Virus record (IMG/VR): IMGVR_UViG_3300042465_006264
Origin: an uncultured virus (IMG/VR IMGVR_UViG_3300042465_006264)
Lineage: Duplodnaviria; Heunggongvirae; Uroviricota; Caudoviricetes
Length of the DNA stretch: 64,000 nt
Strand: one strand, 5' to 3'
Part shown: piece by piece, positions 1 through 64,000 of the stretch
How the letters are laid out: every line of letters starts with the position of its first letter
How positions within the stretch are numbered: position 1 is the stretch's first letter
The notes under the pieces: generated by a model
Databases searched by the model: none
The model's input: the letters and a program-made list of their open reading frames with translations, nothing else
Told to the model about the DNA's origin: nothing
Translations under genes and position numbers: made by a program

Positions 1-1
1 T

Positions 2-490
2 ACTTCAAAGGGAAGAAATTTTAATAGTTTTGCTCGTCTAGCACAATCTTTGAAGAAACTGCCACCAATGAATTTTTCTGGGGTAACTGGACCAAATATG
101 TCGGGAGGGTTTGACGTTACTTTTTCAGAATTTTTCTTTCGTTGTCGTCCATTCGTAGAAATGCCAGAATTTGATGTGAGTGGAGTAATACATGGTCCAA
201 CTTCTGGTGGTGTTGGTTCCACTGGTCCATTTATGAGATCCTTTTTCAACAATCAAGAACAAATTAAAATAATAGGTTTGAAAGGATTGAAACGAAGCAT
301 AGATTTGACAAGCATGACTTTATCACCAACAGAGTTAAACAGATTTTTTACCAATCTTGGTGGAGTAACCTTGTATGGTGGATCAACAATAACGATCACC
401 GGAGTGTGGGGAGCAACCACGGGTGCAGCATATGGTGTAACATGCAACAGAAGCATAGCAACAAGCAAGGGATGGACAATCATAGGATAA
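2..490 (+). CDS. BspA/DUF285-like leucine-rich-repeat virion-associated protein, 5' partial
   Basis: Frame is open from the window start; C-terminus (LSPTELNRFFTNLG...IATSKGWT) parallels the next gene. Confidence 0.6.
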   Translation, partial: TSKGRNFNSFARLAQSLKKLPPMNFSGVTGPNMSGGFDVTFSEFFFRCRPFVEMPEFDVSGVIHGPTSGGVGSTGPFMRSFFNNQEQIKIIGLKGLKRSIDLTSMTLSPTELNRFFTNLGGVTLYGGSTITITGVWGATTGAAYGVTCNRSIATSKGWTIIG

Positions 491-493
491 ACT

Positions 494-2176
494 ATGTTTA
501 GAAGAAGATACAAAAGAAATGGAGGTTACATAGGTGATTGGAGATTGCAAGACAACACCGGAATTGTTTCTCCATTACAAGATTATACTAGACATACAAG
601 AGTTCCTGATTGGTATAGACCTTCTGATTGGCTTCCGATGCCAGATATGCCCGTTGGTACACAAATGTTTGCTGGTCTTGCTGCAATATACAAAGGGGCT
701 AGCGGATTTACAGGAGCATCGGGAGATTCAAACTTTGTTGCATTGCTAGCCGTGGGAAATTACATTGTAGATTGGGGGAATGGTTTTACTAGTGCACATA
801 CAAGCAACACACAAGCAAATTATCAATACAATTTTGAAGATATACCAACATCAACTGAAACTAGAGATGGTTATAGACAAGTAATCATTAAAGTCACACC
901 TCAAGCAGGAGCAACATTAACACAAATAAATTTAAATCGTAGATATTCTGGTCCTCCAACTCAACCAATTGGATGGAATCCTTGGTTATCGATTCGCATA
1001 AGAGGAAGACAACTTACAACAATAGGAATAGGTTCTAGTTCTCCTACTGCAAGAAACGATTTACTTGAAGAAATTGAGATTTTGGGTGAAACTTCAATAT
1101 CCGGAATAGCAGATATTTTGCAAAATGTTACTGGAGTCGAATGTATTAAAGGTACTGAATGGACTTCTAGCTGCTCAAGTGCCAATTCTTGTTTTACTTC
1201 TTCTCTCTCTTTAAGAAAAATTCCTTTATTGGACACCAGAAGATTTAGTTCCAATACACATGCAATGTTTAGCAATTGCAACGCATTTGAATTGTGTCCA
1301 CCACTATACTTTGATGGTGTTAACGATTCTTCTGTAATAAATACTTCATCTTTGTTTAATAGTACTGGAATTATAATTGCCCCACACCTCTCTTTAAGGA
1401 GATTAAATCAAAGTTCTAGTACAACAAATGGTTCTTCTAGTATGTTCAGTGGTTGTTCTTTTTTGAAGAGAATACCAGAAACTTTGGATTTTACAAAGAA
1501 CAGATTCTTTAATTCTATGTTTGCAAGTTGTGTTGTGTTGAGTAAAATTCCAAACATCAATACAATAAATGGAACTAATTTTTCAGCCATGTTTGATTTT
1601 GCATGCTCACTCAATAGTGTTTCTGGTCTTTGTATGGGAAATGCACATGTAATAACTAATATGTTTGATGAAGCATATAGACTGAAATCAATTGATATCG
1701 GCACTATTGGATTTGGTCTTAAGGCTGCACAAATTTCTTCAGGGGGAGCAACACAAACAAATCCAAACATTGCAGCAAACGATGCTTTCTTTAGAGTGCC
1801 TGCTATAAAAGCACCAGAATTAAATTGGTCTAAGTTATCAACCGCACTTCGCACTTTCCGTGAATCACGCTTCTCTATTATACCCGGTGGTGGTATAACT
1901 TCAGGTATGTCTGGTGGGGCAACACTTGGTTGGTCAACGAATAGTTTCTTGTATCAAGCCTTGGCACTAAAATCTTTCCCAGTTTTGGATGGTCTGTTGC
2001 AGAACATAGATATTCGGGAATTGAATGCCTCACCAACAATGTTGAATCAAATATTTACAGGATTGGGAACTACTGGTGGTCGCATAAATGTAACAAGCAA
2101 CTGGGGAGCATGTGCTGCATATGGTTGCTGCTTCGGAATTGCGACATCGAAGGGATGGACATTCACAAATGTATGA
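494..2176 (+). CDS. BspA/DUF285-like LRR protein (putative fibre/adhesin)
   Basis: Repeated xMFxxCxxLxxIP units; C-terminal IATSKGWT cap shared with the upstream paralog. Confidence 0.65.
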   Translation: MFRRRYKRNGGYIGDWRLQDNTGIVSPLQDYTRHTRVPDWYRPSDWLPMPDMPVGTQMFAGLAAIYKGASGFTGASGDSNFVALLAVGNYIVDWGNGFTSAHTSNTQANYQYNFEDIPTSTETRDGYRQVIIKVTPQAGATLTQINLNRRYSGPPTQPIGWNPWLSIRIRGRQLTTIGIGSSSPTARNDLLEEIEILGETSISGIADILQNVTGVECIKGTEWTSSCSSANSCFTSSLSLRKIPLLDTRRFSSNTHAMFSNCNAFELCPPLYFDGVNDSSVINTSSLFNSTGIIIAPHLSLRRLNQSSSTTNGSSSMFSGCSFLKRIPETLDFTKNRFFNSMFASCVVLSKIPNINTINGTNFSAMFDFACSLNSVSGLCMGNAHVITNMFDEAYRLKSIDIGTIGFGLKAAQISSGGATQTNPNIAANDAFFRVPAIKAPELNWSKLSTALRTFRESRFSIIPGGGITSGMSGGATLGWSTNSFLYQALALKSFPVLDGLLQNIDIRELNASPTMLNQIFTGLGTTGGRINVTSNWGACAAYGCCFGIATSKGWTFTNV

Positions 2177-2396
2177 TCAAACAGATACTTCCGGATTTTA
2201 TAAAAATGATGGCAGTCTTTTACACGCACCTAATTTTGTTGACGCTCCAACATATCAACTAAATAGAGGAGAGAAAGACAATTATACCTATCCAATACAT
2301 GGTTGGTATTGGTTTGATAATATTGAAAGTGCAGCAAATTTTTTTGGAATACAATTACCAAACCAAGAAGAATCTTCAAACGAGTTTAATTTTTAA
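2169..2396 (+). CDS. Hypothetical protein (possible fibre-associated chaperone)
   Basis: ATG at 2169 overlaps the upstream stop region; GFYK..LLHAPNFV..YTYPIHGWYWFD. Confidence 0.6.
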   Translation: MYDQTDTSGFYKNDGSLLHAPNFVDAPTYQLNRGEKDNYTYPIHGWYWFDNIESAANFFGIQLPNQEESSNEFNF

Positions 2397-2407
2397 GGAA
2401 TTATATT

Positions 2408-2731
2408 ATGCCAGAGACATATAAAAGTTTTGGAACAATTTTAGGAACAACAGCCGCAACCACAATTTATGCAGGAATATCATCTGGAACTGCAATTGTA
2501 AATAGTGTCAATTTGAGTAATATTCAGGCTGGTGGTGGAGTTTTGGTTACCTTGGAGGCGGTAAAAGGATCTACAGCATATTCTTTGATTACAAATGCTT
2601 CTGTTCCAGTATCTACAACTTTACAAGCATTAGATGCACCTGTTGTTTTAGAAGCAAACAATACTCTTAGAGCCACTGCGGGATATACGGGATACATTCA
2701 CGCCTTTGTTTCCGTCTTAGAAATTACTTGA
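2408..2731 (+). CDS. Small beta-rich virion structural protein
   Basis: AAGGA upstream; ends VSVLEIT, a pattern typical of small tail-associated phage proteins. Confidence 0.55.
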   Translation: MPETYKSFGTILGTTAATTIYAGISSGTAIVNSVNLSNIQAGGGVLVTLEAVKGSTAYSLITNASVPVSTTLQALDAPVVLEANNTLRATAGYTGYIHAFVSVLEIT

Positions 2732-2755
2732 CACTAAAAATCCATAGGATATACT
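2728..2755 (+). promoter_or_regulatory. Sigma70-like promoter TTGACA-N16-TATACT, leaderless
   Basis: TTGACA 2728-2733, TATACT 2750-2755, ATG 7 nt later. Confidence 0.75.
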
Positions 2756-2762
2756 GATAGCC

Positions 2763-2918
2763 ATGAATGAAGACAGTTTTGAAAAATTTACCAATCGCCG
2801 TAAGAACAAAAAAACGGGTCTGAGCCGCAAACAAGAGAAGCGCAGCAAGCGTGGTAATCGCCACGAACAGAAGCAGCAACTAAATGACGCTATGTATCGT
2901 AAGTTTCAAGACGATTAA
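2763..2918 (+). CDS. Small basic protein (51 aa; not in ORF track)
   Basis: MNEDSFEKFTNRRKNKKTGLSRKQEKRSKRGNRHEQKQQLNDAMYRKFQDD directly after a promoter. Confidence 0.65.
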   Translation: MNEDSFEKFTNRRKNKKTGLSRKQEKRSKRGNRHEQKQQLNDAMYRKFQDD

Positions 2919-2935
2919 TTTATATAAGGATCTAT

Positions 2936-3607
2936 ATGACAACTGTGACAAAAATGCGTTTGAGCAAAGAAACATTTAACATTCTTAAAAACTTCTCAGC
3001 AATCAATTCTAATATTCTTATCAAGCCCGGGAACAGAATCAAGACTGTATCGGCAGGCAAGAATATCTTTGCTGAAGCAACCGTAACCGAAGACTTTCCA
3101 GTAGATGTTGCCATTTGGGATCTTAACAAGTTCCTTGGTGTTATTAGTATGTTTAATAATCCAGATCTTGAGTTCCATGACAACTATGTTGAGGTTTCCA
3201 ATGGAAACTCATCTATTCATTATTACTACTCTGAGGCAGCACTACTCACTGTGCCAACTAGAGATGTAAAGATGCCTAGTATTCTATTCTCTTTTGATCT
3301 TGAGGAAAAGGATCTAAATGAGATTCTAAAGGCATCTAGTATTCTTCAAGTCAGCGATCTAAACATCGTTGCTGGTGATGGTAAGATCAAAATTACCGTA
3401 GATGACGCAAAGAAGGGAACCATGAACAGCTTTGCAATCACTGTGGAGGAGAATTATAATGGGCCGGATTACATCGGGTCTCTTGATGTGTCTGACATTA
3501 AGTTCCTACCAGGTTCATACAAAGTCGAACTGACTACAAGTATCATTTCTAGATTTACACATACTTCTCAGGATCTTGCCTACTATATCGCAATCAAGCG
3601 AGGTTAA
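2936..3607 (+). CDS. gp45: DNA polymerase sliding clamp
   Basis: MRLSKETFNILKNFSAINSNI N-terminus, FLPGSYKV, YYIA C-terminus; synteny with gp44/gp62. Confidence 0.95.
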   Translation: MTTVTKMRLSKETFNILKNFSAINSNILIKPGNRIKTVSAGKNIFAEATVTEDFPVDVAIWDLNKFLGVISMFNNPDLEFHDNYVEVSNGNSSIHYYYSEAALLTVPTRDVKMPSILFSFDLEEKDLNEILKASSILQVSDLNIVAGDGKIKITVDDAKKGTMNSFAITVEENYNGPDYIGSLDVSDIKFLPGSYKVELTTSIISRFTHTSQDLAYYIAIKRG

Positions 3608-3609
3608 TT

Positions 3610-4554
3610 GTGACTGATGTAAACAGCATTCTTTGGGTCGAAAAGTATCGACCCAAGACACTATCCGATTGTATTCTTCCTATCGACACAAAGGCCATGT
3701 TTAATGGCATGTTGAAGCAGGGATCAATCCCAAACATGATGTTCTATGGCAAGGCAGGAACGGGCAAGACTACAGTTGCCCGTGCTCTTGCACATGATCT
3801 AGACTCAGAATACATTCTTATCAACTGCTCCGAAGAGAATGGTATTGATACTCTTCGAATCAAAATTAGAAACTATGCGTCTACGGTTTCGTTGAACGGT
3901 GGTCAAAAGATTGTTATTCTTGATGAGTTTGATTACGCAAATGCTCAGTCTATTCAGCCTGCTTTGCGTGGAGCAATTGAGGAGTTTCACAAGAATTGCC
4001 GGTTCATTATAACCTGCAACTACAAGAATCGTGTTATTGAGCCTCTTCATTCTCGCTGCACTGGAATTGATTTTACCATTCCTACAGCAGAGAAATCCCA
4101 AATGGCTGGGGCTATGCTCGCTAGGATTGAACAGATTCTGACCAATGAATCTGTAGCCTTTGACAAGGCTGTGGTTGCAAACCTTATCAAGAAACACTTT
4201 CCAGACCTTCGTAGAATCATCAATGAACTACAGAAATATTCTTCTGCTGGAAAGATTGATGTAGGTATTCTTGCACAAAACAGTAGCGAGTCTTTTAAAG
4301 AACTTCTTGGCTTTATGAAGAACAAAGACTTTGCTTCTTGTCGCAAGTGGGTTGTGCAAAATCTAGATCTCAATACCACAGAGTTCTTTAAGCGTCTGTA
4401 TACCGAACTATATACCGCTTTAAAGCAGAGTTCTATTCCACAAGCCATTCTTATCATTGCTGAATATCAATACAAGTCTGCGTTTGCAGCAGACCAAGAA
4501 ATCAATACCATGGCTATGTTGGTTCAAATTATGATGGACTGTGAGTTTAATTAA
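3610..4554 (+). CDS. gp44: Clamp loader large subunit (AAA+)
   Basis: WVEKYRP, Walker A GKAGTGKTT, Walker B ILDEFD, SRC motif. Confidence 0.96.
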   Translation: MTDVNSILWVEKYRPKTLSDCILPIDTKAMFNGMLKQGSIPNMMFYGKAGTGKTTVARALAHDLDSEYILINCSEENGIDTLRIKIRNYASTVSLNGGQKIVILDEFDYANAQSIQPALRGAIEEFHKNCRFIITCNYKNRVIEPLHSRCTGIDFTIPTAEKSQMAGAMLARIEQILTNESVAFDKAVVANLIKKHFPDLRRIINELQKYSSAGKIDVGILAQNSSESFKELLGFMKNKDFASCRKWVVQNLDLNTTEFFKRLYTELYTALKQSSIPQAILIIAEYQYKSAFAADQEINTMAMLVQIMMDCEFN

Positions 4555-4934
4555 TGGAACTTAAAGAATTTCTTAACAGCATAAATCACGACAAGAAACC
4601 TTTACTAGACGAAGAAACAGCAGTTCGTTATTATCCTCCATTTGTGGTTAATCGGTGTCTGTCTTATTTTCCAGACACCATTTTTCATTCCAATGAAATG
4701 AATTGCCATCCTTGGCTTGACCCCAAATCTCAGTTTGATTTTCATCGTTTATCTGTACGCAAAAAGAAGCGTTTCTCACCTTGGTTGCGAAAAGAAACCG
4801 AGGAAAATATAGCCTTAATTAAGGAAGTTTATGGGTATACAAATGAGAAGGCTAGAGAAGTGCTAAATATACTTAGTTCAAAAGACATAGCAAAATTAAA
4901 GCAGTCTTTATATAAAGGTGGAACTAAGAATTAG
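4554..4934 (+). CDS. gp62: Clamp loader small subunit
   Basis: YPPFVVNRCLS, RKKKRFSPW; follows gp44. Confidence 0.92.
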   Translation: MELKEFLNSINHDKKPLLDEETAVRYYPPFVVNRCLSYFPDTIFHSNEMNCHPWLDPKSQFDFHRLSVRKKKRFSPWLRKETEENIALIKEVYGYTNEKAREVLNILSSKDIAKLKQSLYKGGTKN

Positions 4935-4945
4935 CAGGTGTTGAT

Positions 4946-5371
4946 ATGTCAGAATTATCAGATAAAACATTTAATAACGTTGGTGTTCACGTCAAATTAT
5001 TTGATGATGAAGACTTTATGGTGGTCAGAGAAACCCTTTCAAGAATAGGTGTTTCTCCAAAAGGCAAAAAAGTTTTGTATCAATCTTGCCATTTGATTCA
5101 TAAAAACAACGTATATATTGTAGCGCACTTTAAAGAACTTTTTGCACTTGATGGATTGCCATCAAATGTTAGTGAAGAGGATATTAAAAGAAGAAATGCT
5201 ATTGTAAATCTTCTTGAAGAATGGGAACTAATAGAAGTAATTGACAAAGATAAAATAAAAGACAAAATGCCTATAAGTGGGCTAAAGATTATTCGTTACG
5301 GTGAGAAGGATGACTGGGAATTAATTCCAAAATTTAATCCCGGTTCATTACGTAGATTTTTTAATTCATAA
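4946..5371 (+). CDS. regA: Translational repressor RegA
   Basis: VRETLSRIGV, LYQSCHLIHK, HFKELFALDG, RRNAIVNLLEEW. Confidence 0.95.
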   Translation: MSELSDKTFNNVGVHVKLFDDEDFMVVRETLSRIGVSPKGKKVLYQSCHLIHKNNVYIVAHFKELFALDGLPSNVSEEDIKRRNAIVNLLEEWELIEVIDKDKIKDKMPISGLKIIRYGEKDDWELIPKFNPGSLRRFFNS

Positions 5372-5379
5372 GGATTATT

Positions 5380-6600
5380 ATGCACAATTTAACTTTAAGT
5401 ATGATCGTCAAAAACGAGGCACCAAATATTCAACGATGTTTGGAGTCTGTCGCACCATTTATTAATTACTATGTAATCTGTGATACTGGTTCTACAGATA
5501 ACACTAAGGAAATTATTAAAAAGTTTTTTGATGAAAAGGGAATCCCCGGTGAAATTCACGACCATGAATGGTCTGACTTTGGAATCAACCGATCAAAGGC
5601 TCTTGAACTTTGCATGGGCAAAACAAAATGGGCTCTGATGATCGATGCAGATGATTTTATTTCTGGAAAACTTCCAGTTGATAAATTTGATGAAAATTTA
5701 GATGGTTATGTTGTAAAGATCAAACGAGGACCATTTGAATGGTATCGTGCACAGATATTCCATCTAGCCAAAAAGAAATGGTGGTATGAAGAACCTCTAC
5801 ATGAATACTCTGTCTGTGAACAGCCAATGAATATTGGTAAACTTGAAGGAGATTATTGTTGGGAAGTTCGAACAGAGGGTTGTAGATTTAGAGAAACAAA
5901 TGGAGATGATAGAGAAAAATATAGAAGAGATTATTATATTCTAAAAAAATATATTGATGAAAATCCAAATCAACCAAGAAAACAATTTTATCTAGCCCAA
6001 TCCGCATTTGATGCTCACATGTTTGAGGTTGCAGAGGTTGAGTATGAAAAAAGAGCAAAAATGGGACAATGGATAGAAGAAGTTTTTTATTCTTGGATGC
6101 GCGTTGGAATGTGTCGGGAACTTTTAAATAAGCCATTAGAAAATGTAATCGATGCCTTTATGCAAGCGTTTGAGTGTCTTCCAAATAGAGTAGAACCCTT
6201 GTATCATATGTCTTGCATCTATAGAAAGCATAATAGACCAAGAAATGCTTTCATCATGTCATCACAAGGTTTGTCTTATGCTATCCCACAAGATCAAATT
6301 CTTTTCGTAGATACTGGAAATTATCTTTGGGGAATTCTAGATGAGGTTGCTACTACTGCAGCTCATGTAGGAAAGTTCCACATGGGATTGGCTGCTTGTG
6401 AAAAATTATTGGCAGAACCACATCTTCCAGAAGACCAAAGAGACCGAGTAAAACAAAATAGAGAACTTTATTTAAAAGCAGTTATGCAACATCAAAGCCA
6501 AATTGAAGAACAGCAGAAAAAACTTTTAGATGAAGTAAAGAAAAAAGCCAATAAAACTACTTTAAATGTAGACCCAAATAAAGTACCAGCCGTTCTTTAA
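5380..6600 (+). CDS. GT2 glycosyltransferase with C-terminal TPR region
   Basis: LSMIVKNEA, DTGSTDNT, DADD, LHEY, followed by TPR-like helices. Confidence 0.9.
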   Translation: MHNLTLSMIVKNEAPNIQRCLESVAPFINYYVICDTGSTDNTKEIIKKFFDEKGIPGEIHDHEWSDFGINRSKALELCMGKTKWALMIDADDFISGKLPVDKFDENLDGYVVKIKRGPFEWYRAQIFHLAKKKWWYEEPLHEYSVCEQPMNIGKLEGDYCWEVRTEGCRFRETNGDDREKYRRDYYILKKYIDENPNQPRKQFYLAQSAFDAHMFEVAEVEYEKRAKMGQWIEEVFYSWMRVGMCRELLNKPLENVIDAFMQAFECLPNRVEPLYHMSCIYRKHNRPRNAFIMSSQGLSYAIPQDQILFVDTGNYLWGILDEVATTAAHVGKFHMGLAACEKLLAEPHLPEDQRDRVKQNRELYLKAVMQHQSQIEEQQKKLLDEVKKKANKTTLNVDPNKVPAVL

Positions 6601-6622
6601 TTAAAATCTAAATATTTTTGTA

Positions 6623-7012
6623 ATGGAAAATATTTATGACCCAAATGTAGTATTAGGTGATACTTTACGTTGGTCTATGGCTATCAAAAATAGTGCTGGA
6701 TCCAGTTATGATCTAACTGGATCCACATTATCTATGCAAATTAGATCTGGATATTATCCTAGTTCCGTTTTAGTATCATACAGTACCGGAATAACAGCAG
6801 GGACTATAATTTCAATACCAGAAGGTTCTACTGGTGGTTTAGCTGCAGCCACAGGTGGTTCTGTAAATATCTGTGTTGGTTCTAATTATACTAAAAATTT
6901 TCCACCATATACTCAAATTTTTTATGATCTTCAACAGATATCATCTGGTGGAGATACCATAACTCTTTTAAGAGGAAAGATAAACACCATTTTAGATGTA
7001 ACAAGAACATAA
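6623..7012 (+). CDS. BppU-N-like virion/baseplate adaptor protein
   Basis: GDT..W..., YDLTG..LSMQIR, YDLQ...TLLRGKI pattern; late promoter CTAAATA upstream. Confidence 0.6.
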
Positions 7013-7013
7013 A

Positions 7014-8759
<1,746 letters not shown>

Positions 8760-8762
8760 CCT

Positions 8763-11084
8763 ATGTTCTTTGGAAAGAACAAAACAACTTTAAAATTATC
8801 AAAGGCACACCCAGATCTGCCTTTAGGCTGTCAATATCATATAATTGAATCCGCGTTAAATCCAAAAAAAATAAAAGTTGGTTCTGGTATAACTCAATTA
8901 TTTTTAAGAAGTTCTGATGGTGAAGAATATTTAATTGAAGGAAATTTTACTAAAATAAAAGATCTTTTTATTCCTTTAAAAACTTATGAAGGAATGGAAG
9001 GTGAAATTTTTAAAGTAAAAAGATCTTTTGGTAATTTATTTGAGAATCAAGTTCTTAAAAAGATTGAACCATGCCAATATGATGAAAAATTTCAACTCGG
9101 GCATGGTGTCACAGAACTTTATTTTATTCAAAAAAATAATAATAAAGTAATTAAATTATATGGAAACTCAAATCAAATAAACAATTTGATTGAGGATATA
9201 ACTCCCCCACCACAACCTAAAATAATTTCTGAATCAAAAGTAATAAAACCCGAAGTTAAAATTATAGAAAAAACTATAATAAAAGAATCCATTCCAGCAA
9301 TCGGGGCTCAAGGACTGCGTGGAGAAAAAGGAGAAAAGGGAGAACAAGGAATTCCAGGTCCTAGAGGACCAATCGGACCAGAAGGACCTGTTGGACCAAA
9401 AGGAGATGTTGGAGAACAGGGGCCATCTGGACCAATAGGAGCAGAGGGAAAAGAAGGAAAAATTGGTCCTAGAGGACCAATGGGACCAAAAGGTGAAAAG
9501 GGTGATGTTGGAGAACGAGGTCCACAAGGAGAAATTGGACCACAAGGGGAAAGAGGTGAGCCGGGTATACAAGGATCGGTTGGACCAAAAGGCGAACAAG
9601 GGATACAAGGTGAACGAGGAGAACCCGGTCCACAAGGAGATATGGGACCAGAGGGTAGACAAGGTCCACAAGGAATCATGGGCTCACAAGGACCACAAGG
9701 ATCACAAGGACCACAAGGCATACCCGGTGAAAAAGGAGAAAAAGGAGAAAAAGGAGATAGCGGTATTATTTCTGTTTCAGAACCACTAACGCTAGAAAAT
9801 GGAATTCTTTCTTTCAAGACAGACAAATTCAATAAGTTAATAAAAACAACTGCAAGCAAAGACATACAAGAAGCAATAGCAAAATTGACTTCTTCCATCA
9901 TTCCAACAGGTGGTGGGGCTGTAGGAATCGTATTTGAAGGAAAAAGATTAATTCGTTCAGTTAACGATATTAAATTTGCTGGTGATGTAAATGTAACTAG
10001 AGAAGGAAAAGATGTTCGTGTTACCATTGCACCAAATACAGCAACAAGTGTATTTGCTGGTTCTGGAATCAGTATCACTGATGGAATAACTGCTGGAAGC
10101 AAAGTAATCAGCAATACTATTAGCGTAAAAAGTAGTAAACCCGGTGTTGTTCAATATTCTAACACAGACAACACAGATTTAGAAAGTAATAATGCATTTT
10201 TCTTAAATCAAGATAACAGTGAGTTAATTTTACCAAAAGGTGTTAGTCTTGGTGTAGATGGATTTATTACATTCCCGGATGGCACAACTCAAGGTTCTGC
10301 ATTTTCTGGGACAGAATCTACATGGACAAATCCAGATCCAGGTGCAGCAAATGGAATTGCTAGTGGAATAACTTTTGCATTAGGGTTAAATGCTATAGAA
10401 GTTTTAGAACAATTAATTTATCCTTATCAACCAGTATCGTTTACATCATTCTCAATAAATCTTGGAACATCTCCATTCGATCTTGGAAGAACTTTTGGTG
10501 CGGGTTCTTATACTGCTACTTGGGGCCCAACTGGCCCAGCAGCAAATTGGATTGCTGGATCTTTGGTGATAAGAGACAATACAAATTCTCTTGTAATTCA
10601 ATCTGGACTAAACTACAATAGTACACCGGCAACAATTAGTTTAAACCAATATGGTTATTCTACACCAACACAACTTGTATTTGGTTTAACAGGACAACAA
10701 CAATCTGGAGTTGTTGTTTCTCGCAATACATCTTTTGATTGGCGTCATAAAATTTATTGGGGCAAGAGTGCTTCGGCTTCACCGACATCACTTTCCGATT
10801 TAACTACAGGTTCTAGCAATAGATTTACTTCAAGCCTTACTGGACTTGGATCATATAAGTATACATTCATTGAATCCGGGAGCCCAGAATATTGTTATGT
10901 AATTCTTCCCACCTCTCCCGGATCTCCAGGAACATATACATCATGGAAAGATGCAAATAATCTTACAGTAACACCAGTTACAGGAACTTTTACACAAACA
11001 AACGCATATAATGTTTCTATTTCTTGGACTTGGTATCAAGTTAGTAATCCAACTACTGGAATTTATGAGATAACAGGTTCTTAA
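8763..11084 (+). CDS. Collagen triple-helix fibre protein
   Basis: About 150-residue uninterrupted Gly-X-Y (GPQ/GEK) tract; duplicated N-terminal module; beta-rich C-terminus. Confidence 0.85.
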
Positions 11085-11085
11085 T

Positions 11086-11661
11086 ATGCCAATTACAGGA
11101 TACATCTCCGTTGGTCTACCTATCGGCCCAAATGTCGATAACGATCCTTATTTTGTAACAAACCCAAGATATGGTTTAGGTGGTCTAAGAACTGTTGCTG
11201 GTATCACTGCAAGAAATGAAATTATTTCTCAACGTCGTGAAGTTGGTATGATGACGTATGTTACTGAAGAGAATAAATTTTATTATCTTTCGGGTGGTAC
11301 TGGAAATTCTTATTGGATAGAATTTATTGGTGGTTCTGGTGGTGGAGGAACCGGAGCAGTTTCTTCTATAACAGGAACTCCAAATGAAATTGAAGTTTCA
11401 AGCCCAACAGGAAACGTGACTATTGGGCTACCGAATTCAGTAAATATTACAGATACTTTAAATATTGCTGGAATTACTATAGGAGTTAGTGGTGGAAATT
11501 TATATATTGCTGGTGGATTAGATATATTCGGAAATATAAATACTACAGGAACCTTAATTGTTGACGGTCTTATAATAACAAAAACAGGTTTCCAAGGGTA
11601 CACGGGTACAGCAGAATTAGAGCCTATCGAACACGTTACTCTTGATGGTGGAGAATATTGA
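11086..11661 (+). CDS. Tail fibre-associated protein
   Basis: GGLRTV...RREVGMMTYV motif; LDGGEY C-terminus. Confidence 0.65.
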   Translation: MPITGYISVGLPIGPNVDNDPYFVTNPRYGLGGLRTVAGITARNEIISQRREVGMMTYVTEENKFYYLSGGTGNSYWIEFIGGSGGGGTGAVSSITGTPNEIEVSSPTGNVTIGLPNSVNITDTLNIAGITIGVSGGNLYIAGGLDIFGNINTTGTLIVDGLIITKTGFQGYTGTAELEPIEHVTLDGGEY

Positions 11662-11672
11662 GGATTTAAACT

Positions 11673-13472
11673 ATGGCAACTATTAAGATTAAGCGTGGAT
11701 CTGGTCAACCAAACCTAACAGGACTTACAGCATACGAACCAGCGTGGGATACAACGTTTAATCGTTTGTTTATCCATGCAGGGACTACGGCAATGTGGAT
11801 CGGTTCACAAGTTGTAGATGATACAACTCTTGCCGGAAACTGTGCTTATTTTATTCCGTCACAAAGGGCAGTAAAAACTTACGTTGACAGTCAAGTTGCA
11901 GGTGGTGCAGTATCCTCATTAAACGGTGCTACAGGTGCAGTCACTATTGGTGGTGGAACAGGAATTTCAATTTCTACTTCTACTTCTGCAAGAGGAATTA
12001 CACTATTTACAAGTTCTATAGTTCCTCTTACGAATAAAACAAATACCTTTACAGCTAGCCAAATTATCTCTGGTACAAGTTCAACACTTCTTCTTACCGA
12101 TACGAGCACTAGTGATAGTATCACACTAGATCCTGCTTTAAATAAAATTGTTTTTCAGGATGGTGGTACAAATTTCACCACAACTCTATATGTAGATACA
12201 TTTACAGACCATATAGTAACACTCCCGCAATCAGCAACAAGACTTGCTGGTTTAGCAACCACGACACCATTTACTGCACAACAAACATTTACTGCTGGAA
12301 TTTCTGTTGCAGGTGGAATAACATTAAACGGTTTATCTGTGCTTACATCAGCAAACGGAGTTACATCAGTAGACGGTGTAACTGGTGCAGTAGATATAAT
12401 TGCTGGTACAGGAATTTCCATAACTCTTCCAACAGGTGCAAATAAAGGAATAACTTTAGCAAACACTGGTGTAGTTGGAATAACCGGGACAGCTAATCAA
12501 GTTACTGTAAGTGGTACAACTGGTTCCGTTACTTTATCTTTACCAAGCGCAATTACAACACCGGGTACTTTAACAGTCACTGGTGCTCTTACTGCTTCAT
12601 CAAATGTCACTGTTTCTGGAAATCTCACAGTAAACGGCACAACAACAACGGTAAACTCTACATCAGTTACCGTTCAAGATCCACTTATTGCAATTGGTGG
12701 TCTAACAGGTAATATTCCTCCAGTAACAGGAGACGTAAAAGATCGTGGTATTCTTTTCCAACACTTTGCTACAGTTGGAAGAACTGGATTCTTTGGTCAT
12801 GATACCAGTACGGGAAGATTCACATATCTTCCAGCAACAACATCCGTTTCTGGTGAAGTAGTAACAGGTACGGCTGGTATTGCAGAATTTGCTGGTATTT
12901 ACGGACCACAGGGATCTTTGCTTTTGGCTGGGTTGTGTGCGGGTTCTGTAGTTTCAACTATTAACGTTAATTCTGGACCAGTGGACGGTACTATTGTTTA
13001 TACTTCTGCAAGAAATATATTTAATTCTAGTAGTGTTTTTGTTCAACCTACAATTGAATTATCAAGTAGTGATTCGGGTGGAGCATATTCAGTTATTCAA
13101 AGTGGTGCAGGAATAAGTAATAAAACATTCACATTACCAAATATTACGGGTACAGGTGTTGTTGCTGATGCTGGTGGTGCTACATCTGGATGGATATTGA
13201 GAGGTGCTGGTGCAACCACAGTAAACTCTTGGATCAATCCTCAAGCATCAGGGTTTACTGCATACGGCGCAGAAAGATCATTATTTGCTAGCCTAGTTGG
13301 TGTAAAAAATAGTTCTTCATACCCACTAGTATTTGCTGGAGGAACTTCTGGTTATCAACAACTATACACGGATTCTAGCCAAGACATTAACTGGAACCCT
13401 GGGACATTGACTCTGACATTAGGATCCGGTCTTGGAAAACTTGAAGGAGTTGTTGACGGCGGTGCATTCTAA
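11673..13472 (+). CDS. Tail fibre protein
   Basis: MATIKIKRGS N-terminus, VSSLNGATG repeats, GNLTVNGTTTTVNST, VDGGAF end. Confidence 0.8.
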   Translation: MATIKIKRGSGQPNLTGLTAYEPAWDTTFNRLFIHAGTTAMWIGSQVVDDTTLAGNCAYFIPSQRAVKTYVDSQVAGGAVSSLNGATGAVTIGGGTGISISTSTSARGITLFTSSIVPLTNKTNTFTASQIISGTSSTLLLTDTSTSDSITLDPALNKIVFQDGGTNFTTTLYVDTFTDHIVTLPQSATRLAGLATTTPFTAQQTFTAGISVAGGITLNGLSVLTSANGVTSVDGVTGAVDIIAGTGISITLPTGANKGITLANTGVVGITGTANQVTVSGTTGSVTLSLPSAITTPGTLTVTGALTASSNVTVSGNLTVNGTTTTVNSTSVTVQDPLIAIGGLTGNIPPVTGDVKDRGILFQHFATVGRTGFFGHDTSTGRFTYLPATTSVSGEVVTGTAGIAEFAGIYGPQGSLLLAGLCAGSVVSTINVNSGPVDGTIVYTSARNIFNSSSVFVQPTIELSSSDSGGAYSVIQSGAGISNKTFTLPNITGTGVVADAGGATSGWILRGAGATTVNSWINPQASGFTAYGAERSLFASLVGVKNSSSYPLVFAGGTSGYQQLYTDSSQDINWNPGTLTLTLGSGLGKLEGVVDGGAF

Positions 13473-13493
13473 AATTTAAAAGGAGAATTGTGA

Positions 13494-13709
<216 letters not shown>

Positions 13710-13756
13710 ATAGTATGGTTATATAAAGATTGTTTATTAATTATTGGAGTGCATGA

Positions 13757-16700
13757 ATGGCCAGTATTAAATTTAAAAGAGGATCGGGTATACCGAGTGG
13801 ACTTACCTTTGGAGAACCTGCATTTGACATTACAAATAGCAGATTGTATGTAGGCATTACAGGTGGCAGTGCTCTTATAGGTGTTGCTGGTGGTGGTGTA
13901 CACTCGTTCAATGGATTGACTGGTGCTGTTACTGGTGTTACCACTGGTGTTGCAAATACATTTGGTCCCCTTCAAAGTTTTACTAGCGGGATTTCTTCCA
14001 GTGGTGGAACTTTTGCAAATGACATTGTTGTAAATGGAGTCAGAGTTGGTGAGGGTGGTGGATCTATTTCTACCAACGTTGCAGTTGGTCAAAGTGCACT
14101 AAATGCAAATACTACTGGTGCTGGTAATGTTGCAATAGGATATCAAGCACTACAAACTGGCAGTACAGCAACAAATAACGTTGCAATTGGGTTTCAAGCA
14201 TTGGCTCTATCCGTTGCTGGTCCAAATAGTGCTGTTGGTTATGGTGCATTAAATGATAACACTACAGGAATAGGAAATGATGCATTTGGAAACAGTTCAC
14301 TTGGATCAAATACAACTGGTGTGTTAAATGCGGCATTTGGTGGATCTGCATTACAAAATAACACTACTGGAAATTATAATAATGCAGTTGGATATCAAGC
14401 ATCCCTTACAGGAATCACAGCCTCCTACACAACTGCTCTTGGTTATAGGACACTTTATTATAATAATCAATCTTTTAACACTGCAGTTGGGGCAGAGGCT
14501 CTTTACGGTAACTGCCAAGGAACTTCAAACACTGCTGTAGGTTATCGGGCTGCTCAGCTTGGACAAACAGCCTCAAATATTACTGCTATCGGTCATGGCG
14601 CCCTTACTGTAAATACACAATCCAGTAATACTGCGGTTGGTTCTTCTGCACTAGGAAGCGCAACAACAGCAGTACAAAATGTTGCTGTTGGTGCTCTTGC
14701 CATGTATAGTACTACAACAGGTGGTTATAATACTGCTGTTGGAAATTATGCTTTAGGGTTAAACACAATAGGGGGACAAAATTGCGCTTTTGGTAGAGAA
14801 TCGCTTGTATATAATAAATCAGGTAATAATAATTCTGCTTATGGTTTTAATTCTTCTTGGGCAAATTCTACTGGAAGTCTTAATTCCTCTTTAGGTTATC
14901 AAGCAGCATTTGGTAACACAACAGGTTCTCAAAATACAAATATTGGGGCTAATACATCTTATAATGGAAAAACGGCCTCTGATGTAACTGCAGTAGGATA
15001 TAATACATTATATTACAACCAGCAATCATTCAACACTGCTGTTGGATCTCAGGCTCTTTACGGTAACTGCCAAGGAGTCGAAAATACTGCAGTAGGTTAT
15101 CAGGCCGCTTATACTGGTCAAACTGCTTCTGATATTACTGCTGTTGGTTATAGGGCTCTTTATCTAAACACTCAATCCAATAATACTGCTGTTGGTTCTG
15201 GTGCGTTGGATGCAAACACCACAGGGACAGACAATACAGCAATTGGACATAACGCTGCTACATCTATTACAACATCAACTAACACTGTAGCAATTGGATC
15301 TTTTGCTGCAAGAGATATGCAAACTGGATTAAATTCAATTGCTATCGGTCAACAGGCTTTGAGAAATTGCGTAAGTGGAAATGATAATGTTTCAATTGGA
15401 TATGCCTCAAATCTAACTGGCACTGGAAGTCAAAATGTTACTATTGGTTCTTATGCTGGAGGAGCTTTAACTTCAGGAAACAGTAACACCGTTGTTGGAA
15501 CTACTGCATTAGTAAATACCACTACTGGAGACAATAATGTTGCTGTTGGTTTAAATGCAGGTAGATATAGAGGCGCTGGAACAGATACTCTTACTGTTGC
15601 AAGTAATAGCGTTTTCATTGGAAATGGGTCTCGCGCATCAGCCAATAGTGAAACAAATCAAATAGTAATTTCTGGAGTAGATGGTTTAGGAGACGGTTCC
15701 AACACCACAGTCATCGGAAATTCCTCAACAACTTCCACAAGAGTATTTGGAACGCTCTCAACAAATGGTGGAGTTTCTGCTGCTGGTGGAACATTCGCAG
15801 GAATTGTAAACTTCTTAGGTGGTATGTGTGTTGCATCCGGAATAACTCTTACAAACACAGCAGGAACAAGAACCCATATTAGTCAGCAAGGCATTAGAGG
15901 GGCAAGTTTTAAAATAAGAAATCAAGTTTCATTTGGAATTGGTTCTGGTGATGCAAATGAATTTGATATCGGCTCAAGCGGTGGAAACATTACAATAGCC
16001 CCAACCACATCCACAGTTACAATAGATACAGGTTTAGCCAATAAGTCATCAGTTGATTATCAAACTGGTATAAGATTCTTGGGTTATAATAGCATGCTTT
16101 CAACATCCTACAATACTTTATTACAAGTAGGATTTGGATCAGGAAACACGCTTTCACTCCCATCAACAAGTGGAACTCTTGCACTTACAAACGATGTAGT
16201 AACAAGATTTAATGGACTTACAGGACAAGTAACTGGCGTAACAACAGGAAACGCCAATACCTTTGGACCTCTTCAAAGTTTTACAAATGGAATCAGCGCA
16301 TCTGGTGGCTCCACTTTTAGCTCTACGACAAATACAGTAAACATAATTGCAAGTACGGATGGCGCTGGATTGAGAATTGCTAGAGCAACAACTGGAGCAA
16401 ATAGCAGAATTGGTGGAATACGGCTTGGAATGAGCACATCAGGCAACAATACTTACATTGAAAATTCTGCAGGATCTCTGAGTATTTATGCTGCTTCAGA
16501 CAATAATACAACAACTGCAGCAGCGGTTATTTCAAACTCTTCAATTTCTTTTGGAAATACTGCAACAACTTCTCTTGCTATTAGATCCACAACATTTCAG
16601 GTCGGTGATAATTCGGTACCAAAACAGTCTAATGGACAACAATTAGTTTTAGATAATGCTAGAAAAGCATTATATTTCGGGGATACTACTGGTGTCACAG

Positions 16701-17314
16701 AAGGTAATTTTTTAGTAAATAGAACCCCATCCTCATCTTTTGCTGTAGGCATCACTTATGCAATGGAAGTGAACAGCAAAACAGGAAAGAACATAAGTTT
16801 GGTTTTCAATGACAAAGATGCTGGTATGGCTGGTTCAACTGCAGCAAATGTTGGATTAGACGTAGATTCAAGTGGAAATTTTATAATAAACACAAGTGGA
16901 ACTAGTACTACTATAAATTCTTTAATAAATTCTCCAAATGGAATCAGCGCATCTGGTGGAATTACATTAAGTTCTTTAGTTACAGCAAACAGATATACAA
17001 CCACTTCTTCAGTATTTGAAACAAAGACAGCAGGGTTTACATTGGCTGCTGCTGATAATGGTAAAATTTTCTTGATGGGAAATACCGCAACGGTTTTCAT
17101 ATATCTTCCAACAGGGTTACCTAACGGATTTAATTGTGATATGATAAGAAGGCCAGCATCTAATGGTACCAGAATAAGAATTTTTGAAAGTGGAACTACA
17201 ATAGAATCAAAATCAGGAAACAATCCAGAATTAACAGATTCAAGTTTTGGTGGCGAAAGAGCAAAAATAATACAAATTGCAACTAATATATTTAGTGTTA
17301 GCGGTGATATTTGA
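13757..17314 (+). CDS. Long tail fibre with YadA-head-like beta-roll repeats
   Basis: MASIKFKRGS; more than 30 14-residue NTAVGxxAL repeats. Confidence 0.85.
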   Translation: MASIKFKRGSGIPSGLTFGEPAFDITNSRLYVGITGGSALIGVAGGGVHSFNGLTGAVTGVTTGVANTFGPLQSFTSGISSSGGTFANDIVVNGVRVGEGGGSISTNVAVGQSALNANTTGAGNVAIGYQALQTGSTATNNVAIGFQALALSVAGPNSAVGYGALNDNTTGIGNDAFGNSSLGSNTTGVLNAAFGGSALQNNTTGNYNNAVGYQASLTGITASYTTALGYRTLYYNNQSFNTAVGAEALYGNCQGTSNTAVGYRAAQLGQTASNITAIGHGALTVNTQSSNTAVGSSALGSATTAVQNVAVGALAMYSTTTGGYNTAVGNYALGLNTIGGQNCAFGRESLVYNKSGNNNSAYGFNSSWANSTGSLNSSLGYQAAFGNTTGSQNTNIGANTSYNGKTASDVTAVGYNTLYYNQQSFNTAVGSQALYGNCQGVENTAVGYQAAYTGQTASDITAVGYRALYLNTQSNNTAVGSGALDANTTGTDNTAIGHNAATSITTSTNTVAIGSFAARDMQTGLNSIAIGQQALRNCVSGNDNVSIGYASNLTGTGSQNVTIGSYAGGALTSGNSNTVVGTTALVNTTTGDNNVAVGLNAGRYRGAGTDTLTVASNSVFIGNGSRASANSETNQIVISGVDGLGDGSNTTVIGNSSTTSTRVFGTLSTNGGVSAAGGTFAGIVNFLGGMCVASGITLTNTAGTRTHISQQGIRGASFKIRNQVSFGIGSGDANEFDIGSSGGNITIAPTTSTVTIDTGLANKSSVDYQTGIRFLGYNSMLSTSYNTLLQVGFGSGNTLSLPSTSGTLALTNDVVTRFNGLTGQVTGVTTGNANTFGPLQSFTNGISASGGSTFSSTTNTVNIIASTDGAGLRIARATTGANSRIGGIRLGMSTSGNNTYIENSAGSLSIYAASDNNTTTAAAVISNSSISFGNTATTSLAIRSTTFQVGDNSVPKQSNGQQLVLDNARKALYFGDTTGVTEGNFLVNRTPSSSFAVGITYAMEVNSKTGKNISLVFNDKDAGMAGSTAANVGLDVDSSGNFIINTSGTSTTINSLINSPNGISASGGITLSSLVTANRYTTTSSVFETKTAGFTLAAADNGKIFLMGNTATVFIYLPTGLPNGFNCDMIRRPASNGTRIRIFESGTTIESKSGNNPELTDSSFGGERAKIIQIATNIFSVSGDI

Positions 17315-17344
17315 CTTCTTTAGTTATTGAAGTATTTTATTTGT

Positions 17345-17860
17345 ATGCTCAAAGTATATAAAGTAGAACCAGACGCACAGATTCCAAATTATCAAACTCG
17401 TAAAGCTGCATGTTTTGATTTAGCAGCATACATTCCAGAAAATTCAAAAGTTATAATTTGGTCCGGAAAATTTTCAAAAGAATTTCCCACAGACCACGAT
17501 GGGGAAACTGGTAAGACCTATATCAGTATATGCCCCAATGAACGGGCTATGATCCGCACTGGGCTTATCTTTGATATTCCTGAAGGCTACACACTTCGTC
17601 TTCACCCCCGGTCTGGAATGGCTTTAAAGTACGGTCTGGTGCTTGCTAATTGCGAAGGGGTTATTGATGAAGATTATGTCAACGAAACCCAATTGATAAT
17701 TCTTAACACATCAGATGATGTTATGAAAATTTACCATGGTGATAGACTTGCCCAAGGTGAACTAATTCGCTATGAACAAGTTTCAATTGAAGAAACTTGG
17801 GAAAAGCCTACTCAGAAATCAAACCGTGTCGGTGGGTTTGGTAGCACTGGCAGGTTCTGA
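17345..17860 (+). CDS. dut: Trimeric dUTPase
   Basis: AACFDL, PRSGMA, GVIDEDY, GDRLAQG, RVGGFGSTG; promoter TTGACT-N16-TATTTT at 17311-17338. Confidence 0.95.
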   Translation: MLKVYKVEPDAQIPNYQTRKAACFDLAAYIPENSKVIIWSGKFSKEFPTDHDGETGKTYISICPNERAMIRTGLIFDIPEGYTLRLHPRSGMALKYGLVLANCEGVIDEDYVNETQLIILNTSDDVMKIYHGDRLAQGELIRYEQVSIEETWEKPTQKSNRVGGFGSTGRF

Positions 17861-18085
17861 TTTTTTCTTTGGCCATTTAACAGATTTAAATTCTTTCCAT
17901 ACTAGCCAAAGTGTAAATACACAAATTAGAACATACCAAAATGTCCATTCAGAAGCCTGACTTGGGCTACCAAAGAATGGTTCCTTAAGAACGCTGTGAA
18001 TTGGATTTCCCTTTTTGTCCAAAGGAGAAATAATTTGTGGAGTTGTGCAAGAGGCCAGTAATAGAAGTGAGAGAAGATATTTCAT
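17819..18085 (-). CDS. Putative lipoprotein with C-terminal TM helix (spanin-like topology)
   Basis: MKYLLSLLLLASC lipobox; hydrophobic segment near C-terminus followed by a basic tail. Confidence 0.55.
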   Translation of the reverse strand: MKYLLSLLLLASCTTPQIISPLDKKGNPIHSVLKEPFFGSPSQASEWTFWYVLICVFTLWLVWKEFKSVKWPKKKSEPASATKPTDTV

Positions 18086-18516
18086 GACTTATTTCCTCCT
18101 GCGGCTGTCCCGAAGTAGAATCCAACCACTGCCAATAGAACTTGTCTGTTTTCTTCTGCAAACAAGTATCCTGGGATTTCTACAAAATATTTTCTAGTTG
18201 TTTCAGGAATTAGTCCAAAGAAGCTTGAAGGTTGTTCTTGTGTAAATTCAGCAAAAGTTGAGATTCCAAAGAATGGAAGAACAAATGGTGCTGCTACAAC
18301 AGCAAACAAGCAGGCCAAAACAATAAGTTGTCTCACACCCTTACCAACATCAATTGGCACTCTCTGAACAGCCTTATTTTGATTATCTGTAGTTTGTTTA
18401 TTGGCTCCCATTGCCATCTCAAACATTTCCTTGCGATCTTGGGCTTGTTGAGCCCAATAGCGGAACAGGAATCCTGTGACACCTCCACCCAATAATGATA
18501 TCAATTCTGTTGGCAT
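18082..18516 (-). CDS. Membrane protein, holin-like
   Basis: Hydrophobic segments; ends VVGFYFG as in phage holin-like families. Confidence 0.5.
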   Translation of the reverse strand: MPTELISLLGGGVTGFLFRYWAQQAQDRKEMFEMAMGANKQTTDNQNKAVQRVPIDVGKGVRQLIVLACLFAVVAAPFVLPFFGISTFAEFTQEQPSSFFGLIPETTRKYFVEIPGYLFAEENRQVLLAVVGFYFGTAAGGNKS

Positions 18517-18523
18517 AAATTCC

Positions 18524-19132
18524 TCAATTCTTTTGTTGTGAAAGTTGCATTTCTATTGAATCACGAATATGTTCAAAATTTTTCATGGCCTCTTCTTGTG
18601 CTTCACTTGGTATTTCAAAATCGTGATGCCATTGAAGCAAGATAAAACCTACGTTTGCACCCTTATTCTTTAATGGTAAACATGCATATTGGGAGACATT
18701 CTCATCTTCAAAAAACCCTTTTACATAACTGTGGGGAAGCAAATTAGTGTGATGAATTGTATTTTTATTTTCAATAACTTTAGTCAATAAGGGAATATAC
18801 ATCGAACAGAGATTTCCCTTGAGTTTCATTACCTGTGATGTATATCCCTTGTATGTCGATTCGTGAGTTACCGAGAATTTACGCATGGAAATTCCATCCA
18901 TTGTATACTCACCATTGTGGAACTGAATTATGCTGGCTCTCATTGCCTTTGCGACAATTCTAAGTTCTGTAAGAAGTTCATGAATTTCTGTATGTATTTC
19001 AATAAAGTTGTCATCATTTTTTTTTGTTTTCCAAAATTTTATGATTCCCCAAATTACTCCGAGGGTTCCTGCGACTATTAATGTGGTGGCTTCAAGGAAT
19101 TTTGTGGGGTCTATTAGGGAAATGAGGTACAT
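18524..19132 (-). CDS. TM + GAF-like domain protein (T-holin-like architecture)
   Basis: Single N-terminal TM, then RASIIQFHNG...YACLPL...VGFILLQW GAF-like pattern. Confidence 0.5.
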   Translation of the reverse strand: MYLISLIDPTKFLEATTLIVAGTLGVIWGIIKFWKTKKNDDNFIEIHTEIHELLTELRIVAKAMRASIIQFHNGEYTMDGISMRKFSVTHESTYKGYTSQVMKLKGNLCSMYIPLLTKVIENKNTIHHTNLLPHSYVKGFFEDENVSQYACLPLKNKGANVGFILLQWHHDFEIPSEAQEEAMKNFEHIRDSIEMQLSQQKN

Positions 19133-19171
19133 CTTAATGAAACTCCGATAGGGACTTTAATATTTATATTC

Positions 19172-19199
19172 TTGACAGCGCATAAAGATGGGCTATATT
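19172..19199 (+). promoter_or_regulatory. Promoter TTGACA-N16-TATATT, leaderless
   Basis: ATG at 19207, 7 nt after -10; back-to-back with a minus-strand TAAATA. Confidence 0.75.
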
Positions 19200-19206
19200 C
19201 ACAGTT

Positions 19207-19530
19207 ATGACGAGAGAAGAACTTTTTAAATTACATGAAGAAATTTGCACGGGTGCCAAGGAATTGATGAAGAAAAAGAATGCAGACTACGCATGTAGTG
19301 AAGATCCTTTCATGAATTTTCGTAGAGCTGAATTTTTAGGATTTAGCACGGCTGAGATGGGCGTGCTAATTCGAATGACAGATAAGATGTCTAGAATATC
19401 TACCTTCCTCAATAGAGGTCAACTCTCTCTTGAAAACGAGAGTGTTTATGATGCAATTGTTGACATGATCAACTATAGTGTCATACTTGCTGGCCTCCTG
19501 AAGGATAGAGAAACAAACAAAGCAAAATGA
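19207..19530 (+). CDS. DUF1599/Nmad1-like all-alpha NTP pyrophosphohydrolase-like protein
   Basis: KKNADY, IRMTDKMSR, ESVYDAIVDMINYS. Confidence 0.75.
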   Translation: MTREELFKLHEEICTGAKELMKKKNADYACSEDPFMNFRRAEFLGFSTAEMGVLIRMTDKMSRISTFLNRGQLSLENESVYDAIVDMINYSVILAGLLKDRETNKAK

Positions 19531-22031
19531 AATTTTATACTGCCTGCGGTATCAAGGGGAACAAAATACTTGTTCGTGGTTATAAGAATGGTGTCCGATT
19601 TACGGATACCGTCTCTTTTAAACCATCACTCTTTATTCAGAGTGATGCAAACACCAAGTATAAGACTCTCACCGGAGTTCCGGTGAAGAAGATGATATTT
19701 GATAGTTTATACGATTGCAGGGAGTTCTTGAAACAATATGCTAGCCTACAAGATTCGCCAATTTATGGAAATACTGATTTCGTCACTCAATATCTCTTGG
19801 AGACTTATGAGGGTGAGGTATTATACGATCTTTCCCAAATCAAAATAGCCTATTTTGATATTGAAAGCGAGTGCGAATCGGGATTCCCGGATCTTCGGAA
19901 TCCAAATGAAAAGATTAATATCATAGGTGTTCGCATCTGTGGTGTTAACTATGCTATCACATGCAAGCAGATTAATATCCCCAACTGTAAACTTATTCTT
20001 GCAAGTTGCGAGAAGGATCTAATCCAGAAGTTTTTTGAACTTCTTCGAAAGAAGGATATTGATGTCATAACCGGCTGGAATGTCAAGTTGTTCGATATCC
20101 CCTACATCATTGGAAGAGCCAAACTCTTCTTTGAAGACGAGGAGATTCAGTCATGGATGCCCTTCAATCTGATGAAGGAGCGGGAGACAAACATCGGTGG
20201 TGTGGATTATCGCTTGTTTGAGTTCCCCGGATACACCATCCTAGACTACATGGATCTATACAAGAAGTTCTCAGGAACCAGCCAAGAGAGTTATGCTCTA
20301 AACTTCATTGCCAAAGCAGAACTTGACGAGCAGAAGTTGGACTATGCTGAGTATGGATCACTGAAGGAATTCTATACTAAAGACTTTCAACGATTTGCAG
20401 AGTATAACATCCAAGACGTTGAACTAGTTGAGAAACTGGACAATAAACTTCGTCTCATTGACTTGGCGGTGTCTATTGCCTATGAAGCCAAGATTCCATT
20501 TGATGTTGTCTTCTTTGCTACTCGCATTTGGGGAACCATCTGCTGCGATTACCTATTGCAGCGTAATATTATTCCGCCTATTCAGACTACATACGCCAAG
20601 GATGAACAATTTGTCGGTGCGTATGTGAAAGAGATCACGCCAGGTCTTTACAAGAATGTTGTCAGCTTTGATGCCACAAGTCTGTATCCGAGCATCATAA
20701 TGGGTTGGAACATTTCTCCAGAAACCTGCATCAGCAAGGATTCGTCTCTCAATGCAGACGACTTCTTGCGTAGCAAGAGAAAAGAAATTCCATCTCTAAT
20801 TGAAGATGCAATGAAACAGAACGGATGCTTGGCCTGCAATGGTTCTGTCTTTAGCAACAACTCCAAAGGATTTATTCCCATATTGATTGAAATAACTTTC
20901 AATCAAAGAAAAGAAGCAAAGTCCAAGATGTTGGATTTGGAGAAGGAATATGAGCAAACAAAGAACAAAGATCTTCTTCCACGAATTGCTGCCTTGAAGA
21001 TTCGTCAATCAGTTAAGAAGATTTTGGCCAACAGTTTATATGGGTGCCTTGGTAATCCAGCATTCATTTACTCTTCTCCCGAATTGGCCACCGCAGTCAC
21101 GGTGACTGGTCAAGTTATCATTCGTTCTGCAGAGAATGCAATGAATTCATACATCAGGAAATTAACAAAGAATGAAAGTAAAGACTTTGTTCTCGCGGTG
21201 GATACGGATTCTGTGTACATCAATCTGGAAGATATTGTCACACAAATTTCAAGCAAGACCAAGATCCCAAACATCACAGATTTTGTTGATAAAATCTGCG
21301 AACAAAACATCCAAGTCGAACTAACGAAGGAAATGAACCTTCTTACAAAGACTTTAAACTGCAGTGAAAATAAAATCTTCTTCAAGCGTGAAGCCATTGC
21401 TTCGGCAGCAATCTTTATCGCCAAGAAGAGATATGCACTGCTTGTTCAAGATCTAGAGGGTGTTCGCTTTGAAGAACCCAAACTAAAGATCATGGGTCTG
21501 GAAACTGCACGGAGCAGCACCCCACTCGTTGTCCGTAATAAACTGAAAGATTGCATCAAGATTATCTTGACCAAAACCCCCGAGGAGTTGCGAGAGTATG
21601 TGAATGAATTCCATGATGAATTTATGAATCTACCTTTGTCTACGATTGCATCTCCTCGGGGAGTCAAGGGTATCAAGAAGTATGAAGATAGAACCAAAGT
21701 CTACAAGTCAGGTACACCAATCGCTACCAAGGCTGCATTGTTACACAATGCATACATAAAGAAGATTGAGATTGATAAGCAATATCCTGAAGTGAAAGAG
21801 AACGACAAGATTAAATTTGTTTTCTTAAAGGTTCCAAATCCTTATGGAACAATGGGAAAGGAAAATGTGATTGGCTTTATAAATTCTCCACCAAAGGAAT
21901 TCAATCTTGAAAAGTATGTTGACAGAGAGCTACAGTTTGACAAAACATTCAAGGAGCCACTTGATAATATTTTGGAATCCATTAATTGGAAATTAAATAA
22001 AGAAGTAACACTTGAAGAGTTCTTTGTTTGA
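19527..22031 (+). CDS. gp43: DNA polymerase family B
   Basis: FDIE exonuclease motif, FDATSLYPS, KILANSLYG, DTDS, KKRY; no intein visible. Confidence 0.97.
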   Translation: MKFYTACGIKGNKILVRGYKNGVRFTDTVSFKPSLFIQSDANTKYKTLTGVPVKKMIFDSLYDCREFLKQYASLQDSPIYGNTDFVTQYLLETYEGEVLYDLSQIKIAYFDIESECESGFPDLRNPNEKINIIGVRICGVNYAITCKQINIPNCKLILASCEKDLIQKFFELLRKKDIDVITGWNVKLFDIPYIIGRAKLFFEDEEIQSWMPFNLMKERETNIGGVDYRLFEFPGYTILDYMDLYKKFSGTSQESYALNFIAKAELDEQKLDYAEYGSLKEFYTKDFQRFAEYNIQDVELVEKLDNKLRLIDLAVSIAYEAKIPFDVVFFATRIWGTICCDYLLQRNIIPPIQTTYAKDEQFVGAYVKEITPGLYKNVVSFDATSLYPSIIMGWNISPETCISKDSSLNADDFLRSKRKEIPSLIEDAMKQNGCLACNGSVFSNNSKGFIPILIEITFNQRKEAKSKMLDLEKEYEQTKNKDLLPRIAALKIRQSVKKILANSLYGCLGNPAFIYSSPELATAVTVTGQVIIRSAENAMNSYIRKLTKNESKDFVLAVDTDSVYINLEDIVTQISSKTKIPNITDFVDKICEQNIQVELTKEMNLLTKTLNCSENKIFFKREAIASAAIFIAKKRYALLVQDLEGVRFEEPKLKIMGLETARSSTPLVVRNKLKDCIKIILTKTPEELREYVNEFHDEFMNLPLSTIASPRGVKGIKKYEDRTKVYKSGTPIATKAALLHNAYIKKIEIDKQYPEVKENDKIKFVFLKVPNPYGTMGKENVIGFINSPPKEFNLEKYVDRELQFDKTFKEPLDNILESINWKLNKEVTLEEFFV

Positions 22032-22047
22032 GGTATATTGTTAAGAT

Positions 22048-22344
22048 ATGGTAAAGAAAATTAAATCTAGATATGGTGATGAAAGAATTATCACACTTCT
22101 TGAAGACGGATCTTACAAAGTCGAAGGTAGGTCTTTGTATTCTCGCTTTGGCGATGGTCTATTCGATTTTGAAGGTGGGCCATGCTTTATCGTTGGTGAC
22201 CGACTACTTGATGTTAAAGATGATGTAATCATCGAATCCATCAAGGTTCTTCATGACACTCCCGAAGGTGTCGCTGGTTGTATTTTATATGTAAAGGAAA
22301 ATAATGTCAAAGTATCTAAAAAGTCTAATCGGAAAAATAAATAA
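22048..22344 (+). CDS. Hypothetical protein
   Basis: IKSRYGDER..FDFEGGPC; preceded by TTGAAG-N16-TATATT. Confidence 0.6.
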   Translation: MVKKIKSRYGDERIITLLEDGSYKVEGRSLYSRFGDGLFDFEGGPCFIVGDRLLDVKDDVIIESIKVLHDTPEGVAGCILYVKENNVKVSKKSNRKNK

Positions 22345-23326
22345 CCCTGACGCAAAAATTGTTGAAGAGGGACTGGATGGATCTGATGTCACTGGTTTTA
22401 TTGACACCGGATCTTATGTATTAAACGCACTTCTTTCTGGAACCATTTATGGTGGACTACCAAACAATAAAATATCATGCTTGGCTGGTGACCCTGCTAC
22501 TGGTAAAACCTTTTATGCGATTGGTATTGCGTCACAGTTCTTAAAGGACAATAAAGATGGTGTTGTGGTTTACTTCGACACTGAGCAGGCTGTAACGACT
22601 GATATGTTCAAGCAGCGTGGTATTGACACCGAAAGAGTAGCCGTTGTTCCTGTGGCAACCATTGAGGAATTCAAGACACAATCTCTAAAGATTGTGAATG
22701 ACATTCTAGAGCAACCTGAAGATGAGCGCAAGCCAGTTTTATTTGTTCTTGATTCTCTTGGTATGTTGTCTACAGAGAAAGAAATGAATGACTCTGCTGA
22801 AGGCAAGAATGTCCGTGACATGACCAAGGCACAGCAGACCAAGGCAACATTCCGTGTGCTAACTCTAAAACTAGGGAAAGCCAAGATTCCCATGTTGATG
22901 ACTAATCACACATACCAAGTCATCGGTGCGTATGTTCCAACCAAGGAACTTGGTGGTGGTATTGGTTTGAAGTATGCAGCAAGCAACATCCTAACGCTCT
23001 CAAAGAGCAAAGACAAGACTGATGAGGGTGTTGTTGGAATCTTCATCAAGTGCACAAACTATAAGAACAGGTTTGTTAAGGAGAACATGAATGTAGAGAC
23101 GCGTCTAAACTACACTTCTGGTCTAAGCAGATACTATGGCCTAACCGATTTGGCAATCAAGTATGGTATTTTTAAAAAGGTATCAACACGAATTGAATTG
23201 CCGGATGGAACAAAAGCATTTGAAAAAAATATTGACGAAGACCCAGAGAAGTATTATACTAAGGAAATCCTAGATAGATTGGACGCAGAGATTCAAAAGG
23301 ACTTCAAATATGGACAAGGTTCCTAA
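22304..23326 (+). CDS. uvsX: RecA-like recombinase
   Basis: IDTGSYVLNALLSG, AGDPATGKTF, DSLGML, GGGIGLKYAAS. Confidence 0.95.
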   Translation: MSKYLKSLIGKINNPDAKIVEEGLDGSDVTGFIDTGSYVLNALLSGTIYGGLPNNKISCLAGDPATGKTFYAIGIASQFLKDNKDGVVVYFDTEQAVTTDMFKQRGIDTERVAVVPVATIEEFKTQSLKIVNDILEQPEDERKPVLFVLDSLGMLSTEKEMNDSAEGKNVRDMTKAQQTKATFRVLTLKLGKAKIPMLMTNHTYQVIGAYVPTKELGGGIGLKYAASNILTLSKSKDKTDEGVVGIFIKCTNYKNRFVKENMNVETRLNYTSGLSRYYGLTDLAIKYGIFKKVSTRIELPDGTKAFEKNIDEDPEKYYTKEILDRLDAEIQKDFKYGQGS

Positions 23327-23627
23327 TTATCGTTACACACCAGAATCAGACACAGACACAAACAAAACATGCCCAATAGAAATTGTGGATGGAGAATTTG
23401 CAGGAATTGTTTTTCGTTATGGAACAATTAATGTTTCAGAACACGACAATGACAATGTAAAGGTTACTATGGAGCTTGAAATTGTGAAGGGTCCTAAAAA
23501 CTTTAATAAAGATACACCAGAATTTACAAATGCAGTTGGTGAAATTTTTGTTAAGATCATAGAAGAGCAGTCAGAGCGAGAACTTGAAGAAGCAGTCGAT
23601 CTTGAAGATGATGTTCATACGGATTGA
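23310..23627 (+). CDS. Hypothetical protein (gp40-like position)
   Basis: IEIVDGEFAGIVFRYG; lies between uvsX and gp41 as T4 gp40 does. Confidence 0.55.
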   Translation: MDKVPNYRYTPESDTDTNKTCPIEIVDGEFAGIVFRYGTINVSEHDNDNVKVTMELEIVKGPKNFNKDTPEFTNAVGEIFVKIIEEQSERELEEAVDLEDDVHTD

Positions 23628-23664
23628 TACTGGACTTCTTAAAAAACCAAGACATAATTAAAAC

Positions 23665-25080
23665 ATGGAATCAGTAATTCTAAAGAACTTGGTCCTCAAT
23701 GAGGACTATGCTCGCAAAGTTGTCCCGTTCCTCCAAGAGGAATATTTTCACGACAAGTCTGAAAAGACTGTGTTCGGTATCGTTGGCAAATTTATTTTAA
23801 AGTACAACAGCATTCCTACAAAGGATGCTGTACTCATTTCGCTTGGCGACGAGAAAGCACTCAGTGAAGTTGAATTTAAGAAGTGCACATCTATTGCTGA
23901 TGAGATGTACAAAGAAGGTGAGAAGTCTGATACAGTCTGGCTAGTTGAACAGACAGAAAAGTTCTGCAAGGAAAAGGCAATCTACAATGGTATCATGGCA
24001 TCCATTGGAATTATTGAGGGCAAAGACAAGGAAAAGACTCAGAATGCTATTCCTGATATCATGTCAAAGGCTCTTTCTGTTTCTTTTGATACTAGAGTTG
24101 GCCATGACTTTTTGGAAGATGTTGATGAGCGATATGAGTATTATCACAGAGTAGAGGAGAAGGTTCCATTTGATCTTGAGATGTTTAACAAGATCACCCG
24201 TGGTGGTACGCGCAAGAAAACTCTCAATGTAGTAATGGCAGCATCCGGTGTAGGCAAGAGTGCCTTTCTGTGCCATCATGCGGCAGCGTGCTTGTCACAA
24301 AACCTGAATGTTCTTTACATCACACTTGAGATGGCAGAAGAAGAAATTGCAAAACGTATCGATGCCAATCTTCTTGACACAGACATGCATCACCTTGAGA
24401 CTATGCCATTGACTCAGTATGAATCAAAGGTGGAAAATCTCAAGAGAACTTGCCGTGGCAAACTTATCATCAAAGAGTATCCTACAGCCGCTGCAAATGT
24501 AACCCACTTCCGCAATCTTATGGAAGAACTTAAGATCAAGAAGAAGTTTGTTCCAGATGTGATCTTTGTAGATTATCTAAACATCTGCTCCTGCGCCAGG
24601 TTTAAACTTGGTAATGGTATGAACAGTTACACCTATGTCAAGGGAATTGCTGAGGAACTACGTGGTATGGCCAAGCAGTTTAATATTCCTCTTTGGACTG
24701 CCACTCAGGTCAACCGTGAAGGTGCCAAGAGCAGCGACATGGAAATGACTGACACATCAGAGAGCTTTGGGTTGCCACAGACTGCGGACTTCTTCTTTGC
24801 TCTTATTGAGAACGAAGAACTTGCCGAGTCTGGGCAACTCATGGTGAAGCAGTTGAAGAATCGTGGTAATGACACTACCAAGAACAGGAAGTTCTTAGTT
24901 GGAGTTAATAAGTCCAAGATGAAATTCTATGATGTTGACAACACGAATTCCAATCTTGTAAACTCTAACAACACCGATGAAGAGGGTTATGGATCTGGAT
25001 CAGATGCCAGCACGTTCAATCCTCAATTTGGAAAGAAAAAGAATAAAGCAATCAATTGGACTTTTGAAGAAGCCAAATGA
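23665..25080 (+). CDS. gp41: Replicative DNA helicase
   Basis: SGVGKS Walker A, TLEMAEE, VDYLNI, TATQVNR, SESFGLP. Confidence 0.96.
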   Translation: MESVILKNLVLNEDYARKVVPFLQEEYFHDKSEKTVFGIVGKFILKYNSIPTKDAVLISLGDEKALSEVEFKKCTSIADEMYKEGEKSDTVWLVEQTEKFCKEKAIYNGIMASIGIIEGKDKEKTQNAIPDIMSKALSVSFDTRVGHDFLEDVDERYEYYHRVEEKVPFDLEMFNKITRGGTRKKTLNVVMAASGVGKSAFLCHHAAACLSQNLNVLYITLEMAEEEIAKRIDANLLDTDMHHLETMPLTQYESKVENLKRTCRGKLIIKEYPTAAANVTHFRNLMEELKIKKKFVPDVIFVDYLNICSCARFKLGNGMNSYTYVKGIAEELRGMAKQFNIPLWTATQVNREGAKSSDMEMTDTSESFGLPQTADFFFALIENEELAESGQLMVKQLKNRGNDTTKNRKFLVGVNKSKMKFYDVDNTNSNLVNSNNTDEEGYGSGSDASTFNPQFGKKKNKAINWTFEEAK

Positions 25081-26063
25081 CGCTATATATTGATAAGAAG
25101 TTTGTAAATTTGGTATCTGGTTCACTTGAGAAGTTTAAGTGGAAGAAAGATACACTAGCCACATGTAGATGTTTCAAGTGTGGCGACTCACAGAAGAATA
25201 AGTCCAAGACAAGGGGATACTTCTTTGAGCACAAAGGCCATTATGTTTACAAATGCCATAATTGCGGTTTTTCTTGCAACCTATATTCTGTACTTGAAAA
25301 TATTAGCCCATCACTCGCAAAAGAATATGCGTTTGAAAAATTTAAAGATGCGAATCCGAAACCAGTTGAGAAAAAACAAGATGCTCCCCGCCAACAAGTG
25401 TTTACTAATCTCGGAACGAGGCTTGACCTACTCAATGCAGACCATACGGCGATAAAATATGTCAAGTCCCGTGAAATACCTAAAGAAAAATATTGTAACT
25501 TTTATTATTGCACTGACTTTGGAAAGATCATGCACTCCTTTAATCGTGAAGGGACCAAAGAGCCCCGATTGGTCATACCATTCTATAACGATTCTGGGGA
25601 GCTTATTGGAGTTCAGGGTCGCTCTCTTGACCCAACTGGCAAAGCGATTCGTTATATCACGCTGAAGCGCGAAGGAGAAGAGAGACTTTGGTACAACCTA
25701 GATAAGATAGAGCCACACGACACGGTATATGTAACTGAAGGTCCTATCGATTCAATGTTTATACCAAATGGTGTGGCAATGCAGGGCGCTGGATGGTTGG
25801 CTGAGTTACCGGATAAATTAAAGAAGTCTAAAGTTATTTTTATATTTGACAATGAACCAAGAAATGCCGAGATTGTTGCGCTGATTGGAAAATATGTAGA
25901 GGCTGGAAGAAACGTAGTAATCTGGCCATCAGAGATCGACAAGAAAGACATAAACGACATGGTATTGGCTTATGGAATCAACACTACCATGAAACTAATA
26001 ATTAATAATGTTTATTCTGGACTTGTAGCAAAGATGAAGTACACTTATTGGAAGAAAGTTTAA
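25077..26063 (+). CDS. gp61: DNA primase
   Basis: Zn finger CRCFKCGDS..CHNCG; TOPRIM EGPIDS, FDNEPRN, KDINDM. Confidence 0.95.
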   Translation: MTLYIDKKFVNLVSGSLEKFKWKKDTLATCRCFKCGDSQKNKSKTRGYFFEHKGHYVYKCHNCGFSCNLYSVLENISPSLAKEYAFEKFKDANPKPVEKKQDAPRQQVFTNLGTRLDLLNADHTAIKYVKSREIPKEKYCNFYYCTDFGKIMHSFNREGTKEPRLVIPFYNDSGELIGVQGRSLDPTGKAIRYITLKREGEERLWYNLDKIEPHDTVYVTEGPIDSMFIPNGVAMQGAGWLAELPDKLKKSKVIFIFDNEPRNAEIVALIGKYVEAGRNVVIWPSEIDKKDINDMVLAYGINTTMKLIINNVYSGLVAKMKYTYWKKV

Positions 26064-26064
26064 T

Positions 26065-26304
26065 ATGGAACATGATGATGATGAAGACATGACTGAAGAT
26101 GAGATTTTAAAGGCAAGCGAAGCCTATCTCATGTTTGTTCAGAGATTTTCTGAATATGTAAAGGAAATGGATTTTGTTCTATGGTCAAAGGCTAGAGAAT
26201 ATGCTGCTGACTTTACAAAGATCCCTGGTGTTACTGTTGAACTTGTAGATAAGGATGAAGATACTAATGACAAAAATGATGGAAACAAGTCCGGAGCTGA
26301 CTGA
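26065..26304 (+). CDS. Small acidic hypothetical protein
   Basis: Tightly packed ORF between primase and thyX. Confidence 0.6.
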   Translation: MEHDDDEDMTEDEILKASEAYLMFVQRFSEYVKEMDFVLWSKAREYAADFTKIPGVTVELVDKDEDTNDKNDGNKSGAD

Positions 26305-26977
26305 AGTTAAAGTTCTTGATTATGGTCATGTACAACTAGTTGATTGTATGGGCACAGATCTTTCTGTTTGTGATGCTGCCCGCGTTTCTTTCAACAAGAC
26401 AAGTCAATTGAATGAAGATGGTACTCTTGCAGAACGAGATGCTAAACTTATTAATTATCTTTCTAAGCATGATCACTTTACTCCATTTTGTCATGCAGTT
26501 GTAACACTCAGAGTTAAATGTCCAATTTTTGTTCGTGCTCAACTTGGTAAGCATCAGATTGGTCTTACTATGAATGAGGTGAGCAGAAGATATGTAACAT
26601 TTGATCCCGAAATTTACATTCCTCTTTGGAGGTCGGCACCAATCAATGGTGCAAAGCAGGGAAGCAGCGGAAGAATTGAAGATATGGATCTCTGTATTAA
26701 GTTGAGACAAGAATATGATTCTGTTGCAAAGGATTGTGTAAAACTTTACAATGATCTTCTTGCTGATGGTGTTGCACCTGAGCAAGCGAGATCAATTTTA
26801 CCGCAAGGAACTTACACGGAATTTGTGTGGACTGGTTCTCTCTATGCATTTGCCCGTATTTATAATTTGAGAATCGATGCCCACGCACAATGGGAAATTC
26901 AGGAATATGCCAAAGCAATTGGTAAAATAATTGCTCCACTTTTCCCAGTTTCGTGGCAAACTCTAACAACTAAATAA
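26255..26977 (+). CDS. thyX: Flavin-dependent thymidylate synthase
   Basis: AARVS, HFTPF, KHQ..NEVSRRY, PEQARSILP, HAQWEI; start could be slightly downstream. Confidence 0.95.
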   Translation: MKILMTKMMETSPELTEVKVLDYGHVQLVDCMGTDLSVCDAARVSFNKTSQLNEDGTLAERDAKLINYLSKHDHFTPFCHAVVTLRVKCPIFVRAQLGKHQIGLTMNEVSRRYVTFDPEIYIPLWRSAPINGAKQGSSGRIEDMDLCIKLRQEYDSVAKDCVKLYNDLLADGVAPEQARSILPQGTYTEFVWTGSLYAFARIYNLRIDAHAQWEIQEYAKAIGKIIAPLFPVSWQTLTTK

Positions 26978-27002
26978 AGACACCACCATAGAAAGGCCCA
27001 TT

Positions 27003-28892
27003 ATGCCAGAAATTTTATCACCATTCCAATCGTTTATTTTCATCTCGCGCTATTCACGTTGGCTTCCATCAGATGGTCGTCGTGAAACTTGGGATGAGTG
27101 TGTAGAAAGATGGTGGAATTATTTCACGGACAAAGTTCCCGCACTTGCAGATCGTCCAGACATTAAGAAGGCAATTATTAATCTTGAAGTTCTTCCTTCA
27201 ATGAGAAGTTTGATGACTGCTGGACCTGCACTAGATCATGACAATACTTGTTTGTACAACTGTTCATACTTGCCAATTGATTCTGTTGAATCATTTGCAG
27301 AACTGTTTGTAATTCTAATGAATGGAACAGGAGTCGGTTACAGTGTTGAGCGTCAGTACACTGATAAACTTCCAACTGTCGCTAATAAAATAGAAAAGGA
27401 TTTTAATGTTGTTGTCAAAGTTGAAGACTCTAAAGAAGGTTGGGGAAACGCTCTTAAAGAAATTCTACGACATCTGTATTCGGGTCGTCACGTTAAATGG
27501 GATGTGTCCGGGATCAGACCCGCTGGAGCTAGACTTAAGACTTTTGGCGGTAGGGCTAGTGGTCCTGCTCCTCTTGATAATCTCTTTAAGTTAATCGTAA
27601 AGGTTTTCTATAGCGCACAAGGTCGTAAGTTAACTGCTCTTGAGTGCCACGATGTTTGCTGTGCTATTGCAAACGCTGTTATTGTAGGTGGTGTTCGTCG
27701 TTCTGCCATGATTTCACTCAGCGATCTCTCTGATCGTGAGATGGCTCTATGTAAGAGCGGTGCGTGGTGGGAGCAAGCAGGCTTCCGTTCCTACGCAAAC
27801 AACTCTGCTGTTTACCGTGGTCGCCCACCGATGGGCCAATTCCTTGAGGAATGGACTTCACTATACAACAGCCATAGTGGTGAGCGTGGAATGATCAATC
27901 GTAAAGCTCTCCAAGAGCAAGCAGCCAAATGGGGCCGGGATATCGATGCTGAGTACGGAACGAATCCATGCTCAGAGATCATCTTGAAACCGTTTGAGTT
28001 CTGCAATCTTTCAACTGTTGTTGTTCGACCTGATGATACTGCTGCAACACTCAAGAAGAAGATTGAGATGGCCACAATCATTGGCACCGTTCAATCTACA
28101 TTTACTAAATTCCCGTATCTTCGTCCAGAGTGGAAGAAGAACTGTGAGGACGAGAGACTTCTTGGTGTTAGCATGACGGGTATATATGACAACAAGTTAA
28201 CCAGTGGTCTTGAGGGCAAGCCAAAACTTATTCGTTTGCTTGAAAGTCTTCGTGATCATGCAACGGCAACTAATATGCAATGGGCAGAGAAGTTGGGTAT
28301 CAATCCAAGCAAGTCCATCACATGCGTCAAGCCAGAGGGAACTACTTCTTGCTTGGTAGATTCTGCATCAGGTCTACACCCAAGATATGCAGATTATTAT
28401 TATCGCAGAGTTCGTATTGACAAGAAAGATCCAATCTATCAACTCATGAAAGATCAAGGAGTTCCTTGTGAAGACGATGTAATCAATCCAAACAACACTG
28501 CTGTCTTTACGTTTGCAATGAAGGCTCCGCGTGGCACAGTAACTACTGAAGATCTGCGTGCACTTGATCACTTGGATCTTTGGAAGACATACCAAGAACA
28601 TTATTGCCAACACAAGCCCTCTGTAACCGTAAACTACCGTGACAGCGAATTCCTTGAAGTTGGTCAATGGTTATGGGAAAACTTTGATGTTGCAACGGGA
28701 ATCTCCTTCTTGCCAGGTGGTGACAATCATACATATGCTCAGGCTCCGTTTGAGCAGATTGACGCTGCAACTTATAATGAACACCCAAAGATCAAGGTTA
28801 ACTTCAAGGAGTTGTCACAATACGAGTCACAAGACAATACAGAAGCAGCAAAGGAATTTGCATGTTCTGCAGGAGGTTGTCAGATAGTTTAA
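27003..28892 (+). CDS. nrdJ: Class II (B12-dependent) ribonucleotide reductase
   Basis: SRYSRW..RRETW, YNC, GGVRRSAMI, TNPCSEI, KPEGT, C-terminal CSAGGC. Confidence 0.92.
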   Translation: MPEILSPFQSFIFISRYSRWLPSDGRRETWDECVERWWNYFTDKVPALADRPDIKKAIINLEVLPSMRSLMTAGPALDHDNTCLYNCSYLPIDSVESFAELFVILMNGTGVGYSVERQYTDKLPTVANKIEKDFNVVVKVEDSKEGWGNALKEILRHLYSGRHVKWDVSGIRPAGARLKTFGGRASGPAPLDNLFKLIVKVFYSAQGRKLTALECHDVCCAIANAVIVGGVRRSAMISLSDLSDREMALCKSGAWWEQAGFRSYANNSAVYRGRPPMGQFLEEWTSLYNSHSGERGMINRKALQEQAAKWGRDIDAEYGTNPCSEIILKPFEFCNLSTVVVRPDDTAATLKKKIEMATIIGTVQSTFTKFPYLRPEWKKNCEDERLLGVSMTGIYDNKLTSGLEGKPKLIRLLESLRDHATATNMQWAEKLGINPSKSITCVKPEGTTSCLVDSASGLHPRYADYYYRRVRIDKKDPIYQLMKDQGVPCEDDVINPNNTAVFTFAMKAPRGTVTTEDLRALDHLDLWKTYQEHYCQHKPSVTVNYRDSEFLEVGQWLWENFDVATGISFLPGGDNHTYAQAPFEQIDAATYNEHPKIKVNFKELSQYESQDNTEAAKEFACSAGGCQIV

Positions 28893-28899
28893 TATGTAA

Positions 28900-28973
28900 T
28901 CCTCGGTAGCTCAGCTGGTAGTAGCGCAAAACTGTTAATTTTGATGTCGTTGGTTCGATCCCAACCCGAGGAG
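28900..28973 (+). tRNA. tRNA-Asn(GTT)
   Basis: TCCTCGG/CCGAGGA acceptor; CAAAA-CTGTTAA-TTTTG anticodon arm; GTTCGAT T-loop; no CCA. Confidence 0.95.
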
Positions 28974-28980
28974 TTTAAAA

Positions 28981-29014
28981 AACAAAATTCTCCCCAAAAA
29001 GGAGAATTTTTGTT
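28981..29014. terminator. Intrinsic terminator hairpin after tRNA-Asn
   Basis: AAAATTCTCC-loop-GGAGAATTTT. Confidence 0.7.
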
Positions 29015-29026
29015 ATAAATAATTTT

Positions 29027-29110
29027 GCCGGGGGAGATGGGGCTCGCGTTTTTTCTCAAGTGTTCGAAGTACGCTTGACAGAGAACCAAGAAACACTCCC
29101 CTGTGCGAGG
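29027..29110 (+). ncRNA. Candidate structured small RNA between two late promoters
   Basis: GC-rich rod GGGGAG/CTCCCC, TCAAGTGT/ACGCTTGA; flanked by TATAAATA at 29014 and 29111. Confidence 0.5.
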
Positions 29111-29121
29111 TATAAATATCT

Positions 29122-29682
29122 ATGTTCTATATGCTCGTAGGTGTTGACTACTCAATAACTTGCCCCTGCCTATGTCTCTATGATGAGCGTAAAGAATTTA
29201 AATTTGAAAATTGTTCGTTCTATTATTTGACAACAGTTAAAAAATTTGCAGATAAAATTTTACCAAACATTAATGGTGAAAGTTTTCAAGAATATGTGAT
29301 GGATGTGGATCGGTTTGATACGATCTCAGATTGGTCAAGTAAGTTATGCATAGGAGCCTCGGATGTAGCCGTAGAAGGCTATTCCTACGGATCTAAAGGC
29401 CGTGTGTTCAATTTGGCAGAGAACATGGGAATCTTCAAGCATAAGCTGTATAAGGCCGGGATTCCCGTAACGGTCATAGAGCCGTCTAAGGCAAAGAAAC
29501 TCGCCACAGGCAAAGGAAACGCCGATAAAGTGGCAATGTATAAAGCCTTCTCTGAGGAGACTGGAACAAATTTAGCGTTTACTTTTAATCAAAGAACTTT
29601 GTCAAATCCGATAACGGATATTGTAGACAGTTATTATATTCTCAAATCACTTCTTCAGTTAAAAACTGATCTTGCAAATTAA
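29122..29682 (+). CDS. RuvC-like Holliday junction resolvase
   Basis: VGVDYS, VAVEGYSY, ATGKGNADK, DIVDSY. Confidence 0.8.
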   Translation: MFYMLVGVDYSITCPCLCLYDERKEFKFENCSFYYLTTVKKFADKILPNINGESFQEYVMDVDRFDTISDWSSKLCIGASDVAVEGYSYGSKGRVFNLAENMGIFKHKLYKAGIPVTVIEPSKAKKLATGKGNADKVAMYKAFSEETGTNLAFTFNQRTLSNPITDIVDSYYILKSLLQLKTDLAN

Positions 29683-29938
29683 TAACTTTATATTCATAAA
29701 TTGGTTTTAGTTCTTTTGTTTCTTCCAATACAACAAGATGATAACCATTTTCATCCGCCATATATGCTTTACCCGAGAAACCAAAAGATTCTGCTAAAGC
29801 AACGATATTTAAATCATCGGTCTGAATAAGAGTCATATTATCATTTTTAACAATAACATGACCCAAAATTTTGTTTTCAAATAAAATATTGTAAACAGTG
29901 CAATCTGCAAGCAAAATTTTCTGAAGTTTATAGTTCAT
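29642..29938 (-). CDS. Hypothetical protein
   Basis: ORF in minus-strand operon. Confidence 0.55.
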   Translation of the reverse strand: MNYKLQKILLADCTVYNILFENKILGHVIVKNDNMTLIQTDDLNIVALAESFGFSGKAYMADENGYHLVVLEETKELKPIYEYKVINLQDQFLTEEVI

Positions 29939-29946
29939 AATAATAT

Positions 29947-30249
29947 TTATCTTACAAATCTTCCTATACCTTTGCCCGCACTGTCTAATCTATCATGATA
30001 TCTTTTTGGGACCATCCCATTATTTTTAATTCTATCAACTACTTCATTCCAAGCACTTCCACACACTTTTGTTGGAGTTAAAGCCATATCATATGCAATG
30101 GAATTTCTTTGTCCTTCCCAATTTTTTACAACTTTTTTCTTTCCACAAGAAGGGCATTTTTGTTTGATGGGGGCATCACTTTCAGACATTTTTAAAAACA
30201 ATTCAAATTCATGATCACATTTTTCACACTTAAAAGCATAGTTTGGCAT
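29947..30249 (-). CDS. FmdB-family zinc-ribbon protein
   Basis: MPNYAFKCEKCDHEFE...CPSCG. Confidence 0.85.
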   Translation of the reverse strand: MPNYAFKCEKCDHEFELFLKMSESDAPIKQKCPSCGKKKVVKNWEGQRNSIAYDMALTPTKVCGSAWNEVVDRIKNNGMVPKRYHDRLDSAGKGIGRFVR

Positions 30250-30250
30250 A

Positions 30251-30739
30251 TTATTTCTTCCTAAAAGTAATTAGCATGTGATCAAACAAGAACCCATAGG
30301 ATGGTTCCTTTGGTTTATTTTTAAGAGGCATTTTTGCTTCTTTGGGTGTCTTATTTCCTTTTGCAAGATTACAATCTTTGCAGGAAGTTACCATATTGAC
30401 CCAAGTAGATCCACCGCCTTTTGACTTGGGAACGATATGATCTACAGTTGCTGTTTTATCACAAAGATCTATTCCGCAGTATTGACATGTATAATTGTCT
30501 CTGCGGAATACATTTTTTCTATTTGGAACTACTCGTTTAAAAGGAAGTTTGACGTAGTATTTTAAAATTAATACCTTTGGAATTTTAACAATTTTAGAAA
30601 CTGAAACAACTTCATAGTATTCGGGAGTTTGTTCGTCAACCCATACTTTATCTTTTGAAATAAGTTTAAATGCTTTTCCAACGGTAATAATATTGAGCGG
30701 TGTATTGTCTTGATTGAGCAAGAGGACCTGCTTAGTCAT
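30251..30739 (-). CDS. HNH endonuclease (McrA-like)
   Basis: VLLLN, NRKNVFRRDNYTCQYCG, TVDHIVPKSKGG, NMVTSCKDCN. Confidence 0.9.
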   Translation of the reverse strand: MTKQVLLLNQDNTPLNIITVGKAFKLISKDKVWVDEQTPEYYEVVSVSKIVKIPKVLILKYYVKLPFKRVVPNRKNVFRRDNYTCQYCGIDLCDKTATVDHIVPKSKGGGSTWVNMVTSCKDCNLAKGNKTPKEAKMPLKNKPKEPSYGFLFDHMLITFRKK

Positions 30740-30779
30740 ACCTTTTAAGTATTTATGAAAATCTAAATATTTTAAAGCC

Positions 30780-31070
30780 ATGGATAATAAACAAGATAGA
30801 CAATTTTATTGGGAAGTCAAGGATTTTATGCAAAAAAAGACAAATCCTGTAACACCAGCACCCAATAAACTACAAAATACAATTAAAGAAGTGACATCAA
30901 ATATTCCATCAGTTTCAGCGCCAGTCAATGATATGGTAAATAGTTCCTCACAATTAAAAAATTCTGTAAATGAAACTATTCAAAAATATCAAAATAGTTT
31001 AAATAGACAAAAACCACAATCATTCAAAACAAGTGCAAATATAAATCTAAATCCTTTTAGAATTAAATGA
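30780..31070 (+). CDS. Late hypothetical protein
   Basis: CTAAATA upstream; first gene of a plus-strand island. Confidence 0.6.
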   Translation: MDNKQDRQFYWEVKDFMQKKTNPVTPAPNKLQNTIKEVTSNIPSVSAPVNDMVNSSSQLKNSVNETIQKYQNSLNRQKPQSFKTSANINLNPFRIK

Positions 31071-31071
31071 T

Positions 31072-32934
31072 ATGAGTAATTTGCCTCCAACACTTCAACA
31101 TATCTTAAAACAAAGATATGAAAATAAGGTGCTCTTGGAAAAAAGAAAAGAGCAAGAAGATCCATTCTTGGAGCAATACCCAAGATATAAAGCTGTTGGT
31201 GAATTTGGAGGACAGGCTTTAGAGAGATTAAAAGAAATTGGAACTGATCCTGAAACATACAAAATGGCAGCTCTTGCCACGTTACTTGGTATAGCATTTC
31301 CACCATCTATTCCCTTTATAATAGCAGGGGCTGCTGGTGCTGGTACATATAGTGCATATCAACAAGCCCAATCTGGTAACTATGGAGCAGCAGCAGTTGA
31401 TGTTGGACTAGGCGTGTTACCTCTAGGAACCAAGGGTGGAAGAGCATCTTTTAAACCCGGTGCAGCAAAGAATGTTAGAGCAAGACCTGTTGCTGCACCA
31501 GAAGCAGCCGCTTCTCCATCAGTGCTTGCAAATCTTAGACAAAGAATGCAAGCAGCCCAACAACCACCAGATGTTGCTTTTAAAATTCCCGAACCAAAAC
31601 CACCAAAAGAATTTGCTGATGTATTATGGGATGCAAGCAAAGGAGTTTCTGAATTACCACCTCTTACCCCGTGGGAATTAGTTCAAGCAGAAATGCGTTT
31701 GACTTCACCACCGAGACAAGGTATGCCTGGGACTACGGTAAGAGGTGTTGATGGAAAGCCTACACGGGTATCACCATATGGTTTAACTGATAAAGAAATA
31801 AGAAGAATTGAAAAATTTGGAAACGCTGCAGAAAAAGATATAATCTCCAAAGCAAAACAAAGAAAAGTAGGAAGAGCAATAGGTGGTGAAGTAGGAGAAA
31901 GAATCGCTTCATCTGAAAGCCCCTTTATAAAGGGAGTTGTAGACAAATATTATCAAACTCAAAGAGAAGCGGGCTGGGCTCCCCAAGAACCATCTATTGG
32001 TCAAGCCAGAGAAACATTTAGGAGATCTGGAATACCAGTAGTTCCTCTTGAAATAACACAACCAAAACAACCAGAAATTGTAATGAGACCTGTGATTGTT
32101 CTCCAGCCATATCAATATTCAAATAGAGCCGAATATATTCAAGCAGTTCAAAAAGAAGTGCGTAAGAAATTAACTGATGAAGAAATAGCCGAACTTTCAA
32201 AAGTTTATGACGAATCTGTACGACACGCAGGATATGGCGCAAGAACACTTCCTATTGAACCAGTTCACAGTGTAGAATATTCTGATGGGTTTACTTCTAA
32301 AAAGGCACCTATGCCCGAAACACTAAGAAAAGCAGCAAGTGGTGCAGGTGTTGCAGTGGAATTGGCCACAACGGGTGGAGCAAAAACTGTAGAGATTCCG
32401 CCTCCACAACCACCTGCGGTTGTAGAAGTAGTACCTTCAACATCAAGAGCCATTGAAACAACTAAAGTTCCAAGTGTTCCAGAAACAAGACCAACAACTG
32501 GTGTAAGCAAAACACAAAGCACTGCAAAATCTACCACACAAATTCCAGTTCCAGTTTCTTCAGAAGAAAAACCAGTTTCTTCTGAAGAACCAGAAAAAGA
32601 AAAACAAGTTGACACTTCTCAAGATTCCGAGGTTACTAAAGAACAACAAAAGCAAATTGATCAATACAATCAAATAACTCCAGCAATTGCTGCTGCAAGT
32701 CTTTTCTTTCCGTTTAAAGGTTCACCAAATCTTCCCCCTAAAGAAATACCACAAATACCTAGAGAACCTTTGGCAAAAAGAAAATTCCAAATTGAACCAA
32801 CAAAACAAGAAAAGAAACAACCATCGGATTTACAAGATTTAGTGGCTTTACTTGCTCCAGATAGTGAAGAATTAAGAACAGCACTAAAAAGAGGCCAGTT
32901 AGGTCAAATTAGTGGATATTATCAATTAGCGTGA
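31072..32934 (+). CDS. Putative internal virion protein with Gly/Ala-rich pre-toxin-TG-like helices
   Basis: LLE site near N-terminus; AGTYSAYQQAQSGNYGAAAVDVGLGVLP; low-complexity C-terminal half. Confidence 0.55.
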   Translation: MSNLPPTLQHILKQRYENKVLLEKRKEQEDPFLEQYPRYKAVGEFGGQALERLKEIGTDPETYKMAALATLLGIAFPPSIPFIIAGAAGAGTYSAYQQAQSGNYGAAAVDVGLGVLPLGTKGGRASFKPGAAKNVRARPVAAPEAAASPSVLANLRQRMQAAQQPPDVAFKIPEPKPPKEFADVLWDASKGVSELPPLTPWELVQAEMRLTSPPRQGMPGTTVRGVDGKPTRVSPYGLTDKEIRRIEKFGNAAEKDIISKAKQRKVGRAIGGEVGERIASSESPFIKGVVDKYYQTQREAGWAPQEPSIGQARETFRRSGIPVVPLEITQPKQPEIVMRPVIVLQPYQYSNRAEYIQAVQKEVRKKLTDEEIAELSKVYDESVRHAGYGARTLPIEPVHSVEYSDGFTSKKAPMPETLRKAASGAGVAVELATTGGAKTVEIPPPQPPAVVEVVPSTSRAIETTKVPSVPETRPTTGVSKTQSTAKSTTQIPVPVSSEEKPVSSEEPEKEKQVDTSQDSEVTKEQQKQIDQYNQITPAIAAASLFFPFKGSPNLPPKEIPQIPREPLAKRKFQIEPTKQEKKQPSDLQDLVALLAPDSEELRTALKRGQLGQISGYYQLA

Positions 32935-32948
32935 TATAATATATTATA

Positions 32949-33611
32949 GTGTGTACATTTAAAACTTTTAATCATAAATTCATCGATATAAAATCCGAAA
33001 TTAAAGAAGTAGAAGTAGACGGAAAACGTTTTTATTCTACTCCCGGTGGTGTATTTCCTAGTGTAACAACTGTTACTGGATTTGAGAAAAAACAATTTTT
33101 TGCTGAATGGCGAGAAAAGAATCCAGAAGAAAGCAAAAGGGTTACAGTTCGTGGTACAAAATTTCATAGCACGATTGAATCCTATTTGAGAAATGAACCG
33201 ATAGACTTAGAGAATATGTTACCAGGAAATAAGGCTTTATTTTTATTATTAAAACCAGAACTTGATAAAATTGATAACATTCTAGCATTAGAAACAGCCC
33301 TTTGGTCAAAAACTGTTGGGCTTGCTGGTCGTACTGATTGTATTGCAGAATACGATGGTAAATTATCAATAATAGATTTTAAAGCCAGCAGCAAAGAAAA
33401 GAAAAAAAGCCACGTAGACAATTATTTTACACAAGCAACAGCATATTCATTAATGTTTCAAGAGAGGACTGGAATTAAAATAGATAATTTTGCAATTTTA
33501 ATTGCTTGTGAAGATGGTATAAGACAAGTATTTGAAGATAAACCAATTAGATATGTAAAAGAATTGCATAAAATAATAAAAAAATATAAGGAATCCAATG
33601 GAAATTCATAA
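32949..33611 (+). CDS. PD-(D/E)XK (Cas4-like) exonuclease of T4-like phages
   Basis: FPSVTTV, RGTKFH, AGRTDC, IIDFK, QATAY. Confidence 0.9.
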   Translation: MCTFKTFNHKFIDIKSEIKEVEVDGKRFYSTPGGVFPSVTTVTGFEKKQFFAEWREKNPEESKRVTVRGTKFHSTIESYLRNEPIDLENMLPGNKALFLLLKPELDKIDNILALETALWSKTVGLAGRTDCIAEYDGKLSIIDFKASSKEKKKSHVDNYFTQATAYSLMFQERTGIKIDNFAILIACEDGIRQVFEDKPIRYVKELHKIIKKYKESNGNS

Positions 33612-34176
33612 CATCAGAACTGAAACAGATGAAGTTAACAGACCCGGTTCAAGAATCTGGTTAATGATGAATGATAATTCAAAGGCAAAAATTTTAAGAG
33701 ATCAATTTATTTCAAAACATGGTGGATCTTTTTACAGAGATGGTAGAACTTGGAAATGGAGATCTCCTGTAACTGAAAAAAATGGGTATTGGCTAAAAAG
33801 GGTAGATACCCAAGAAAAAGTATTTTTTGAAAGCATGACTGAATTTGGAAACAAGCATGGTTTAACTCCAGTAAAAATTTGTGAATTATTGAATGGAAAA
33901 AGAAAAACATATAAAGGCTGGACTGCTGTAGAAATACGAGCCGTAAAGGAAGGGGTGGGCTCCAACATAAAAGAAAAAGAGAAAAAGAAAATAAAGATAA
34001 AATCTTATAACGGTGCTACATTTCAAAATATAGTGACCAAAGAAGTATTTTACATAGATAATATTTTTCAATTTTGCAAGGACAATGGGTTGTGCAGCAG
34101 TAATCTTTATAAAGTAGCAACTGGGAAGGCAAAAAGTTATAAAAATTTAAAATTGTATAATCCTTTGGAGACCTAA
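33598..34176 (+). CDS. Protein with two NUMOD1-like DNA-binding modules
   Basis: FESMTEF..HGL..I..LLNGKRKTYKGW and IFQFCKDNGL..NLYKVATGKAKSYK. Confidence 0.6.
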   Translation: MEIHNIRTETDEVNRPGSRIWLMMNDNSKAKILRDQFISKHGGSFYRDGRTWKWRSPVTEKNGYWLKRVDTQEKVFFESMTEFGNKHGLTPVKICELLNGKRKTYKGWTAVEIRAVKEGVGSNIKEKEKKKIKIKSYNGATFQNIVTKEVFYIDNIFQFCKDNGLCSSNLYKVATGKAKSYKNLKLYNPLET

Positions 34177-34196
34177 AATTATCATAAATAATTTAG

Positions 34197-36569
34197 ATGA
34201 ACTTCAAAGATCTACTAAATTTATTGGAACAAAAGCGTTCTACAGCCGATTCTTTCCGTACTACTGGTGAAGCCATGGAAAAGGATAAGATAAAGTCTTC
34301 TTCTGCCACCGATAAGCAAAAAGATGCAGAAAGAAAGCGCAAAGAGCGTGCTAGACAAATTCCAAGAGAGCGTAGGTCAAAAGACCAACTCATTAAAGAA
34401 GTAATCGCAGTAAAAACACCATCTGGAAGAGTTCAACTTATCTTCAAGGATTCATTTGATAAGAGTAAGCATCAAAAAATTAATAAAAATGAAAGTATGA
34501 CTATGGAAGAAGCCCGTGCATTGACGGGTGATCCAAAGTTTGAACAAACAGGTGCATCAAAACTTTTGTTTGGAAATGTAAGAGAAAAAGAATCCAAGAA
34601 AACCGATAAAGGTAAAATTTCTGGAAAAGAAACAGATAAAAAGGTAACACAGTCACAAGATTCTGAATCCGAGGGGGCTGAGGGAAAACCTCAGCAAAAA
34701 GAAGCAAAGAAATTATCTAAACAAGATATCTTTGAGTTGATGACTCAGATGACTCCTGAGCAATTAAATCAAATTCCATTTGAAATGCGTCAAGAGTATT
34801 TCAAAATGGTAAGAAATCCACCGACAAACAGTAGTTTTGATTCTATGACCTTTGAGGCATTAGCCAATAAGTTTGGAATCAATCCACTATCTACAGCATC
34901 TTATAATCAACAAGTATTGAATGCATTGATATTTTTGGCCAAGATAAAGGCTGGCGCTGGAGAACAAGAACTTGAATCTTATACAGCAATTGCTCCAAAT
35001 GCATTAGATTTCACTAAAAACGCCTTTGAACAAGCCAAAAAAATTCTTTCACAAATTGGTGAAGCGTGCATTCAAAATCTTGTTGCAAGCGTTGAAAGTG
35101 GTTCAAAGACCATATTTGCGGAAGGTAACGTGGATATGGAATGTGGGAACTATAAATTCAATATATCTGCTGGTGGTGAGTTTTCCCTAACCACAGATAA
35201 ATTTGATCAAAGCAGTAAGTCTTTTAGAGGATTAATTAAAAATTCTTTGGCTACAGCTTTGTCCACCACAAATTTAGAAAAAGATCCAAAATTTTCTAAG
35301 TTTGCTCAAACAATATCTACGGTTGGATCAAAGTTTTCAACTATGTTGCTTTCTAAAGAAGCAATATCAGCCATTCAAAATAACCCGCAATTGGCTTCTC
35401 AGTTAGAAAATGTAAGTCTAACAGATAGTGAAGGAAGAGAAATCGGTAAACTATTTGATGAAAATGGAAAAGTAAATAAATTGGCATCATTAGATGGTTA
35501 TCAACAAGAGATAACAAAATCTGCTCCTTCGTTATTTAAAAATGCCCAAAATAAAATTTCTGAGTTTAGTGATGTATTCGTGAAAAATATTTTAAAAACA
35601 TATTATCGTGGTGATATGTTGAAGAAGCCAGAAGAGTCACCAACACACTTAGTTACACAAAATGGAATATTTCCAATGAGTGACGAATATTTTGATGAAA
35701 TTGCAAAATCAGCATCTGTCTCTGTTAAATCATCTTCTACAATCACATCAAAAGATAATATTAAACAAAGGCAAGATAGTCAATCAGAGATAACTAGAAG
35801 ATTTGCAACTGTTGTAGAACAAAAACAAGAGTTAGATTTAAATTCTTTATTCGTATCAAAAGACAATATAAATCCAGTTCAAATTGCTATGGACTATATT
35901 GCTAATAATATGGATTTTGATATAAATGTAAGTTTGATACCAGGATTTAAAACATCTGATCTAAACACTATACAATACAATTATGTAAGAATCAATGGTA
36001 AAACAATAAAAATACCAGTTGAAAAAACAGATACACTAAAAACATTTGTAAATGAAAATGCAGTTTTGTTTATAAATTATCTCTTAACAGAATCTCTTAC
36101 AAATAATTTTATTCTTTCTTCATTATTGAATTCAAAGTTATTAACAGATGCTGAAGCTGCTGCACTAGTACAACCTGGGATATTAACTGAAGACAATGGC
36201 ACTTTAAAAAATATTTTTCATCAAGTTTCTTCCCGTGCCATTGCCTTTCCAGAAATGTTGATGGCAGTTTTAAATCAAAGAGAAAAACAATTACAAGAAG
36301 CAAAGAAAAGAAATTATGCCATGGAATATAGAAATTATCATGGCAAACCAAAACAAAGAAAAGAGCGTGCCAAAAGAACTAAAGCGCGTGAGCAAATGAT
36401 AAAAAAGGGCCGTGTTAAAAAAGGTGATGGGAAAGACATAGATCATAAAAAAGCCTTAAGACATGGTGGTTCTAATGGCATAAATAATTTACGAGTTCGC
36501 AATAAATCGGAAAATAGATCAGACAATGGCCACTCAAAAGGCGAGAAACAAGATAAGGATTGGAAGTAA
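34197..36569 (+). CDS. Large late protein with CTS-like N-terminus and C-terminal HNH module
   Basis: MNFKDLLNLLE; RNYAMEY...DGKDIDHKK..GGSN..NLRV..SENR. Confidence 0.7.
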   Translation: MNFKDLLNLLEQKRSTADSFRTTGEAMEKDKIKSSSATDKQKDAERKRKERARQIPRERRSKDQLIKEVIAVKTPSGRVQLIFKDSFDKSKHQKINKNESMTMEEARALTGDPKFEQTGASKLLFGNVREKESKKTDKGKISGKETDKKVTQSQDSESEGAEGKPQQKEAKKLSKQDIFELMTQMTPEQLNQIPFEMRQEYFKMVRNPPTNSSFDSMTFEALANKFGINPLSTASYNQQVLNALIFLAKIKAGAGEQELESYTAIAPNALDFTKNAFEQAKKILSQIGEACIQNLVASVESGSKTIFAEGNVDMECGNYKFNISAGGEFSLTTDKFDQSSKSFRGLIKNSLATALSTTNLEKDPKFSKFAQTISTVGSKFSTMLLSKEAISAIQNNPQLASQLENVSLTDSEGREIGKLFDENGKVNKLASLDGYQQEITKSAPSLFKNAQNKISEFSDVFVKNILKTYYRGDMLKKPEESPTHLVTQNGIFPMSDEYFDEIAKSASVSVKSSSTITSKDNIKQRQDSQSEITRRFATVVEQKQELDLNSLFVSKDNINPVQIAMDYIANNMDFDINVSLIPGFKTSDLNTIQYNYVRINGKTIKIPVEKTDTLKTFVNENAVLFINYLLTESLTNNFILSSLLNSKLLTDAEAAALVQPGILTEDNGTLKNIFHQVSSRAIAFPEMLMAVLNQREKQLQEAKKRNYAMEYRNYHGKPKQRKERAKRTKAREQMIKKGRVKKGDGKDIDHKKALRHGGSNGINNLRVRNKSENRSDNGHSKGEKQDKDWK

Positions 36570-37720
36570 TGAACCGCAAGACAAAATTACTAGTTGAAAA
36601 AGTCTTTGAACGCTCCGGTTTAGGTAAGTGGTTCAATAAGGAATCTGCTGGTGGTGGCCCCGGCTGGGATCGTTATAATACCAAGGGAGAGCGTGTTGGT
36701 AAGTGTGGTGATGCAGATGAGGGAGATGCCTACTCCGCTTGTCTAAGCCGTCAGAAGGCCGATAAACTAGGAAAGGGTGGCATTGCATCATTTGTTCGTC
36801 GCAAGAGATCTGCTCAAAAGAAAGCAGGCCGTGGTAAAAAGGGATCTATAAAAGGAAAAGGAAAAAAGCCAGTATTTGTAAAGACTGGTGTTACTGATAT
36901 AAAGGAAACATATGACACCTTTATCGTTGAAAGCCATTCAAATGTTTTTCAAATGAATTTTACTCCAATAGAAGCATGGGAACTACTTCCATGTGATCTT
37001 ATAATTAATGAATCTGGAGAAGTATTTGATATCGATTATATAGAAGAGTCTAATGATAATTTACTAGTTGTAATGACAAATGAAGACGGAGAATTCATTA
37101 CTGAAAACTTTTCTAAAGATACTGTTATGGGATTTTTAGATAATTTAGAAGAAGCAGCATTCAATGAATTTGGTGATAAAATCGAAATATATGAATCTGA
37201 AGGTAAAAAAGTTAAACTCAACAAGATAATGCGCGGTGATGTTAAGAAGTATAAAGTTTATGTAAAAAATGATAAGGGCAATGTTGTTAAGGTAAACTTC
37301 GGTGATCCCAACATGGAAATCAAGCGGGATGACCCAGCACGCAGAAAGAACTTCCGTGCCCGTCATAACTGTGATAACCCTGGTCCTCGTTGGAAAGCAA
37401 GATATTGGGCTTGCAAAACATGGAGTGCCACGCCGGTTAGTTCTATGTTAAAAGAGGAACTAGAGTGCTTGGAAGAAGGAAAGAAAAATAAAGCTAAAGA
37501 TCCAAAAAAATGGAGTTCCTGTATCGCACAAGCAAAACAAAAATTTGATGTTTATCCAAGTGCTTATGCCAATGCATGGGCTGCTAAATGCTATAAGAGT
37601 AAGGGTGGTAAATGGAAAGCAGTGTCTGAAAGCATTGCCGAAGAAATTTACAACAGCCTTAAAGATAAAAAATACGATCCAGATTTGTTTAATTTAATAA
37701 AACAAAGAAAATTTAATTGA
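36569..37720 (+). CDS. Modular late (probably virion-internal) protein with several small basic phage domains
   Basis: GLGKWF..KCG; VNFGDPNM..RRKNFRARHNC..ARYWAC; KFDVYPSAYAN..YKSKGG, separated by LxE-rich linkers. Confidence 0.7.
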   Translation: MNRKTKLLVEKVFERSGLGKWFNKESAGGGPGWDRYNTKGERVGKCGDADEGDAYSACLSRQKADKLGKGGIASFVRRKRSAQKKAGRGKKGSIKGKGKKPVFVKTGVTDIKETYDTFIVESHSNVFQMNFTPIEAWELLPCDLIINESGEVFDIDYIEESNDNLLVVMTNEDGEFITENFSKDTVMGFLDNLEEAAFNEFGDKIEIYESEGKKVKLNKIMRGDVKKYKVYVKNDKGNVVKVNFGDPNMEIKRDDPARRKNFRARHNCDNPGPRWKARYWACKTWSATPVSSMLKEELECLEEGKKNKAKDPKKWSSCIAQAKQKFDVYPSAYANAWAAKCYKSKGGKWKAVSESIAEEIYNSLKDKKYDPDLFNLIKQRKFN

Positions 37721-37739
37721 TCTAAATAAAAGAGAAGCC

Positions 37740-38273
37740 ATGAAATTCAAACAATTACTTAAAAAAATCGAACCAATAAATGAAAATTCAGGTGAGCAAA
37801 CCTTTGGTGGTGGTTTATTCATCGGTGATCCACAAGCACCAAGAATGCCAAGTCCCTTAACAGATAAGGGCACTTTTAATCTTAAACTTCCACGATCAAT
37901 TGATGCAATCAATGCACTTCTTTTTGGATTAAGTCAGAGAGATTATATTGATCCAGATAGCATCTTATCAACAGTAAAAGAAAAATTAAATCACTTTGGT
38001 TTAGATTTTGAATATAAGTCTTCTCTACAAGACGGCGAAAATTCATATAAATTATATCAATACGGTAGTCCTTACATTGGAGTATATGGTCAAAATCCAT
38101 ATCAAGATGTAAATAAAACTGGTTTTAGCCAAGGTGATGGCATATCTGAAAAGATGGGTCATGGATTAAAACTATTAGCAACTGTAATAAAGCAACCTAA
38201 TTCTCTTCGTAAAGTTCAAATGGTAATTGTGCCAGATATGGGTTCTGATGAAAATTGTGGTTGTATGCACTGA
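37740..38273 (+). CDS. Late hypothetical protein with CTS-like N-terminus
   Basis: CTAAATA upstream; MKFKQLLKKIEPINE. Confidence 0.6.
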   Translation: MKFKQLLKKIEPINENSGEQTFGGGLFIGDPQAPRMPSPLTDKGTFNLKLPRSIDAINALLFGLSQRDYIDPDSILSTVKEKLNHFGLDFEYKSSLQDGENSYKLYQYGSPYIGVYGQNPYQDVNKTGFSQGDGISEKMGHGLKLLATVIKQPNSLRKVQMVIVPDMGSDENCGCMH

Positions 38274-38280
38274 AAAAAAT

Positions 38281-38676
38281 ATGGAGAAAGATTCTTTAAC
38301 TGAGATTAATTTTATTAATTTCTGTCAAAAGAATTATTTTAATTCTCATTGTTCTGGGAAAACAGAATTTATTGATGATTTAAAACGTGTAAAATACGTT
38401 AAAAGATTAATTCAAAAAATTCACAAATATAAAACTATAAAATCCATAAGAGAACGATTGATATTAAATCATATCATCATTTTAAAAAATGTTTTTGGTG
38501 AAGAAAATTCAGCGAGAATACTTTTTTTTAAGTTAGAGCCAAAATTGCATTCTTATCTAAAATCTTTTTTAGTATTTTTAGAATATAAAATTACTAATAT
38601 ACCAGAAGCACAATATCATAAAATTAATACAGATCCCCGTATTGATAAAAAATTAGTTGGTTCAAAAACTAAATAA
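38281..38676 (+). CDS. Conserved T4-like phage hypothetical protein
   Basis: EFIDDLKRVKY..RERLILNHIIILKNVFG..LKSFLVFL. Confidence 0.75.
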   Translation: MEKDSLTEINFINFCQKNYFNSHCSGKTEFIDDLKRVKYVKRLIQKIHKYKTIKSIRERLILNHIIILKNVFGEENSARILFFKLEPKLHSYLKSFLVFLEYKITNIPEAQYHKINTDPRIDKKLVGSKTK

Positions 38677-38681
38677 TTTAG

Positions 38682-40424
38682 ATGAACCATATTCAGTATA
38701 TACCTTCATTCTATTTTTATAAGTTTGCAAATGCTATAAGTGCTCCTTATACTGCATTGAGTGCATACAGTAATGGTTTAATTGATGAAAGTGGAAATAT
38801 AATTTCAAATGAAGGTTCTTTAGATGACTTTGAGTATTTTGTAATAAAGTTAAAAAAAATCTTTGAAGATCTTCCACCAGGATTAACAAAAAGTAGACTC
38901 ACCAATGTTTCTTCTATAATGCAATTATTTTCAGAAGAAATTGAAAAAATTGGAATAACACAAGAACAATTAATATGTCTTATTGAAGCACATGTAATAT
39001 TAAACAGTGATAATACTGTAAGTTTTATAGAGTTGCTTGAAGATATTGGTACTGGTGCTATGTCAACTGGTTCGAATCCTGGAGAGTTGGGCACACCAGC
39101 GGAGGCTCCAGAGGCAAATAAAGGAAATGTATCTGGTTATGATCCTCGTTTAGGTGAAATACTTACTAGAAGTCAACCGGTTAACATGTTCGCCAATGTT
39201 GAAATGTTTAGTGTTCCATCTCAAGAATTTAAAGCATTTAAACAATCAAAGACATGGAGACATTTGCCAGATAGTCCAACAAAAAGATATCTTCAGCGTT
39301 TCCAAAGAAGAAACAAAGAAGGTAAAATGGCAGTTCGTGATGAATCAAGTGGTGAAATTTTCTTTGTACCGTACAAAGAAAAAAGTTTTATGGAAGAGTT
39401 TAATTTAGAAGGATTATCTATTTTGAGTGAACAAAGAGATTTTACAGAACCATTCCGAGCTGCTTTGGATGCTCTAAGGAGAGGTAATGAAACCGATAAT
39501 GATGGGAAGGTCACTAGAGGTGAATCAGGTGAAAGATTTGCTCAAATTGTTGCAAATATTTCCAATCTTAGTAATGCAATAAAACACGCAGGGATTCAAT
39601 CTGATGTTGTAGATAAATCTATTGAAATAGCACAAAAACAAGCAGACAAACCAGTTGCCAAACACGGAACAGATGCATATCTTTGGACTCCCGATGGAGA
39701 TTTTCAAGAAGTTGATGCAAAACAAGTTGACGCAGATCGTGGAAGAAGAATTTATCCCGGTGATGAACCACATGAATTAATTGCTGGATTGCCTGAATAT
39801 CAAGATTTAATGAAAGGGTTGCGATCTGGCGCACCAATTGAAGCGTTGAAGGGTTTAAATCGAAGGTTCAGAGAACAAACAAAACAAATTGCACCCGGTG
39901 TACGCACAATAAGCGACCCTTCAAAATTGTCTCCACAACAATCAGCCAATCAAACAATATTAACAAAATTTGTTGCTGGAACACCTACAATGCCTCAAGC
40001 ATTTATAAGAACACCAGGGAAAAAAACTCCAAATTATTGGGGTACCGGAACGGTTCCTCTTGTTCCAAAAGAGGTTCTTTCAGCAGCAAGTGGTGAATCT
40101 AGAGCAACTTTTAATACGAGAGTATTTCAAAGAAAAATTAAAGATGGAAAACAAATGCCACCGGAAAGTGAAATCTTTGTAAGAGGTGGAAATCCTTTTA
40201 GTAGAGGTGCTATGGAAAGAATGAGACAATTGAGTGGCTTAAAACCGGGAGAACCAATACGAAATTGGAGTGCAAGTTTTCAAGATGTGAATCGTTATGG
40301 TAAATCTAGAGGGCAAGAAATTTATGATTTAAGAATCGGTGAGCAAGATTGGAATGTAATCAAACCACATCTTAATGCGGATGTCGCTGCCGAGTATGAA
40401 AAAATTTTACGTGATATTGGATAA
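38682..40424 (+). CDS. Late modular protein; conserved N-terminal domain plus possible PD-(D/E)XK-like C-terminal domain
   Basis: AYSNGLIDESGN N-terminal motif; TDAYL...QEVDAK after an LSE site. Confidence 0.55.
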   Translation: MNHIQYIPSFYFYKFANAISAPYTALSAYSNGLIDESGNIISNEGSLDDFEYFVIKLKKIFEDLPPGLTKSRLTNVSSIMQLFSEEIEKIGITQEQLICLIEAHVILNSDNTVSFIELLEDIGTGAMSTGSNPGELGTPAEAPEANKGNVSGYDPRLGEILTRSQPVNMFANVEMFSVPSQEFKAFKQSKTWRHLPDSPTKRYLQRFQRRNKEGKMAVRDESSGEIFFVPYKEKSFMEEFNLEGLSILSEQRDFTEPFRAALDALRRGNETDNDGKVTRGESGERFAQIVANISNLSNAIKHAGIQSDVVDKSIEIAQKQADKPVAKHGTDAYLWTPDGDFQEVDAKQVDADRGRRIYPGDEPHELIAGLPEYQDLMKGLRSGAPIEALKGLNRRFREQTKQIAPGVRTISDPSKLSPQQSANQTILTKFVAGTPTMPQAFIRTPGKKTPNYWGTGTVPLVPKEVLSAASGESRATFNTRVFQRKIKDGKQMPPESEIFVRGGNPFSRGAMERMRQLSGLKPGEPIRNWSASFQDVNRYGKSRGQEIYDLRIGEQDWNVIKPHLNADVAAEYEKILRDIG

Positions 40425-40446
40425 AAAAATCCCCTTTCGGGGATTT
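40423..40446. terminator. Terminator between convergent genes
   Basis: AAATCCCC-TTTC-GGGGATTT; U-tract on the minus strand. Confidence 0.8.
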
Positions 40447-40447
40447 A

Positions 40448-40669
40448 TCAGTCTTGGATAAAATCTTTCTTTTTACAGCACTTAGGTTTTGTGCAAGAAT
40501 TTCTTTCTCTTGCTTCATTTATAATCTTTGTGTCTGCATCTTCCCATCCAGTTTTATATTCTTTCCAAAATGGATCAACTGAATAAATTGCTTGATTGGG
40601 GAGTTCACCACCACCCATACGACAAGTAAAACCTTTGTCATAACCTTCACCGGGTTTATAACCACTCAT
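40448..40669 (-). CDS. Small hypothetical protein
   Basis: GYDKGF...EYKTGWEDA. Confidence 0.6.
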   Translation of the reverse strand: MSGYKPGEGYDKGFTCRMGGGELPNQAIYSVDPFWKEYKTGWEDADTKIINEARERNSCTKPKCCKKKDFIQD

Positions 40670-41070
40670 ATAATATCCTTTCCATCTACCTTAATATGAT
40701 TAATAACTTTATCCAATGCCTTAACGTGAGCATATTGCTCAGTAATGGCAAGGTAGCCACGAATCTCAATTAGTTTGAGATATTCATCATGTGTGAACTG
40801 TACAACCTTAGATGGCTTAGGCTTTTGGCTTTTCTTTTGGTGTTTATCACCAAATTTACTAGTAACCTCTGGCTTCTTTAGATTATCAATATCATGAAAA
40901 TTCATGTACTCTTGAAGGTAATCCATTGGAGTTTGGTTCTGAATCATCTTCTCCCACATCTTTCTCAATTCTTCTTTGCTGCCATTGAAATAGAAAAATC
41001 CATTCTTTGGACGATAGATGTGGTCTGGGTTGTTATATTCCTCAAACTCGTTATTTTCAAAATTATCCAT
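40666..41070 (-). CDS. Hypothetical protein
   Basis: AAGGA RBS; overlaps the next gene. Confidence 0.6.
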   Translation of the reverse strand: MDNFENNEFEEYNNPDHIYRPKNGFFYFNGSKEELRKMWEKMIQNQTPMDYLQEYMNFHDIDNLKKPEVTSKFGDKHQKKSQKPKPSKVVQFTHDEYLKLIEIRGYLAITEQYAHVKALDKVINHIKVDGKDII

Positions 41071-41078
41071 ATATTCCT

Positions 41079-41375
41079 TTATTTGATATCAAAAAACTGT
41101 TCATACAAAACTTTGCCAGTTGGGTCTGTAACTGACATATAACGCACATGACGATCAAGTGCATCATTTATATTTATGGCATCATTCGGACCAAAAGACA
41201 GATTCTTGATCCATGCAGGACATCCACCCAAGGAAATACGAACTTCTACGCCGGTGGCATTAGTTCCATAAAAATCAAAGGTGGACTTTTCACCATCATA
41301 ATAAGTAAAGAAACAATCGATATTATCAAACTTTTTACGAACATCTGTGATGTTCATTTGAGTAGCATTAGCCAT
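41079..41375 (-). CDS. Hypothetical protein
   Basis: Start MANATQM overlaps the upstream small ORF stop. Confidence 0.55.
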   Translation of the reverse strand: MANATQMNITDVRKKFDNIDCFFTYYDGEKSTFDFYGTNATGVEVRISLGGCPAWIKNLSFGPNDAININDALDRHVRYMSVTDPTGKVLYEQFFDIK

Positions 41376-41541
41376 TGGGCAATCTCTTTTGCTTGACAGA
41401 CTTAGGAAGTTGGCCAATCCGGTCAAGCTCTCGGAGTGTACCAACCTTGGCGTTCATTAGGCTAGCAGCCCGCTGACGCTTTTGACGCTCATGCTTTCTT
41501 TTATGCTTACGATTAGTAACGCGTTGTTTTGAATTAGGCAT
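41368..41541 (-). CDS. Small basic protein (57 aa; not in ORF track)
   Basis: MPNSKQRVTNRKHKRKHERQKRQRAASL...; ATG 6 nt after a consensus -10. Confidence 0.65.
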   Translation of the reverse strand: MPNSKQRVTNRKHKRKHERQKRQRAASLMNAKVGTLRELDRIGQLPKSVKQKRLPNG

Positions 41542-41547
41542 AGTTAT

Positions 41548-41576
41548 ATTATATCACTTTCTTTGTTTCTTGTCAA
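41548..41576 (-). promoter_or_regulatory. Consensus promoter TTGACA-N17-TATAAT
   Basis: Perfect sigma70 consensus on the minus strand. Confidence 0.8.
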
Positions 41577-41700
41577 GTTTTTTCTTTAAATCCATGTTTT
41601 CAGCAGCCAGTTTTCCTGCAGCCACAGTAATCTCTCGGTTTACTTTTTGGAGTTCTTGGATTTGTTCTTTGAGTTTCTTGATTTCTTTTTCTTCTCGCAT
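41554..41700 (-). CDS. Small coiled-coil protein (48 aa)
   Basis: MREEKEIKKLKEQIQELQKVNREITVAAGKLAAENMDLKKKL. Confidence 0.55.
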   Translation of the reverse strand: MREEKEIKKLKEQIQELQKVNREITVAAGKLAAENMDLKKKLDKKQRK

Positions 41701-41780
41701 CCAAAAATTTTCTCCCAATTTTCACAGTAAATTTTATAATTTACGGGTCTGTACGAATCACCTTTACCTGCGTTACTCAT
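41640..41780 (-). CDS. Small phage protein of the GKGxxxRPV..NWxxIFG type (46 aa)
   Basis: MSNAGKGDSYRPVNYKIYCENWEKIFG; leaderless after TTGACA-N16-TATTGT. Confidence 0.65.
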   Translation of the reverse strand: MSNAGKGDSYRPVNYKIYCENWEKIFGCEKKKKSRNSKNKSKNSKK

Positions 41781-41828
41781 ACCAATACAATAACTCAGAC
41801 TAAACAAATGTCAAGTATAAATATTTTC

Positions 41829-42650
41829 ATGGACAAGAAAATTAAGAAATACTCATGGATTCACGAACTCAATGCAGCAGCCATGAAGGCCAAACTATTG
41901 AATGAAGCAGAGCAATATGCCAAGCATCATGAATTTTTAATTGAACAACAACAAACTTTAAATGAAGCAACCGAAGAAGGTATGAAAGGTGTTTTAGACT
42001 TCTTTAAAGCTATAGGTGCTGAATTTCCAAAAAATCGTAGAGGAGCTGAAGCACTTCGTGGATTTCAAGGAGTTGGATTGGATCTTCCAGGATTTAAAGG
42101 AAAGGGAGATTTAAATCCTAATAATTCAGATGTTGATGGTGATGGTCAAGGCACCGCAAATGAAGTTGCAACTGATGCTCAAGATTGGGAAGCCGGGGAT
42201 GGAGATACTACAACAGACTATGAAAATTTAGGAATGAGTGGTCCACCAACATTCCCCAATGTTGGTATGACCCCTTCACCATCTGCACCAGTTCCGCCTG
42301 CTAGATTTCCACCTAATATGTCTCCAAATGAAATAACAAGAACAGGAACTGAAGATGCTATTAACAGAGGTATAATTCCTCAAAGAAAAACCAGAAGATT
42401 ACAAGATCTTCAAAATCAAATGGCTGTTGATGCTGCATTGCGTGCCAAAGGCCAAGCACAAAAAGAAGGAAAACTTCCAGCATCCGCAAATCAAGCCGGA
42501 AGAGAAGCAGGAAAACAAGCAGTAAGAGATTTTAAATCAAATTTAGGACTTGAGGCTGCTGCAAGAGAAATTATGTCTCGTAATCCTGCCCAAGGTCCAC
42601 GTCCAACAGAAGATGATTTGCGTAGAATGGGAAGAATTTTAGGCGGATAA
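41829..42650 (+). CDS. Late hypothetical, probably internal virion protein
   Basis: TATAAATA upstream; multiple LNE/LIE sites; DVDGDG motif. Confidence 0.6.
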   Translation: MDKKIKKYSWIHELNAAAMKAKLLNEAEQYAKHHEFLIEQQQTLNEATEEGMKGVLDFFKAIGAEFPKNRRGAEALRGFQGVGLDLPGFKGKGDLNPNNSDVDGDGQGTANEVATDAQDWEAGDGDTTTDYENLGMSGPPTFPNVGMTPSPSAPVPPARFPPNMSPNEITRTGTEDAINRGIIPQRKTRRLQDLQNQMAVDAALRAKGQAQKEGKLPASANQAGREAGKQAVRDFKSNLGLEAAAREIMSRNPAQGPRPTEDDLRRMGRILGG

Positions 42651-42652
42651 AA

Positions 42653-43765
42653 ATGATAAATGAATCAAAAAAATCATTAGAACCATTGCCAAGAGGGGCA
42701 TCATATTTTACCAGTGATCCTAATAAAGAAGCAGCATATAAGGCTGCTGAAGAATTATTATATCAAATCACGTCTAAGGTGCCCGAATCACAAATACAAG
42801 CAACAGCTGAAAATGCTAGAGAAGCACGCAGAAAAGCTGGCTATACTGTAGATGATACTGTAGATAATAATGCTCCTAATAAAAGAATAAGTCCCGTATA
42901 TTGGGTAACTCAAAATGATTTTAAGCAAGCATTTGGTAGAAATTATAACCCAATGAATGAAACAGATCGCCAAGATTTCTTTTCATTGGTAAAGAATGCG
43001 CCGGGAATGAGAAGAAGAACAGATGTTGCTGGTGCAGATTCTGGTGCCCCAATTGCTTCAAGACAAAGACCGGAATTTATTCCAACATTTCAAGATGTCG
43101 ATGGAGTCAAAGTTCCAGAATCTGCCTTGGGTTATACGGCAAAGGAACAAAAAAGAGCAAGAGATTTGGGTTTTAAAAGTATACAAGACTTCAAAGATGC
43201 TGAAAAATATGATGGTTCCTATAGTGACCAACCAAGGCGTCTTATTCAACAAGAGGTAGATAAAAATCTAGCCCTTGATAGGCAAATGAATTTATTGGGA
43301 ATAAGCAGACAACAAATAAAAAAGCCTGGTGTGATGCCTTATTCTGAAAGACAACCAAATCCTTTAGAAAATCAGGATAATTTATTAAAATTTGTTCAAA
43401 CATTTGCACCAGAAACTTTAACACCAGAACAAAAATCAAAATTAAATTTACAACCTAAAACTGACTCAGGTTCAATGCCTTATTCAGAAAGACAAGATAA
43501 TCCATTCGATCAAAGTTTGGTAAATGGAGTACAAACTAGCAATAAAAATGCTGCAGATAAGATTACCGATAAGGTAGGTCAGTTTGTAAATATTGTTCCC
43601 TCATATGAACCAAGATCAGAATCGGAAACTATTTTTGATGCTCTAAGACAAATAGAGAGACAAGACATAGAGAGAGAAATAAATAGAAATCTTAAATCTA
43701 AGAAAAGCCTACCATCTCAAGCAAGAAATTACTTGGATAGAGTTGTCTCAAAAAGAAAAGTTTAA
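42653..43765 (+). CDS. Late hypothetical protein
   Basis: MINE N-terminus; internal repeat MPYSERQxNP x2. Confidence 0.6.
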   Translation: MINESKKSLEPLPRGASYFTSDPNKEAAYKAAEELLYQITSKVPESQIQATAENAREARRKAGYTVDDTVDNNAPNKRISPVYWVTQNDFKQAFGRNYNPMNETDRQDFFSLVKNAPGMRRRTDVAGADSGAPIASRQRPEFIPTFQDVDGVKVPESALGYTAKEQKRARDLGFKSIQDFKDAEKYDGSYSDQPRRLIQQEVDKNLALDRQMNLLGISRQQIKKPGVMPYSERQPNPLENQDNLLKFVQTFAPETLTPEQKSKLNLQPKTDSGSMPYSERQDNPFDQSLVNGVQTSNKNAADKITDKVGQFVNIVPSYEPRSESETIFDALRQIERQDIEREINRNLKSKKSLPSQARNYLDRVVSKRKV

Positions 43766-43995
43766 TTTAAATAAAGAGCGGTATTTCCACCTAAACTAGT
43801 AACCATAAAAGCTTGAACTGGTAAAATATTCATTCCACTTGGAAAATTTAGGTTAAATGAAAATGTATTTCCTTGATCATTTACAAAGTAAAATGAACTA
43901 GTTGCACCACCATTTATTAGAAATCCCTTATGCTTTGGAATTCTATTTGTTGTTGAGGCTATAAATGTATTTCCGGTTTGATATTTGTCGTACAT
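43762..43995 (-). CDS. Small virion-type protein
   Basis: Minus-strand TAAATA upstream; GNT motifs; ILPVQ. Confidence 0.55.
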   Translation of the reverse strand: MYDKYQTGNTFIASTTNRIPKHKGFLINGGATSSFYFVNDQGNTFSFNLNFPSGMNILPVQAFMVTSLGGNTALYLN

Positions 43996-44018
43996 GTTAT
44001 AATTATTTATAAATACTA

Positions 44019-44225
44019 ATGTATACGATGAGACATCTAAAAGAAGGAAATCTATATAATATTGAGGATGAAGTTAAGGATAAAACTGATGCTTCTTTCA
44101 CAGGTATTTCTAGACTTCAAATGGAAATTAGAAAACAAATCATAGATCAACTTCGAAGACAAAATGTTCCAAATATTGAAGAAGTAATAACAAAAACTTT
44201 TGGGCAAACTCTGGATCAAACATGA
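44019..44225 (+). CDS. Small late protein
   Basis: TATAAATA 3 nt before ATG. Confidence 0.55.
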   Translation: MYTMRHLKEGNLYNIEDEVKDKTDASFTGISRLQMEIRKQIIDQLRRQNVPNIEEVITKTFGQTLDQT

Positions 44226-44989
44226 ACAAATCAAACTTTCAACTCCTTTCTGAAGATTTAGAAAAAGAAGTATTAGATTTACAAAAAGAAATTAAAAACA
44301 AAAAGCAATTGCTTGAAAAAGCACCAGATCCTAGTTTTGGAAAAGCAGATTATAGCGCAGATTACAGTGTTCTACAACCAAACATAGGTGGTTTTGCTGG
44401 TTTTGGTGTAGGTGCTGCAGCAAACCCCTCTGCAATCGTAATGAACCCAAATGTTCTTGCAGCAGCAAAGGGAAAAATTTTACCAGATGCAGATCCAAGA
44501 GTTGTAAAATATCAACCTTATTATTCGAATAATCTTGCAACTATGATGGGCTTAGGTGTAGATATGGCTACATTTGCAAGAGCCAAAGAATTTATGAATA
44601 TGTATAGCCCTGTAGATGGTGGCGTTGCAGAAAAAGATGATCCAGAGCAAAGTGTTGCGTTAGATTGGAAAAGATTAAATAATGCTGTTTCTGCTCACAG
44701 CACACAAAGAATTAAAGAAAAATTGTCACAAAACCATTTATTTAATGGAAATGTTTCGGATCCCTATTCCCAAGGTGTTCCAGACACATATCAAAGATTT
44801 GTTGTTGGAAAAAGAGCACAAAAAGCAGTTGAAGATACCGTCACCAACATTTTAGGGAAACCAAGTAAATCAAGAGGAAAAGATGTTACAGGTTATGTGA
44901 GACAACTTTCACAAGGACAAAAGGAAAGAATGGGAAATATGTGGTCTCAAAACCCAGATCAATCAGGAAAAATTAAACTAGGAAGATAA
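44222..44989 (+). CDS. Late hypothetical protein
   Basis: ATGA overlap; LSE/LLE sites in an N-terminal coiled coil. Confidence 0.6.
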   Translation: MNKSNFQLLSEDLEKEVLDLQKEIKNKKQLLEKAPDPSFGKADYSADYSVLQPNIGGFAGFGVGAAANPSAIVMNPNVLAAAKGKILPDADPRVVKYQPYYSNNLATMMGLGVDMATFARAKEFMNMYSPVDGGVAEKDDPEQSVALDWKRLNNAVSAHSTQRIKEKLSQNHLFNGNVSDPYSQGVPDTYQRFVVGKRAQKAVEDTVTNILGKPSKSRGKDVTGYVRQLSQGQKERMGNMWSQNPDQSGKIKLGR

Positions 44990-44991
44990 AA

Positions 44992-46398
44992 ATGAACTAC
45001 CTAACAAATTACTACAAGAACTTATCAGAACAATTACAAGAAAAATTAAATCACTTAGAAAAATATGTAAATTTTTTATCTGAAGATTTGGCATCCGGAA
45101 CTATAGAGCAGGGTGCTGGACCAGGTGCTGGGGTTGGAACAGGGACCACAACAAATCAAAATAACAACTCTAATGATTTAAATGCTTTGCTTCAAGCATG
45201 GGGTTCTTCAAACCCTCAATTTGATTTGAACCGAGACGGTGTAGTTGATGGAGATGATCTTGGATTGTTCTTGGCAAATATGCTTAATAGAGGACAGTCA
45301 TCACCAACTACCATGGCTAGCACTGCATTACCTGGAACACCAGAGACTGAAACTTTTGGTGGTGGTCAAAAAGCAGGTAGAGCCGCTAAAGCATTGGATC
45401 AACCAGGTCTCGCAAGTGGTAAAGTAGGAAGAATGTTTGATGCTGGGGCAGGTGTACCAGTTGGTGAAAAAAAAAATCAAACACCCCAATTAGGACCACC
45501 CAACATCCCGTCTTCAACAGGAACAAAGCAATTCAAAAATAAATTTTCTCCTAATGTATCACAAGTAAATTTAGCAAGTCCATCTCAAACCACATCTCAA
45601 ATAAGTGGTGTTCCAAGAAATGCTCCTGGTTGGAACAACACTTCAATAAATGGAACGTCACTTTATGATGCAGATGGAAATGGAGTTATTGATGGTGATG
45701 ACCTAGCAATGATATTGCAAGGTATACCTTCACCACAGCAAACCCCGCCAAGATTGAATCCAAAAACTCCGTATTCACCAGAAATAAGTCCTTCAACCGC
45801 TAAATTTTCTCCAGCAATACAATCTCCAACACCCGGAAACATTGTCAATGCTAAAGCAAAGGTAATGGCCTCTAATAAAAATAGAGGTGTTTCCCAAGGA
45901 GATGTTGAGGGGCCTAACAGAATGCCTCCAACTATGCGACCAAAAACACAAAGAGGTTTGAGCACTAGAGTTTCTTTGAGTCCGGAACAATATACAAATA
46001 TGGATATTTCACAGGGACGGGGTACTCCCTCAAATAACAATTTTGTTCAACAAGGGGGATCTTCTATTACAGGAGATATTAATGGTGACGGAATAGTTGA
46101 CAGCAATGATTTGGGTGTGCTTTTAGCAAATTGGGGTAGTGGGACACCAGGACCATGGGATATTGACGGGAACGGAATAGTTGACAGTAATGACATGGGT
46201 ATACTATTGGCTAGCTGGGGACAAGGAGCACCTCCACCACCTCCACCACCACCACCACCTCCACCACCACCACCACCAACGGAACCGGCAACAGACACTG
46301 AAACTACAACACAACAAAATACACCTTATTGGATGAGTGGAAGAACAACTGATATCGATACCCTATTCAGGGCTGGTCAACGAAGAAGAAAAAAATAA
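44992..46398 (+). CDS. Dockerin-like (EF-hand) repeat protein with MNYLTNYY leader
   Basis: DLNRDGVVDGDDLGLFLA, DADGNGVIDGDDLAMIL, GDINGDGIVDSNDLGVLLANWG, DIDGNGIVDSNDMGILLASWG; poly-Pro. Confidence 0.8.
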   Translation: MNYLTNYYKNLSEQLQEKLNHLEKYVNFLSEDLASGTIEQGAGPGAGVGTGTTTNQNNNSNDLNALLQAWGSSNPQFDLNRDGVVDGDDLGLFLANMLNRGQSSPTTMASTALPGTPETETFGGGQKAGRAAKALDQPGLASGKVGRMFDAGAGVPVGEKKNQTPQLGPPNIPSSTGTKQFKNKFSPNVSQVNLASPSQTTSQISGVPRNAPGWNNTSINGTSLYDADGNGVIDGDDLAMILQGIPSPQQTPPRLNPKTPYSPEISPSTAKFSPAIQSPTPGNIVNAKAKVMASNKNRGVSQGDVEGPNRMPPTMRPKTQRGLSTRVSLSPEQYTNMDISQGRGTPSNNNFVQQGGSSITGDINGDGIVDSNDLGVLLANWGSGTPGPWDIDGNGIVDSNDMGILLASWGQGAPPPPPPPPPPPPPPPPTEPATDTETTTQQNTPYWMSGRTTDIDTLFRAGQRRRKK

Positions 46399-46403
46399 TT
46401 AAT

Positions 46404-46574
46404 TTATTTTAAAGATTTTAAGAACTCGTCAATTTTATTGACGAGTTCTTCTTTTTCTTTTGTCTTTTTGTTGTACTCTTTTTGACTATCTTGGCCATCA
46501 GTTTCCATACGGCCAAGGCGATACATTACATGGCCATATTCATAGATCATTTCTTCAATGTCTTGTTTCTTCAT
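46404..46574 (-). CDS. Small hypothetical protein
   Basis: MKKQDIEEMIYEYG; ATGA overlap with upstream gene. Confidence 0.55.
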   Translation of the reverse strand: MKKQDIEEMIYEYGHVMYRLGRMETDGQDSQKEYNKKTKEKEELVNKIDEFLKSLK

Positions 46575-46930
46575 TGTCCGTGTTGATCCCGAATTTCCTT
46601 GTTCAAGTAGTATTCTTGACAATCAATATCTTCACGAAGACCACCAATTATAAGTCTGATTTGATCTTCGATAGCATAGACACGCTTACGTGCTTCGCTG
46701 TACATTTCAAATGATTTGGTATCTTTCTTCAACTGTCTTTGGGCGTACATATACCCAGAATACTCTGCATAATAAGAAAGATCCTCAATCAAAATTCGGT
46801 AAGGCTTATTCTTCAACTCCATGTAAAAATTATCATCTTTCTCAAGTGTGATTGGGGAAAGAGAAAATCTATCAAACTCTGAAAGGGGAGTGGTTTCTTC
46901 TGACTTGGTTTTAATTTTCTTTTTAGGCAT
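46571..46930 (-). CDS. Hypothetical protein
   Basis: ORF in a packed minus-strand operon. Confidence 0.6.
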   Translation of the reverse strand: MPKKKIKTKSEETTPLSEFDRFSLSPITLEKDDNFYMELKNKPYRILIEDLSYYAEYSGYMYAQRQLKKDTKSFEMYSEARKRVYAIEDQIRLIIGGLREDIDCQEYYLNKEIRDQHGQ

Positions 46931-46932
46931 TT

Positions 46933-47250
46933 TTATGACTCCATGTTCTTGTAGGTTTCAATATCAATCTTCAATTCAGCATTCTCTTCTTCAAGTTCTT
47001 TGATTCTTGCTTTGAGTGATTCAATTTCTTTGGCCATATTACTTTTTACATGATTAAAATTTGCTATTTGGTCATATGGAGATTTTAAGGATTTGTTTTT
47101 AGGATACTTGCTTTTTTTATCATATGATTCAAAATCTTGATAATAATATGATAAAGCGTCAATTTTATTCTTTGTTGGATCGTGTTCCAAATTTGCATTT
47201 TCAACAATAAAGTTAAGATCTTCAATTGTTAATTCAATTTCTTCATTCAT
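46933..47250 (-). CDS. Hypothetical protein with C-terminal coiled coil
   Basis: MNEEIELTIEDL start, just after a minus-strand TTGACT promoter. Confidence 0.6.
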   Translation of the reverse strand: MNEEIELTIEDLNFIVENANLEHDPTKNKIDALSYYYQDFESYDKKSKYPKNKSLKSPYDQIANFNHVKSNMAKEIESLKARIKELEEENAELKIDIETYKNMES

Positions 47251-47287
47251 GGCAATAATATACTCCATGATTTAGCGAAGTCAAATC

Positions 47288-47315
47288 TTGACTCTAAGTA
47301 TTCTTAGGCTATACT
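47288..47315 (+). promoter_or_regulatory. Promoter TTGACT-N16-TATACT of the tRNA cluster
   Basis: 9 nt upstream of tRNA-Gly. Confidence 0.75.
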
Positions 47316-47324
47316 GTGTTCGTT

Positions 47325-47396
47325 GCGGGTGTAACTCAGTGGTAGAGTGCTAGCCTTCCAAGCTTGCTGTCGAGGGTTCAAGTCCCTTCACCCGCT
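47325..47396 (+). tRNA. tRNA-Gly(TCC)
   Basis: GCGGGTG/CACCCGC acceptor; CTTCCAA anticodon loop; GTTCAAG T-loop. Confidence 0.93.
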
Positions 47397-47411
47397 TTGA
47401 CAATCGAATAT

Positions 47412-47556
47412 GCACGCTGTTCGTTATGACGAACTAGGATGAATGGCTGGCCAGCAGTCATCTGAAAAGAACTGTAGAGAGGTCCAATAACGGGTAAGTG
47501 AAGGCCGTAGCCTTCGCCTCTCCTTCTTCAAATGGGTTTAAGTCCCTCGGCGTGCT
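47412..47556 (+). ncRNA. Unassigned tRNA-like structured RNA (~145 nt)
   Basis: Ends pair (GCACGCTG/CGGCGTGC); T-arm-like GGG-TTTAAGT-CCC; several internal hairpins. Confidence 0.6.
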
Positions 47557-47563
47557 ACAAATT

Positions 47564-47635
47564 GCCACCTTAGCTCAATGGTAGAGCCTTGCTTTTGTAA
47601 AGCAGAGGTTGCGGGTTCGAATCCCACAGGTGGCT
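47564..47635 (+). tRNA. tRNA-Thr(TGT)
   Basis: GCCACCT/AGGTGGC acceptor; TTTGTAA loop. Confidence 0.93.
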
Positions 47636-47638
47636 TTG

Positions 47639-47720
47639 GCGAGTATACTCAAGCGGTCAACGAGGTCTGACTGTAAATCAGATGGCAAAGCCTACGGGAG
47701 TTCGAATCTCTCTGCTCGCA
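47639..47720 (+). tRNA. tRNA-Tyr(GTA)
   Basis: GCGAGTA/TGCTCGC acceptor; TCTGA-CTGTAAA-TCAGA; long variable arm. Confidence 0.93.
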
Positions 47721-47722
47721 TT

Positions 47723-48331
47723 ATGTACGATATCAATATCCCACATTTTTATTGTTTGTTAAGAAAAGAGCATCTTTACCAAAACAAAGATCATTTCTTT
47801 GAATATGAAAAGGTAGCAGTCTTTGGAGCACAATCCAGTGCTGGAAAGGCTTTGTTGTTTACAGTAATGTTGGATAACGGAACAATAAGAAGTAGAGTTC
47901 CAATTCATATGTTATGCAGTAAAGAAGGCCCATCAGATCCATTAGATTACTTGCAACTTTGGGATTGTTTTTCTGAAAATGTTACGGTCACAACTTATAG
48001 TTTTTTAAAGGGTGCCAGAGCAAAAGTTATATTTAAAGATAAAAGTCACTCTTGGGGAAATTATAAAATGACATTTGATTGGTATGATAACCCATACAGC
48101 AACGAACCATCTCAATACAAATGTCTTCACATGATTGAACTGGATAATGGAAATTATGCTCTACAACCAAACAATAGAATATTTTGGAAAGAAATGTCTT
48201 TTACGACCAAGCCATTTCCAGAAAAACCAGATTATAAAGTTGACACACAGGAGTATAGATGCGAGAATAAAAGCGATAGATGGATTATAAGTGATGATGA
48301 CAATTATTATTACGATATAAATCCTACATAA
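47723..48331 (+). CDS. Conserved phage hypothetical protein
   Basis: NIPHFYC..RKEHL, LQLWDCFS, LDNGNYALQPNNRI; true start lies after tRNA-Tyr. Confidence 0.75.
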   Translation: MYDINIPHFYCLLRKEHLYQNKDHFFEYEKVAVFGAQSSAGKALLFTVMLDNGTIRSRVPIHMLCSKEGPSDPLDYLQLWDCFSENVTVTTYSFLKGARAKVIFKDKSHSWGNYKMTFDWYDNPYSNEPSQYKCLHMIELDNGNYALQPNNRIFWKEMSFTTKPFPEKPDYKVDTQEYRCENKSDRWIISDDDNYYYDINPT

Positions 48332-48335
48332 TAAT

Positions 48336-48530
48336 GGTATTGTTGATATCGGATTGAAATGCGTATGACACGGGAGTTCGAATCTCCCCGGATCCACTTT
48401 ACGGGTCCGACAGGCATCGATCAGCGTAGAGTAATGAAGAAGGAGATACCCGACACGGGTAACAAGTGTCGTAAATAAACAGTTGCAACAACAAAAGCCG
48501 CACCAATGCGGATGGCTGCTTAAAGCAGTG
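48336..48530 (+). ncRNA. ssrA: Circularly permuted (two-piece-type) tmRNA; 5' boundary approximate
   Basis: T-arm and 3' acceptor strand (48372-48396) precede 5' strand GGGTCCG (48403-48409); G3:U70 pair; pk1; tag ORF 48485-48523 ending MAA-TAA. Confidence 0.88.
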
Positions 48531-48536
48531 GGGTTT

Positions 48537-48572
48537 CCCGGTTTTCCCGCGACTGAAAAACCGGGTTTTTTA
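48537..48572 (+). terminator. Intrinsic terminator after tmRNA
   Basis: CCCGGTTTT...AAAACCGGG followed by T6. Confidence 0.85.
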
Positions 48573-48589
48573 TTGCCATAAATATCTTT

Positions 48590-49102
48590 ATGCAGCACCC
48601 CAACGAGGGATTTATTAGAAGTTTTTTAGGCAAAGATAAAGCCTACAAAGAACAACTCTTGGCTGAGGAAAAAAAGCAAAGAGTAAATGAATATTTTGCT
48701 CGTAAGAAAAACAAGCAAAATGTTCTTAGAGAAGAAAATAAAAAATCCATAACAAAAACTATTGATGTTGTTTATTCAAATTCAAAAAAACAACCATTAC
48801 TAGAACAAAAAAACACACAAGATTGGCAAACTGTTCAAACACAACATGGTATTTTTTACTACAATGAAAAAACAAAAGAATGGATGAATAATTTTGGAGT
48901 TATAAAGCCATCTCTTAATGATTTCATTAGTATTTTTGATTATAATATAATTAATGATAACTTAAACAAAAAACAAAAGCCACCAGCAACTCCATCCAAT
49001 ATTCAAACTATAACCTCTATCAATGGAATTACTTTGAGTTGGCAAGATAACTCAGATAATGAAATTGAATTCCAAACTTATGGAAGAATAGAATTGATAT
49101 AA
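48590..49102 (+). CDS. Late protein ending in the N-terminal half of an FN3 domain
   Basis: ATAAATA upstream; PPATPSNIQT...ITLSWQDNSDNEIEF. Confidence 0.65.
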   Translation: MQHPNEGFIRSFLGKDKAYKEQLLAEEKKQRVNEYFARKKNKQNVLREENKKSITKTIDVVYSNSKKQPLLEQKNTQDWQTVQTQHGIFYYNEKTKEWMNNFGVIKPSLNDFISIFDYNIINDNLNKKQKPPATPSNIQTITSINGITLSWQDNSDNEIEFQTYGRIELI

Positions 49103-49106
49103 AAAT

Positions 49107-50639
49107 ATGACTTACGTATTAAACTATAACAAAGAAATTCATGATCTTTATGTATATGATTCGGAACCTGTTTTAAATTGGCAGGAAAACATATATCATT
49201 GGGCTAAACCAGTTTCTTTGAATCCAAATTTATATTTAAATTTCATAACAACTTATATACCCGGACCAATTATACCAAATATACCCGAATCAATTTTACC
49301 AACAAATGTAAATTTTTCAGGAATTGTTGCTAGAAAAAGAGGTGCAGCTTTTTTTCAAACGAATGGTAGGCCATTCGCTGAACAAGTTGCTTTTTTTAAT
49401 GGATTTGGTACAACAATGGGAAATTTTGAACCCTCGGAGCAAGGACCAGTTAATGGTGCAAATAGAGAATTAACATATGCATTAATGGCTGATGGTTGGT
49501 GTGGTGCCTATCCAAATCTCATAAATGATTATAATCATTGGAATACCGGAGATATTCCTGGTTGTTTAATAAGTCCAGCACACGTTCTAGTCGGTGGTCA
49601 TATGATAGATCCTCTTTGGGGCACACTACAAAATTCAGAAAATGGTTTAAGAGGATTTGAAGAAGGAGAACTTGGTGATACCGATACGCCATATATCAGA
49701 TTAAGATTTGTTGGTGAAGGAAATACCTATTATGATAAATTAGCATTTTTAAGTTTTTTCTTAAATAATAGCACAGGGGGTCCGGGATTAAATTGCCAAA
49801 ATAGTAGTGATTTTAGTGGTGTATTTTATGAGTCATCATATTGTCAAAATTATATTGATAATTTAAATAATAATTTTAGTAGTGATGTAACTAGTAAAGA
49901 TCTAGCAATTTTAGAATTGCGAGATCCAGATAATCCAAATGAATGCTTACCATTAACTACTGATGAATTGAAACACGTAAAAATATATAAAATTGGAAAT
50001 TTAAAAAGTTGGCCAAATGGCTCACCTTTATTTATGGTAAATCCACAGGGTGTTGTGTTAGTTTTTAGAAAAAGTAGTGGAGACTCTGTTGGGCAATCTA
50101 CTAGTCATTTTAGAAATTTTCAAGATAATTTAAATTTACCACAACCTGGATTTGTACAATTGGATGGATTGGGTGGAGAAACTGAAACATTTTTTGAAAG
50201 TCTTATATGGATAGGAGACAGTTGCAATTTTGCCTATGGTTATTATCCCCCAACGGGTGAAACTGTATTTTTAGCTTCACTCAATAGTGGACCTTCTTGG
50301 TTTTCATTTGATACAACAAATAAATTATATGATTATGAGTTTTTAAAATCTTTGAAAGAATGGATATATAACAGAATTTACGACGCAACTGGTACAGGAT
50401 ATTACATAGATTGGATTGATTATAATGGAGCAACATCAGCAATAAATTACAATGGAAATGTTTATCCATTAATTTCAACTCTACCAGCTGGAACAACACA
50501 AATATTTTATTCTGGATTCACAAGATCATCGTATCCATACGGGGTTACCTCTGGAATAACATATTCATTTATAGTTTCAGCAGCAAACTCTGCTGGATTT
50601 TCTGGATTTGCTGGACCAACAAGTACGAGAATCATATAA
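49107..50639 (+). CDS. Trypsin-like serine protease ending in the C-terminal half of an FN3 domain
   Basis: LISPAHVLVGGH, DLAILEL, GDSC; SGITYSFIVSAANSAGFS. Confidence 0.65.
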   Translation: MTYVLNYNKEIHDLYVYDSEPVLNWQENIYHWAKPVSLNPNLYLNFITTYIPGPIIPNIPESILPTNVNFSGIVARKRGAAFFQTNGRPFAEQVAFFNGFGTTMGNFEPSEQGPVNGANRELTYALMADGWCGAYPNLINDYNHWNTGDIPGCLISPAHVLVGGHMIDPLWGTLQNSENGLRGFEEGELGDTDTPYIRLRFVGEGNTYYDKLAFLSFFLNNSTGGPGLNCQNSSDFSGVFYESSYCQNYIDNLNNNFSSDVTSKDLAILELRDPDNPNECLPLTTDELKHVKIYKIGNLKSWPNGSPLFMVNPQGVVLVFRKSSGDSVGQSTSHFRNFQDNLNLPQPGFVQLDGLGGETETFFESLIWIGDSCNFAYGYYPPTGETVFLASLNSGPSWFSFDTTNKLYDYEFLKSLKEWIYNRIYDATGTGYYIDWIDYNGATSAINYNGNVYPLISTLPAGTTQIFYSGFTRSSYPYGVTSGITYSFIVSAANSAGFSGFAGPTSTRII

Positions 50640-50656
50640 CATAATAAATATTTTAA

Positions 50657-51310
50657 ATGGCCCTTAATCCTTATTTCAATAACTATGCAGGAGAACAAAA
50701 TTTAGTTGAAGATATAACTATTGAAGTTATAAAAGCAACTGGAACAAACTGTGTTTATGTTCCAAGAGAATATCTAAACATTGATAAAGTTTTTGGTGAG
50801 GATCCTGGAACTAAGTTTATTAATTCTTACCCCATTGAAATGTATTTGCTTACATATAAAGGATTTGAGGGGACTGATGTAATCAGTCAGTTTGGTTTAG
50901 AAATAAGAGACAAAGTTGTTTTGGTATTAGCACGAAGAAGATTTAAAGAAGAAGTTACAAATAACAATTCTAGCATAACAAGACCAAGAGAAGGTGATTT
51001 GATCTATTTTCCTTTGGCAAATTCTTTATTTGAAATAAATTTTGTGGAACATGAAAATCCATTTTATCCACTTGGAAAATTGTATTCTTACACAATAACT
51101 GCAGAACTCTTCACTTACAGTTATGAGAAGATGAATACTAAAAACACATCAATTGATTCTGTTTATAACACGACTAAAGGAGCATGTGCTGCTAATATAA
51201 TACCTATGAACAATATGTTGGGAACTACTGCAGGAATAAATGATGTTCTTGAAAGTGAATCTTCTCTATATTCATTCAATGAAAATGATCCAAATGAAGC
51301 CTGCCCTTAA
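50657..51310 (+). CDS. gp14: Neck protein
   Basis: MALNPYF..EQNLVED, VYVPRE, YPIEMY, RPREGDLIYFP, FEINFVEHE. Confidence 0.93.
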   Translation: MALNPYFNNYAGEQNLVEDITIEVIKATGTNCVYVPREYLNIDKVFGEDPGTKFINSYPIEMYLLTYKGFEGTDVISQFGLEIRDKVVLVLARRRFKEEVTNNNSSITRPREGDLIYFPLANSLFEINFVEHENPFYPLGKLYSYTITAELFTYSYEKMNTKNTSIDSVYNTTKGACAANIIPMNNMLGTTAGINDVLESESSLYSFNENDPNEACP

Positions 51311-51354
51311 TAAATTTATATAAATATTTCAAGATAATAAAACAAAGGCAAAAA

Positions 51355-51744
51355 ATGCAAAACAATGACCATCACTACAAGTTAAGATGTGCAAAATTAA
51401 ATGAAATGAAGAAAAAGTTAATAGCAGATTTAAATTTGATTAATGAGCAATTGGCAGCACAATCAATGCCACAAGGTGTTCAAACTCAACCAAATGCTGT
51501 TAATAAAGGAAAACAAGATCCAAAAAAATCAATTGAGGCACCAGTTAAAATGCAACATGGTTTTGCTCATACAGGAAATGCTGCAGAAGCACAAGAAGAT
51601 ATTTTAAAAAGTTATTCCGATAACCCCGAAACAGAAGATCAAGAAATGGCAAAAGATGCTTCTTGGCAATCTGTAAATTCTGCAGTTGGAAATTATATGA
51701 CACAACAAGTTGCTAAACTTGCAAAATCACAATACATGGCCTAA
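51355..51744 (+). CDS. Late hypothetical protein
   Basis: TATAAATA upstream; LINE site. Confidence 0.6.
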   Translation: MQNNDHHYKLRCAKLNEMKKKLIADLNLINEQLAAQSMPQGVQTQPNAVNKGKQDPKKSIEAPVKMQHGFAHTGNAAEAQEDILKSYSDNPETEDQEMAKDASWQSVNSAVGNYMTQQVAKLAKSQYMA

Positions 51745-52466
51745 TGAAAACTTTTGGTCAATTTATCACAGAGTCATCAGATCTGACTTTAAGATACCAT
51801 AATGAATTAAATTCAAAGTTGTGGTATGGTGATAAATTAAAACCAGAAGTACGTGAAAAATTAATAGATATAGGAAATGCTTGGGCAGAATTTTCTAAGA
51901 TTCCCCAAGAAGCAGTCAAAGATATGATTATTGTTGGTGGAAATGCAAATTTTAATTATACGGATTACTCGGATATAGATTTACATCTTTTGGTAGATAA
52001 AGAAGAAATGCCTGATTGTCCAGATTTGTTGGATGACTTTTTAAAAGATAAAAAACAATTGTGGTCATTATCACATGATATTTCGATATATGGGCACGAT
52101 GTAGAATTATATGCACAAGATATAAATGATGAATTTCCAGCAAGTCAAGGAGTTTATAGTTTAACTCAAAACAACTGGATGGTTCCTCCAACAAAACAAG
52201 AAGTAAATTTTGATGATCCCAATCTTATAAGAAAAATTAACGATTATACAAATAAGATTAATGATTTGATAGATTCAAATGCAGAGGATGAATCTTTTAA
52301 AAAATTGAAGAAAAAGTTTGGTGATATGAGAAAAGCAGGTATTAAAAAGGCTGGTGAATTTTCTCAAGAAAACTTAATTTTTAAAGAACTTAGAAATAAG
52401 GGATATTTGGATAAAATGAATCAATATATCAAATCCAAAGAAGATGAAAAATTAAGTTTAAAATAA
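51744..52466 (+). CDS. Pol-beta-superfamily nucleotidyltransferase-like protein with CTS
   Basis: MKTFGQFITE; GGNANFNY..SDIDLH; VELY; GEFSQENLIFKELR. Confidence 0.8.
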   Translation: MKTFGQFITESSDLTLRYHNELNSKLWYGDKLKPEVREKLIDIGNAWAEFSKIPQEAVKDMIIVGGNANFNYTDYSDIDLHLLVDKEEMPDCPDLLDDFLKDKKQLWSLSHDISIYGHDVELYAQDINDEFPASQGVYSLTQNNWMVPPTKQEVNFDDPNLIRKINDYTNKINDLIDSNAEDESFKKLKKKFGDMRKAGIKKAGEFSQENLIFKELRNKGYLDKMNQYIKSKEDEKLSLK

Positions 52467-52492
52467 TATAAATAATTAACACAGGATAAAAA

Positions 52493-53158
52493 ATGGATCC
52501 AACATATAGAAAAATCGAACAATTGCTCACTACAACTCAAATGCTCGCAGAAGAATTAGAAATCGTTTATGATATTCTAGACAATCTTTTTGAAGAGGAA
52601 GATTATGATCTCTCTGTAGAAGCACTTCTTGAAAAGAAGAACTGGATTCAAAAGGCTATCAAGAAAGAGGGTTCCCTTCGTAAGACTTTGAAAGCAAAGA
52701 AGGGAAAGAATATCCCAGCATCCAAACTAAAGAAAGCTGCAGAGAAGGGTGGAAAGACTGGTAAGCGTGCTCGTCTTGCTATGACTCTTCGTAAACTAAA
52801 TGAAACTGTAGATAGAAATGGTGATGGAGACATTGATGCTTCTGACTTTGCACAACAACAATTTGAATGGACTCAAATTGGTGGTTGGGATGTCCCATCA
52901 AGAGAATTTGGTGAAGGATTGTTAGCTGCAACAGAACTTGGAAGACAGGCATCAGCAGCAAAATATGGCTCACCACAACAAGTAGAACTTTCTAGAGCCG
53001 CGCTTTCTGCAAGAAAGCAAATGGAAGCCCACCCACATTTTGGTGAATTTAGAAAAGGACATCCAAGAAAAAGAAATCAACCAAAAGGACCCGAAATGGG
53101 CCCATATATCCCAGCCTCACCGGGTGAACGGGCTTTAGGATTGTTTGGAGCAGACTAA
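52493..53158 (+). CDS. Modular late protein (basic module plus EF-hand-like motif)
   Basis: KNWIQKAIKKEGSLR..GKRARLAMTL between LLE and LNE sites; DRNGDGDIDASD. Confidence 0.65.
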   Translation: MDPTYRKIEQLLTTTQMLAEELEIVYDILDNLFEEEDYDLSVEALLEKKNWIQKAIKKEGSLRKTLKAKKGKNIPASKLKKAAEKGGKTGKRARLAMTLRKLNETVDRNGDGDIDASDFAQQQFEWTQIGGWDVPSREFGEGLLAATELGRQASAAKYGSPQQVELSRAALSARKQMEAHPHFGEFRKGHPRKRNQPKGPEMGPYIPASPGERALGLFGAD

Positions 53159-53188
53159 CTCCCCACTAGGAATAGTATTCTTAGTCCG

Positions 53189-53220
53189 ACAACCCCGAGT
53201 TAATCGGGGTTGTTTCTTTC
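53189..53220 (+). terminator. Terminator hairpin between convergent genes
   Basis: ACAACCCCGA-GTTAA-TCGGGGTTGT followed by T-rich tail. Confidence 0.7.
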
Positions 53221-53478
53221 TACAAAAGCAACCCAGTCTTGATGAACTACATGGTTGCCTTGATATCCATCTTTAATCTTACTTACATCCCACCAGATAA
53301 TATCACCAACTTGGATATCCTCAGTAAGTTTATTACCAACTGCTTCTACTTTTGCTGGGACAATTTTTGAACTTGATCGTTCATTGTATATAATTCCTGC
53401 AGCAGTAGTCTTTTGACCACCGATCAAAGACTTTGCGAGTATCCATTTACCTACTGGTTTCATTGGTTTGTCTTTCAT
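53200..53478 (-). CDS. groES: Co-chaperonin GroES-like (gp31-like)
   Basis: MKPVGKWIL..KTTAAGII..AKVEAVG..IQVGD. Confidence 0.8.
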   Translation of the reverse strand: MKDKPMKPVGKWILAKSLIGGQKTTAAGIIYNERSSSKIVPAKVEAVGNKLTEDIQVGDIIWWDVSKIKDGYQGNHVVHQDWVAFVERNNPD

Positions 53479-53480
53479 AA

Positions 53481-53551
53481 TTCCTTCGCTAGGATTCGAA
53501 CCTAGAAAGAGAGATCCAAAGTCTCCCGTGTTACCGTTACACCACGAAGGA
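53481..53551 (-). tRNA. tRNA-Gln(TTG)
   Basis: TCCTTCG/CGAAGGA acceptor; CTTTGGA loop. Confidence 0.92.
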
Positions 53552-54097
53552 GTGAACCTTGGCACAATAATTATTCATTATAATACCAGAGGCAGTACCA
53601 ACATTAATGCTTCTCACAGAACCATACTGAGGAATGTAAAGAAGATCATCACACATATCTAGAACGTTTTCAGGAACACCGATTTGTTCCTGCCCAAAGA
53701 TCATAATATAATGCACATTGGGGTCAAAGTCAAATGCATTTATGTCTTTTGCTTCAGGTACATTGTCAATTCCCAATAGTTTAACTTTGCCTTCATGCTT
53801 GGAAACAGTTTCTTCAATGTAGGAGCCGAGATCTTCAATGCTCCGGACATGACGAAGGTGGGTGTAGTGATGAGTACCGACAGTCCCCCGCCTATCGTAC
53901 TTTTTATTCCCATAGATTACGACTTCTTTCGCCAGAAACGCATTGCTGTTGCGTATAATGGTAGCAATATTAAAATCGTTCCCAATGTTGCAACACACAA
54001 CAGCATAGTTATGGCGCTTGCTGTCAAGATTAGTGAGTATAGCTTCGTCATCCCAATATTTATAATGGTCTATGAGATTACGGGTTTCCGGATTCAT
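53537..54097 (-). CDS. TrmH/SpoU-family RNA 2'-O-methyltransferase
   Basis: NIATIIRN, FGQEQIGV, YIPQYGSVRSINVGTASGI (SPOUT motifs). Confidence 0.9.
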   Translation of the reverse strand: MNPETRNLIDHYKYWDDEAILTNLDSKRHNYAVVCCNIGNDFNIATIIRNSNAFLAKEVVIYGNKKYDRRGTVGTHHYTHLRHVRSIEDLGSYIEETVSKHEGKVKLLGIDNVPEAKDINAFDFDPNVHYIMIFGQEQIGVPENVLDMCDDLLYIPQYGSVRSINVGTASGIIMNNYCAKVHSFVV

Positions 54098-54239
54098 ATA
54101 CAGCTAGTTTGACTTCAAGATCTTTTACACGGGCTTCCAAACGTTCAAACACTATGAGTTGCATAAAGAATGTTATGCACAAAATTGCTGATGCAAACAG
54201 AGCATCATAGTAGGTAAAATATTTTTTTTCTTTATTCAT
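54078..54239 (-). CDS. Small single-TM protein (53 aa)
   Basis: MNKEKKYFTYYDALFASAILCITFFMQLIVFERLE. Confidence 0.55.
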   Translation of the reverse strand: MNKEKKYFTYYDALFASAILCITFFMQLIVFERLEARVKDLEVKLAVYESGNP

Positions 54240-54245
54240 AATTTA

Positions 54246-54515
54246 TTACGGTGACGCTAACCAATCTTCACCATCCTTTGCAGCCTTTACATAAGATCTT
54301 AGATCCCATTCAGAATTAGCAATTGAATCAAATGCAAGCATAATTCTTATGTGACGAGTATTTCGTGACATTGTATCCATATTTTCTGGATTTTTTACAT
54401 TTTCTTGTAATAGTTTATTGATAAGATCTACACTAGCATCCAATCCATGAACATGTTTTTCAATTTCTTCTTCTGTAAATTGTGGTTGATTGTTTAAATT
54501 AATTGGTTGTTCCAT
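54246..54515 (-). CDS. Hypothetical protein
   Basis: DASVDLIN..RNTRHIRIML. Confidence 0.6.
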   Translation of the reverse strand: MEQPINLNNQPQFTEEEIEKHVHGLDASVDLINKLLQENVKNPENMDTMSRNTRHIRIMLAFDSIANSEWDLRSYVKAAKDGEDWLASP

Positions 54516-54536
54516 ATATAAACTTTCTTAATATAT

Positions 54537-54782
54537 TTATTCGTCTTTTCCCTTTCCCCATCCACCACCATTTTCATATTCCTTTAAAATTGAATGACTT
54601 GTATCTACATGATCTTTATAAATTTCATTGAGTCTATGTTGCATTGGAAAATGCTTCAAAACTCTTGCTGCTCGTTCTCTAATTTCAGAGGGAACCTTTG
54701 GGGTATGAGCAGGATTCAACAGATCATAAAGAAAGTTTTTTACGGCAACTAAACTTTGATATTCTTCATATGGTAATGTCAT
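54537..54782 (-). CDS. Conserved small phage protein
   Basis: MTLPYEEYQS..FLYDLL..TPKVP..IRERA..LKHFP. Confidence 0.7.
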   Translation of the reverse strand: MTLPYEEYQSLVAVKNFLYDLLNPAHTPKVPSEIRERAARVLKHFPMQHRLNEIYKDHVDTSHSILKEYENGGGWGKGKDE

Positions 54783-54784
54783 AA

Positions 54785-54858
54785 TGATCCCTAGGGGATT
54801 CGAACCCCTGTTATGGCCTTGAAAGGGCCGTGTCCTAGACCGACTAGACGAAGGGACC
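54785..54858 (-). tRNA. tRNA-Glu(TTC)
   Basis: GGTCCCT/AGGGATC acceptor; CTTTCAA loop; GTTCGAA. Confidence 0.93.
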
Positions 54859-54861
54859 AGT

Positions 54862-55026
54862 TCATTCGTTCTTAGCTTTGATTTCAAGGGCAAGGAAAGC
54901 AAGAATCATACCAACAACACTTCCAACAACAGCACCTTCGTAATTTTTGTAAAAGAGAAATCCAACGAGATTGATGGCGATCAAAATTATCATTGGAACC
55001 ATGAGTTTGTTCAGTACATTTTTCAT
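54862..55026 (-). CDS. Small 2-TM protein (54 aa)
   Basis: Leaderless after TTGACT-N16-TAATAT (55033-55060). Confidence 0.6.
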   Translation of the reverse strand: MKNVLNKLMVPMIILIAINLVGFLFYKNYEGAVVGSVVGMILAFLALEIKAKNE

Positions 55027-55080
55027 ATGCTTATATTAGCATCAAGCGGAGTAAAGTCAAGAAATTGTCTAAATAATTCT

Positions 55081-55593
55081 ATGAACTACCTTACAAACTA
55101 TTATAAAAATTTATCGGAAGATTTATCAAGAAGAGTTACTTTGCTTGAAAATTATTTAACAGAAATGCAAGCACAAATTGCTTCCGGAAATCCTGAAATC
55201 GCAGTTTCAGAAACCGATATCGAAGCAGCTGTTGCTCCACCAACATCCAAAACTCCATCCCATGTTCCACCAAGACCCACTGGACCTTCCACACCAACAA
55301 ATCCGGGCCCAGCACCAAAAAGAAGAGATGGAGAAAGTGATAAACAATATCAAGATAGATACAAACAGTGGCTTAAGGAAACAAAGAGATGGGAAATATA
55401 TCAAAAATTTCGTGAGGAAATTGAAAGAGGTGGTAACAATGTTTTTACTTGGCCTACAAGAATTCCTAACGAAAGAGTGGGTGATGAGATGCGCGCAATT
55501 CCTCCAGCTAAAACTGGTGATATATACATCACAGAAAATGGGCAGGTATACAGAGTAGTAGGAAATAATCCAGGAATTTGGGTTTTAGTTTGA
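55081..55593 (+). CDS. Late protein with MNYLTNYY leader
   Basis: CTAAATA upstream; first 13 residues identical to those of 44992. Confidence 0.7.
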   Translation: MNYLTNYYKNLSEDLSRRVTLLENYLTEMQAQIASGNPEIAVSETDIEAAVAPPTSKTPSHVPPRPTGPSTPTNPGPAPKRRDGESDKQYQDRYKQWLKETKRWEIYQKFREEIERGGNNVFTWPTRIPNERVGDEMRAIPPAKTGDIYITENGQVYRVVGNNPGIWVLV

Positions 55594-55964
55594 AAAAATT
55601 TTTAGAATATCTTAACGAGTCGGATTACAGAAAGACTTTGCTAAAAAAAGCAGAGTCTTCCGCTTCAAAGTTGGAAAATGAAGCCAAAAATAGAATATTA
55701 AATATAATTCCACCCACAACCGAAGATGATATGGCTATTGTGGTTCCAGGTGTTTTACTTCAATCGGAAATAGATCAAGAAGGATATCCAACCGGAGAAA
55801 TAATTACAACAATCAATGATCCGGGTGTTATTGAACATTCTAAAAAAGTTCAAAAGAACATGGATGATTTACTTGGTGTTACAGAAAGAAATAAACAGCA
55901 AGATTCAAGAATTGAAAAATTTTTGAAACAAAATTTAAATAGAAACAATCAAGATAAACTTTGA
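55590..55964 (+). CDS. Late protein with CTS-like N-terminus
   Basis: TTG start overlapping the upstream TGA; (M)KKFLEYLNE. Confidence 0.6.
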   Translation: MKKFLEYLNESDYRKTLLKKAESSASKLENEAKNRILNIIPPTTEDDMAIVVPGVLLQSEIDQEGYPTGEIITTINDPGVIEHSKKVQKNMDDLLGVTERNKQQDSRIEKFLKQNLNRNNQDKL

Positions 55965-57049
55965 ATTCTTTCCCCAATCCATTCCATGCAATTTACGGCC
56001 ATGCTGTTTCCAAGAACTTTATATCTATGTCCATCGGGGCACTCAGGCTTTCCACGCCAAGGAATTAAAGTATAATCATCAGGGAATCCCTGAAGTCTCT
56101 CACATTCACGGGGAGTCAGTTTACGCACTCGACTTCTCTGTTGGGTTGGCACAGAAACAAATAAGCCACACTCGTCACCAGCAGGACCACCTGAGCCTTT
56201 CGCCCATTTGCTGGTTACGGTATCTGAGCAAGTAGGATCGTTGCCACCGTAGAATGGCATGTTCACGATGGCAGCAAACGAAGCATTATCTCTTGCCAAA
56301 GTATGACAAGGATCACCAGGCACACGACTCTGCCTATTAATCGGTGCAGTTATTTGGAAGAGGTCGTAGGGAACGGGGATGTAGGTGTCTCCGTCTTCTC
56401 GGTGTCGTGACCAGCCTCTTGCTCCAAGGCATTTTGCAATATCTTCGGGAGAATCTTCCCCCGCTTTGCTGCGCGACTTAGAATGCCTTTGCAGGCTTTG
56501 GGACTCAAAAAGAACTTGGGCTGCACTGGTTGTGTCTCCAAGACATCCGACAACGAAGACACGTCTCCTGCGCTGCGGGACGGCAAAGGGGTGCCCGTGT
56601 GTTCTGACCCATTGAGCGTCCAAGATCCGGTAGGCCCACCCATACCCCAAGTCCCCCAGCGCCCCGAGGAAGGTTCCAAAATCCCTTCCTCCGTTGCTGG
56701 ACAGAACACCGGGGACATTTTCCCATACAATCCATCGGGGGCGCTGACTCCTAGCGATTTCAAGGTAAGTGAGCATGAGTCCTCCACGGGGATCGGAGAG
56801 TCCTCCTCTGAATCCTGCCAAAGAGAAAGACTGGCACGGAGTACCCCCAACGAGGAGGTCGATTTGTTCTTTGATTTCCCATTTTTCATAATTTTTCATG
56901 TCTCCAAAGTTTGGAACATTCGGATAATGATGAGCCAATACAGCGGATGGAAATGGATCAATCTCGCTGAATCCAACAGGTTTCCATCCAAGTGGATGCC
57001 ATGCAACCGTAGCGGCTTCAATACCTGAACATACTGATAAGTATTTCAT
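55949..57049 (-). CDS. C5-cytosine DNA methyltransferase
   Basis: SVCSGIEA, GGTPCQSFS, WENV, PQRRRRVF, LTPRECERLQGFP, GNS. Confidence 0.95.
   Translation of the reverse strand: MKYLSVCSGIEAATVAWHPLGWKPVGFSEIDPFPSAVLAHHYPNVPNFGDMKNYEKWEIKEQIDLLVGGTPCQSFSLAGFRGGLSDPRGGLMLTYLEIARSQRPRWIVWENVPGVLSSNGGRDFGTFLGALGDLGYGWAYRILDAQWVRTHGHPFAVPQRRRRVFVVGCLGDTTSAAQVLFESQSLQRHSKSRSKAGEDSPEDIAKCLGARGWSRHREDGDTYIPVPYDLFQITAPINRQSRVPGDPCHTLARDNASFAAIVNMPFYGGNDPTCSDTVTSKWAKGSGGPAGDECGLFVSVPTQQRSRVRKLTPRECERLQGFPDDYTLIPWRGKPECPDGHRYKVLGNSMAVNCMEWIGERIQSLS
56350..56889 (-). CDS. Alternative-frame ORF nested in Dcm, M.EcoHK31I beta-subunit-like
   Basis: SLSDVLE..KFFLSPKACKGILSRAAKRGK.LP. Confidence 0.6.
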   Translation of the reverse strand: MKNGKSKNKSTSSLGVLRASLSLWQDSEEDSPIPVEDSCSLTLKSLGVSAPDGLYGKMSPVFCPATEEGILEPSSGRWGTWGMGGPTGSWTLNGSEHTGTPLPSRSAGDVSSLSDVLETQPVQPKFFLSPKACKGILSRAAKRGKILPKILQNALEQEAGHDTEKTETPTSPFPTTSSK

Positions 57050-57477
57050 ATTAATTCGTTAGAAGAATCAGTTGTATGTGGCACACCGTCTCTTATTCGC
57101 TCCAAATATCTGACGGCATTCAAAACACCTTCAAGATCATCACCTAATTTTCCAATTCCAATATTACAGAGATCACATATCCAACCACGGAACTTATTGG
57201 TCTTGTAATCATGATCTAAAATAAGTTTTCCTTTTGGTCTATCTTTCGGACTTTTTCCACAACATTGACATAATTCTGTAACAGGAGGTGCAGTCTTATG
57301 TATTTCTCTTATAACTTTATCAAATTTTCTACCACAATCCACACAACGAGGATGATAATAATTTCTATCTTTTCTAAAAGAAGAAATGGGTTTTCTTTCC
57401 TTGCAACGAATACAAATTTTTGTAGTAATCAATTTAGGTTGACTTACTTCAAAAATTTTGTTTAATTCTTCTTTCAT
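57046..57477 (-). CDS. Endonuclease VII-like (His-Me) endonuclease
   Basis: CxxC pairs, LDHDYKTNKFRGWICDLCNIGIG..GDD. Confidence 0.85.
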   Translation of the reverse strand: MKEELNKIFEVSQPKLITTKICIRCKERKPISSFRKDRNYYHPRCVDCGRKFDKVIREIHKTAPPVTELCQCCGKSPKDRPKGKLILDHDYKTNKFRGWICDLCNIGIGKLGDDLEGVLNAVRYLERIRDGVPHTTDSSNELI

Positions 57478-57485
57478 TGTATTAG

Positions 57486-57559
57486 TCGGGCATGCTGGAT
57501 TTGAACCAACGACATCTTGCTCCCAAAGCAAGCACTCTACCAAGCTGAGTTAATGCCCG
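57486..57559 (-). tRNA. tRNA-Pro(TGG)
   Basis: CGGGCAT/ATGCCCG acceptor; CTTGC-TTTGGGA-GCAAG. Confidence 0.93.
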
Positions 57560-57999
57560 CGCTTCCTTCTTGCAATTATAGCAGCAATTCCAAGCATTGC
57601 AAGAACTCCGGGTGCAGGAACATCAGGAGGCTCACAATCGCTTCCATTCAATTCGGTAGAAGCCTGCATACAAACGCTCTCAATGCGATCATGGGCAACA
57701 GGAATGAACATATCCTGATCCACGGTCTGAACGGTCATTACGAGCCTTCCACCGTTGAAGATCTTATGGACCCAAAATCCATCAAAAGATCCCATGAAGT
57801 ATTTATTTGCAGTTTCAGGATAATTTGAAACCGTATTATTTGAAATAGATTCCTTGATGGGCTCAGTGATCGTGAACTGAGTATCGAACACAAGTCTATC
57901 GGTGAAAGTGACTTCCTGATAAATTGCTCCCTGATACTCGGAGCGAGAGAAAGTCTGACCGTTTGAATTGTAGATTGTAGATGTAGGTACGATAGCCAT
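57550..57999 (-). CDS. Protein with PEP-CTERM-like (VPAPG) C-terminal sorting signal
   Basis: DVPAPGVLAMLGIAAIIARRKRGH: motif, TM, Arg cluster. Confidence 0.75.
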   Translation of the reverse strand: MAIVPTSTIYNSNGQTFSRSEYQGAIYQEVTFTDRLVFDTQFTITEPIKESISNNTVSNYPETANKYFMGSFDGFWVHKIFNGGRLVMTVQTVDQDMFIPVAHDRIESVCMQASTELNGSDCEPPDVPAPGVLAMLGIAAIIARRKRGH

Positions 58000-58000
58000 T

Positions 58001-58285
58001 TTATTTTCTATTCTTGTAAGCGAGTTTAATATCTTCGATAATTTTATCTGCAATTACTTGCCAACCATCCACAGCAGTCAAATCTTCGCATGCTTCAACA
58101 GTCACAGCAAAATTAATTTCAATGTAGTTGCTGAACATCTTTTCACGAACCCACCAAACATAAGGTGTGTTTCTAACTTTATGAATTTCTCCCTTGAGAT
58201 TGTAATACTCAACCTCATCAAGACATTTCATTTGTCTCTTGTATTTTGGTTCGGGAGCAGTGTAAAATTCTTCATCGTTGCACAT
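58001..58285 (-). CDS. Hypothetical protein
   Basis: Packed minus-strand ORF. Confidence 0.55.
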   Translation of the reverse strand: MCNDEEFYTAPEPKYKRQMKCLDEVEYYNLKGEIHKVRNTPYVWWVREKMFSNYIEINFAVTVEACEDLTAVDGWQVIADKIIEDIKLAYKNRK

Positions 58286-58608
58286 TAAATTTGTCCTTTA
58301 CGAAACAACTCATTATTTGAATCGGCTTCCATCTTTGCATGGTCATCATCACCGACAAAGAATTCCGCCTTGAAGCAATCCCAACCACGCCGATTCGCAA
58401 CTTGATTTGCCGTGCATGGTGGTGATGGTGAAGGACGATACGCTTCATCCCTGCACACCTCTCTCCTTGCCTCGTCGCGCTCACGCTCCAACTCACAGAT
58501 CCTTTCATAGCCGTGAGAAATTATATTGATAACTTCGGGACTGAGACACCAGTTCTTGGAAAGTAGACGCAGTTCGCTTGCAACATCTTCAGGCTTGATC
58601 TTCTTCAT
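58285..58608 (-). CDS. Hypothetical protein
   Basis: ERDEARREVC..ANRRGWDCFK. Confidence 0.6.
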   Translation of the reverse strand: MKKIKPEDVASELRLLSKNWCLSPEVINIISHGYERICELERERDEARREVCRDEAYRPSPSPPCTANQVANRRGWDCFKAEFFVGDDDHAKMEADSNNELFRKGQI

Positions 58609-59033
58609 GGCATAATATTTCTGTTGTAGGGGATGTATTCATCCTTTGCACACTCAGAGCAGAGAGTCTTCAGCCAGAAGCCACCCGTAGACACATGGAC
58701 AACTCCGCGCTTTGCACACACTTCACAGACATTGGCACTCTGCTCCTCTGCGTAGTTGATCCAATCCCACATGGTTTCATCGACTTCACCACTCACATAA
58801 AATCGAAGAGTACCAAACTTCTCCTTTATCTGATCTATGTGGAATGGAAACTCACAGTCAATAAACTTTTCAGGATTGAGAGTGAGATGATCTTCAAGTC
58901 TTGCAAGAAGAACATGAATAATCTTGTTCCAACCGGGCTGGATCTCAACTCCATACATACAGCACCCCCTGTGCTTGAAGCACAGAGGATACTGCTTCTC
59001 AAGATCTTCAAGGTTTAGGTGTTTATCTTCCAT
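58605..59033 (-). CDS. Conserved phage protein with C-terminal Zn ribbon
   Basis: GW..., QIKEKFGTLRFY, CEVC..WLKTLC. Confidence 0.75.
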   Translation of the reverse strand: MEDKHLNLEDLEKQYPLCFKHRGCCMYGVEIQPGWNKIIHVLLARLEDHLTLNPEKFIDCEFPFHIDQIKEKFGTLRFYVSGEVDETMWDWINYAEEQSANVCEVCAKRGVVHVSTGGFWLKTLCSECAKDEYIPYNRNIMP

Positions 59034-59227
59034 TACTTGCCTGCGGTGATCGTGATTTTGCCAGCCATCATTACGGCTGACACTACCATTACTATAGCAC
59101 CGGACATGACCAATGCAACCATTGCAATGTCAAATGCAGCACCAATAACACCCTTATAGGGAAAGACTTTGAGAGTCATGGGCTCGGGCTTCTTCGTAAT
59201 TTTCTTAGTAGCAATCTTCTTAGTCAT
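59033..59227 (-). CDS. Small membrane protein
   Basis: AAGGA RBS; basic N-terminus and long hydrophobic segment. Confidence 0.55.
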   Translation of the reverse strand: MTKKIATKKITKKPEPMTLKVFPYKGVIGAAFDIAMVALVMSGAIVMVVSAVMMAGKITITAGK

Positions 59228-59339
59228 AACGATTCCTTTTGTCAATAAAATGAATTACAATGTCAGATATTAACATCACAACCACCGGCAAAAAGGTAAA
59301 AAACGTAAACCACCAGATTTGAGGTGGATGATGATTCAT
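59220..59339 (-). CDS. Small single-TM protein (39 aa)
   Basis: Leaderless after TTGACA-N16-TATAGT (59346-59373). Confidence 0.55.
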   Translation of the reverse strand: MNHHPPQIWWFTFFTFLPVVVMLISDIVIHFIDKRNRYD

Positions 59340-59386
59340 GTCAACACTATAGCATGGGAAAGCACTATGTCAAGATAAATACTTTT

Positions 59387-60100
59387 ATGAAACGATTTAA
59401 ACAATTTTTGATTGAGAGGCTTGAGGAAGATGATTGGATTCCAGATACCCCAACAAAAACAGACACGACCACAAAAGTACCACTTCGTGGAAATTTTCCA
59501 GAAGGTGAAGAAGGTCAAAAAGAATATATTCAAGCGTTAAAAGATTCGGCTCCAAAATTAAAACAAGAGGCTGAAGAATTTTCAAGAAATGCAGAAACTT
59601 CTTCAAATATTTTATCAAATGTAGAAAGTGGTTTGCGAACTGCTGATCTAGTAACAGACGTTGCTCTTTCTGCTGCTAGCGTAACACCACCTGGAGCAAT
59701 TTTAAATGCTGCTGTAAAAGGTGTTAGAGCAGGAATTGATGCAAAGGAAGGTGATTATGGGAGTGCAGCAATTAATGCATTGGATGCTGTTACTCCGGGT
59801 GTTGGAAAAGTTATATCTGGTGCAGGAAAAGCAACGAAGTTAGCATCAAATGCAACTAGACTAGTTGTAGACCCAGTAAGTTCTGTTGGAAAAACAACAA
59901 TGGGTTTAATTGGAAAAGCAACAACAAAATCATCTCCGCTATTAGCACAAGCCACAGAAAAAGGACTTAAAAAAGTAGGCGAAGAAAGTATTGAGATGGG
60001 AATTGACTCATCATTAGAATATGGTCAAAAGGTTGCAGCACGACAACAAAGACAAACAGAAAATGAAAGATCTGCCGTAAGAAACACAACAAGACTATGA
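59387..60100 (+). CDS. CTS-tagged protein with pre-toxin-TG-like module
   Basis: MKRFKQFLIE; AGIDAKEGDYGSAAINALDAVTPGVGK. Confidence 0.7.
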   Translation: MKRFKQFLIERLEEDDWIPDTPTKTDTTTKVPLRGNFPEGEEGQKEYIQALKDSAPKLKQEAEEFSRNAETSSNILSNVESGLRTADLVTDVALSAASVTPPGAILNAAVKGVRAGIDAKEGDYGSAAINALDAVTPGVGKVISGAGKATKLASNATRLVVDPVSSVGKTTMGLIGKATTKSSPLLAQATEKGLKKVGEESIEMGIDSSLEYGQKVAARQQRQTENERSAVRNTTRL

Positions 60101-60134
60101 TAAAACATATTCTATTTACAGTAGAAAGACTAAA

Positions 60135-61646
60135 ATGAAAAGATTTAAGAATTTTTTAATAGAAAAAGAAGATTTGGGTCAAACAACACAATATGGGGGA
60201 AAAGCTCCATCTGGTGCATTACGTCGTAGAGTTGTTGATCCTGCTGTTGATTTTGCCAAAGAGGTTGGTAGTGCATTAAAAGATAATCCCGTAGAATTTG
60301 GTAAGCAATACGCACAATCACTTCTTACAGATCCAGAGACTTACCACTCAGGTTTGGCTGCAGCAGGAATGATTCCCGGTGTGGGTGAGATTGCCGATAT
60401 GGCTGATGCAGCCATATATGCTGGTCAAGGAGATACAGAAGGAACCAAGATGGCTCTCGCATCAATGGTTCCATTTACAGGAATGATTCCGGGTATGGCA
60501 AGATTAGGAAAATCTGCAAAAGCATTGAAAGAACCTTTGAATCGTGCAGAGCAAGCGGTCAAAGATGCAAAAGCAACATGGAGAGAAACAAAAGCGGCTG
60601 AACATGCAGATACAATGAATGATCCTTTTTTCTCTCAAAGATTTTTAAAATCAGATATTCCAGCAACAGACGATTATATAACACTTGCTAACAAATTTGG
60701 TTTTGAAATTCCAAGAGTAGATCAACCAACTGCTTCTTTGACTGGAATGGAAATACTTCAAGGTGTATATGGTAAAGATGCAAGAAAAAATATTGAACTT
60801 GCAAAAAGAGCACAAGAAAGAGCAACTAAACAAAGTACCCCTAGTTTTTTTGATCAAATGGGACTCAATTTGACACAGTTCCCCGAAATTAGACCACGGA
60901 GATCAACTAAAATTGAAATAGAAAATCCTTCAGAATTCCCATTGCCTGATTATTCCGATTCTGCATTGGCCAAGAAATTTAATGTTTATGTTGGAACACA
61001 TCGGCCCGAGGGCATAGAAGGGACAGTTTCACCAATTTCACCTTATGGATATGCAGAAGTTCATCTATCCAACCCAAATTCTTTATCATTCAATGTAACA
61101 AATCCAAAAAATTTAGATTTTGGTGAAACAATGACACACGAACTTACCCACGATTTGGGTTTTGCAAATCCAAAAACTGCATGGCCTGCGGTTCGTGCAT
61201 CATCTACTAGTGGTAACTATGCAGACGCATGGAATGCATTGGTAAAAGATAGAGTACCACGAAGATACACGGAAATATTAGATGATCCAAATTTTACTAG
61301 TAAATTGCAACCACACCCAAATAATGCACTGATCAGAGATTATTTTTCAAACACTGAACTGCCCGGACAAGTTGCTCAAGCAAAAGCATGGATGCAGGGC
61401 AAAGGTCTTCCAAATGTAAATGCAAATATGTCTCAAGAAGAAGCAACAAGAATAAGAGACATGGTGTTGGACAAATACGGAAAAGGAATGTTCCCTGAAT
61501 TCAAGGGTGGAGCCGGTGGAAGGGCAGTACCAGCAATAATTGATATAATTGGAAGTCCACAAGGAAAGAAATTATTTGAACTCATTGCCAAGAGAAACAC
61601 TGGTTCAGAAGTCAACAATAGAGTCAATCAGATTGGATATGCCTAA
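60135..61646 (+). CDS. CTS-tagged protein with pre-toxin-TG-like module and HExxH metalloprotease-like domain
   Basis: MKRFKNFLIE; AGMIPGVGEIADMADAAIYAGQGD..MALASMVPFTG; THELTH. Confidence 0.75.
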   Translation: MKRFKNFLIEKEDLGQTTQYGGKAPSGALRRRVVDPAVDFAKEVGSALKDNPVEFGKQYAQSLLTDPETYHSGLAAAGMIPGVGEIADMADAAIYAGQGDTEGTKMALASMVPFTGMIPGMARLGKSAKALKEPLNRAEQAVKDAKATWRETKAAEHADTMNDPFFSQRFLKSDIPATDDYITLANKFGFEIPRVDQPTASLTGMEILQGVYGKDARKNIELAKRAQERATKQSTPSFFDQMGLNLTQFPEIRPRRSTKIEIENPSEFPLPDYSDSALAKKFNVYVGTHRPEGIEGTVSPISPYGYAEVHLSNPNSLSFNVTNPKNLDFGETMTHELTHDLGFANPKTAWPAVRASSTSGNYADAWNALVKDRVPRRYTEILDDPNFTSKLQPHPNNALIRDYFSNTELPGQVAQAKAWMQGKGLPNVNANMSQEEATRIRDMVLDKYGKGMFPEFKGGAGGRAVPAIIDIIGSPQGKKLFELIAKRNTGSEVNNRVNQIGYA

Positions 61647-61647
61647 A

Positions 61648-61947
61648 ATGACAAAATTTATTCCATATATTTTTGCACTTTTGCTGATGTTACCCAAACA
61701 GGCACCAGCACAAATTTTAGTGATTCCTGTAGAAGATTTGTTGATGACGATTCCCGACTTCAACAATGCCCCAAATTATAATTTTTGGAATGGAATGAAC
61801 GGACAACAACCACCAATGGGTAACTCATCTCGACAGCCCAGACTCAATAATGAAGAAGAATTATTAAATTTGGCATGGGACATCTTTCCACAGGCTGAGA
61901 CAATAAAAATTTGGAATAAGAAATTAATAATTAAATTAAAAGATTAA
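61648..61947 (+). CDS. Exported small protein resembling a secretin N-domain
   Basis: Signal peptide ending APA; VEDLLMTIPDFNNAP...EELLNL...TIKIWNKKLII. Confidence 0.55.
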   Translation: MTKFIPYIFALLLMLPKQAPAQILVIPVEDLLMTIPDFNNAPNYNFWNGMNGQQPPMGNSSRQPRLNNEEELLNLAWDIFPQAETIKIWNKKLIIKLKD

Positions 61948-61948
61948 T

Positions 61949-62671
61949 ATGAAAAGATTTAAAAAATTTCTAATTGAAGCAGATACCACGGCACTCTCTC
62001 AAGGGCCAGAAGCTCAGAATGTACCGAGTGCACCATATGACCCTATAGAAGTTCCCGGACCACATTGGTATCAGACACCATCACCAAACCCTAACAACCC
62101 ACCACCAAATGAAAATGCACCTCCAGACCCAATTGATTGGGAGGATATAGATGACAGATTCAGAGATGCCGAAGATGACATAAGACAACTTCTCAGAACT
62201 TTAAGTGGTCTTTCTTGGGAACAAATTGTTAAATTTTTACAAAAACATTTTGGTGTAAACATACCAAATGATGCAGATTTATTTTTCTGGTTAAAAAACA
62301 GAATAGAAGAACAAATGCAGGATTGGTTTGAAAGAACATACCCAAATTCTACCAATGAACAATTCCTAACCTATCAAGAACTTCTTCAGCAATGGTTTCA
62401 AAGATTTCAATTTGATATTTTTGACGAATGGAGAGATCCAACCCAAAATCCTTCACCATACCCATATCCTCCCGGTGGACACCCACCAATAGATATTGGT
62501 AATGAAGAAACTTGGCCAATGCCTTGGACAACACCCGGTCAGCGTGGAACTCCATACCAATCCCCAGATGTACCAGTAGAGCCATATTATCCCAGAGGTC
62601 CAAATCGTTATTATCCAAGACCACCATCACCATACCCATATAATCCATATCCCGGAACTTATCAGGCATAA
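61949..62671 (+). CDS. CTS-tagged Pro/Tyr-rich protein
   Basis: MKRFKKFLIE; helical core flanked by PYP-rich tails. Confidence 0.7.
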   Translation: MKRFKKFLIEADTTALSQGPEAQNVPSAPYDPIEVPGPHWYQTPSPNPNNPPPNENAPPDPIDWEDIDDRFRDAEDDIRQLLRTLSGLSWEQIVKFLQKHFGVNIPNDADLFFWLKNRIEEQMQDWFERTYPNSTNEQFLTYQELLQQWFQRFQFDIFDEWRDPTQNPSPYPYPPGGHPPIDIGNEETWPMPWTTPGQRGTPYQSPDVPVEPYYPRGPNRYYPRPPSPYPYNPYPGTYQA

Positions 62672-62673
62672 AA

Positions 62674-62796
62674 ATGAAAAGATTCATACAATTTTTAGAA
62701 AATTATGATGTCTACCTTGATATGCCTATGGGGTTTAACAAAGAGGAAACCATAGAGTCAGAGGAAGAGGAAACTGAGGAAGAAGAGGAAGGGTAA
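62674..62796 (+). CDS. CTS-tagged acidic peptide (40 aa; not in ORF track)
   Basis: MKRFIQFLENYDVYLDMPMGFNKEETIESEEEETEEEEEG. Confidence 0.65.
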   Translation: MKRFIQFLENYDVYLDMPMGFNKEETIESEEEETEEEEEG

Positions 62797-63169
62797 AGAT
62801 TGGGGAAGTTTGATGTGTTATAGGTAAAAGATTTTAAAGATTTTTAAGATAAGTTAGAGTTAAAGACCCTCTCACACCCTCTCAAAGGCCCTTTAAATGC
62901 CATTACAGACGCTTTTAGACGCTTTATGGCCCGCAGCATGCCCAAATAGCCGACCTCCTATAAGCCATCCTAGGCTGTCAAGCAATTATTAATAAAATTA
63001 TTAAATATTTTGACAAATTTACAGCCTGTCCGCGACCCCCACGGTCTGCAAGGGGCCTCAGAGTGACAATTTAAGAAAATTTATAACAATTTTACATCTC
63101 GTCCATAATTTTTATCCTGTCCAGTAAATTATTCTTTATATCCCGTCCTAGGTCCTGTCCCAGCTGCAC

Positions 63170-63472
63170 TGGGCCCCATAACCCGGATAGTAGTTATTAT
63201 TATTATCTTTATGGGGCCTGTCCTGCTGAATCCTGTCCCATAACCAGCAGGTAGCCCAACACCAAGCCCGATAACATAGCCAAAGTTATCAGCACCTGCC
63301 AAACGGGCCCGATAACAGTATAGCACAAAGCCCGATAACTGCAAGAGTTATCGCACCACCGAACATCGATATTATGGGTCTCAGGACTACGTGTATTATG
63401 GGGCTCAGTGATCAACGTCCCATAACTATAGCACGCAGGTCCTATAAGTCAAGGATCCAGTGGCCAATAACT
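63170..63472. repeat. Dispersed CCC(G/C)ATAAC-like motif cluster in a non-coding region
   Basis: About a dozen full or partial copies in both orientations. Confidence 0.7.
63317..63452 (-). promoter_or_regulatory. Two tandem N16 promoters without a convincing downstream ORF
   Basis: TTGCAG-N16-TATACT (63317-63344) and TTGACT-N16-TATAGT (63425-63452), both with TGC before -10. Confidence 0.65.
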
Positions 63473-63594
63473 TGGACCAGGCTCCCAGGCACCAGAGCTC
63501 GGAGCTCTGAGTCATCCGGTCCAAGAATATTATTATTCTTTGCGGGATCCGTCCCGTCCAGCCCGTCCCAGGCCGTCCAGCTACTATCCAAGAA

Positions 63595-63691
63595 ATCCGG
63601 AAGGGAAAGGCACCCTTCCGGATAGTAGCCGGTGCCCCCCGCCAAAGACATAGGACCAGTCCAGGCTCTCTCCTTCCTGGCTGGTCCTATG
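63595..63691. terminator. Two strong hairpins downstream of the last ORF
   Basis: ATCCGGAAGGG/CCCTTCCGGAT and CATAGGACCAG/CTGGTCCTATG. Confidence 0.55.
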
Positions 63692-63709
63692 CAATTGACT
63701 AAGCTTTAG

Positions 63710-64000
63710 TTAGGCGGTAAGCCCTCCGAAGGCAGAGAGGGAGTAGAGTCCCTGATCCATCTTGCGGAGGGGCTGACCCGCGATGATGTCCACATACTTG
63801 GAGAGGAACACGCGGCTACCCCCACGCTGCCCCATCGTCTTGACAAAGGTGTTCTTCACCTTGACGAAGGAACCCTTCTCGGCAATCGCGTCCTCGTCCT
63901 TGACGATCTTGGGAGTCTTGATGAGGAAGAACGCATCAAATCCGGGGAAGGCATCGTCCACGACGAGGATGCAGCCGTCCTTATACTGCTCACGGGCCTT
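63710..64000 (-). CDS. Hypothetical protein, 5' partial, GC-rich codons
   Basis: Frame open to the window end (KAREQYKDGCILVVDDAFPG...). Confidence 0.65.
   Translation of the reverse strand, partial: KAREQYKDGCILVVDDAFPGFDAFFLIKTPKIVKDEDAIAEKGSFVKVKNTFVKTMGQRGGSRVFLSKYVDIIAGQPLRKMDQGLYSLSAFGGLTA

Follow-up and report, generated by a model that had tools for sequence, protein, structure and literature searches.

The uncultured lake phage clade to which the window (the whole 64,000-nt stretch of DNA analysed here) belongs probably possesses a T4-type internal-protein system, and at its polymorphic loci a constant leader precedes predicted cargo that is variable and unrelated from gene to gene. 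For the lake phage, we infer that these proteins are packaged, trimmed and injected, and any action against host defence is likewise inferred: made late, they would enter the prohead core by way of their leader, and a gp21-type phage protease would cleave them after L/I-x-E, leaving the cargo in the head. Part of the cargo might also be ejected with the DNA and be active in the first minutes of infection, where it might contribute nucleotidyl transfer, proteolysis or passage across wall or membrane, and the low-complexity bodies may serve to fill the core. While promoter and leader keep their position, the body that follows is acquired, deleted or exchanged, presumably via crossovers in leader-coding DNA, which would therefore make any captured ORF packageable.

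Leader A and its likeness to the T4 signal

The eight N-termini named in a preliminary description of this DNA were all found on the plus strand at the positions given there, and six of the genes (51744, 55590, 59387, 60135, 61949 and 62674) carry a T4-type tag, here called leader A. All six have F or Y at residues 4 and 7, and five have L/I-x-E at residues 8-10; the exception, 62674, has a leader one residue shorter, with F-L-E at 7-9 and without L/I-x-E. The profile used for scoring was built from eight leaders of other phages, taken from internal proteins of T4 and from cyanophage proteins detected in virions, five of the eight being S-CREM2 virion proteins chosen by eye after the window tags had been seen. 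With this profile, the motif scan that had been proposed for the N-termini placed the six strict leaders at ranks 1-6 among the 88 ORFs of the window, with scores of 12.0-18.6 versus 3.0 for the next best, and the expectation by chance at a score of 8 or more, estimated from 16,351 internal windows, was 0.07 hits per 195 candidate starts. Near-identical leaders on unrelated ORFs are therefore borne out for these six, far beyond chance, while 12 replication, recombination and neck genes of the window all scored 5.6 or lower. The proposed likeness to the T4 capsid-targeting sequence (CTS), in which, according to passages of PMC9026906, residues 4 and 7 target and residues 8 and 10 are processed, also agrees at these key residues, and the tag matches the starts of ipII, ipIII and ipI in the T4 record. 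A literature search for leader motifs or a survey of T4-like leaders found the T4 sequence alone, most subscription papers lying outside its coverage. The further claim of payloads far larger than T4 internal proteins was not supported as a novelty, because T4 Alt, of about 680 aa, is likewise packaged and ejected (PMC9026906, in part) and the median length of the tagged proteins is 208 aa.

The same description had counted at least six to eight payloads under one tag, and of these the six strict genes stand, but 34197 and 37740 do not. Both lack F/Y at residues 4 and 7 and have their L/I-x-E at residues 11 and 15, respectively, and both are conserved and syntenic in G003-G007, so that we rejected them as modular payloads. 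The first (34197..36569, plus strand; phrog_4590) encodes a conserved 790-aa late protein whose loose leader contains LLE and scores 0.5 under the window-trained profile; it is 47-55% identical over its length among the relatives, and its last 90 aa, preceded by an L-x-E site, make up an HNH-like domain for which the Atlas gave HNH clusters only at a score of 0.8, to be taken as a lead. The second (37740..38273, plus strand), a 177-aa late protein conserved in synteny at 58-71% identity, has a loose leader with INE that ranked 51 of 88; with the window-trained profile it reaches 10.3, but only when shifted by one residue. The view that they bear looser forms of the same tag is thus unsupported.

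Virion proteomes provide a comparison for the tag. In cyanophage S-CREM2 the four best-scoring of 212 ORFs are all in the published virion proteome (hypergeometric 0.003), and under the window-trained profile scores of 8 or more were found for 3 of 51 virion ORFs versus 0 of 161 others (Fisher 0.013), although PMC10665884 itself cautions about co-purification. Two of the three S-SCSM1 ORFs that score at least 8 carry virion-protein labels, yet ORF30 of the same phage, with a strong score of 19.6, carries none. T4 ipI, left out of the window-trained profile, ranked 4 of 281. The S-CREM2 virion table lists ORF156, a 54% homolog of 51744, even though its leader is degenerate and lacks F4 and F7. 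In the examined text and table of the cyanophage papers an N-terminal tag goes unmentioned, and "N-terminal" gave no matches in the part of PMC10665884 that was searched. The window itself contains T4-type neck and replication genes, its head genes falling outside; in the relative G003, genes for portal, protease, scaffold and major capsid protein are present, and L-T-E precedes the mature N-arm of the capsid protein.

Cargo of the tagged genes and a second leader

The conserved cargo of 51744 (51744..52466, plus strand; 240 aa, leader at aa 1-10; phrog_36119) is predicted to be a Pol-beta-superfamily nucleotidyltransferase (NTase) with a full active site. The catalytic motif GG/GS-x-DxD..D is present, G65, G66, D77, D79, D119 and E121 being invariant in 55 aligned homologs, among which F4 and E10 of the leader are at least 90% conserved; the leader motif is retained within the family even behind a preceding 45-aa domain. 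Domain matches (NTP_transf_2, GlnD NTase) are weak, and searching PDB sequences with the NTase profile returned nothing relevant. The structural model has a pLDDT of 89, with aa 1-11 at low confidence; its best Foldseek rows are CD-NTases, AAD(9) and MNT, none at E<=1e-3, and the weak rows are mostly NTase folds; in VIA, 2rff matches with Z 7.0, rmsd 4.3 and 104 aligned.

The tagged cluster, like all features of this section, lies on the plus strand. It is headed by TAAATA (59376..59381), a T4 late-promoter-like hexamer, 11 nt upstream of the start of 59387. TAAATA occurs 75 times in the window versus 75 expected by chance and is informative only 11-17 nt before a start, and we rejected it, taken alone, as proof of late expression. 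Gene 59387 (59387..60100), absent from the near-identical phage G002, joins leader A to cargo rich in Gly and Ala, in which a pre-toxin-type hairpin is weakly matched (HMM E 0.012; 7e-4 for its L085 homolog), and forms a removable 748-nt cassette. The 503-aa product of 60135 (60135..61646) would combine leader A with a pre-toxin-type helical hairpin (aa 63-147, nt 60321-60575) and an HExxH domain (H335-E336-H339, nt 61137-61151, with distal E408) whose HExxH...E is invariant in 13 aligned homologs. The hairpin, which had escaped the preliminary description, resembles the segment that precedes toxin or Hint domains in RHS, VgrG, Hcp and PAAR proteins, but Pfam PT-TG gave no match to it. A metalloprotease match (NF038122) is weak at E 0.012; fold searches with the model gave no match, and none above 0.9 in the Atlas, but the model is weak (pLDDT 62), so this blank is no evidence against a protease. 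Three homologs of 60135 (P0007, P0129 and L076:10823-12316) have another leader, described below as leader B, in place of A and lack the hairpin; P0134 and P0135 have tag and hairpin before an unrelated C-terminus, and in P0138, P0139 and L104 the stretch behind the hairpin is Pro-rich and not enzymatic.

Within the cluster, an ORF of 102 aa (61639..61947) has no tag but starts like a signal peptide; it has one other homolog (L168) and follows 60135 in the window and in G002. It is not beside the homologous leader-B protease of G004, and for that reason we rejected it as a proven immunity gene. Next come 61949 (61949..62671), a removable cassette absent from G002 and with a distant homolog in G003, in which leader A precedes a body that is Pro-rich (17%) and has a helical core, and 62674 (62674..62796; 40 aa), in which the short leader variant precedes an acidic tail; its first 16-23 aa are kept in six relatives and the tail varies. 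Outside the cluster, the accessory gene 55590 (55590..55964) has leader A and 114 aa of cargo without assigned function, is absent from G002, and begins with TTG, as does its single homolog at one other locus.

A second, coiled-coil leader, B, was also observed, of which the preliminary description made no mention. It occupies about aa 1-31 of 44992 (44992..46398), where it ends in L-x-E before dockerin-like repeats (dockerin_GC NF041540, E 5e-12), and aa 1-28 of 55081 (55081..55593), which has variable cargo and TAAATA 11 nt upstream. Both genes contain L/I-x-E sites, and L/I-x-E falls within aa 19-36 in 102 of 103 leader-B proteins versus 276 of 1124 others. In relatives, TAAATA operons account for 94/101 leader-B, 40/74 leader-A and 527/1107 other cases, so leader A is not clearly enriched. 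Leaders A and B are mixed within 4 of 112 cargo families, and this sharing of cargo makes it probable that the two classes act in one loading step; the role of leader B is suggested by its L/I-x-E end, its promoters and its exchange with leader A. No counterpart was found in T4, three cyanophages, Cr30 or the head proteins of G003, nor was leader B found as a family in PHROGs. The dockerin_GC match presumably hints at Planctomycetota as hosts, and in a SpoU scan of genome contigs the matches were two short contigs from bins of Bacteroidota, at 53-58%, which is uninformative.

Exchange of cargo and alternative readings

The description had also called for variable cargo behind a constant leader, and this modularity was confirmed by the indels of G002 and by the breakpoints in relatives. 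G002 lacks 59387 and 61949, with both junctions inside leader DNA. At the first, its leader is a hybrid of the 59387 and 60135 leaders, and the joint 59401->60150, present in contigs of two of four runs, skips 748 nt, exactly the leader-to-leader distance; at the second, the junction falls within 11 shared leader bases. Homology of 55081 with G002 stops 110 nt past its start. Across relatives homology ends at the leader end in 26 of 36 tagged starts versus 23 of 366 others, counts that are not independent, the 18 A-A pairs reducing on our reading to nine slots. The loci examined in relatives hold at least 112 cargo families, and 11 of 104 cargo representatives have Pfam matches; tagged cargo includes a methyltransferase, an ART-PolyVal ADP-ribosyltransferase, LysM proteins and, by our reading of the motif, a lysozyme-like family. 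The closest record, G001, spans the window's left part and contributed no further tagged gene.

These junctions might reflect a filter and not a hot spot, rearrangements occurring anywhere and surviving only where promoter, frame and tag are all retained. The low identity between leader DNAs (17-26 of 30 bases pairwise, which is short for homologous recombination) and the one junction with just 11 shared bases agree with such a filter, but the hybrid leader of G002 and the exact 748-nt skip favor crossovers within the leaders, and we consider the filter possible but unlikely. That the common N-termini amount to no more than a cassette for expression and recombination, in which late promoter, start region and first codons capture ORFs and the peptide has no targeting role, seems very improbable. 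Junctions do fall in leader DNA, and gene shuffling by promoter cassettes is known in T4-type phages (passages of PMC2839356); what is conserved, however, is the protein sequence (F4, F7, L/I8, E10), the DNA being no more alike than given above, and the motif persists within the NTase behind a further domain, agrees with a T4 signal defined by experiment, and singles out virion proteins in two cyanophages.

A further alternative grants packaging and trimming but makes most tagged proteins a structural core or filler that serves prohead shape, DNA buffering or an ejection conduit and is then degraded or left in the head. Many late proteins resemble T4 gp22/67/68, which proteolysis reduces to fragments, in having several L/I-x-E sites, and T4 IPIII influences head assembly (both from excerpts of PMC9026906); the Pro-rich, acidic and Gly/Ala-rich cargo of 61949, 62674 and 59387, the 93 of 104 representatives without a Pfam match and the non-enzymatic stretches behind some hairpins would suit it as well. 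It fits less well with the full NTase active site of 51744, the invariant HExxH...E of 60135 or the enzymes tagged in relatives, and the quick gain and loss of cargo fits host-facing selection; moreover, all three of T4 Ip1-3 are anti-restriction proteins (PMC12373910, in part). We hold this alternative to be a minority prospect, and prefer an internal-protein system of which a part is delivered. If that is true, a ten-residue motif predicts head cargo among uncharacterised genes of T4-like environmental phages and explains the recurring enzymes in cyanophage virion proteomes, the more than 100 cargo families can be screened for proteins of early anti-defence or takeover, and leader B and the swap joints offer a way to test how internal proteins are chosen for T4-type heads and how new cargo is captured.

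Comparison with known systems

The core idea is known from T4, of which the lake phage has an enlarged version. IPI-III and Alt of T4 carry the CTS and are cut by gp21, and T-even ip loci have been described (Mullaney and Black 1996, Repoila 1994, as cited in portions of PMC9026906, PMC3012670, PMC12373910 and PMC2839356); over 30 IP variants are known (PMC2839356), and the CTS was already proposed as an evolutionary route by which T4-like phages package varied proteins (PMC9026906). The lake leader shares with T4 its ten residues, the aromatic positions and the L/I-x-E, and its loci share with the T-even ip loci unrelated bodies behind the leader, clustering and variability. In contrast, the T-even IP elements use early promoters (PMC2839356, in part), whereas the lake phage cluster heads have late-type TAAATA; T4 Ips block GmrSD; the lake phage cargo includes predicted enzymes and a toxin-like architecture, with at least 112 families in the loci examined; and T4 has nothing like the exchangeable second leader. 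In the cyanophages S-CREM2, S-SCSM1 and S-CRM01 (PMC10665884 and PMC9602691, in part) a kinase, a cytidylyltransferase/NMNAT and a SAM hydrolase start with the same tag, and S-CREM2 shares the NTase, but the other cargo sets differ and leader B is absent.

A bolder and rather improbable possibility is that loading has two addresses, the short CTS-type and the coiled-coil tag, that leader DNA is the recombination joint, and that a pre-toxin hairpin was recruited from polymorphic toxins; the capsid would then deliver interchangeable, membrane-crossing effectors such as the 60135 metalloprotease, that is, polymorphic toxins addressed to a T4-type head and not to a secretion system. Among known systems, bacterial polymorphic toxins and phage MuF toxins come nearest to the hairpin-bearing proteins. 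In 11 of 12 bacterial polymorphic toxin-type proteins measured, the hairpin lies 10-62 residues ahead of the toxin or Hint domain, and as in the RHS, VgrG, Hcp, PAAR and eCIS carriers a Gly/Ala helical hairpin precedes the HExxH domain in 60135 and other C-termini in relatives. The lake proteins differ from these toxins in that the hairpin falls outside Pfam PT-TG, the other C-termini behind it have no toxin annotation, the leader-B proteases do without it, and a capsid tag takes the place of the delivery domain.

Leader A and tagged proteins in virions of relatives

All eight N-termini named in the preliminary description are present at their positions, and six of them (genes starting at 51744, 55590, 59387, 60135, 61949 and 62674, + strand) carry leader A, a 10-residue tag of the type of the T4 capsid targeting sequence (CTS). 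In the T4 record, ipII and ipIII begin with MKTYQEFIAE and ipI with MKTFKEFT; according to PMC9026906, residues 4 and 7 of the CTS serve targeting, residues 8 and 10 serve processing, and gp21 cleaves after L/I-X-E. The first five genes have F4, F/Y7, L/I8 and E10, while 62674 keeps F4 and F7 with E at position 9 instead and is without L/I-x-E. A first profile, built from eight leaders of T4 and virion-detected cyanophage proteins and scored on 88 window ORFs, placed the six strict leaders at ranks 1–6 (scores 12.0–18.6; next ORF, 3.0; chance expectation at a score of at least 8, 0.07), a ranking that is not fully blind because five training leaders were hand-picked by eye after the window tags were known. 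The two looser leaders previously counted with them were not supported, 37740 ranking 51st and 34197 receiving no score; in the relatives G003–G007 the two genes are conserved and syntenic, and the profile does not favour them as tagged payloads. Scores stayed at or below 5.6 in the 12 replication, recombination and neck genes tested.

The window represents part of a T4-type phage, carrying genes for the clamp, clamp loaders, RegA, UvsX, helicase and primase. A gp14-type neck gene lies at 50657, the DNA polymerase is about 40–42% identical to cyanophage gp43, and all 24 listed runs with window DNA are lake-water metagenomes, of which two may be its source. ARAGORN called a permuted (two-piece) tmRNA at 48305–48614, amid several tRNA genes. 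Beyond the tagged cluster, in 62800–64000, repetitive non-coding sequence gives way to GC-rich opposite-strand genes (vWA/MoxR-like in the near-identical phage G002), with a sharp compositional border that is also present in G003 and G007.

A second profile, trained without cyanophage sequences on 19 leaders taken from T4, IMG/VR loci and the window itself, was applied to our own ORF calls in cultured phages. Its best four of the 212 ORFs of the T4-like cyanophage S-CREM2, namely ORF14 (kinase), 154 (cytidylyltransferase), 6 (SAM hydrolase) and 13, are all listed in the virion Table 3 of PMC10665884 (top-four probability 0.003). Scores of at least 8 were obtained for 3/51 matched virion proteins versus 0/161 others (Fisher 0.013), the ORF calls used lacking ORF174 out of the table's 52 rows, and none of the 24 structural proteins of S-CREM2 scored with this profile. 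Of the three S-SCSM1 ORFs that reached at least 8, ORF91 and ORF31 carry a virion-protein label and ORF30 does not; the S-CRM01 kinase is tagged and, according to PMC10665884, was reported from virions. ORF156 of S-CREM2, a 54% homolog of 51744 with a degenerate leader, appears in the same virion table with 6 peptides. Tagged proteins are present in virions of relatives, and co-purification of non-structural proteins with the virion fraction is possible, as both cyanophage papers caution (PMC10665884, PMC9602691).

The virion-detected "Cas9-like nuclease" of S-CREM2 (ORF12) has a tag-like stretch at residues 17–26, after a short extension. The leader of T4 gp61.1, annotated hypothetical (T4 record 18966–19130), is CTS-like and top-scoring, and the protein may be an unrecognised internal protein. 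A virion protein of S-SCSM1, ORF29, shows weak similarity (E 2e-6) to the basic repeat protein of 36569–37720. In the protein of 38682–40424, residues 115–160 have, behind an L-L-E site, a "D..G...GYDP" stretch resembling the mature N-arm of the G003 major capsid protein and the virion protein ORF160 of S-CREM2; it and ORF160 are each encoded after a DUF7207 gene, and it may be anchored to the shell from inside.

Leader-bounded exchange and a second leader

The expectation that cargo would change behind a constant leader was borne out by gain, loss and exchange bounded by leaders in G002, other runs and fetched loci. G002 is near-identical to the window (most blocks 90–98%) and is devoid of 59387, 61949 and 55590; at its first junction, the upstream DNA and first leader bases of 59387 run into the body of 60135, and at its second, the upstream DNA of 61949 passes to 62674 via 11 leader bases common to both. 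A joint 59401→60150, skipping 748 bases, exactly the leader-to-leader distance, occurs in contigs of 2/4 other runs (one low-depth contig per run, 88% likeness). In fetched loci, among genes whose upstream DNA can be aligned to a relative (copies >99.7% identical and locus edges excluded), alignments stop 15–40 bases past 26/36 leader-A starts versus 23/366 other starts; these counts are not independent, the 18 A–A pairs representing 9 slots by our reading, one with three different cargos. Because the window leader DNAs are alike at only 17–26 of 30 bases, selection on rare events may account for part of this pattern.

A second leader, B, of 28–31 residues (MNYLTNYYKNLSE...L-x-E), is common to 44992 and 55081, and its exact DNA pattern was found in 85 IMG/VR stretches. 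Alignments stop 60–115 bases past 7/13 leader-B starts versus 15/366 others. In leader-B proteins, selected by residues 1–9 only, L/I-x-E lies within residues 19–36 in 102/103 versus 276/1124 other proteins, and TAAATA is directly upstream of 74/101 versus 282/1107 others. The leader-B HMM matched exclusively N-termini of the window phage's clade, with no match in T4, three cyanophages, Cr30 or the G003 head proteins. The 94 distinct leader-A and 103 distinct leader-B proteins of the loci examined (197 cargos) form 112 families, 75 of them singletons, and the two leaders are interchangeable: four families occur with both, including the putative 60135 protease, whose homologs P0007, P0129 and the G004 copy begin with leader B. 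Among 642 N-terminal clusters, B (65 cargo families) and A (28) have by far the most, a third class having 12.

Other conserved N-terminal modules with variable bodies occur at window 30780, 31072 and 41829 and at L107:7730, L111:3539, L114:5821, L114:6200 and L104:5300, and YSWIHELN is another. The MDNKQDRQFYWEVK module is found on proteins of 96–931 residues; FNDHLNFTNNIYD has 12 cargo families and once stands immediately ahead of leader B; MKQKNPILYSLLEYRY precedes the same pre-toxin-type hairpin as in 60135. L/I-x-E falls within the first 32 residues of 11/13 other late unknown ORFs, which were hand-picked, versus 13/43 controls.

Cargo, possible delivery and known systems

Pfam matches at E≤1e-4 were obtained for 11/104 cargo representatives, including a methyltransferase, ART-PolyVal, two LysM matches, GP88, dockerin and two DUFs, besides YxzE at a weak level; counted by rows, nine proteins have clear matches and others weak ones, so that the figure is read as about one in ten. 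The product of 51744, a Pol-beta-type nucleotidyltransferase, belongs to a large family in phages (1494 matches), with members in Cr30, Lak and Maribacter phages as well; tag residues F4 and E10 are retained even after a 45-residue extension. This 45-residue domain (W.V.DS.G.K.LG.H...A..QL.AIEIS) precedes the tag in many homologs (G004, G005, G007, P0042–P0067) and also another late protein, G003 105900. By its motif, the biggest leader-A family (L070:4350–5024 and 19 relatives) resembles a T4-lysozyme-type enzyme, and it matched no Pfam, NCBIfam or PHROG family at the thresholds used. The Dockerin_GC family is typical of Planctomycetota; repeats of this type are the leader-B cargo of 44992–46398, a possible host hint toward that group.

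In 60135, HExxH and a distal E are invariant, and family and fold searches gave nothing except a weak NF038122 row. Its Gly/Ala hairpin (residues 63–147) accounts for most of 728 profile matches; about 19 of 83 matches scanned (83 of 148 new identifiers) contain RHS, VgrG, Hcp, PAAR, eCIS, Hint or toxin domains, and in those bacterial proteins the hairpin lies just ahead of the toxin or Hint domain. An HMM of the bacterial segments recovers 60135, which is circular because the segments were chosen with it, and weakly 59387 (E 0.012). P0134 and P0135 combine tag, hairpin and a different C-terminus, while in other relatives a Pro-rich sequence follows, which argues against all hairpin proteins being toxins. 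Toxin-like membrane delivery seems unlikely.

The reading of leader A as a T4-type loading tag, with cassette exchange demonstrated, is well supported. Tagged proteins would probably be loaded into the prohead core and trimmed of their leader by a gp21-type protease, and there is a slight balance in favour of at least the enzymes being ejected and then acting on the host.

A literature search for tag motifs, or a survey of them, returned the T4 sequence only, the original papers lying outside its coverage. PMC9026906 already suggested that the CTS lets T4-like phages load a variety of proteins into the head, and cargo size, previously put forward as exceeding that of T4 internal proteins, is not novel because T4 Alt already removes that distinction. 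The T-even ip loci work alike, the leader alone being common to their proteins (PMC12373910, PMC3012670); Ip1–3 block GmrSD variants (same sources), and more than 30 variants of the internal proteins are known (PMC2839356). The present system differs from those loci in its late-type promoters at cluster heads, its second leader class, and its enzyme and toxin-like cargo.

What the first reader, a model, noticed from the sequence alone, without database searches (positions are those of the whole stretch)
47412..47556. Unassigned ~145-nt tRNA-like RNA inside the tRNA operon
Seen: between tRNA-Gly and tRNA-Thr, the ends form an 8-bp acceptor-like stem (GCACGCTG/CGGCGTGC) preceded by a T-arm-like GGG-TTTAAGT-CCC. 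Inside lie TTCGT/ACGAA, GATGA..GCTG/CAGC..TCATC and a GAGAG/CTCTC domain holding GTGAAGGC-CGTA-GCCTTCGC. There is no canonical anticodon arm. Inference: a tRNA mimic matured by RNase P/Z, possibly a decoy for anticodon nucleases, a Y-RNA-like molecule or a new ncRNA class.
Basis: partly seen in the sequence, partly recalled or inferred. Interest (0 to 1): 0.75.

Follow-up and report, generated by a model that had tools for sequence, protein, structure and literature searches.

The report
Phage tRNA-shaped RNA that cannot decode
This is a real gene for a 145-base RNA that keeps a transfer RNA's top half but has rebuilt, conserved lower arms and no anticodon; it defines an uncatalogued RNA family of T4-like lake phages whose job, like that of phage T4's long-known RNAC, is still unknown.

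Summary
Window 47412-47556 (+) lies between tRNA-Gly(UCC) and tRNA-Thr(UGU). It folds into an 8-bp acceptor stem and a 3-bp T stem with a 7-nt T loop. Three inner domains replace the D arm, anticodon arm and variable region.

It is not chance and not a dead tRNA. I found the same RNA in 12 IMG/VR phage contigs and 2 further metagenome contigs, in two deep clades only 57% identical. In 12 distinct sequences 96.8% of cells stay paired, and 19 of 40 pairs show compensatory double changes, against 1-4 in slid controls. Unpaired motifs are invariant: CUAG, a GGCC tetraloop, UGAnAAGA, AAUGGGU and a U discriminator.

Rfam, ARAGORN (also relaxed or with introns), cultured-phage records and 185,579 prokaryote genomes give no match. 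The carriers are T4-like phages of lake water.

Best reading: a non-decoding, tRNA-framed stable RNA. It would be co-transcribed with the tRNAs and released by RNase P and the tRNA 3'-end/CCA pathway; this is inferred. The closest known thing in kind is T4 RNAC, with no detectable homology. Function is unknown; a tRNA-mimic or scaffold role is a guess. I found no expression data.

The parts
47288..47315 (+). sigma-70-like promoter candidate (TTGACT-16-TATACT) 9 nt upstream of tRNA-Gly; probable start of the Gly / tRNA-like RNA / Thr / Tyr transcript
   Evidence: 10 of 12 consensus matches. This is a consensus match only, not shown to be active.
47325..47396 (+). tRNA-Gly(UCC), upstream neighbour. 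Its T-arm core GGGTTCAAGTCCC differs by one base from the element's here and is identical to that of the L015-clade homologues
   Evidence: (67.5 bits)
47412..47556 (+). the whole 145-nt tRNA-shaped RNA gene (144 nt plus discriminator U; no encoded CCA)
47412..47419 (+). acceptor stem, 5' strand (GCACGCUG); pairs with 47548-47555
   Evidence: 8 pairs, 100% of cells paired, 3 pairs with compensatory change, 1 with U-A/U.G
47420..47433 (+). hairpin H1 in the D-arm position (UUCGU-UAUG-ACGAA). The loop has no G18G19-type GG
   Evidence: 5 pairs, 2 with compensatory change; the innermost pair is broken in 8 of 12 sequences
47434..47437 (+). invariant junction CUAG
   Evidence: invariant in 12 of 12
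47438..47462 (+). rod H2 in the anticodon-arm position: 5 bp, an internal loop, then 4 pairs closed by the invariant GGCC tetraloop (47449-47452)
   Evidence: 9 pairs, 6 with compensatory change, 98% paired. GGCC invariant
47463..47476 (+). junction strand with the conserved UGAnAAGA
   Evidence: The motif recurs in the shorter 'type B' tRNA-like RNAs of related phages
47477..47522 (+). three-way-junction domain in the variable-arm position. It has a 7-bp stem, a small hairpin CC/GG, and the hairpin GAAGGC-CGUA-GCCUUC
   Evidence: Stem: 3 of 7 pairs compensatory. Small hairpin: 1 of 2. Second hairpin: 4 of 6
47523..47533 (+). junction strand ending in the invariant AAU before the T stem
47534..47546 (+). 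T arm: GGG / UUUAAGU / CCC. U at loop position 1 and A at position 5 are kept. A U.U layer (47533/47547) joins it to the acceptor stem, so 8+1+3 = 12 stacked layers, as in the 7+5 of a tRNA
   Evidence: (3 pairs, invariant)
47548..47555 (+). acceptor stem, 3' strand (CGGCGUGC)
47556..47556 (+). discriminator-position U, invariant; followed by a 7-nt spacer and no CCA
47564..47720 (+). tRNA-Thr(UGU) 47564-47635 and tRNA-Tyr(GUA) 47639-47720, downstream members of the same cluster

Best explanation
Window 47412-47556 (+) is a gene for a stable, non-decoding RNA built on a tRNA frame.

Shown:
- The two ends pair into an 8-bp acceptor stem.
- That stem stacks through a U.U layer on a 3-bp T stem carrying a 7-nt T loop. 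This gives the 12-layer 'top half' of a tRNA, with a U at the discriminator position.
- The rest is a five-way junction. A short hairpin sits where the D arm would be.
- An ~11-bp rod capped by an invariant GGCC tetraloop sits where the anticodon arm would be.
- A three-way-junction domain sits where the variable arm would be.
- All helices except the invariant T stem are kept by compensatory changes in two phage clades that are 57% identical.
- The junction strands are more conserved than the helices.

Inferred:
- It is transcribed with tRNA-Gly, tRNA-Thr and tRNA-Tyr from the promoter-like site at 47288-47315.
- It is cut out by RNase P at G47412 and by the tRNA 3'-end pathway at U47556, and it receives CCA from the host enzyme. 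None of the neighbouring tRNAs encodes CCA either.
- It cannot read a codon.

Guess (about 1 chance in 4): the tRNA top half serves as a processing and stability handle, and as bait for a protein that recognises tRNA by its acceptor/T-arm end. The conserved lower half would be the specific payload. On this guess the RNA titrates or redirects a host or phage factor of tRNA metabolism, translation or tRNA-directed defence.

It works like T4 RNAC in every respect that can be seen, and the function of RNAC is itself unknown.
For: Anatomy and position:
-.

No known family:
- Rfam at gathering scores gives nothing here.
- At E<=10 the only overlap is a noise match, STnc280, at 16.5 bits against a cut-off of 80.
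- ARAGORN gives no tRNA or tmRNA call, even with introns allowed or thresholds at 80%.

Homologues:
- L015 and a cut copy in L013, among 81 loci searched.
- L090 and L093, among 20 metagenome loci. Seventeen of those loci were unrelated GC-rich matches.
- A divergent clade in 10 more IMG/VR contigs.
- The model R1 scores 12 of 12 of these at 85.6-197 bits.

Covariation on 12 distinct sequences:
- 96.8% of 472 cells are paired.
- 19 of 40 pairs have changes on both sides (76 cells).
- 0 of 500 shuffles reach the score; slid controls give 1-4 pairs and 38-48% paired.
- The uncorrected MAFFT alignment of the 5 closest sequences already gave 97.5% paired and 3 compensatory pairs.
- 17 cells are G.U, which would be C.A on the other strand. 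The pairing is therefore in RNA read from the + strand.

Conservation pattern:
- Window against L110: 57% identity overall, 52% in paired columns and 63% in unpaired columns.

Context:
- Always inside a tRNA cluster and next to tRNA-Gly(UCC): downstream of it here, upstream of it in the other clade.
- One copy per record in 2 of 2 carriers searched whole.
- Promoter-like site.
- The carriers have T4-type replication genes.
- The family spans phages whose DNA polymerases are only 37-46% identical to this one's.

Closest known:
- T4's tRNA cluster holds the 139-nt RNAC, with a T arm and an acceptor-like stem.
Against: - No transcript evidence. The two RNA-type runs laid cover only the flanking tRNA parts, at 82-95% likeness, and not the element.
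- Ends, CCA addition and stability are inferred from the tRNA-like shape alone.
- The T stem has only 3 pairs and never varies, so comparison neither supports nor contradicts it.
- The T loop departs from the canonical sequence at positions 55-56 (UU here, UC or GC in relatives), and the D-position loop lacks GG. The tRNA elbow may therefore not form.
- The 12-sequence alignment was fitted to my structure by the model, which favours that structure.
- The 12 sequences come from about three lineages, so independent events are fewer than cells.
- Nothing in the data points to a particular partner or function.
- The model finds no likeness to T4 RNAC beyond a tRNA T arm at 5.5 bits.
Confidence: 0.8

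Rival explanations
1. A tRNA-scaffolded regulatory RNA. The tRNA frame only provides processing and stability. The invariant single-stranded motifs (UGAnAAGA, the pyrimidine-rich 3' side of domain 3, the GGCC loop) base-pair with a target RNA such as the phage's own tmRNA or host mRNAs.
For: - Unpaired motifs are more conserved than stems.
- In the window, element bases 108-120 are almost fully complementary to GAAGAAGGAGA in the phage tmRNA. The duplex energy is -13.5 kcal/mol, and 0 of 200 shuffles reach it.
- Shorter tRNA-like RNAs of related phages lie directly upstream of the tmRNA gene.
Against: - The tmRNA motif is invariant in 8 of 8 tmRNAs examined, whether or not the phage has this RNA.
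- The element's side changes (CUUCUUCA, CUUUAUCG, UUAGUCGA) without any matching change in the tmRNA.
- Better duplexes for the same segment exist elsewhere in the window, down to -16.0.
- The conserved junction strands may simply build the tertiary core.
Confidence: 0.1
2. An aminoacylated tRNA-like carrier used outside decoding, for example a glycine donor. It keeps the acceptor-end features that a synthetase reads, but cannot enter the ribosomal A site as a decoder.
For: - G1-C72 and the U discriminator are invariant. The neighbouring tRNA-Gly(UCC) has both (alignment).
- The RNA is adjacent to tRNA-Gly(UCC) in both clades.
- From my own recall, not from a call: U73 with G1-C72 and C2-G71 belongs to the bacterial glycine identity set.
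Against: - Position 3-70 is A-U, not G-C. Pair 2-71 varies between C-G and U-A.
- There are no anticodon bases.
- No charging data exist, and this cannot be tested with these tools.
Confidence: 0.06
3. A decoding tRNA interrupted by insertions ('introns', as reported for Lak megaphage tRNAs) that are removed to give a normal tRNA.
For: - The frame is that of a tRNA, with arms in the D, anticodon, variable and T positions.
- Phage tRNAs with conserved inserts are in print (PMC6784885, passages read).
Against: - ARAGORN with introns allowed and thresholds at 80% calls nothing here.
- No 7-nt anticodon loop can be formed in any of the 12 sequences.
- The inserts sit in at least two arms.
- The whole RNA, inserts included, is under structural selection.
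- The inserts are far shorter than group I introns (my own knowledge).
Confidence: 0.04
4. A decayed duplicate of tRNA-Gly (a pseudogene), or a DNA-level element such as a palindromic protein site or a homing-endonuclease target, with no RNA function.
For: - The T-arm core is identical or nearly identical to that of the adjacent tRNA-Gly.
- GCTGGCCAGC is a DNA palindrome.
- An HNH endonuclease ORF sits in the tRNA cluster of a relative (L009).
- The element is absent from some close relatives (L012 has Gly-Thr-Tyr adjacent).
Against: - 19 of 40 pairs are kept by double changes across 57% identity.
- 17 G.U cells make sense only in RNA of the + strand.
- Single-stranded motifs are invariant.
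- The stem under the GGCC loop covaries (U-A/C-G and G-C/A-U), as in a hairpin rather than a fixed DNA site.
Confidence: 0.02

Closest known systems
Bacteriophage T4 RNAC (species 1 RNA, rnaC; 139 nt) and RNAD of the T4 tRNA gene cluster
   Same: - A stable-RNA gene lying among the tRNA genes of a T4-type phage.
- About 140 nt long.
- The ends pair into an acceptor-like stem next to a T arm (CCGGG-UUCGAAU-CCCGG in T4).
- Long hairpins stand in place of the D and anticodon arms, and there is no anticodon.
- The function of RNAC and RNAD is stated to be unknown in PMC3014915 (passage) and PMC9697503 (passages).
- Neither T4 RNA has an Rfam family.
   Different: - No detectable sequence or structure homology. 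Model R1 finds only a tRNA T arm in the T4 locus, at 5.5 bits.
- T4 RNAC has one long irregular hairpin plus one short one. This RNA is a five-way junction with a GGCC-capped rod and a three-way-junction domain.
- The acceptor is 8 bp and perfect here; in T4 it is 7 layers with two U.U.
Canonical tRNA (Rfam RF00005), in particular the adjacent phage tRNA-Gly(UCC)
   Same: - An acceptor/T-arm stack of 12 layers.
- A T loop with U at position 1 and A at position 5.
- G1-C72 and a U discriminator, as in the neighbouring tRNA-Gly.
- No encoded CCA.
- The same spacing from its neighbours as the tRNAs of the cluster.
   Different: - No anticodon loop, and no G18G19 in the D-position loop.
- T stem of 3 bp, a 46-nt domain in the variable position, 145 nt in all.
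- No RF00005 match at E<=10 and no ARAGORN call.
tRNAs with conserved 'enigmatic introns' in Lak megaphages (Devoto et al. 2019, PMC6784885)
   Same: Oversized, conserved tRNA-framed genes in large phages that standard bacterial tRNA finders fail to classify (passages read).
   Different: - Those are described as tRNAs with an assignable anticodon once an insert is removed. Here no anticodon loop exists.
- The phage group and habitat differ.
- I did not see their sequences.
tmRNA tRNA-like domain (this phage has its own permuted tmRNA at 48305-48614)
   Same: An acceptor stem plus T arm without an anticodon arm. It is encoded by the same phage 750 nt downstream.
   Different: - No tag reading frame and no pseudoknots.
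- Pair 3-70 is A-U, not G.U.
- ARAGORN's tmRNA mode and the Rfam tmRNA families do not match it.

Membership tests
Canonical tRNA (RF00005) | Scores at or above the family's gathering score (29 bits), or is called by a tRNA finder | tested here: not met
   No RF00005 match over 47412-47556 even at E<=10. ARAGORN gives none by default, with introns, or at 80% thresholds.
Canonical tRNA (RF00005) | Anticodon arm: 5-bp stem with a 7-nt loop (U33, purine 37) | tested here: not met
   The arm in that position is an ~11-bp rod closed by a GGCC tetraloop in 12 of 12 sequences.
Canonical tRNA (RF00005) | Acceptor stem stacked on a T arm (12 layers), with a T loop having U at position 1 and A at position 5 | tested here: met
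   8 bp + U.U + 3 bp, with loop UUUAAGU / UUCAAGU / UGCAAGU.
T4 RNAC-type stable RNA of phage tRNA clusters | Lies within the tRNA gene cluster of a T4-type phage | tested here: met
   (position). T4-type clamp, clamp loader, polymerase, UvsX, helicase and primase.
T4 RNAC-type stable RNA of phage tRNA clusters | About 120-140 nt, with an acceptor-like terminal stem and a T arm, and no anticodon | tested here: met
   for this RNA. for T4 RNAC.
T4 RNAC-type stable RNA of phage tRNA clusters | Sequence or structure homology to T4 rnaC | tested here: not met
   Model R1 over the T4 locus L104 gives only a 14-nt tRNA T-arm match at 5.5 bits, E 9.4. blastn of the element against 50,697 phage records gives only noise.
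T4 RNAC-type stable RNA of phage tRNA clusters | Accumulates as a discrete stable RNA processed with the tRNAs | not testable with these tools
   The only RNA-type runs found do not cover it.
tmRNA | tRNA-like domain plus a tag-peptide reading frame and pseudoknots; G3.U70 | tested here: not met
   ARAGORN -m finds none. No tmRNA family matches it in Rfam. Pair 3-70 is A-U in 12 of 12.
Bacterial Y RNA-like RNA (YrlA type) | The termini form the Ro-binding helix, and the tRNA-like module is internal | tested here: not met
   Here the termini form the acceptor stem itself. No Rfam Y RNA family matches. The definition of the family is from my own recall. I did not look for a Ro homologue.
tRNA-Sec / allo-tRNA (8/4-type tRNAs) | 8-bp acceptor with a shortened T stem, together with a functional anticodon loop | tested here: not met
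   The 8-bp acceptor with a 3(+1)-layer T stem is present, but there is no anticodon loop. No RF01852 match at E<=10.

The most novel reading that the evidence does not exclude
This RNA may be one member of a large, undescribed class of phage 'tRNA-framed' effector RNAs.

In this reading, phages reuse the tRNA top half as a universal handle. The handle gives RNase P release, CCA addition, nuclease resistance and recognition by tRNA-binding proteins. Into it they plug interchangeable, fast-evolving structured payloads.

The related phages fit this picture. They carry at least four other such RNAs (82-114 nt), and modules are shared between them. These include the CUAG-rod module, the UGAcAAGAGAU strand, and the same T-arm/3' frame in the 95-nt 'type E' RNAs.

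The payloads would bind and disarm host factors that act on tRNA. Examples are defence toxins that recognise the acceptor/T-arm end rather than the anticodon.

The invariant self-complementary GGCC loop (UGCA in the short relative) would let two molecules kiss into a dimer.
Probability: 0.25. Interest if true: 0.85.

Novelty: new variant of a known kind. Interest (0 to 1): 0.62.

Why it matters
Phage T4's RNAC and RNAD have been known for about fifty years, and they are still described as having no known role (PMC3014915, PMC9697503).

This finding shows that a tRNA-ended, anticodon-less RNA is not a T4 oddity. An unrelated-in-sequence but like-built RNA is kept under strong structural selection in distant T4-like lake phages. 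Their DNA polymerases are about 40% identical.

The family now has a covariation-backed secondary structure, invariant motifs to mutate and a covariance model. That makes the old question 'what are these RNAs for?' testable by pull-down, charging and processing assays.

It also matters for annotation. Such genes are missed by tRNA finders and by Rfam.

Tried and rejected
- **Rfam:** no family at gathering scores or at E<=10. The other tRNA-like elements of related loci also have none.
- **Cultured phages:** blastn of the element against 50,697 records gave 12 records. All had <=22% cover and E>=2, so I treat them as noise.
- **Own genome:** not held. The nearest record, G001, is a 43-kb fragment without the region.
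- **Exact-pattern scans that found only what I already had:**
- **Prokaryote genomes:** a family-specific pattern gave 0 matches in the 185,579-species collection. This is an exact pattern, so diverged copies would be missed.
- **Expression:** 24 runs were listed; 21 are lake-water DNA runs holding 0.48-0.93 of the sampled words. The 3 RNA-type runs hold 0.05-0.07.
- **Laying reads:** I laid 2 DNA and 2 RNA-type runs. One DNA contig covers the element with no differences. The RNA-type contigs cover only the tRNA parts. So there is no verdict on transcription.
- **ARAGORN** relaxed, with introns, and in tmRNA and mitochondrial modes gave no credible call. At 70% thresholds and in mitochondrial mode it gives overlapping calls on both strands, which I regard as noise.
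- **Pairing between the two long junction strands:** AGAA/UUCU in the window's MFE fold is not kept in the same columns in relatives, by my own reading.
- **Complementarity to the phage tmRNA motif GAAGAAGGAGA:** rejected for lack of co-variation.
- **Homology to T4 rnaC:** not found.
- **T-arm-like words at 33859 and 39069:** these lie inside ORFs with no acceptor pairing, so I treat them as chance.
- **Coding reading:** there are only 7 ORFs of 21-36 aa across the region, on both strands. The substitution pattern is that of helices.
- **Neighbouring proteins:** no informative Pfam or PHROG names.
- **Literature:** seven full-text searches found no description of this family.
- **Earlier notes of this scan, looked up by sequence:** nothing.

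Full report
**What is there.** The window is part of a T4-like phage.
- PHROG profiles name a sliding clamp, clamp loader, family-B DNA polymerase, UvsX, replicative helicase, primase and ribonucleotide reductase.
- Near-identical DNA is held by 21 lake-water DNA runs, at 0.48-0.93 of the sampled words.
- ARAGORN and Rfam find tRNA-Gly(UCC) at 47325-47396, tRNA-Thr(UGU) at 47564-47635 and tRNA-Tyr(GUA) at 47639-47720. They also find a permuted tmRNA at 48305-48614.
- The 145 bases at 47412-47556 lie between Gly and Thr, 15 nt after one and 7 nt before the other.
- On its own the sequence folds only modestly better than shuffles: -49.4 kcal/mol, z = -2.70, with 2 of 200 shuffles as good.

**Not a known family.**
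- Rfam 15 gives nothing at gathering scores. At E<=10 over 47200-47800 it gives only a 16.5-bit noise match to STnc280, whose cut-off is 80.
- ARAGORN does not call a tRNA or tmRNA here, even with introns allowed and thresholds lowered to 80%.
- blastn against 50,697 deposited phage records gives only noise.
- Seven full-text literature searches found no description.

**Homologues.**
- Around relatives of the downstream 188-aa protein I fetched 80 loci. The element is in L015 at 82% identity, in a copy cut by the contig end in L013, and in the window's own IMG/VR contig. That contig differs from the window by one base in a loop.
- One metagenome scan returned 20 loci. Three hold the element: L085 (the L015 contig again), L090 and L093. 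The other 17 are unrelated GC-rich matches.
- A scan for the peculiar T arm, AAUGGGU..AAGUCCCUC, whose outer two layers are mismatched, returned 19 loci.
  - 13 hold this RNA. Ten of these belong to a new, divergent clade.
  - 6 hold a different 95-96-nt RNA with the same T arm and 3' frame ('type E').
- A stricter family pattern finds 12 IMG/VR contigs and none in the 185,579-species prokaryote collection.
- The covariance model R1, built from the five closest sequences, scores 12 of 12 distinct copies at 85.6-197 bits. It scores none of the 5 type E loci I gave it at E<=0.01.
- L115, L121 and L122 were left out of the alignments because they read the same as L110.

**Structure and selection.** On the model-fitted alignment of 12 distinct sequences (A4), the counts are as follows.
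- 96.8% of 472 cells are standard pairs.
- 19 of 40 pairs have changes on both sides (76 cells).
- None of 500 shuffles reaches the covariation score.
- Sliding the 3' partners by 1-3 columns gives 38-48% paired and 1-4 such pairs.

By helix:

| Helix | Pairs with compensatory change | Other note |
|---|---|---|
| Acceptor | 3 of 8 | one more switches U-A/U.G |
| H1 | 2 of 5 | innermost pair broken in 8 of 12 |
| H2 rod | 6 of 9 | |
| Domain-3 stem | 3 of 7 | |
| Small hairpin in domain 3 | 1 of 2 | |
| Second hairpin in domain 3 | 4 of 6 | |
| T stem (3 bp) | 0 of 3 | never varies, so it is untested |

- This alignment leans towards the structure it was fitted to. The plain MAFFT alignment of the five closest sequences already gave 97.5% paired and 3 compensatory pairs.
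- Seventeen cells are G.U, which fits RNA from the + strand only.
- Window against the L110 clade: 57% identity overall, 52% in paired columns and 63% in unpaired columns.
- The invariant unpaired features are CUAG, the GGCC tetraloop, UCUGAnAAGA, the CGUA loop, AAUGGGU, CCCUC and the U at the discriminator position.
- This rules out a decaying tRNA copy and a purely DNA-level element.

**Shape.** The RNA is a five-way junction on a tRNA plan.
- The 8-bp acceptor stem, a U.U layer and the 3-bp T stem make 12 stacked layers, the same as the 7+5 of a tRNA.
- The T loop keeps U at position 1 and A at position 5. Positions 2-3 vary (UU, UC, GC).
- H1 stands where the D arm would, but its 4-6-nt loop has no GG.
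- H2 stands where the anticodon arm would, but it is about twice as long and is closed by GGCC.
- A 46-nt three-way junction stands where a long variable arm would.
- No copy encodes CCA, and neither do the neighbouring tRNAs.
- A promoter-like site, TTGACT-16-TATACT, lies 9 nt upstream of tRNA-Gly.

From this I infer co-transcription, 5' release by RNase P, 3' trimming and CCA addition. None of this is shown. The RNA-type runs that could be laid do not cover the element.

**Context in relatives.**
- The RNA is always inside a tRNA cluster and next to tRNA-Gly(UCC). It is downstream of it here and in the L015 clade, and upstream of it in the L110 clade (Leu-Gln-Leu-[RNA]-Gly).
- It is single-copy in the two carrier records searched whole.
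- In those two records the T4-type DNA polymerase is split into two ORFs. They are 37-38% and 45-46% identical to the window's enzyme, and the tRNA cluster with the RNA lies between them. The family therefore spans distant T4-like phages.
- It is dispensable or replaceable. L012 has Gly-Thr-Tyr adjacent without it, and other relatives carry other things at that place.

**A wider set of tRNA-framed RNAs.** Related phages carry further acceptor-plus-T-arm RNAs without an anticodon loop.
- An 82-nt 'type D' lies in front of the tmRNA gene in L002-L006, with a weaker copy in L009. It shares with this RNA the H1-CUAG-rod layout, with a UGCA instead of a GGCC loop. R1 scores it at 16.4 bits, E 0.007.
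- A 114-nt and a ~96-nt 'type B' occur in L010/L011 and L012. They share the strand UGACAAGAGAU.
- The 95-96-nt 'type E' occurs in six contigs and shares the T arm and 3' frame.

So this RNA reads like a type D frame carrying a large insert in the variable position. Modules appear to be exchanged between frames. That is my reading of a few sequences, not a tested phylogeny.

**Closest known.**
- T4's tRNA cluster holds rnaC (139 nt) and rnaD (119 nt).
- rnaC has a canonical T arm and a terminal stem of seven layers with two U.U. Its inner part is long hairpins.
- Reviews and a 2022 omics study still call the roles of both unknown (passages). Rfam has no family for them.
- The likeness to this RNA is one of kind and context. 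R1 detects no homology.
- Lak megaphage tRNAs with conserved inserts (PMC6784885, passages) are a second, looser parallel.
- Earlier unchecked AI notes of this scan report similar anticodon-less tRNA-shaped RNAs in other phages. I used them only as leads. Look-ups by sequence found none like this one.

**Function.** Nothing here identifies a partner.
- I rejected base-pairing with the phage tmRNA. The complementary tmRNA motif is invariant in 8 of 8 tmRNAs with or without this RNA, while the element's side drifts.
- A decoy for anticodon nucleases is unlikely because there is no anticodon loop.
- The G1-C72/U discriminator end and the constant company of tRNA-Gly leave a small chance of glycine charging.
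- My preferred guess, at about 25%, has two parts. The tRNA top half is a handle for processing, stability and recognition by proteins that read the acceptor/T-arm end. The conserved lower half is the payload that gives specificity.

**Verdict.** The element is a real, selected RNA gene and the founding member, here, of an uncatalogued family. It is a new variant of the kind first seen as T4 RNAC. Its mechanism beyond tRNA-like maturation is open.

Noticed in passing
window 48305-48614: Phage-encoded permuted (two-piece) tmRNA gene. ARAGORN gives the tag ATTKAAPMRMAA*. Rfam tmRNA_permuted scores 52.8 bits at 48336-48523. Relatives also give sub-threshold matches to the betaproteobacterial tmRNA family, which hints at a betaproteobacterial host.
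   Followed up: partly
L002:3577-3658 (also L003-L006; weaker in L009:3591-3653): An 82-nt tRNA-shaped RNA ('type D') directly upstream of the tmRNA gene. It has an acceptor stem, a D-position hairpin, CUAG, a rod with a UGCA loop, a 5-nt variable loop, and the T arm GGG-UGCAGGC-CCC. It looks like this finding's RNA without the big variable-arm insert. The window has nothing at that place.
   Followed up: partly
L010:3567-3680, L011 same, L012:2867-2962: 'Type B' tRNA-framed RNAs (114 and ~96 nt). They have a 7/5 or 6/5 acceptor/T frame and a hairpin with a 7-nt loop GUGGGAA/GUGUGAA. They also carry the strand GUCUUGACAAGAGAUG and a CCAGC...GCUGG hairpin. A 75-nt stretch 79% like it sits inside the spacer between the two pieces of the permuted tmRNA gene of L015 (3653-3727).
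   Followed up: partly
L012:2769-2864; L109, L112, L116, L119, L127: 'Type E' 95-96-nt tRNA-framed RNA. It has the same T arm and 3' frame (GAGAAUGGGUGCAAGUCCCUCGCUACGC) as the L110 clade of this family, but an unrelated inner part. It lies next to tRNA-Gly(UCC) in L116 and L109, and in front of the tmRNA in L112 and L119.
   Followed up: partly
L007:2444-2598, L018:134-289, L010:2732-2870, L009:2238-2372: A different conserved ~140-nt non-coding element in the tRNA cluster (82-92% identity between contigs). By eye it has a possible H-type pseudoknot (GAGGU..CGCG..ACCUC..CGCG). It has no tRNA-like ends and no Rfam match.
   Followed up: partly
L009:2485-2868; L002:2372-2788: ORFs are inserted between tRNA genes in relatives. 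The L009 ORF matches HNH_3 (26.9 bits, cut-off 24.8). The L002 ORF has no Pfam match. This recalls the homing endonuclease segB inside T4's tRNA cluster.
   Followed up: partly
G006:C1:8033-13165 and G005:C1:34634-39963: In the L110-clade carriers the T4-type DNA polymerase is split into two ORFs (residues 1-480 and 494-833 of the window's enzyme). They are about 2.7 kb apart, and the tRNA cluster, including the tRNA-shaped RNA, lies between the halves.
   Followed up: no
window 48436-48446 vs 47519-47531: The tmRNA has an invariant purine run GAAGAAGGAGA. It is complementary to the pyrimidine-rich 3' side of domain 3 of the RNA in the window only. There is no co-variation, so this is probably a matter of composition.
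   Followed up: yes
window 47397-47404; L007:2444-2451; L012:2749-2755: The word UUGACAA(U/C) follows the 3' end of a tRNA gene in several clusters: after Gly here, and after Gly or Tyr in relatives. It could be a processing signal or a -35-like box. I did not examine it.
   Followed up: no

Follow-up and report, generated by a model that had tools for sequence, protein, structure and literature searches.

The window analysed here, a 64,000-nt stretch of DNA from an uncultured virus, raises the question of whether its phage carries a working two-piece tmRNA, and whether a gene whose two tRNA-like halves lie six nucleotides apart is as strange as it first appears. The window is that of a T4-like phage and encodes a gp43 polymerase, clamp, clamp loader, UvsX, helicase, primase and an Hc2 head-closure protein. 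Its DNA polymerase shares no more than 42% identity with the enzymes of cultured phages (cyanophages), and a blastn search against the INPHARED cultured phages returned only a 28-nt tRNA match. An earlier note, made from the sequence, had proposed a circularly permuted, minimal phage tmRNA and had suggested that it be checked with ARAGORN, with covariance models and by covariation in related phage genomes. Both programs call a permuted tmRNA: ARAGORN placed one (tmRNA*) at 48305–48614 in a scan of the window, and the Rfam family tmRNA_permuted (RF04321) matched 48336–48523 with 52.8 bits against a cut-off of 47 (E 1.8e-7). This score is lower than that of most long-spacer relatives (57–98), and the gathering score was passed by all 20 relatives tested. 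The encoded order is permuted, the 3′ tRNA-like half preceding the 5′ half, and the architecture was found once in the window and in none of 200 resampled windows that approximately preserved dinucleotides. Plain minimum free energy folding of 48336–48575, a method blind to pseudoknots, was weak (z −1.7). The locus is made up of the following elements.

47288–47720 (+), promoter-like site (47288–47315) and tRNA cluster (Gly, Thr, Tyr)
47723–48331 (+), 202-aa ORF assigned to PHROG 3704 (label ferredoxin) without a Pfam hit; it stops 4 nt upstream of the tmRNA
48240–48268 (+), sigma-70-like promoter match inside the upstream ORF, 10/12 and a consensus match only (9 sites found, 3.7 expected)
48336–48396 (+), acceptor piece, corresponding to the 3′ part of a standard tmRNA but first in the encoded order; about 61 nt without the added CCA, its 5′ end predicted from the closing helix and from where the Rfam match starts
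48336–48341 (+), strand of the helix joining both pieces, partner 48445–48450 (covariation, 40 sequences)
48360–48368 (+), strand of helix 2a, partner 48421–48428 (covariation)
48372–48388 (+), T-arm of 5 bp with loop TTCGAAT (covariation)
48389–48396 (+), 3′ acceptor strand (48389–48395, U70 at 48393) and discriminator A48396; CCA not encoded
48397–48402 (+), 6-nt spacer CTTTAC, comprising the CCA position and the intervening segment; probable remnant after loss of a structured insert
48403–48409 (+), 5′ acceptor strand; G48403 is the predicted end of the RNase P product
48410–48420 (+), D-loop-like single strand, by analogy the SmpB-binding region (alignment to RF04321)
48451–48486 (+), first pseudoknot (pk1), stem 1 48451–48456/48466–48471 and stem 2 48459–48463/48482–48486
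48487–48496 (+), A-rich single strand of 10 nt from pk1 to the resume codon
48497–48523 (+), tag frame, most likely AAPMRMAA and stop from GCC48497, with an overlapping hairpin (48498–48511) at its start
48516–48528 (+), hairpin with the stop codon TAA (48521–48523) in its loop; 99% paired, two-sided change in one of five pairs
48528–48571 (+), probable second pseudoknot (48528–48532/48546–48550, stem 48537–48545/48557–48565), then a T run

Much of the original description holds to the nucleotide. The T-arm, the 3′ acceptor strand with A48396, the CTTTAC spacer, the 5′ acceptor strand completing seven pairs with G3:U70, the D-loop-like strand and the TAA within a CTGCT/AGCAG hairpin all lie where the earlier note had put them, and CCA is indeed not encoded. 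The tRNA-like domain is intact and of the alanine type.

We gathered relatives by pattern scans of IMG/VR and metagenomes, using a script filter for the T-arm, a 7-pair acceptor stem and the tag layout of the family. After removal of chance matches and of loci cut by contig ends, the set comprised 181 loci, or 93 distinct genes, among the matches listed; the seven acceptor pairs are the script's filter and not an independent finding, and the motif patterns used bias the set toward conserved tags. A narrow short-spacer pattern gave three loci (L018–L020), and matches in three sequencing runs, two of them probably DNA, were contigs of relatives. All 93 genes keep G3:U70 and none encodes CCA, while the acceptor stem occurs in 11 variants. 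In an alignment of 40 family sequences, two-sided changes were found in four of the five T-arm pairs (100% paired), in five of the six pairs of the closing helix 48336–48341/48445–48450 (100% of cells paired) and in seven of seven pairs of helix 2a (95.7% paired), counts that are not independent events because the aligned sequences are kin. Given the covariation in the closing helix and helix 2a, the two pieces covary with each other. The covariation that had been called for is thus present in the T-arm, closing helix, helix 2a and stem 1 of pk1, and the AA-ending tags of the family show synonymous variation. Judged by sequence comparison, purifying selection is acting across the family, and the calls, covariation and conservation support the central proposal of a circularly permuted phage tmRNA that is predicted to be functional.

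The pseudoknot upstream of the tag had been drawn from the pairings ACCC/GGGT and GACAC/GTGTC, and only the latter survives. It lies inside stem 1 (CGACAC/GTGTCG), in which three of six pairs show two-sided changes across the 40 sequences. ACCC/GGGT has two-sided change in none of its four pairs, and two of these are broken in 8 of 40 sequences; these pair counts rule it out as a pk1 stem, and the same bases instead close the molecule against its 5′ end in the closing helix. Stem 2 of pk1 (GTAAC/GTTGC) is 99.5% paired in the 40 sequences, with one-sided changes only.

Reassigning pk1 also bears on the resume codon, which had been placed at GCA48485 and so falls inside stem 2. In 47 of the 93 distinct genes the equivalent of this GCA does not share the frame of the AA-stop, and 15 of those 47 have GTA instead, which rules it out as the resume codon of the family. 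An 8-codon tag starting at the next GCY is intact in all 93. The strand from pk1 to this codon has a length of either 10 nt (46 genes) or 11 nt (47 genes), and a scan with a structured spacer RNA described below (module A), which placed no constraint on the tag region, likewise gave both lengths. ARAGORN picks the upstream GCA in members with the 10-nt strand. For E. coli, the available part of one study gives 11 nt between pk1 and the resume codon and reports that A86, at position −4, fixes the frame and that U85C is harmless (PMC2481249). The clade of the window lacks the UA signature at −5/−4 and has CA there, which is tolerated in E. coli. We consider it likely that translation resumes at GCC48497 in this gene, with the tag AAPMRMAA; we put it no higher because every member of the clade has both candidate codons in frame and because the hairpin at 48498–48511 overlaps GCC48497. 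GCA48485 would give the tag ATTKAAPMRMAA, which is in the same frame here and has the same C-terminus. The family uses 14 tag variants across its sub-lineages, all ending in AA after a hydrophobic residue, the conventional ssrA degron.

The region after the tag had been read as a terminator that closes a gene of about 195 nt from which pk2–pk4 were lost. Two mutually complementary motifs, GTGGG and CCCGC, occur together in 53 of the 55 distinct 3′ ends. The sequence of the hairpin stem around CCCGC has been replaced wholesale between sub-lineages with its pairing kept; the short stem that the two motifs would form is invariant, with no two-sided changes. The supposed terminator is therefore probably a second pseudoknot, and we leave it at probably because one of its stems does not vary. 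With this layout the gene extends over about 230 nt, from 48336 to about 48566. Part of the older reading may stand, in that the pseudoknot and its T run may double as a terminator in the lineage of the window; many relatives have a separate terminator-like GC hairpin 3′ of the probable pseudoknot. The 3′ hairpin of the window aligns with that of the betaproteobacterial model RF01850. According to the available part of a study of two-piece tmRNAs, two pseudoknots flanking the tag are their typical state (PMC3985003). Since this layout is usual, and since many permuted tmRNAs of phages have a short spacer or no encoded CCA, the label "minimal" is not supported for the gene.

The same holds for the suggestion that so short a spacer would need unusual processing. 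A loosely defined search for tRNA-like domains in permuted order, with spacers of 0–14 nt, gave at least 120 loci; among the matches listed, 114 passed pairing filters, at least two of them false positives from tRNA arrays. Again among the matches listed, there were 96 distinct short-spacer phage sequences with many different tags; 46 of these had a spacer of 6 nt or less, and CCA was absent from 40 of the 46 and from 61 of the 96 overall. The part of the RF04321 seed at hand includes bacterial genes with 5, 7, 7 and 8 nt from the discriminator to G1, CCA included. In the YrlA RNA of M. smegmatis, the accessible sections of the report describe RNase P cutting a loop-closed 7-bp acceptor stem, after which CCA is added (PMC4201824). 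Permuted tRNAs have spacers of 1–74 nt, and the available text states that how the shortest are removed is open (PMC3978253). From these cases we infer that the 6-nt spacer needs no special enzyme.

Most relatives carry something larger in the same position. The spacers of the 93 genes comprise 61 copies of module A, there 71–98 nt long, 8 of module B, two 39-nt inserts and 22 short spacers. Module A is a kissing-loop RNA of 65–98 nt, made of two hairpins with complementary loops and an optional third hairpin, with two-sided changes in 15 of 27 pairs, one kissing pair among them; it is carried by L025 (464–534), L049, L246 and 58 further distinct genes. Its pattern matched 55 viral loci, 52 of which lie in the tmRNA spacer of the family. 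With a model of module A, the spacer copy was the only one found in three of five records, and no copy was found in the window (best 9.9 bits). Module B, known from five sequences to have a tRNA-mimic-like fold with an acceptor-like stem and a T-like arm, is 122–172 nt long and is carried by L087 (413–534), L029, L317, L324, L331, L298, L340 and L345. Its presence in several separate sub-lineages suggests a mobile cassette. In an Rfam search of the spacer RNAs, modules A and B were covered by no family besides the tmRNA models. To our knowledge, the topology of module A fits none of the twister, HDV-like, pistol, hammerhead and hairpin ribozymes or the ZTP, FMN and cobalamin riboswitches.

In a tree built from 89 gene bodies with the spacer removed (184 columns), which is limited by midpoint rooting and by recombination of phage genes, the 8-member short-spacer clade of the window (support 100/99) is nested in a larger starred clade (96/99) that otherwise consists of module A and module B genes, and short spacers need at least four changes on the tree. 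Because the clade nests among insert-bearing relatives, the most parsimonious reading of the tree is that the 6-nt spacer arose by secondary loss of a dispensable structured insert of 71–172 nt. The six spacer letters of the window are identical to the last six of module B in L087, where they come directly after a CCA repeating the acceptor end, a pattern consistent with deletion between short repeats.

Upstream, the tRNA cluster and the tmRNA are probably co-transcribed. The PHROG 3704 ORF between tRNA-Tyr and the tmRNA is present in some relatives and absent from this site in many, and in others a tRNA-like RNA takes its place. Uncalled tRNA-like RNAs, about 85–105 nt long, lie directly upstream of the tmRNA in L001, L002, L049 and L055 and end 3–5 nt before it; their 3′ processing could create the tmRNA 5′ end. 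Within the window, another tRNA-like element, called by neither ARAGORN nor Rfam, lies at 47412–47555 between tRNA-Gly and tRNA-Thr and has a closing stem, a D-like hairpin, an expanded middle and a T-like arm. The tRNA-Ile(TAT) that ARAGORN calls at 49190–49284 (−) falls within a 510-aa ORF of the opposite strand, lacks Rfam support and is probably false. A SpoU-family RNA methyltransferase (53537–54097, −) and a GroES-like protein (53200–53565, −) are encoded beside tRNA genes, and the higher-GC family members L280, L315, L324, L331 and L294 have an ORF of about 350 aa near the tmRNA that appears GMP reductase-like by eye.

We consider it likely that the locus encodes a functional two-piece tmRNA with which a T4-like aquatic phage keeps ribosome rescue running during infection. 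The tmRNA would be transcribed together with the tRNA cluster, and host RNase P would cut the 7-nt loop closing the acceptor stem, at the junction of C48402 and G48403. The 6-nt trailer would then be trimmed and CCA added after 48396 by the host nucleotidyltransferase, leaving pieces of about 64 nt and about 165 nt that remain paired. Host AlaRS would charge the RNA with alanine, host EF-Tu and SmpB would load it on stalled ribosomes, translation would resume at GCC48497, and the AA end would direct the tagged product to a host protease.

The same RNA could be processed and active and yet, instead of supplementing rescue, out-compete the host tmRNA and alter what becomes of tagged proteins or how stalls are sensed. 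The tag differs between sub-lineages in its 14 variants, and the accessible part of the report on Methylophilales phage Melnitz proposes selective tagging there, untested (PMC9004378). SmpB was found in none of five partial phage records (24–76% complete) and in none of 39 window ORFs scanned with Pfam, a scan outside which most ORFs under 150 aa fall; going by the five records, the RNA would share the SmpB of the host. All 14 tags, however, end in the conventional AA degron and no non-degradative mark is present among them, and we regard host manipulation as improbable. A different role would follow if the 6-nt spacer kept the acceptor stem closed, so that the RNA is never cut or charged and titrates SmpB to block host trans-translation. 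The portions at hand of the relevant papers describe a phage DS6A RNA consisting only of a TLD that inhibits tmRNA (PMC11915505, PMC4131195) and YrlA RNAs that stay uncut (PMC4201824). Yet the uncut YrlAs are attributed there to a missing 7-bp stem, which the RNA of the window has, and bacterial ssrA genes with 5–8 nt spacers stand in the available seed rows. Conservation of G3:U70, pk1, the open tag and the 3′ structure is, moreover, just as strict in lineages with short spacers as in those with long ones, and a decoy of this kind seems very improbable. We give hardly any credence to a decayed remnant or duplicated integration-site fragment that is permuted in appearance only. Fragments of tmRNA are known at the ends of islands and prophages and the Rfam score is modest, but each half is complete and the two covary, which largely refutes this reading; in addition, the gene belongs to a T4-like phage and stands there in a tRNA cluster, its conservation extends over 93 distinct genes, and no second T-arm follows it downstream.

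Where the family of this two-piece tmRNA came from is harder to say. Its members score 18–26 bits with the alphaproteobacterial model RF01849 (best 25.7, cut-off 50); with the betaproteobacterial model RF01850 the window reaches 38.8 and relatives at most 61.5 (cut-off 84), and with the cyanobacterial model RF01851 the best score is 42.3 (cut-off 70), for the tRNA-like part only. None of five records passes any of the three, so the family may derive from an independent permutation in phages. No one-piece form was found among 83 metagenome loci, 61 of which parsed as permuted and 4 more did so by eye, the rest being incomplete. Six exact 9-letter strings from the 5′ end of the family were absent from the part of the permuted seed at hand, a weak test given the alignment gaps. 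An exact 21-nt pk1 pattern matched a single Alistipes MAG contig among GTDB genomes, one without a tmRNA, and was dismissed as a chance match. In L271 and L316 the coding piece of the family adjoins a tRNA-like domain whose T-loop is non-standard and of the kind found in alpha-type seed rows, which suggests exchange among phage tmRNAs.

The only hint to the host comes from a 468-aa dockerin/EF-hand-repeat protein at 44992–46398, which has a poly-proline tract and a domain nearest Planctomycetota clusters; it had three matches, the single named one being a Phycisphaerales protein. The host may, on this hint, be a planctomycete. The unrelated phage permuted tmRNAs L143, L183, L124 and L148 have a 5′ part like the 3′ region of one-piece tmRNAs and are candidates for further separate permutations; their tags resemble what we take to be planctomycete tags. 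A doubtful, though not negligible, joint reading is that the family forms a fourth, phage-borne permuted lineage infecting planctomycetes (Phycisphaerales) that themselves have a one-piece tmRNA, and in which the spacer is an exchangeable cassette releasing a second functional RNA and the window shows an empty slot. If the cassette part were true, maturation of the tmRNA by RNase P and by the 3′ cut would at the same time free the spacer RNA, either a kissing-loop RNA some 65 nt long or a tRNA mimic of some 110 nt; if the host has a one-piece ssrA related to the coding piece, this would be another independent opening of the loop and would support the idea of repeated selection for the two-piece form.

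Two-piece tmRNAs of phages are already in print, and the supposedly strange traits of this one are ordinary. In the available part of one report, 53 of 133 unique phage tmRNAs are two-piece, 50 of these 53 from aquatic phages (PMC9004378), and the accessible text on a 2025 tmRNA database counts 79 phage and 11,946 permuted sequences and mentions a tRNA-Ala gene within the intervening sequence of a permuted tmRNA (PMC11915505). Our literature search, with several supplements and the database file outside it, found no account of the present family or its spacer RNAs. What the locus adds is a phage family of two-piece tmRNAs that is both widespread and unannotated, together with a corrected annotation of tag and pseudoknots. 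The family offers a natural series of spacers of 5, 6, 12, 39, 71–98 and 122–172 nt on a nearly identical tmRNA body, a test set for the shortest loop that RNase P can open and for the role of the spacer RNAs. The interest that remains lies in those RNAs of the relatives and in the origin of the family.

Set beside known systems, the RNA resembles M. smegmatis YrlA in its T-arm followed by a loop-closed 7-bp acceptor stem; YrlA, by the sections at hand, has a Ro60-binding module and no tag frame and is a precedent for processing only (PMC4201824), and the Rfam search of the window gave no match to Y RNA families. The layout of pk1 is that of E. coli pk1, with an A-rich strand after both, and the distance from pk1 to the resume codon (10 or 11 nt, against 11 nt) matches E. 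coli tmRNA. Among the lineage models the betaproteobacterial RF01850 scores best and runs likewise from the closing helix through pk1 and the tag to the 3′ hairpin, although window and relatives stay below its cut-off, as given above. The window does exceed the gathering score of the RF04321 class, whose available seed rows include bacterial genes of 158–163 nt with 5–8 nt spacers (PMC11915505); the short-spacer examples inspected there encode CCA, whereas the family never does (0/93). A parallel in setting is phage Melnitz, an aquatic T4-like myophage that likewise has a permuted ssrA; its gene groups with those of Alphaproteobacteria in the part of the report at hand (PMC9004378), while the family of the window falls below the RF01849 cut-off.
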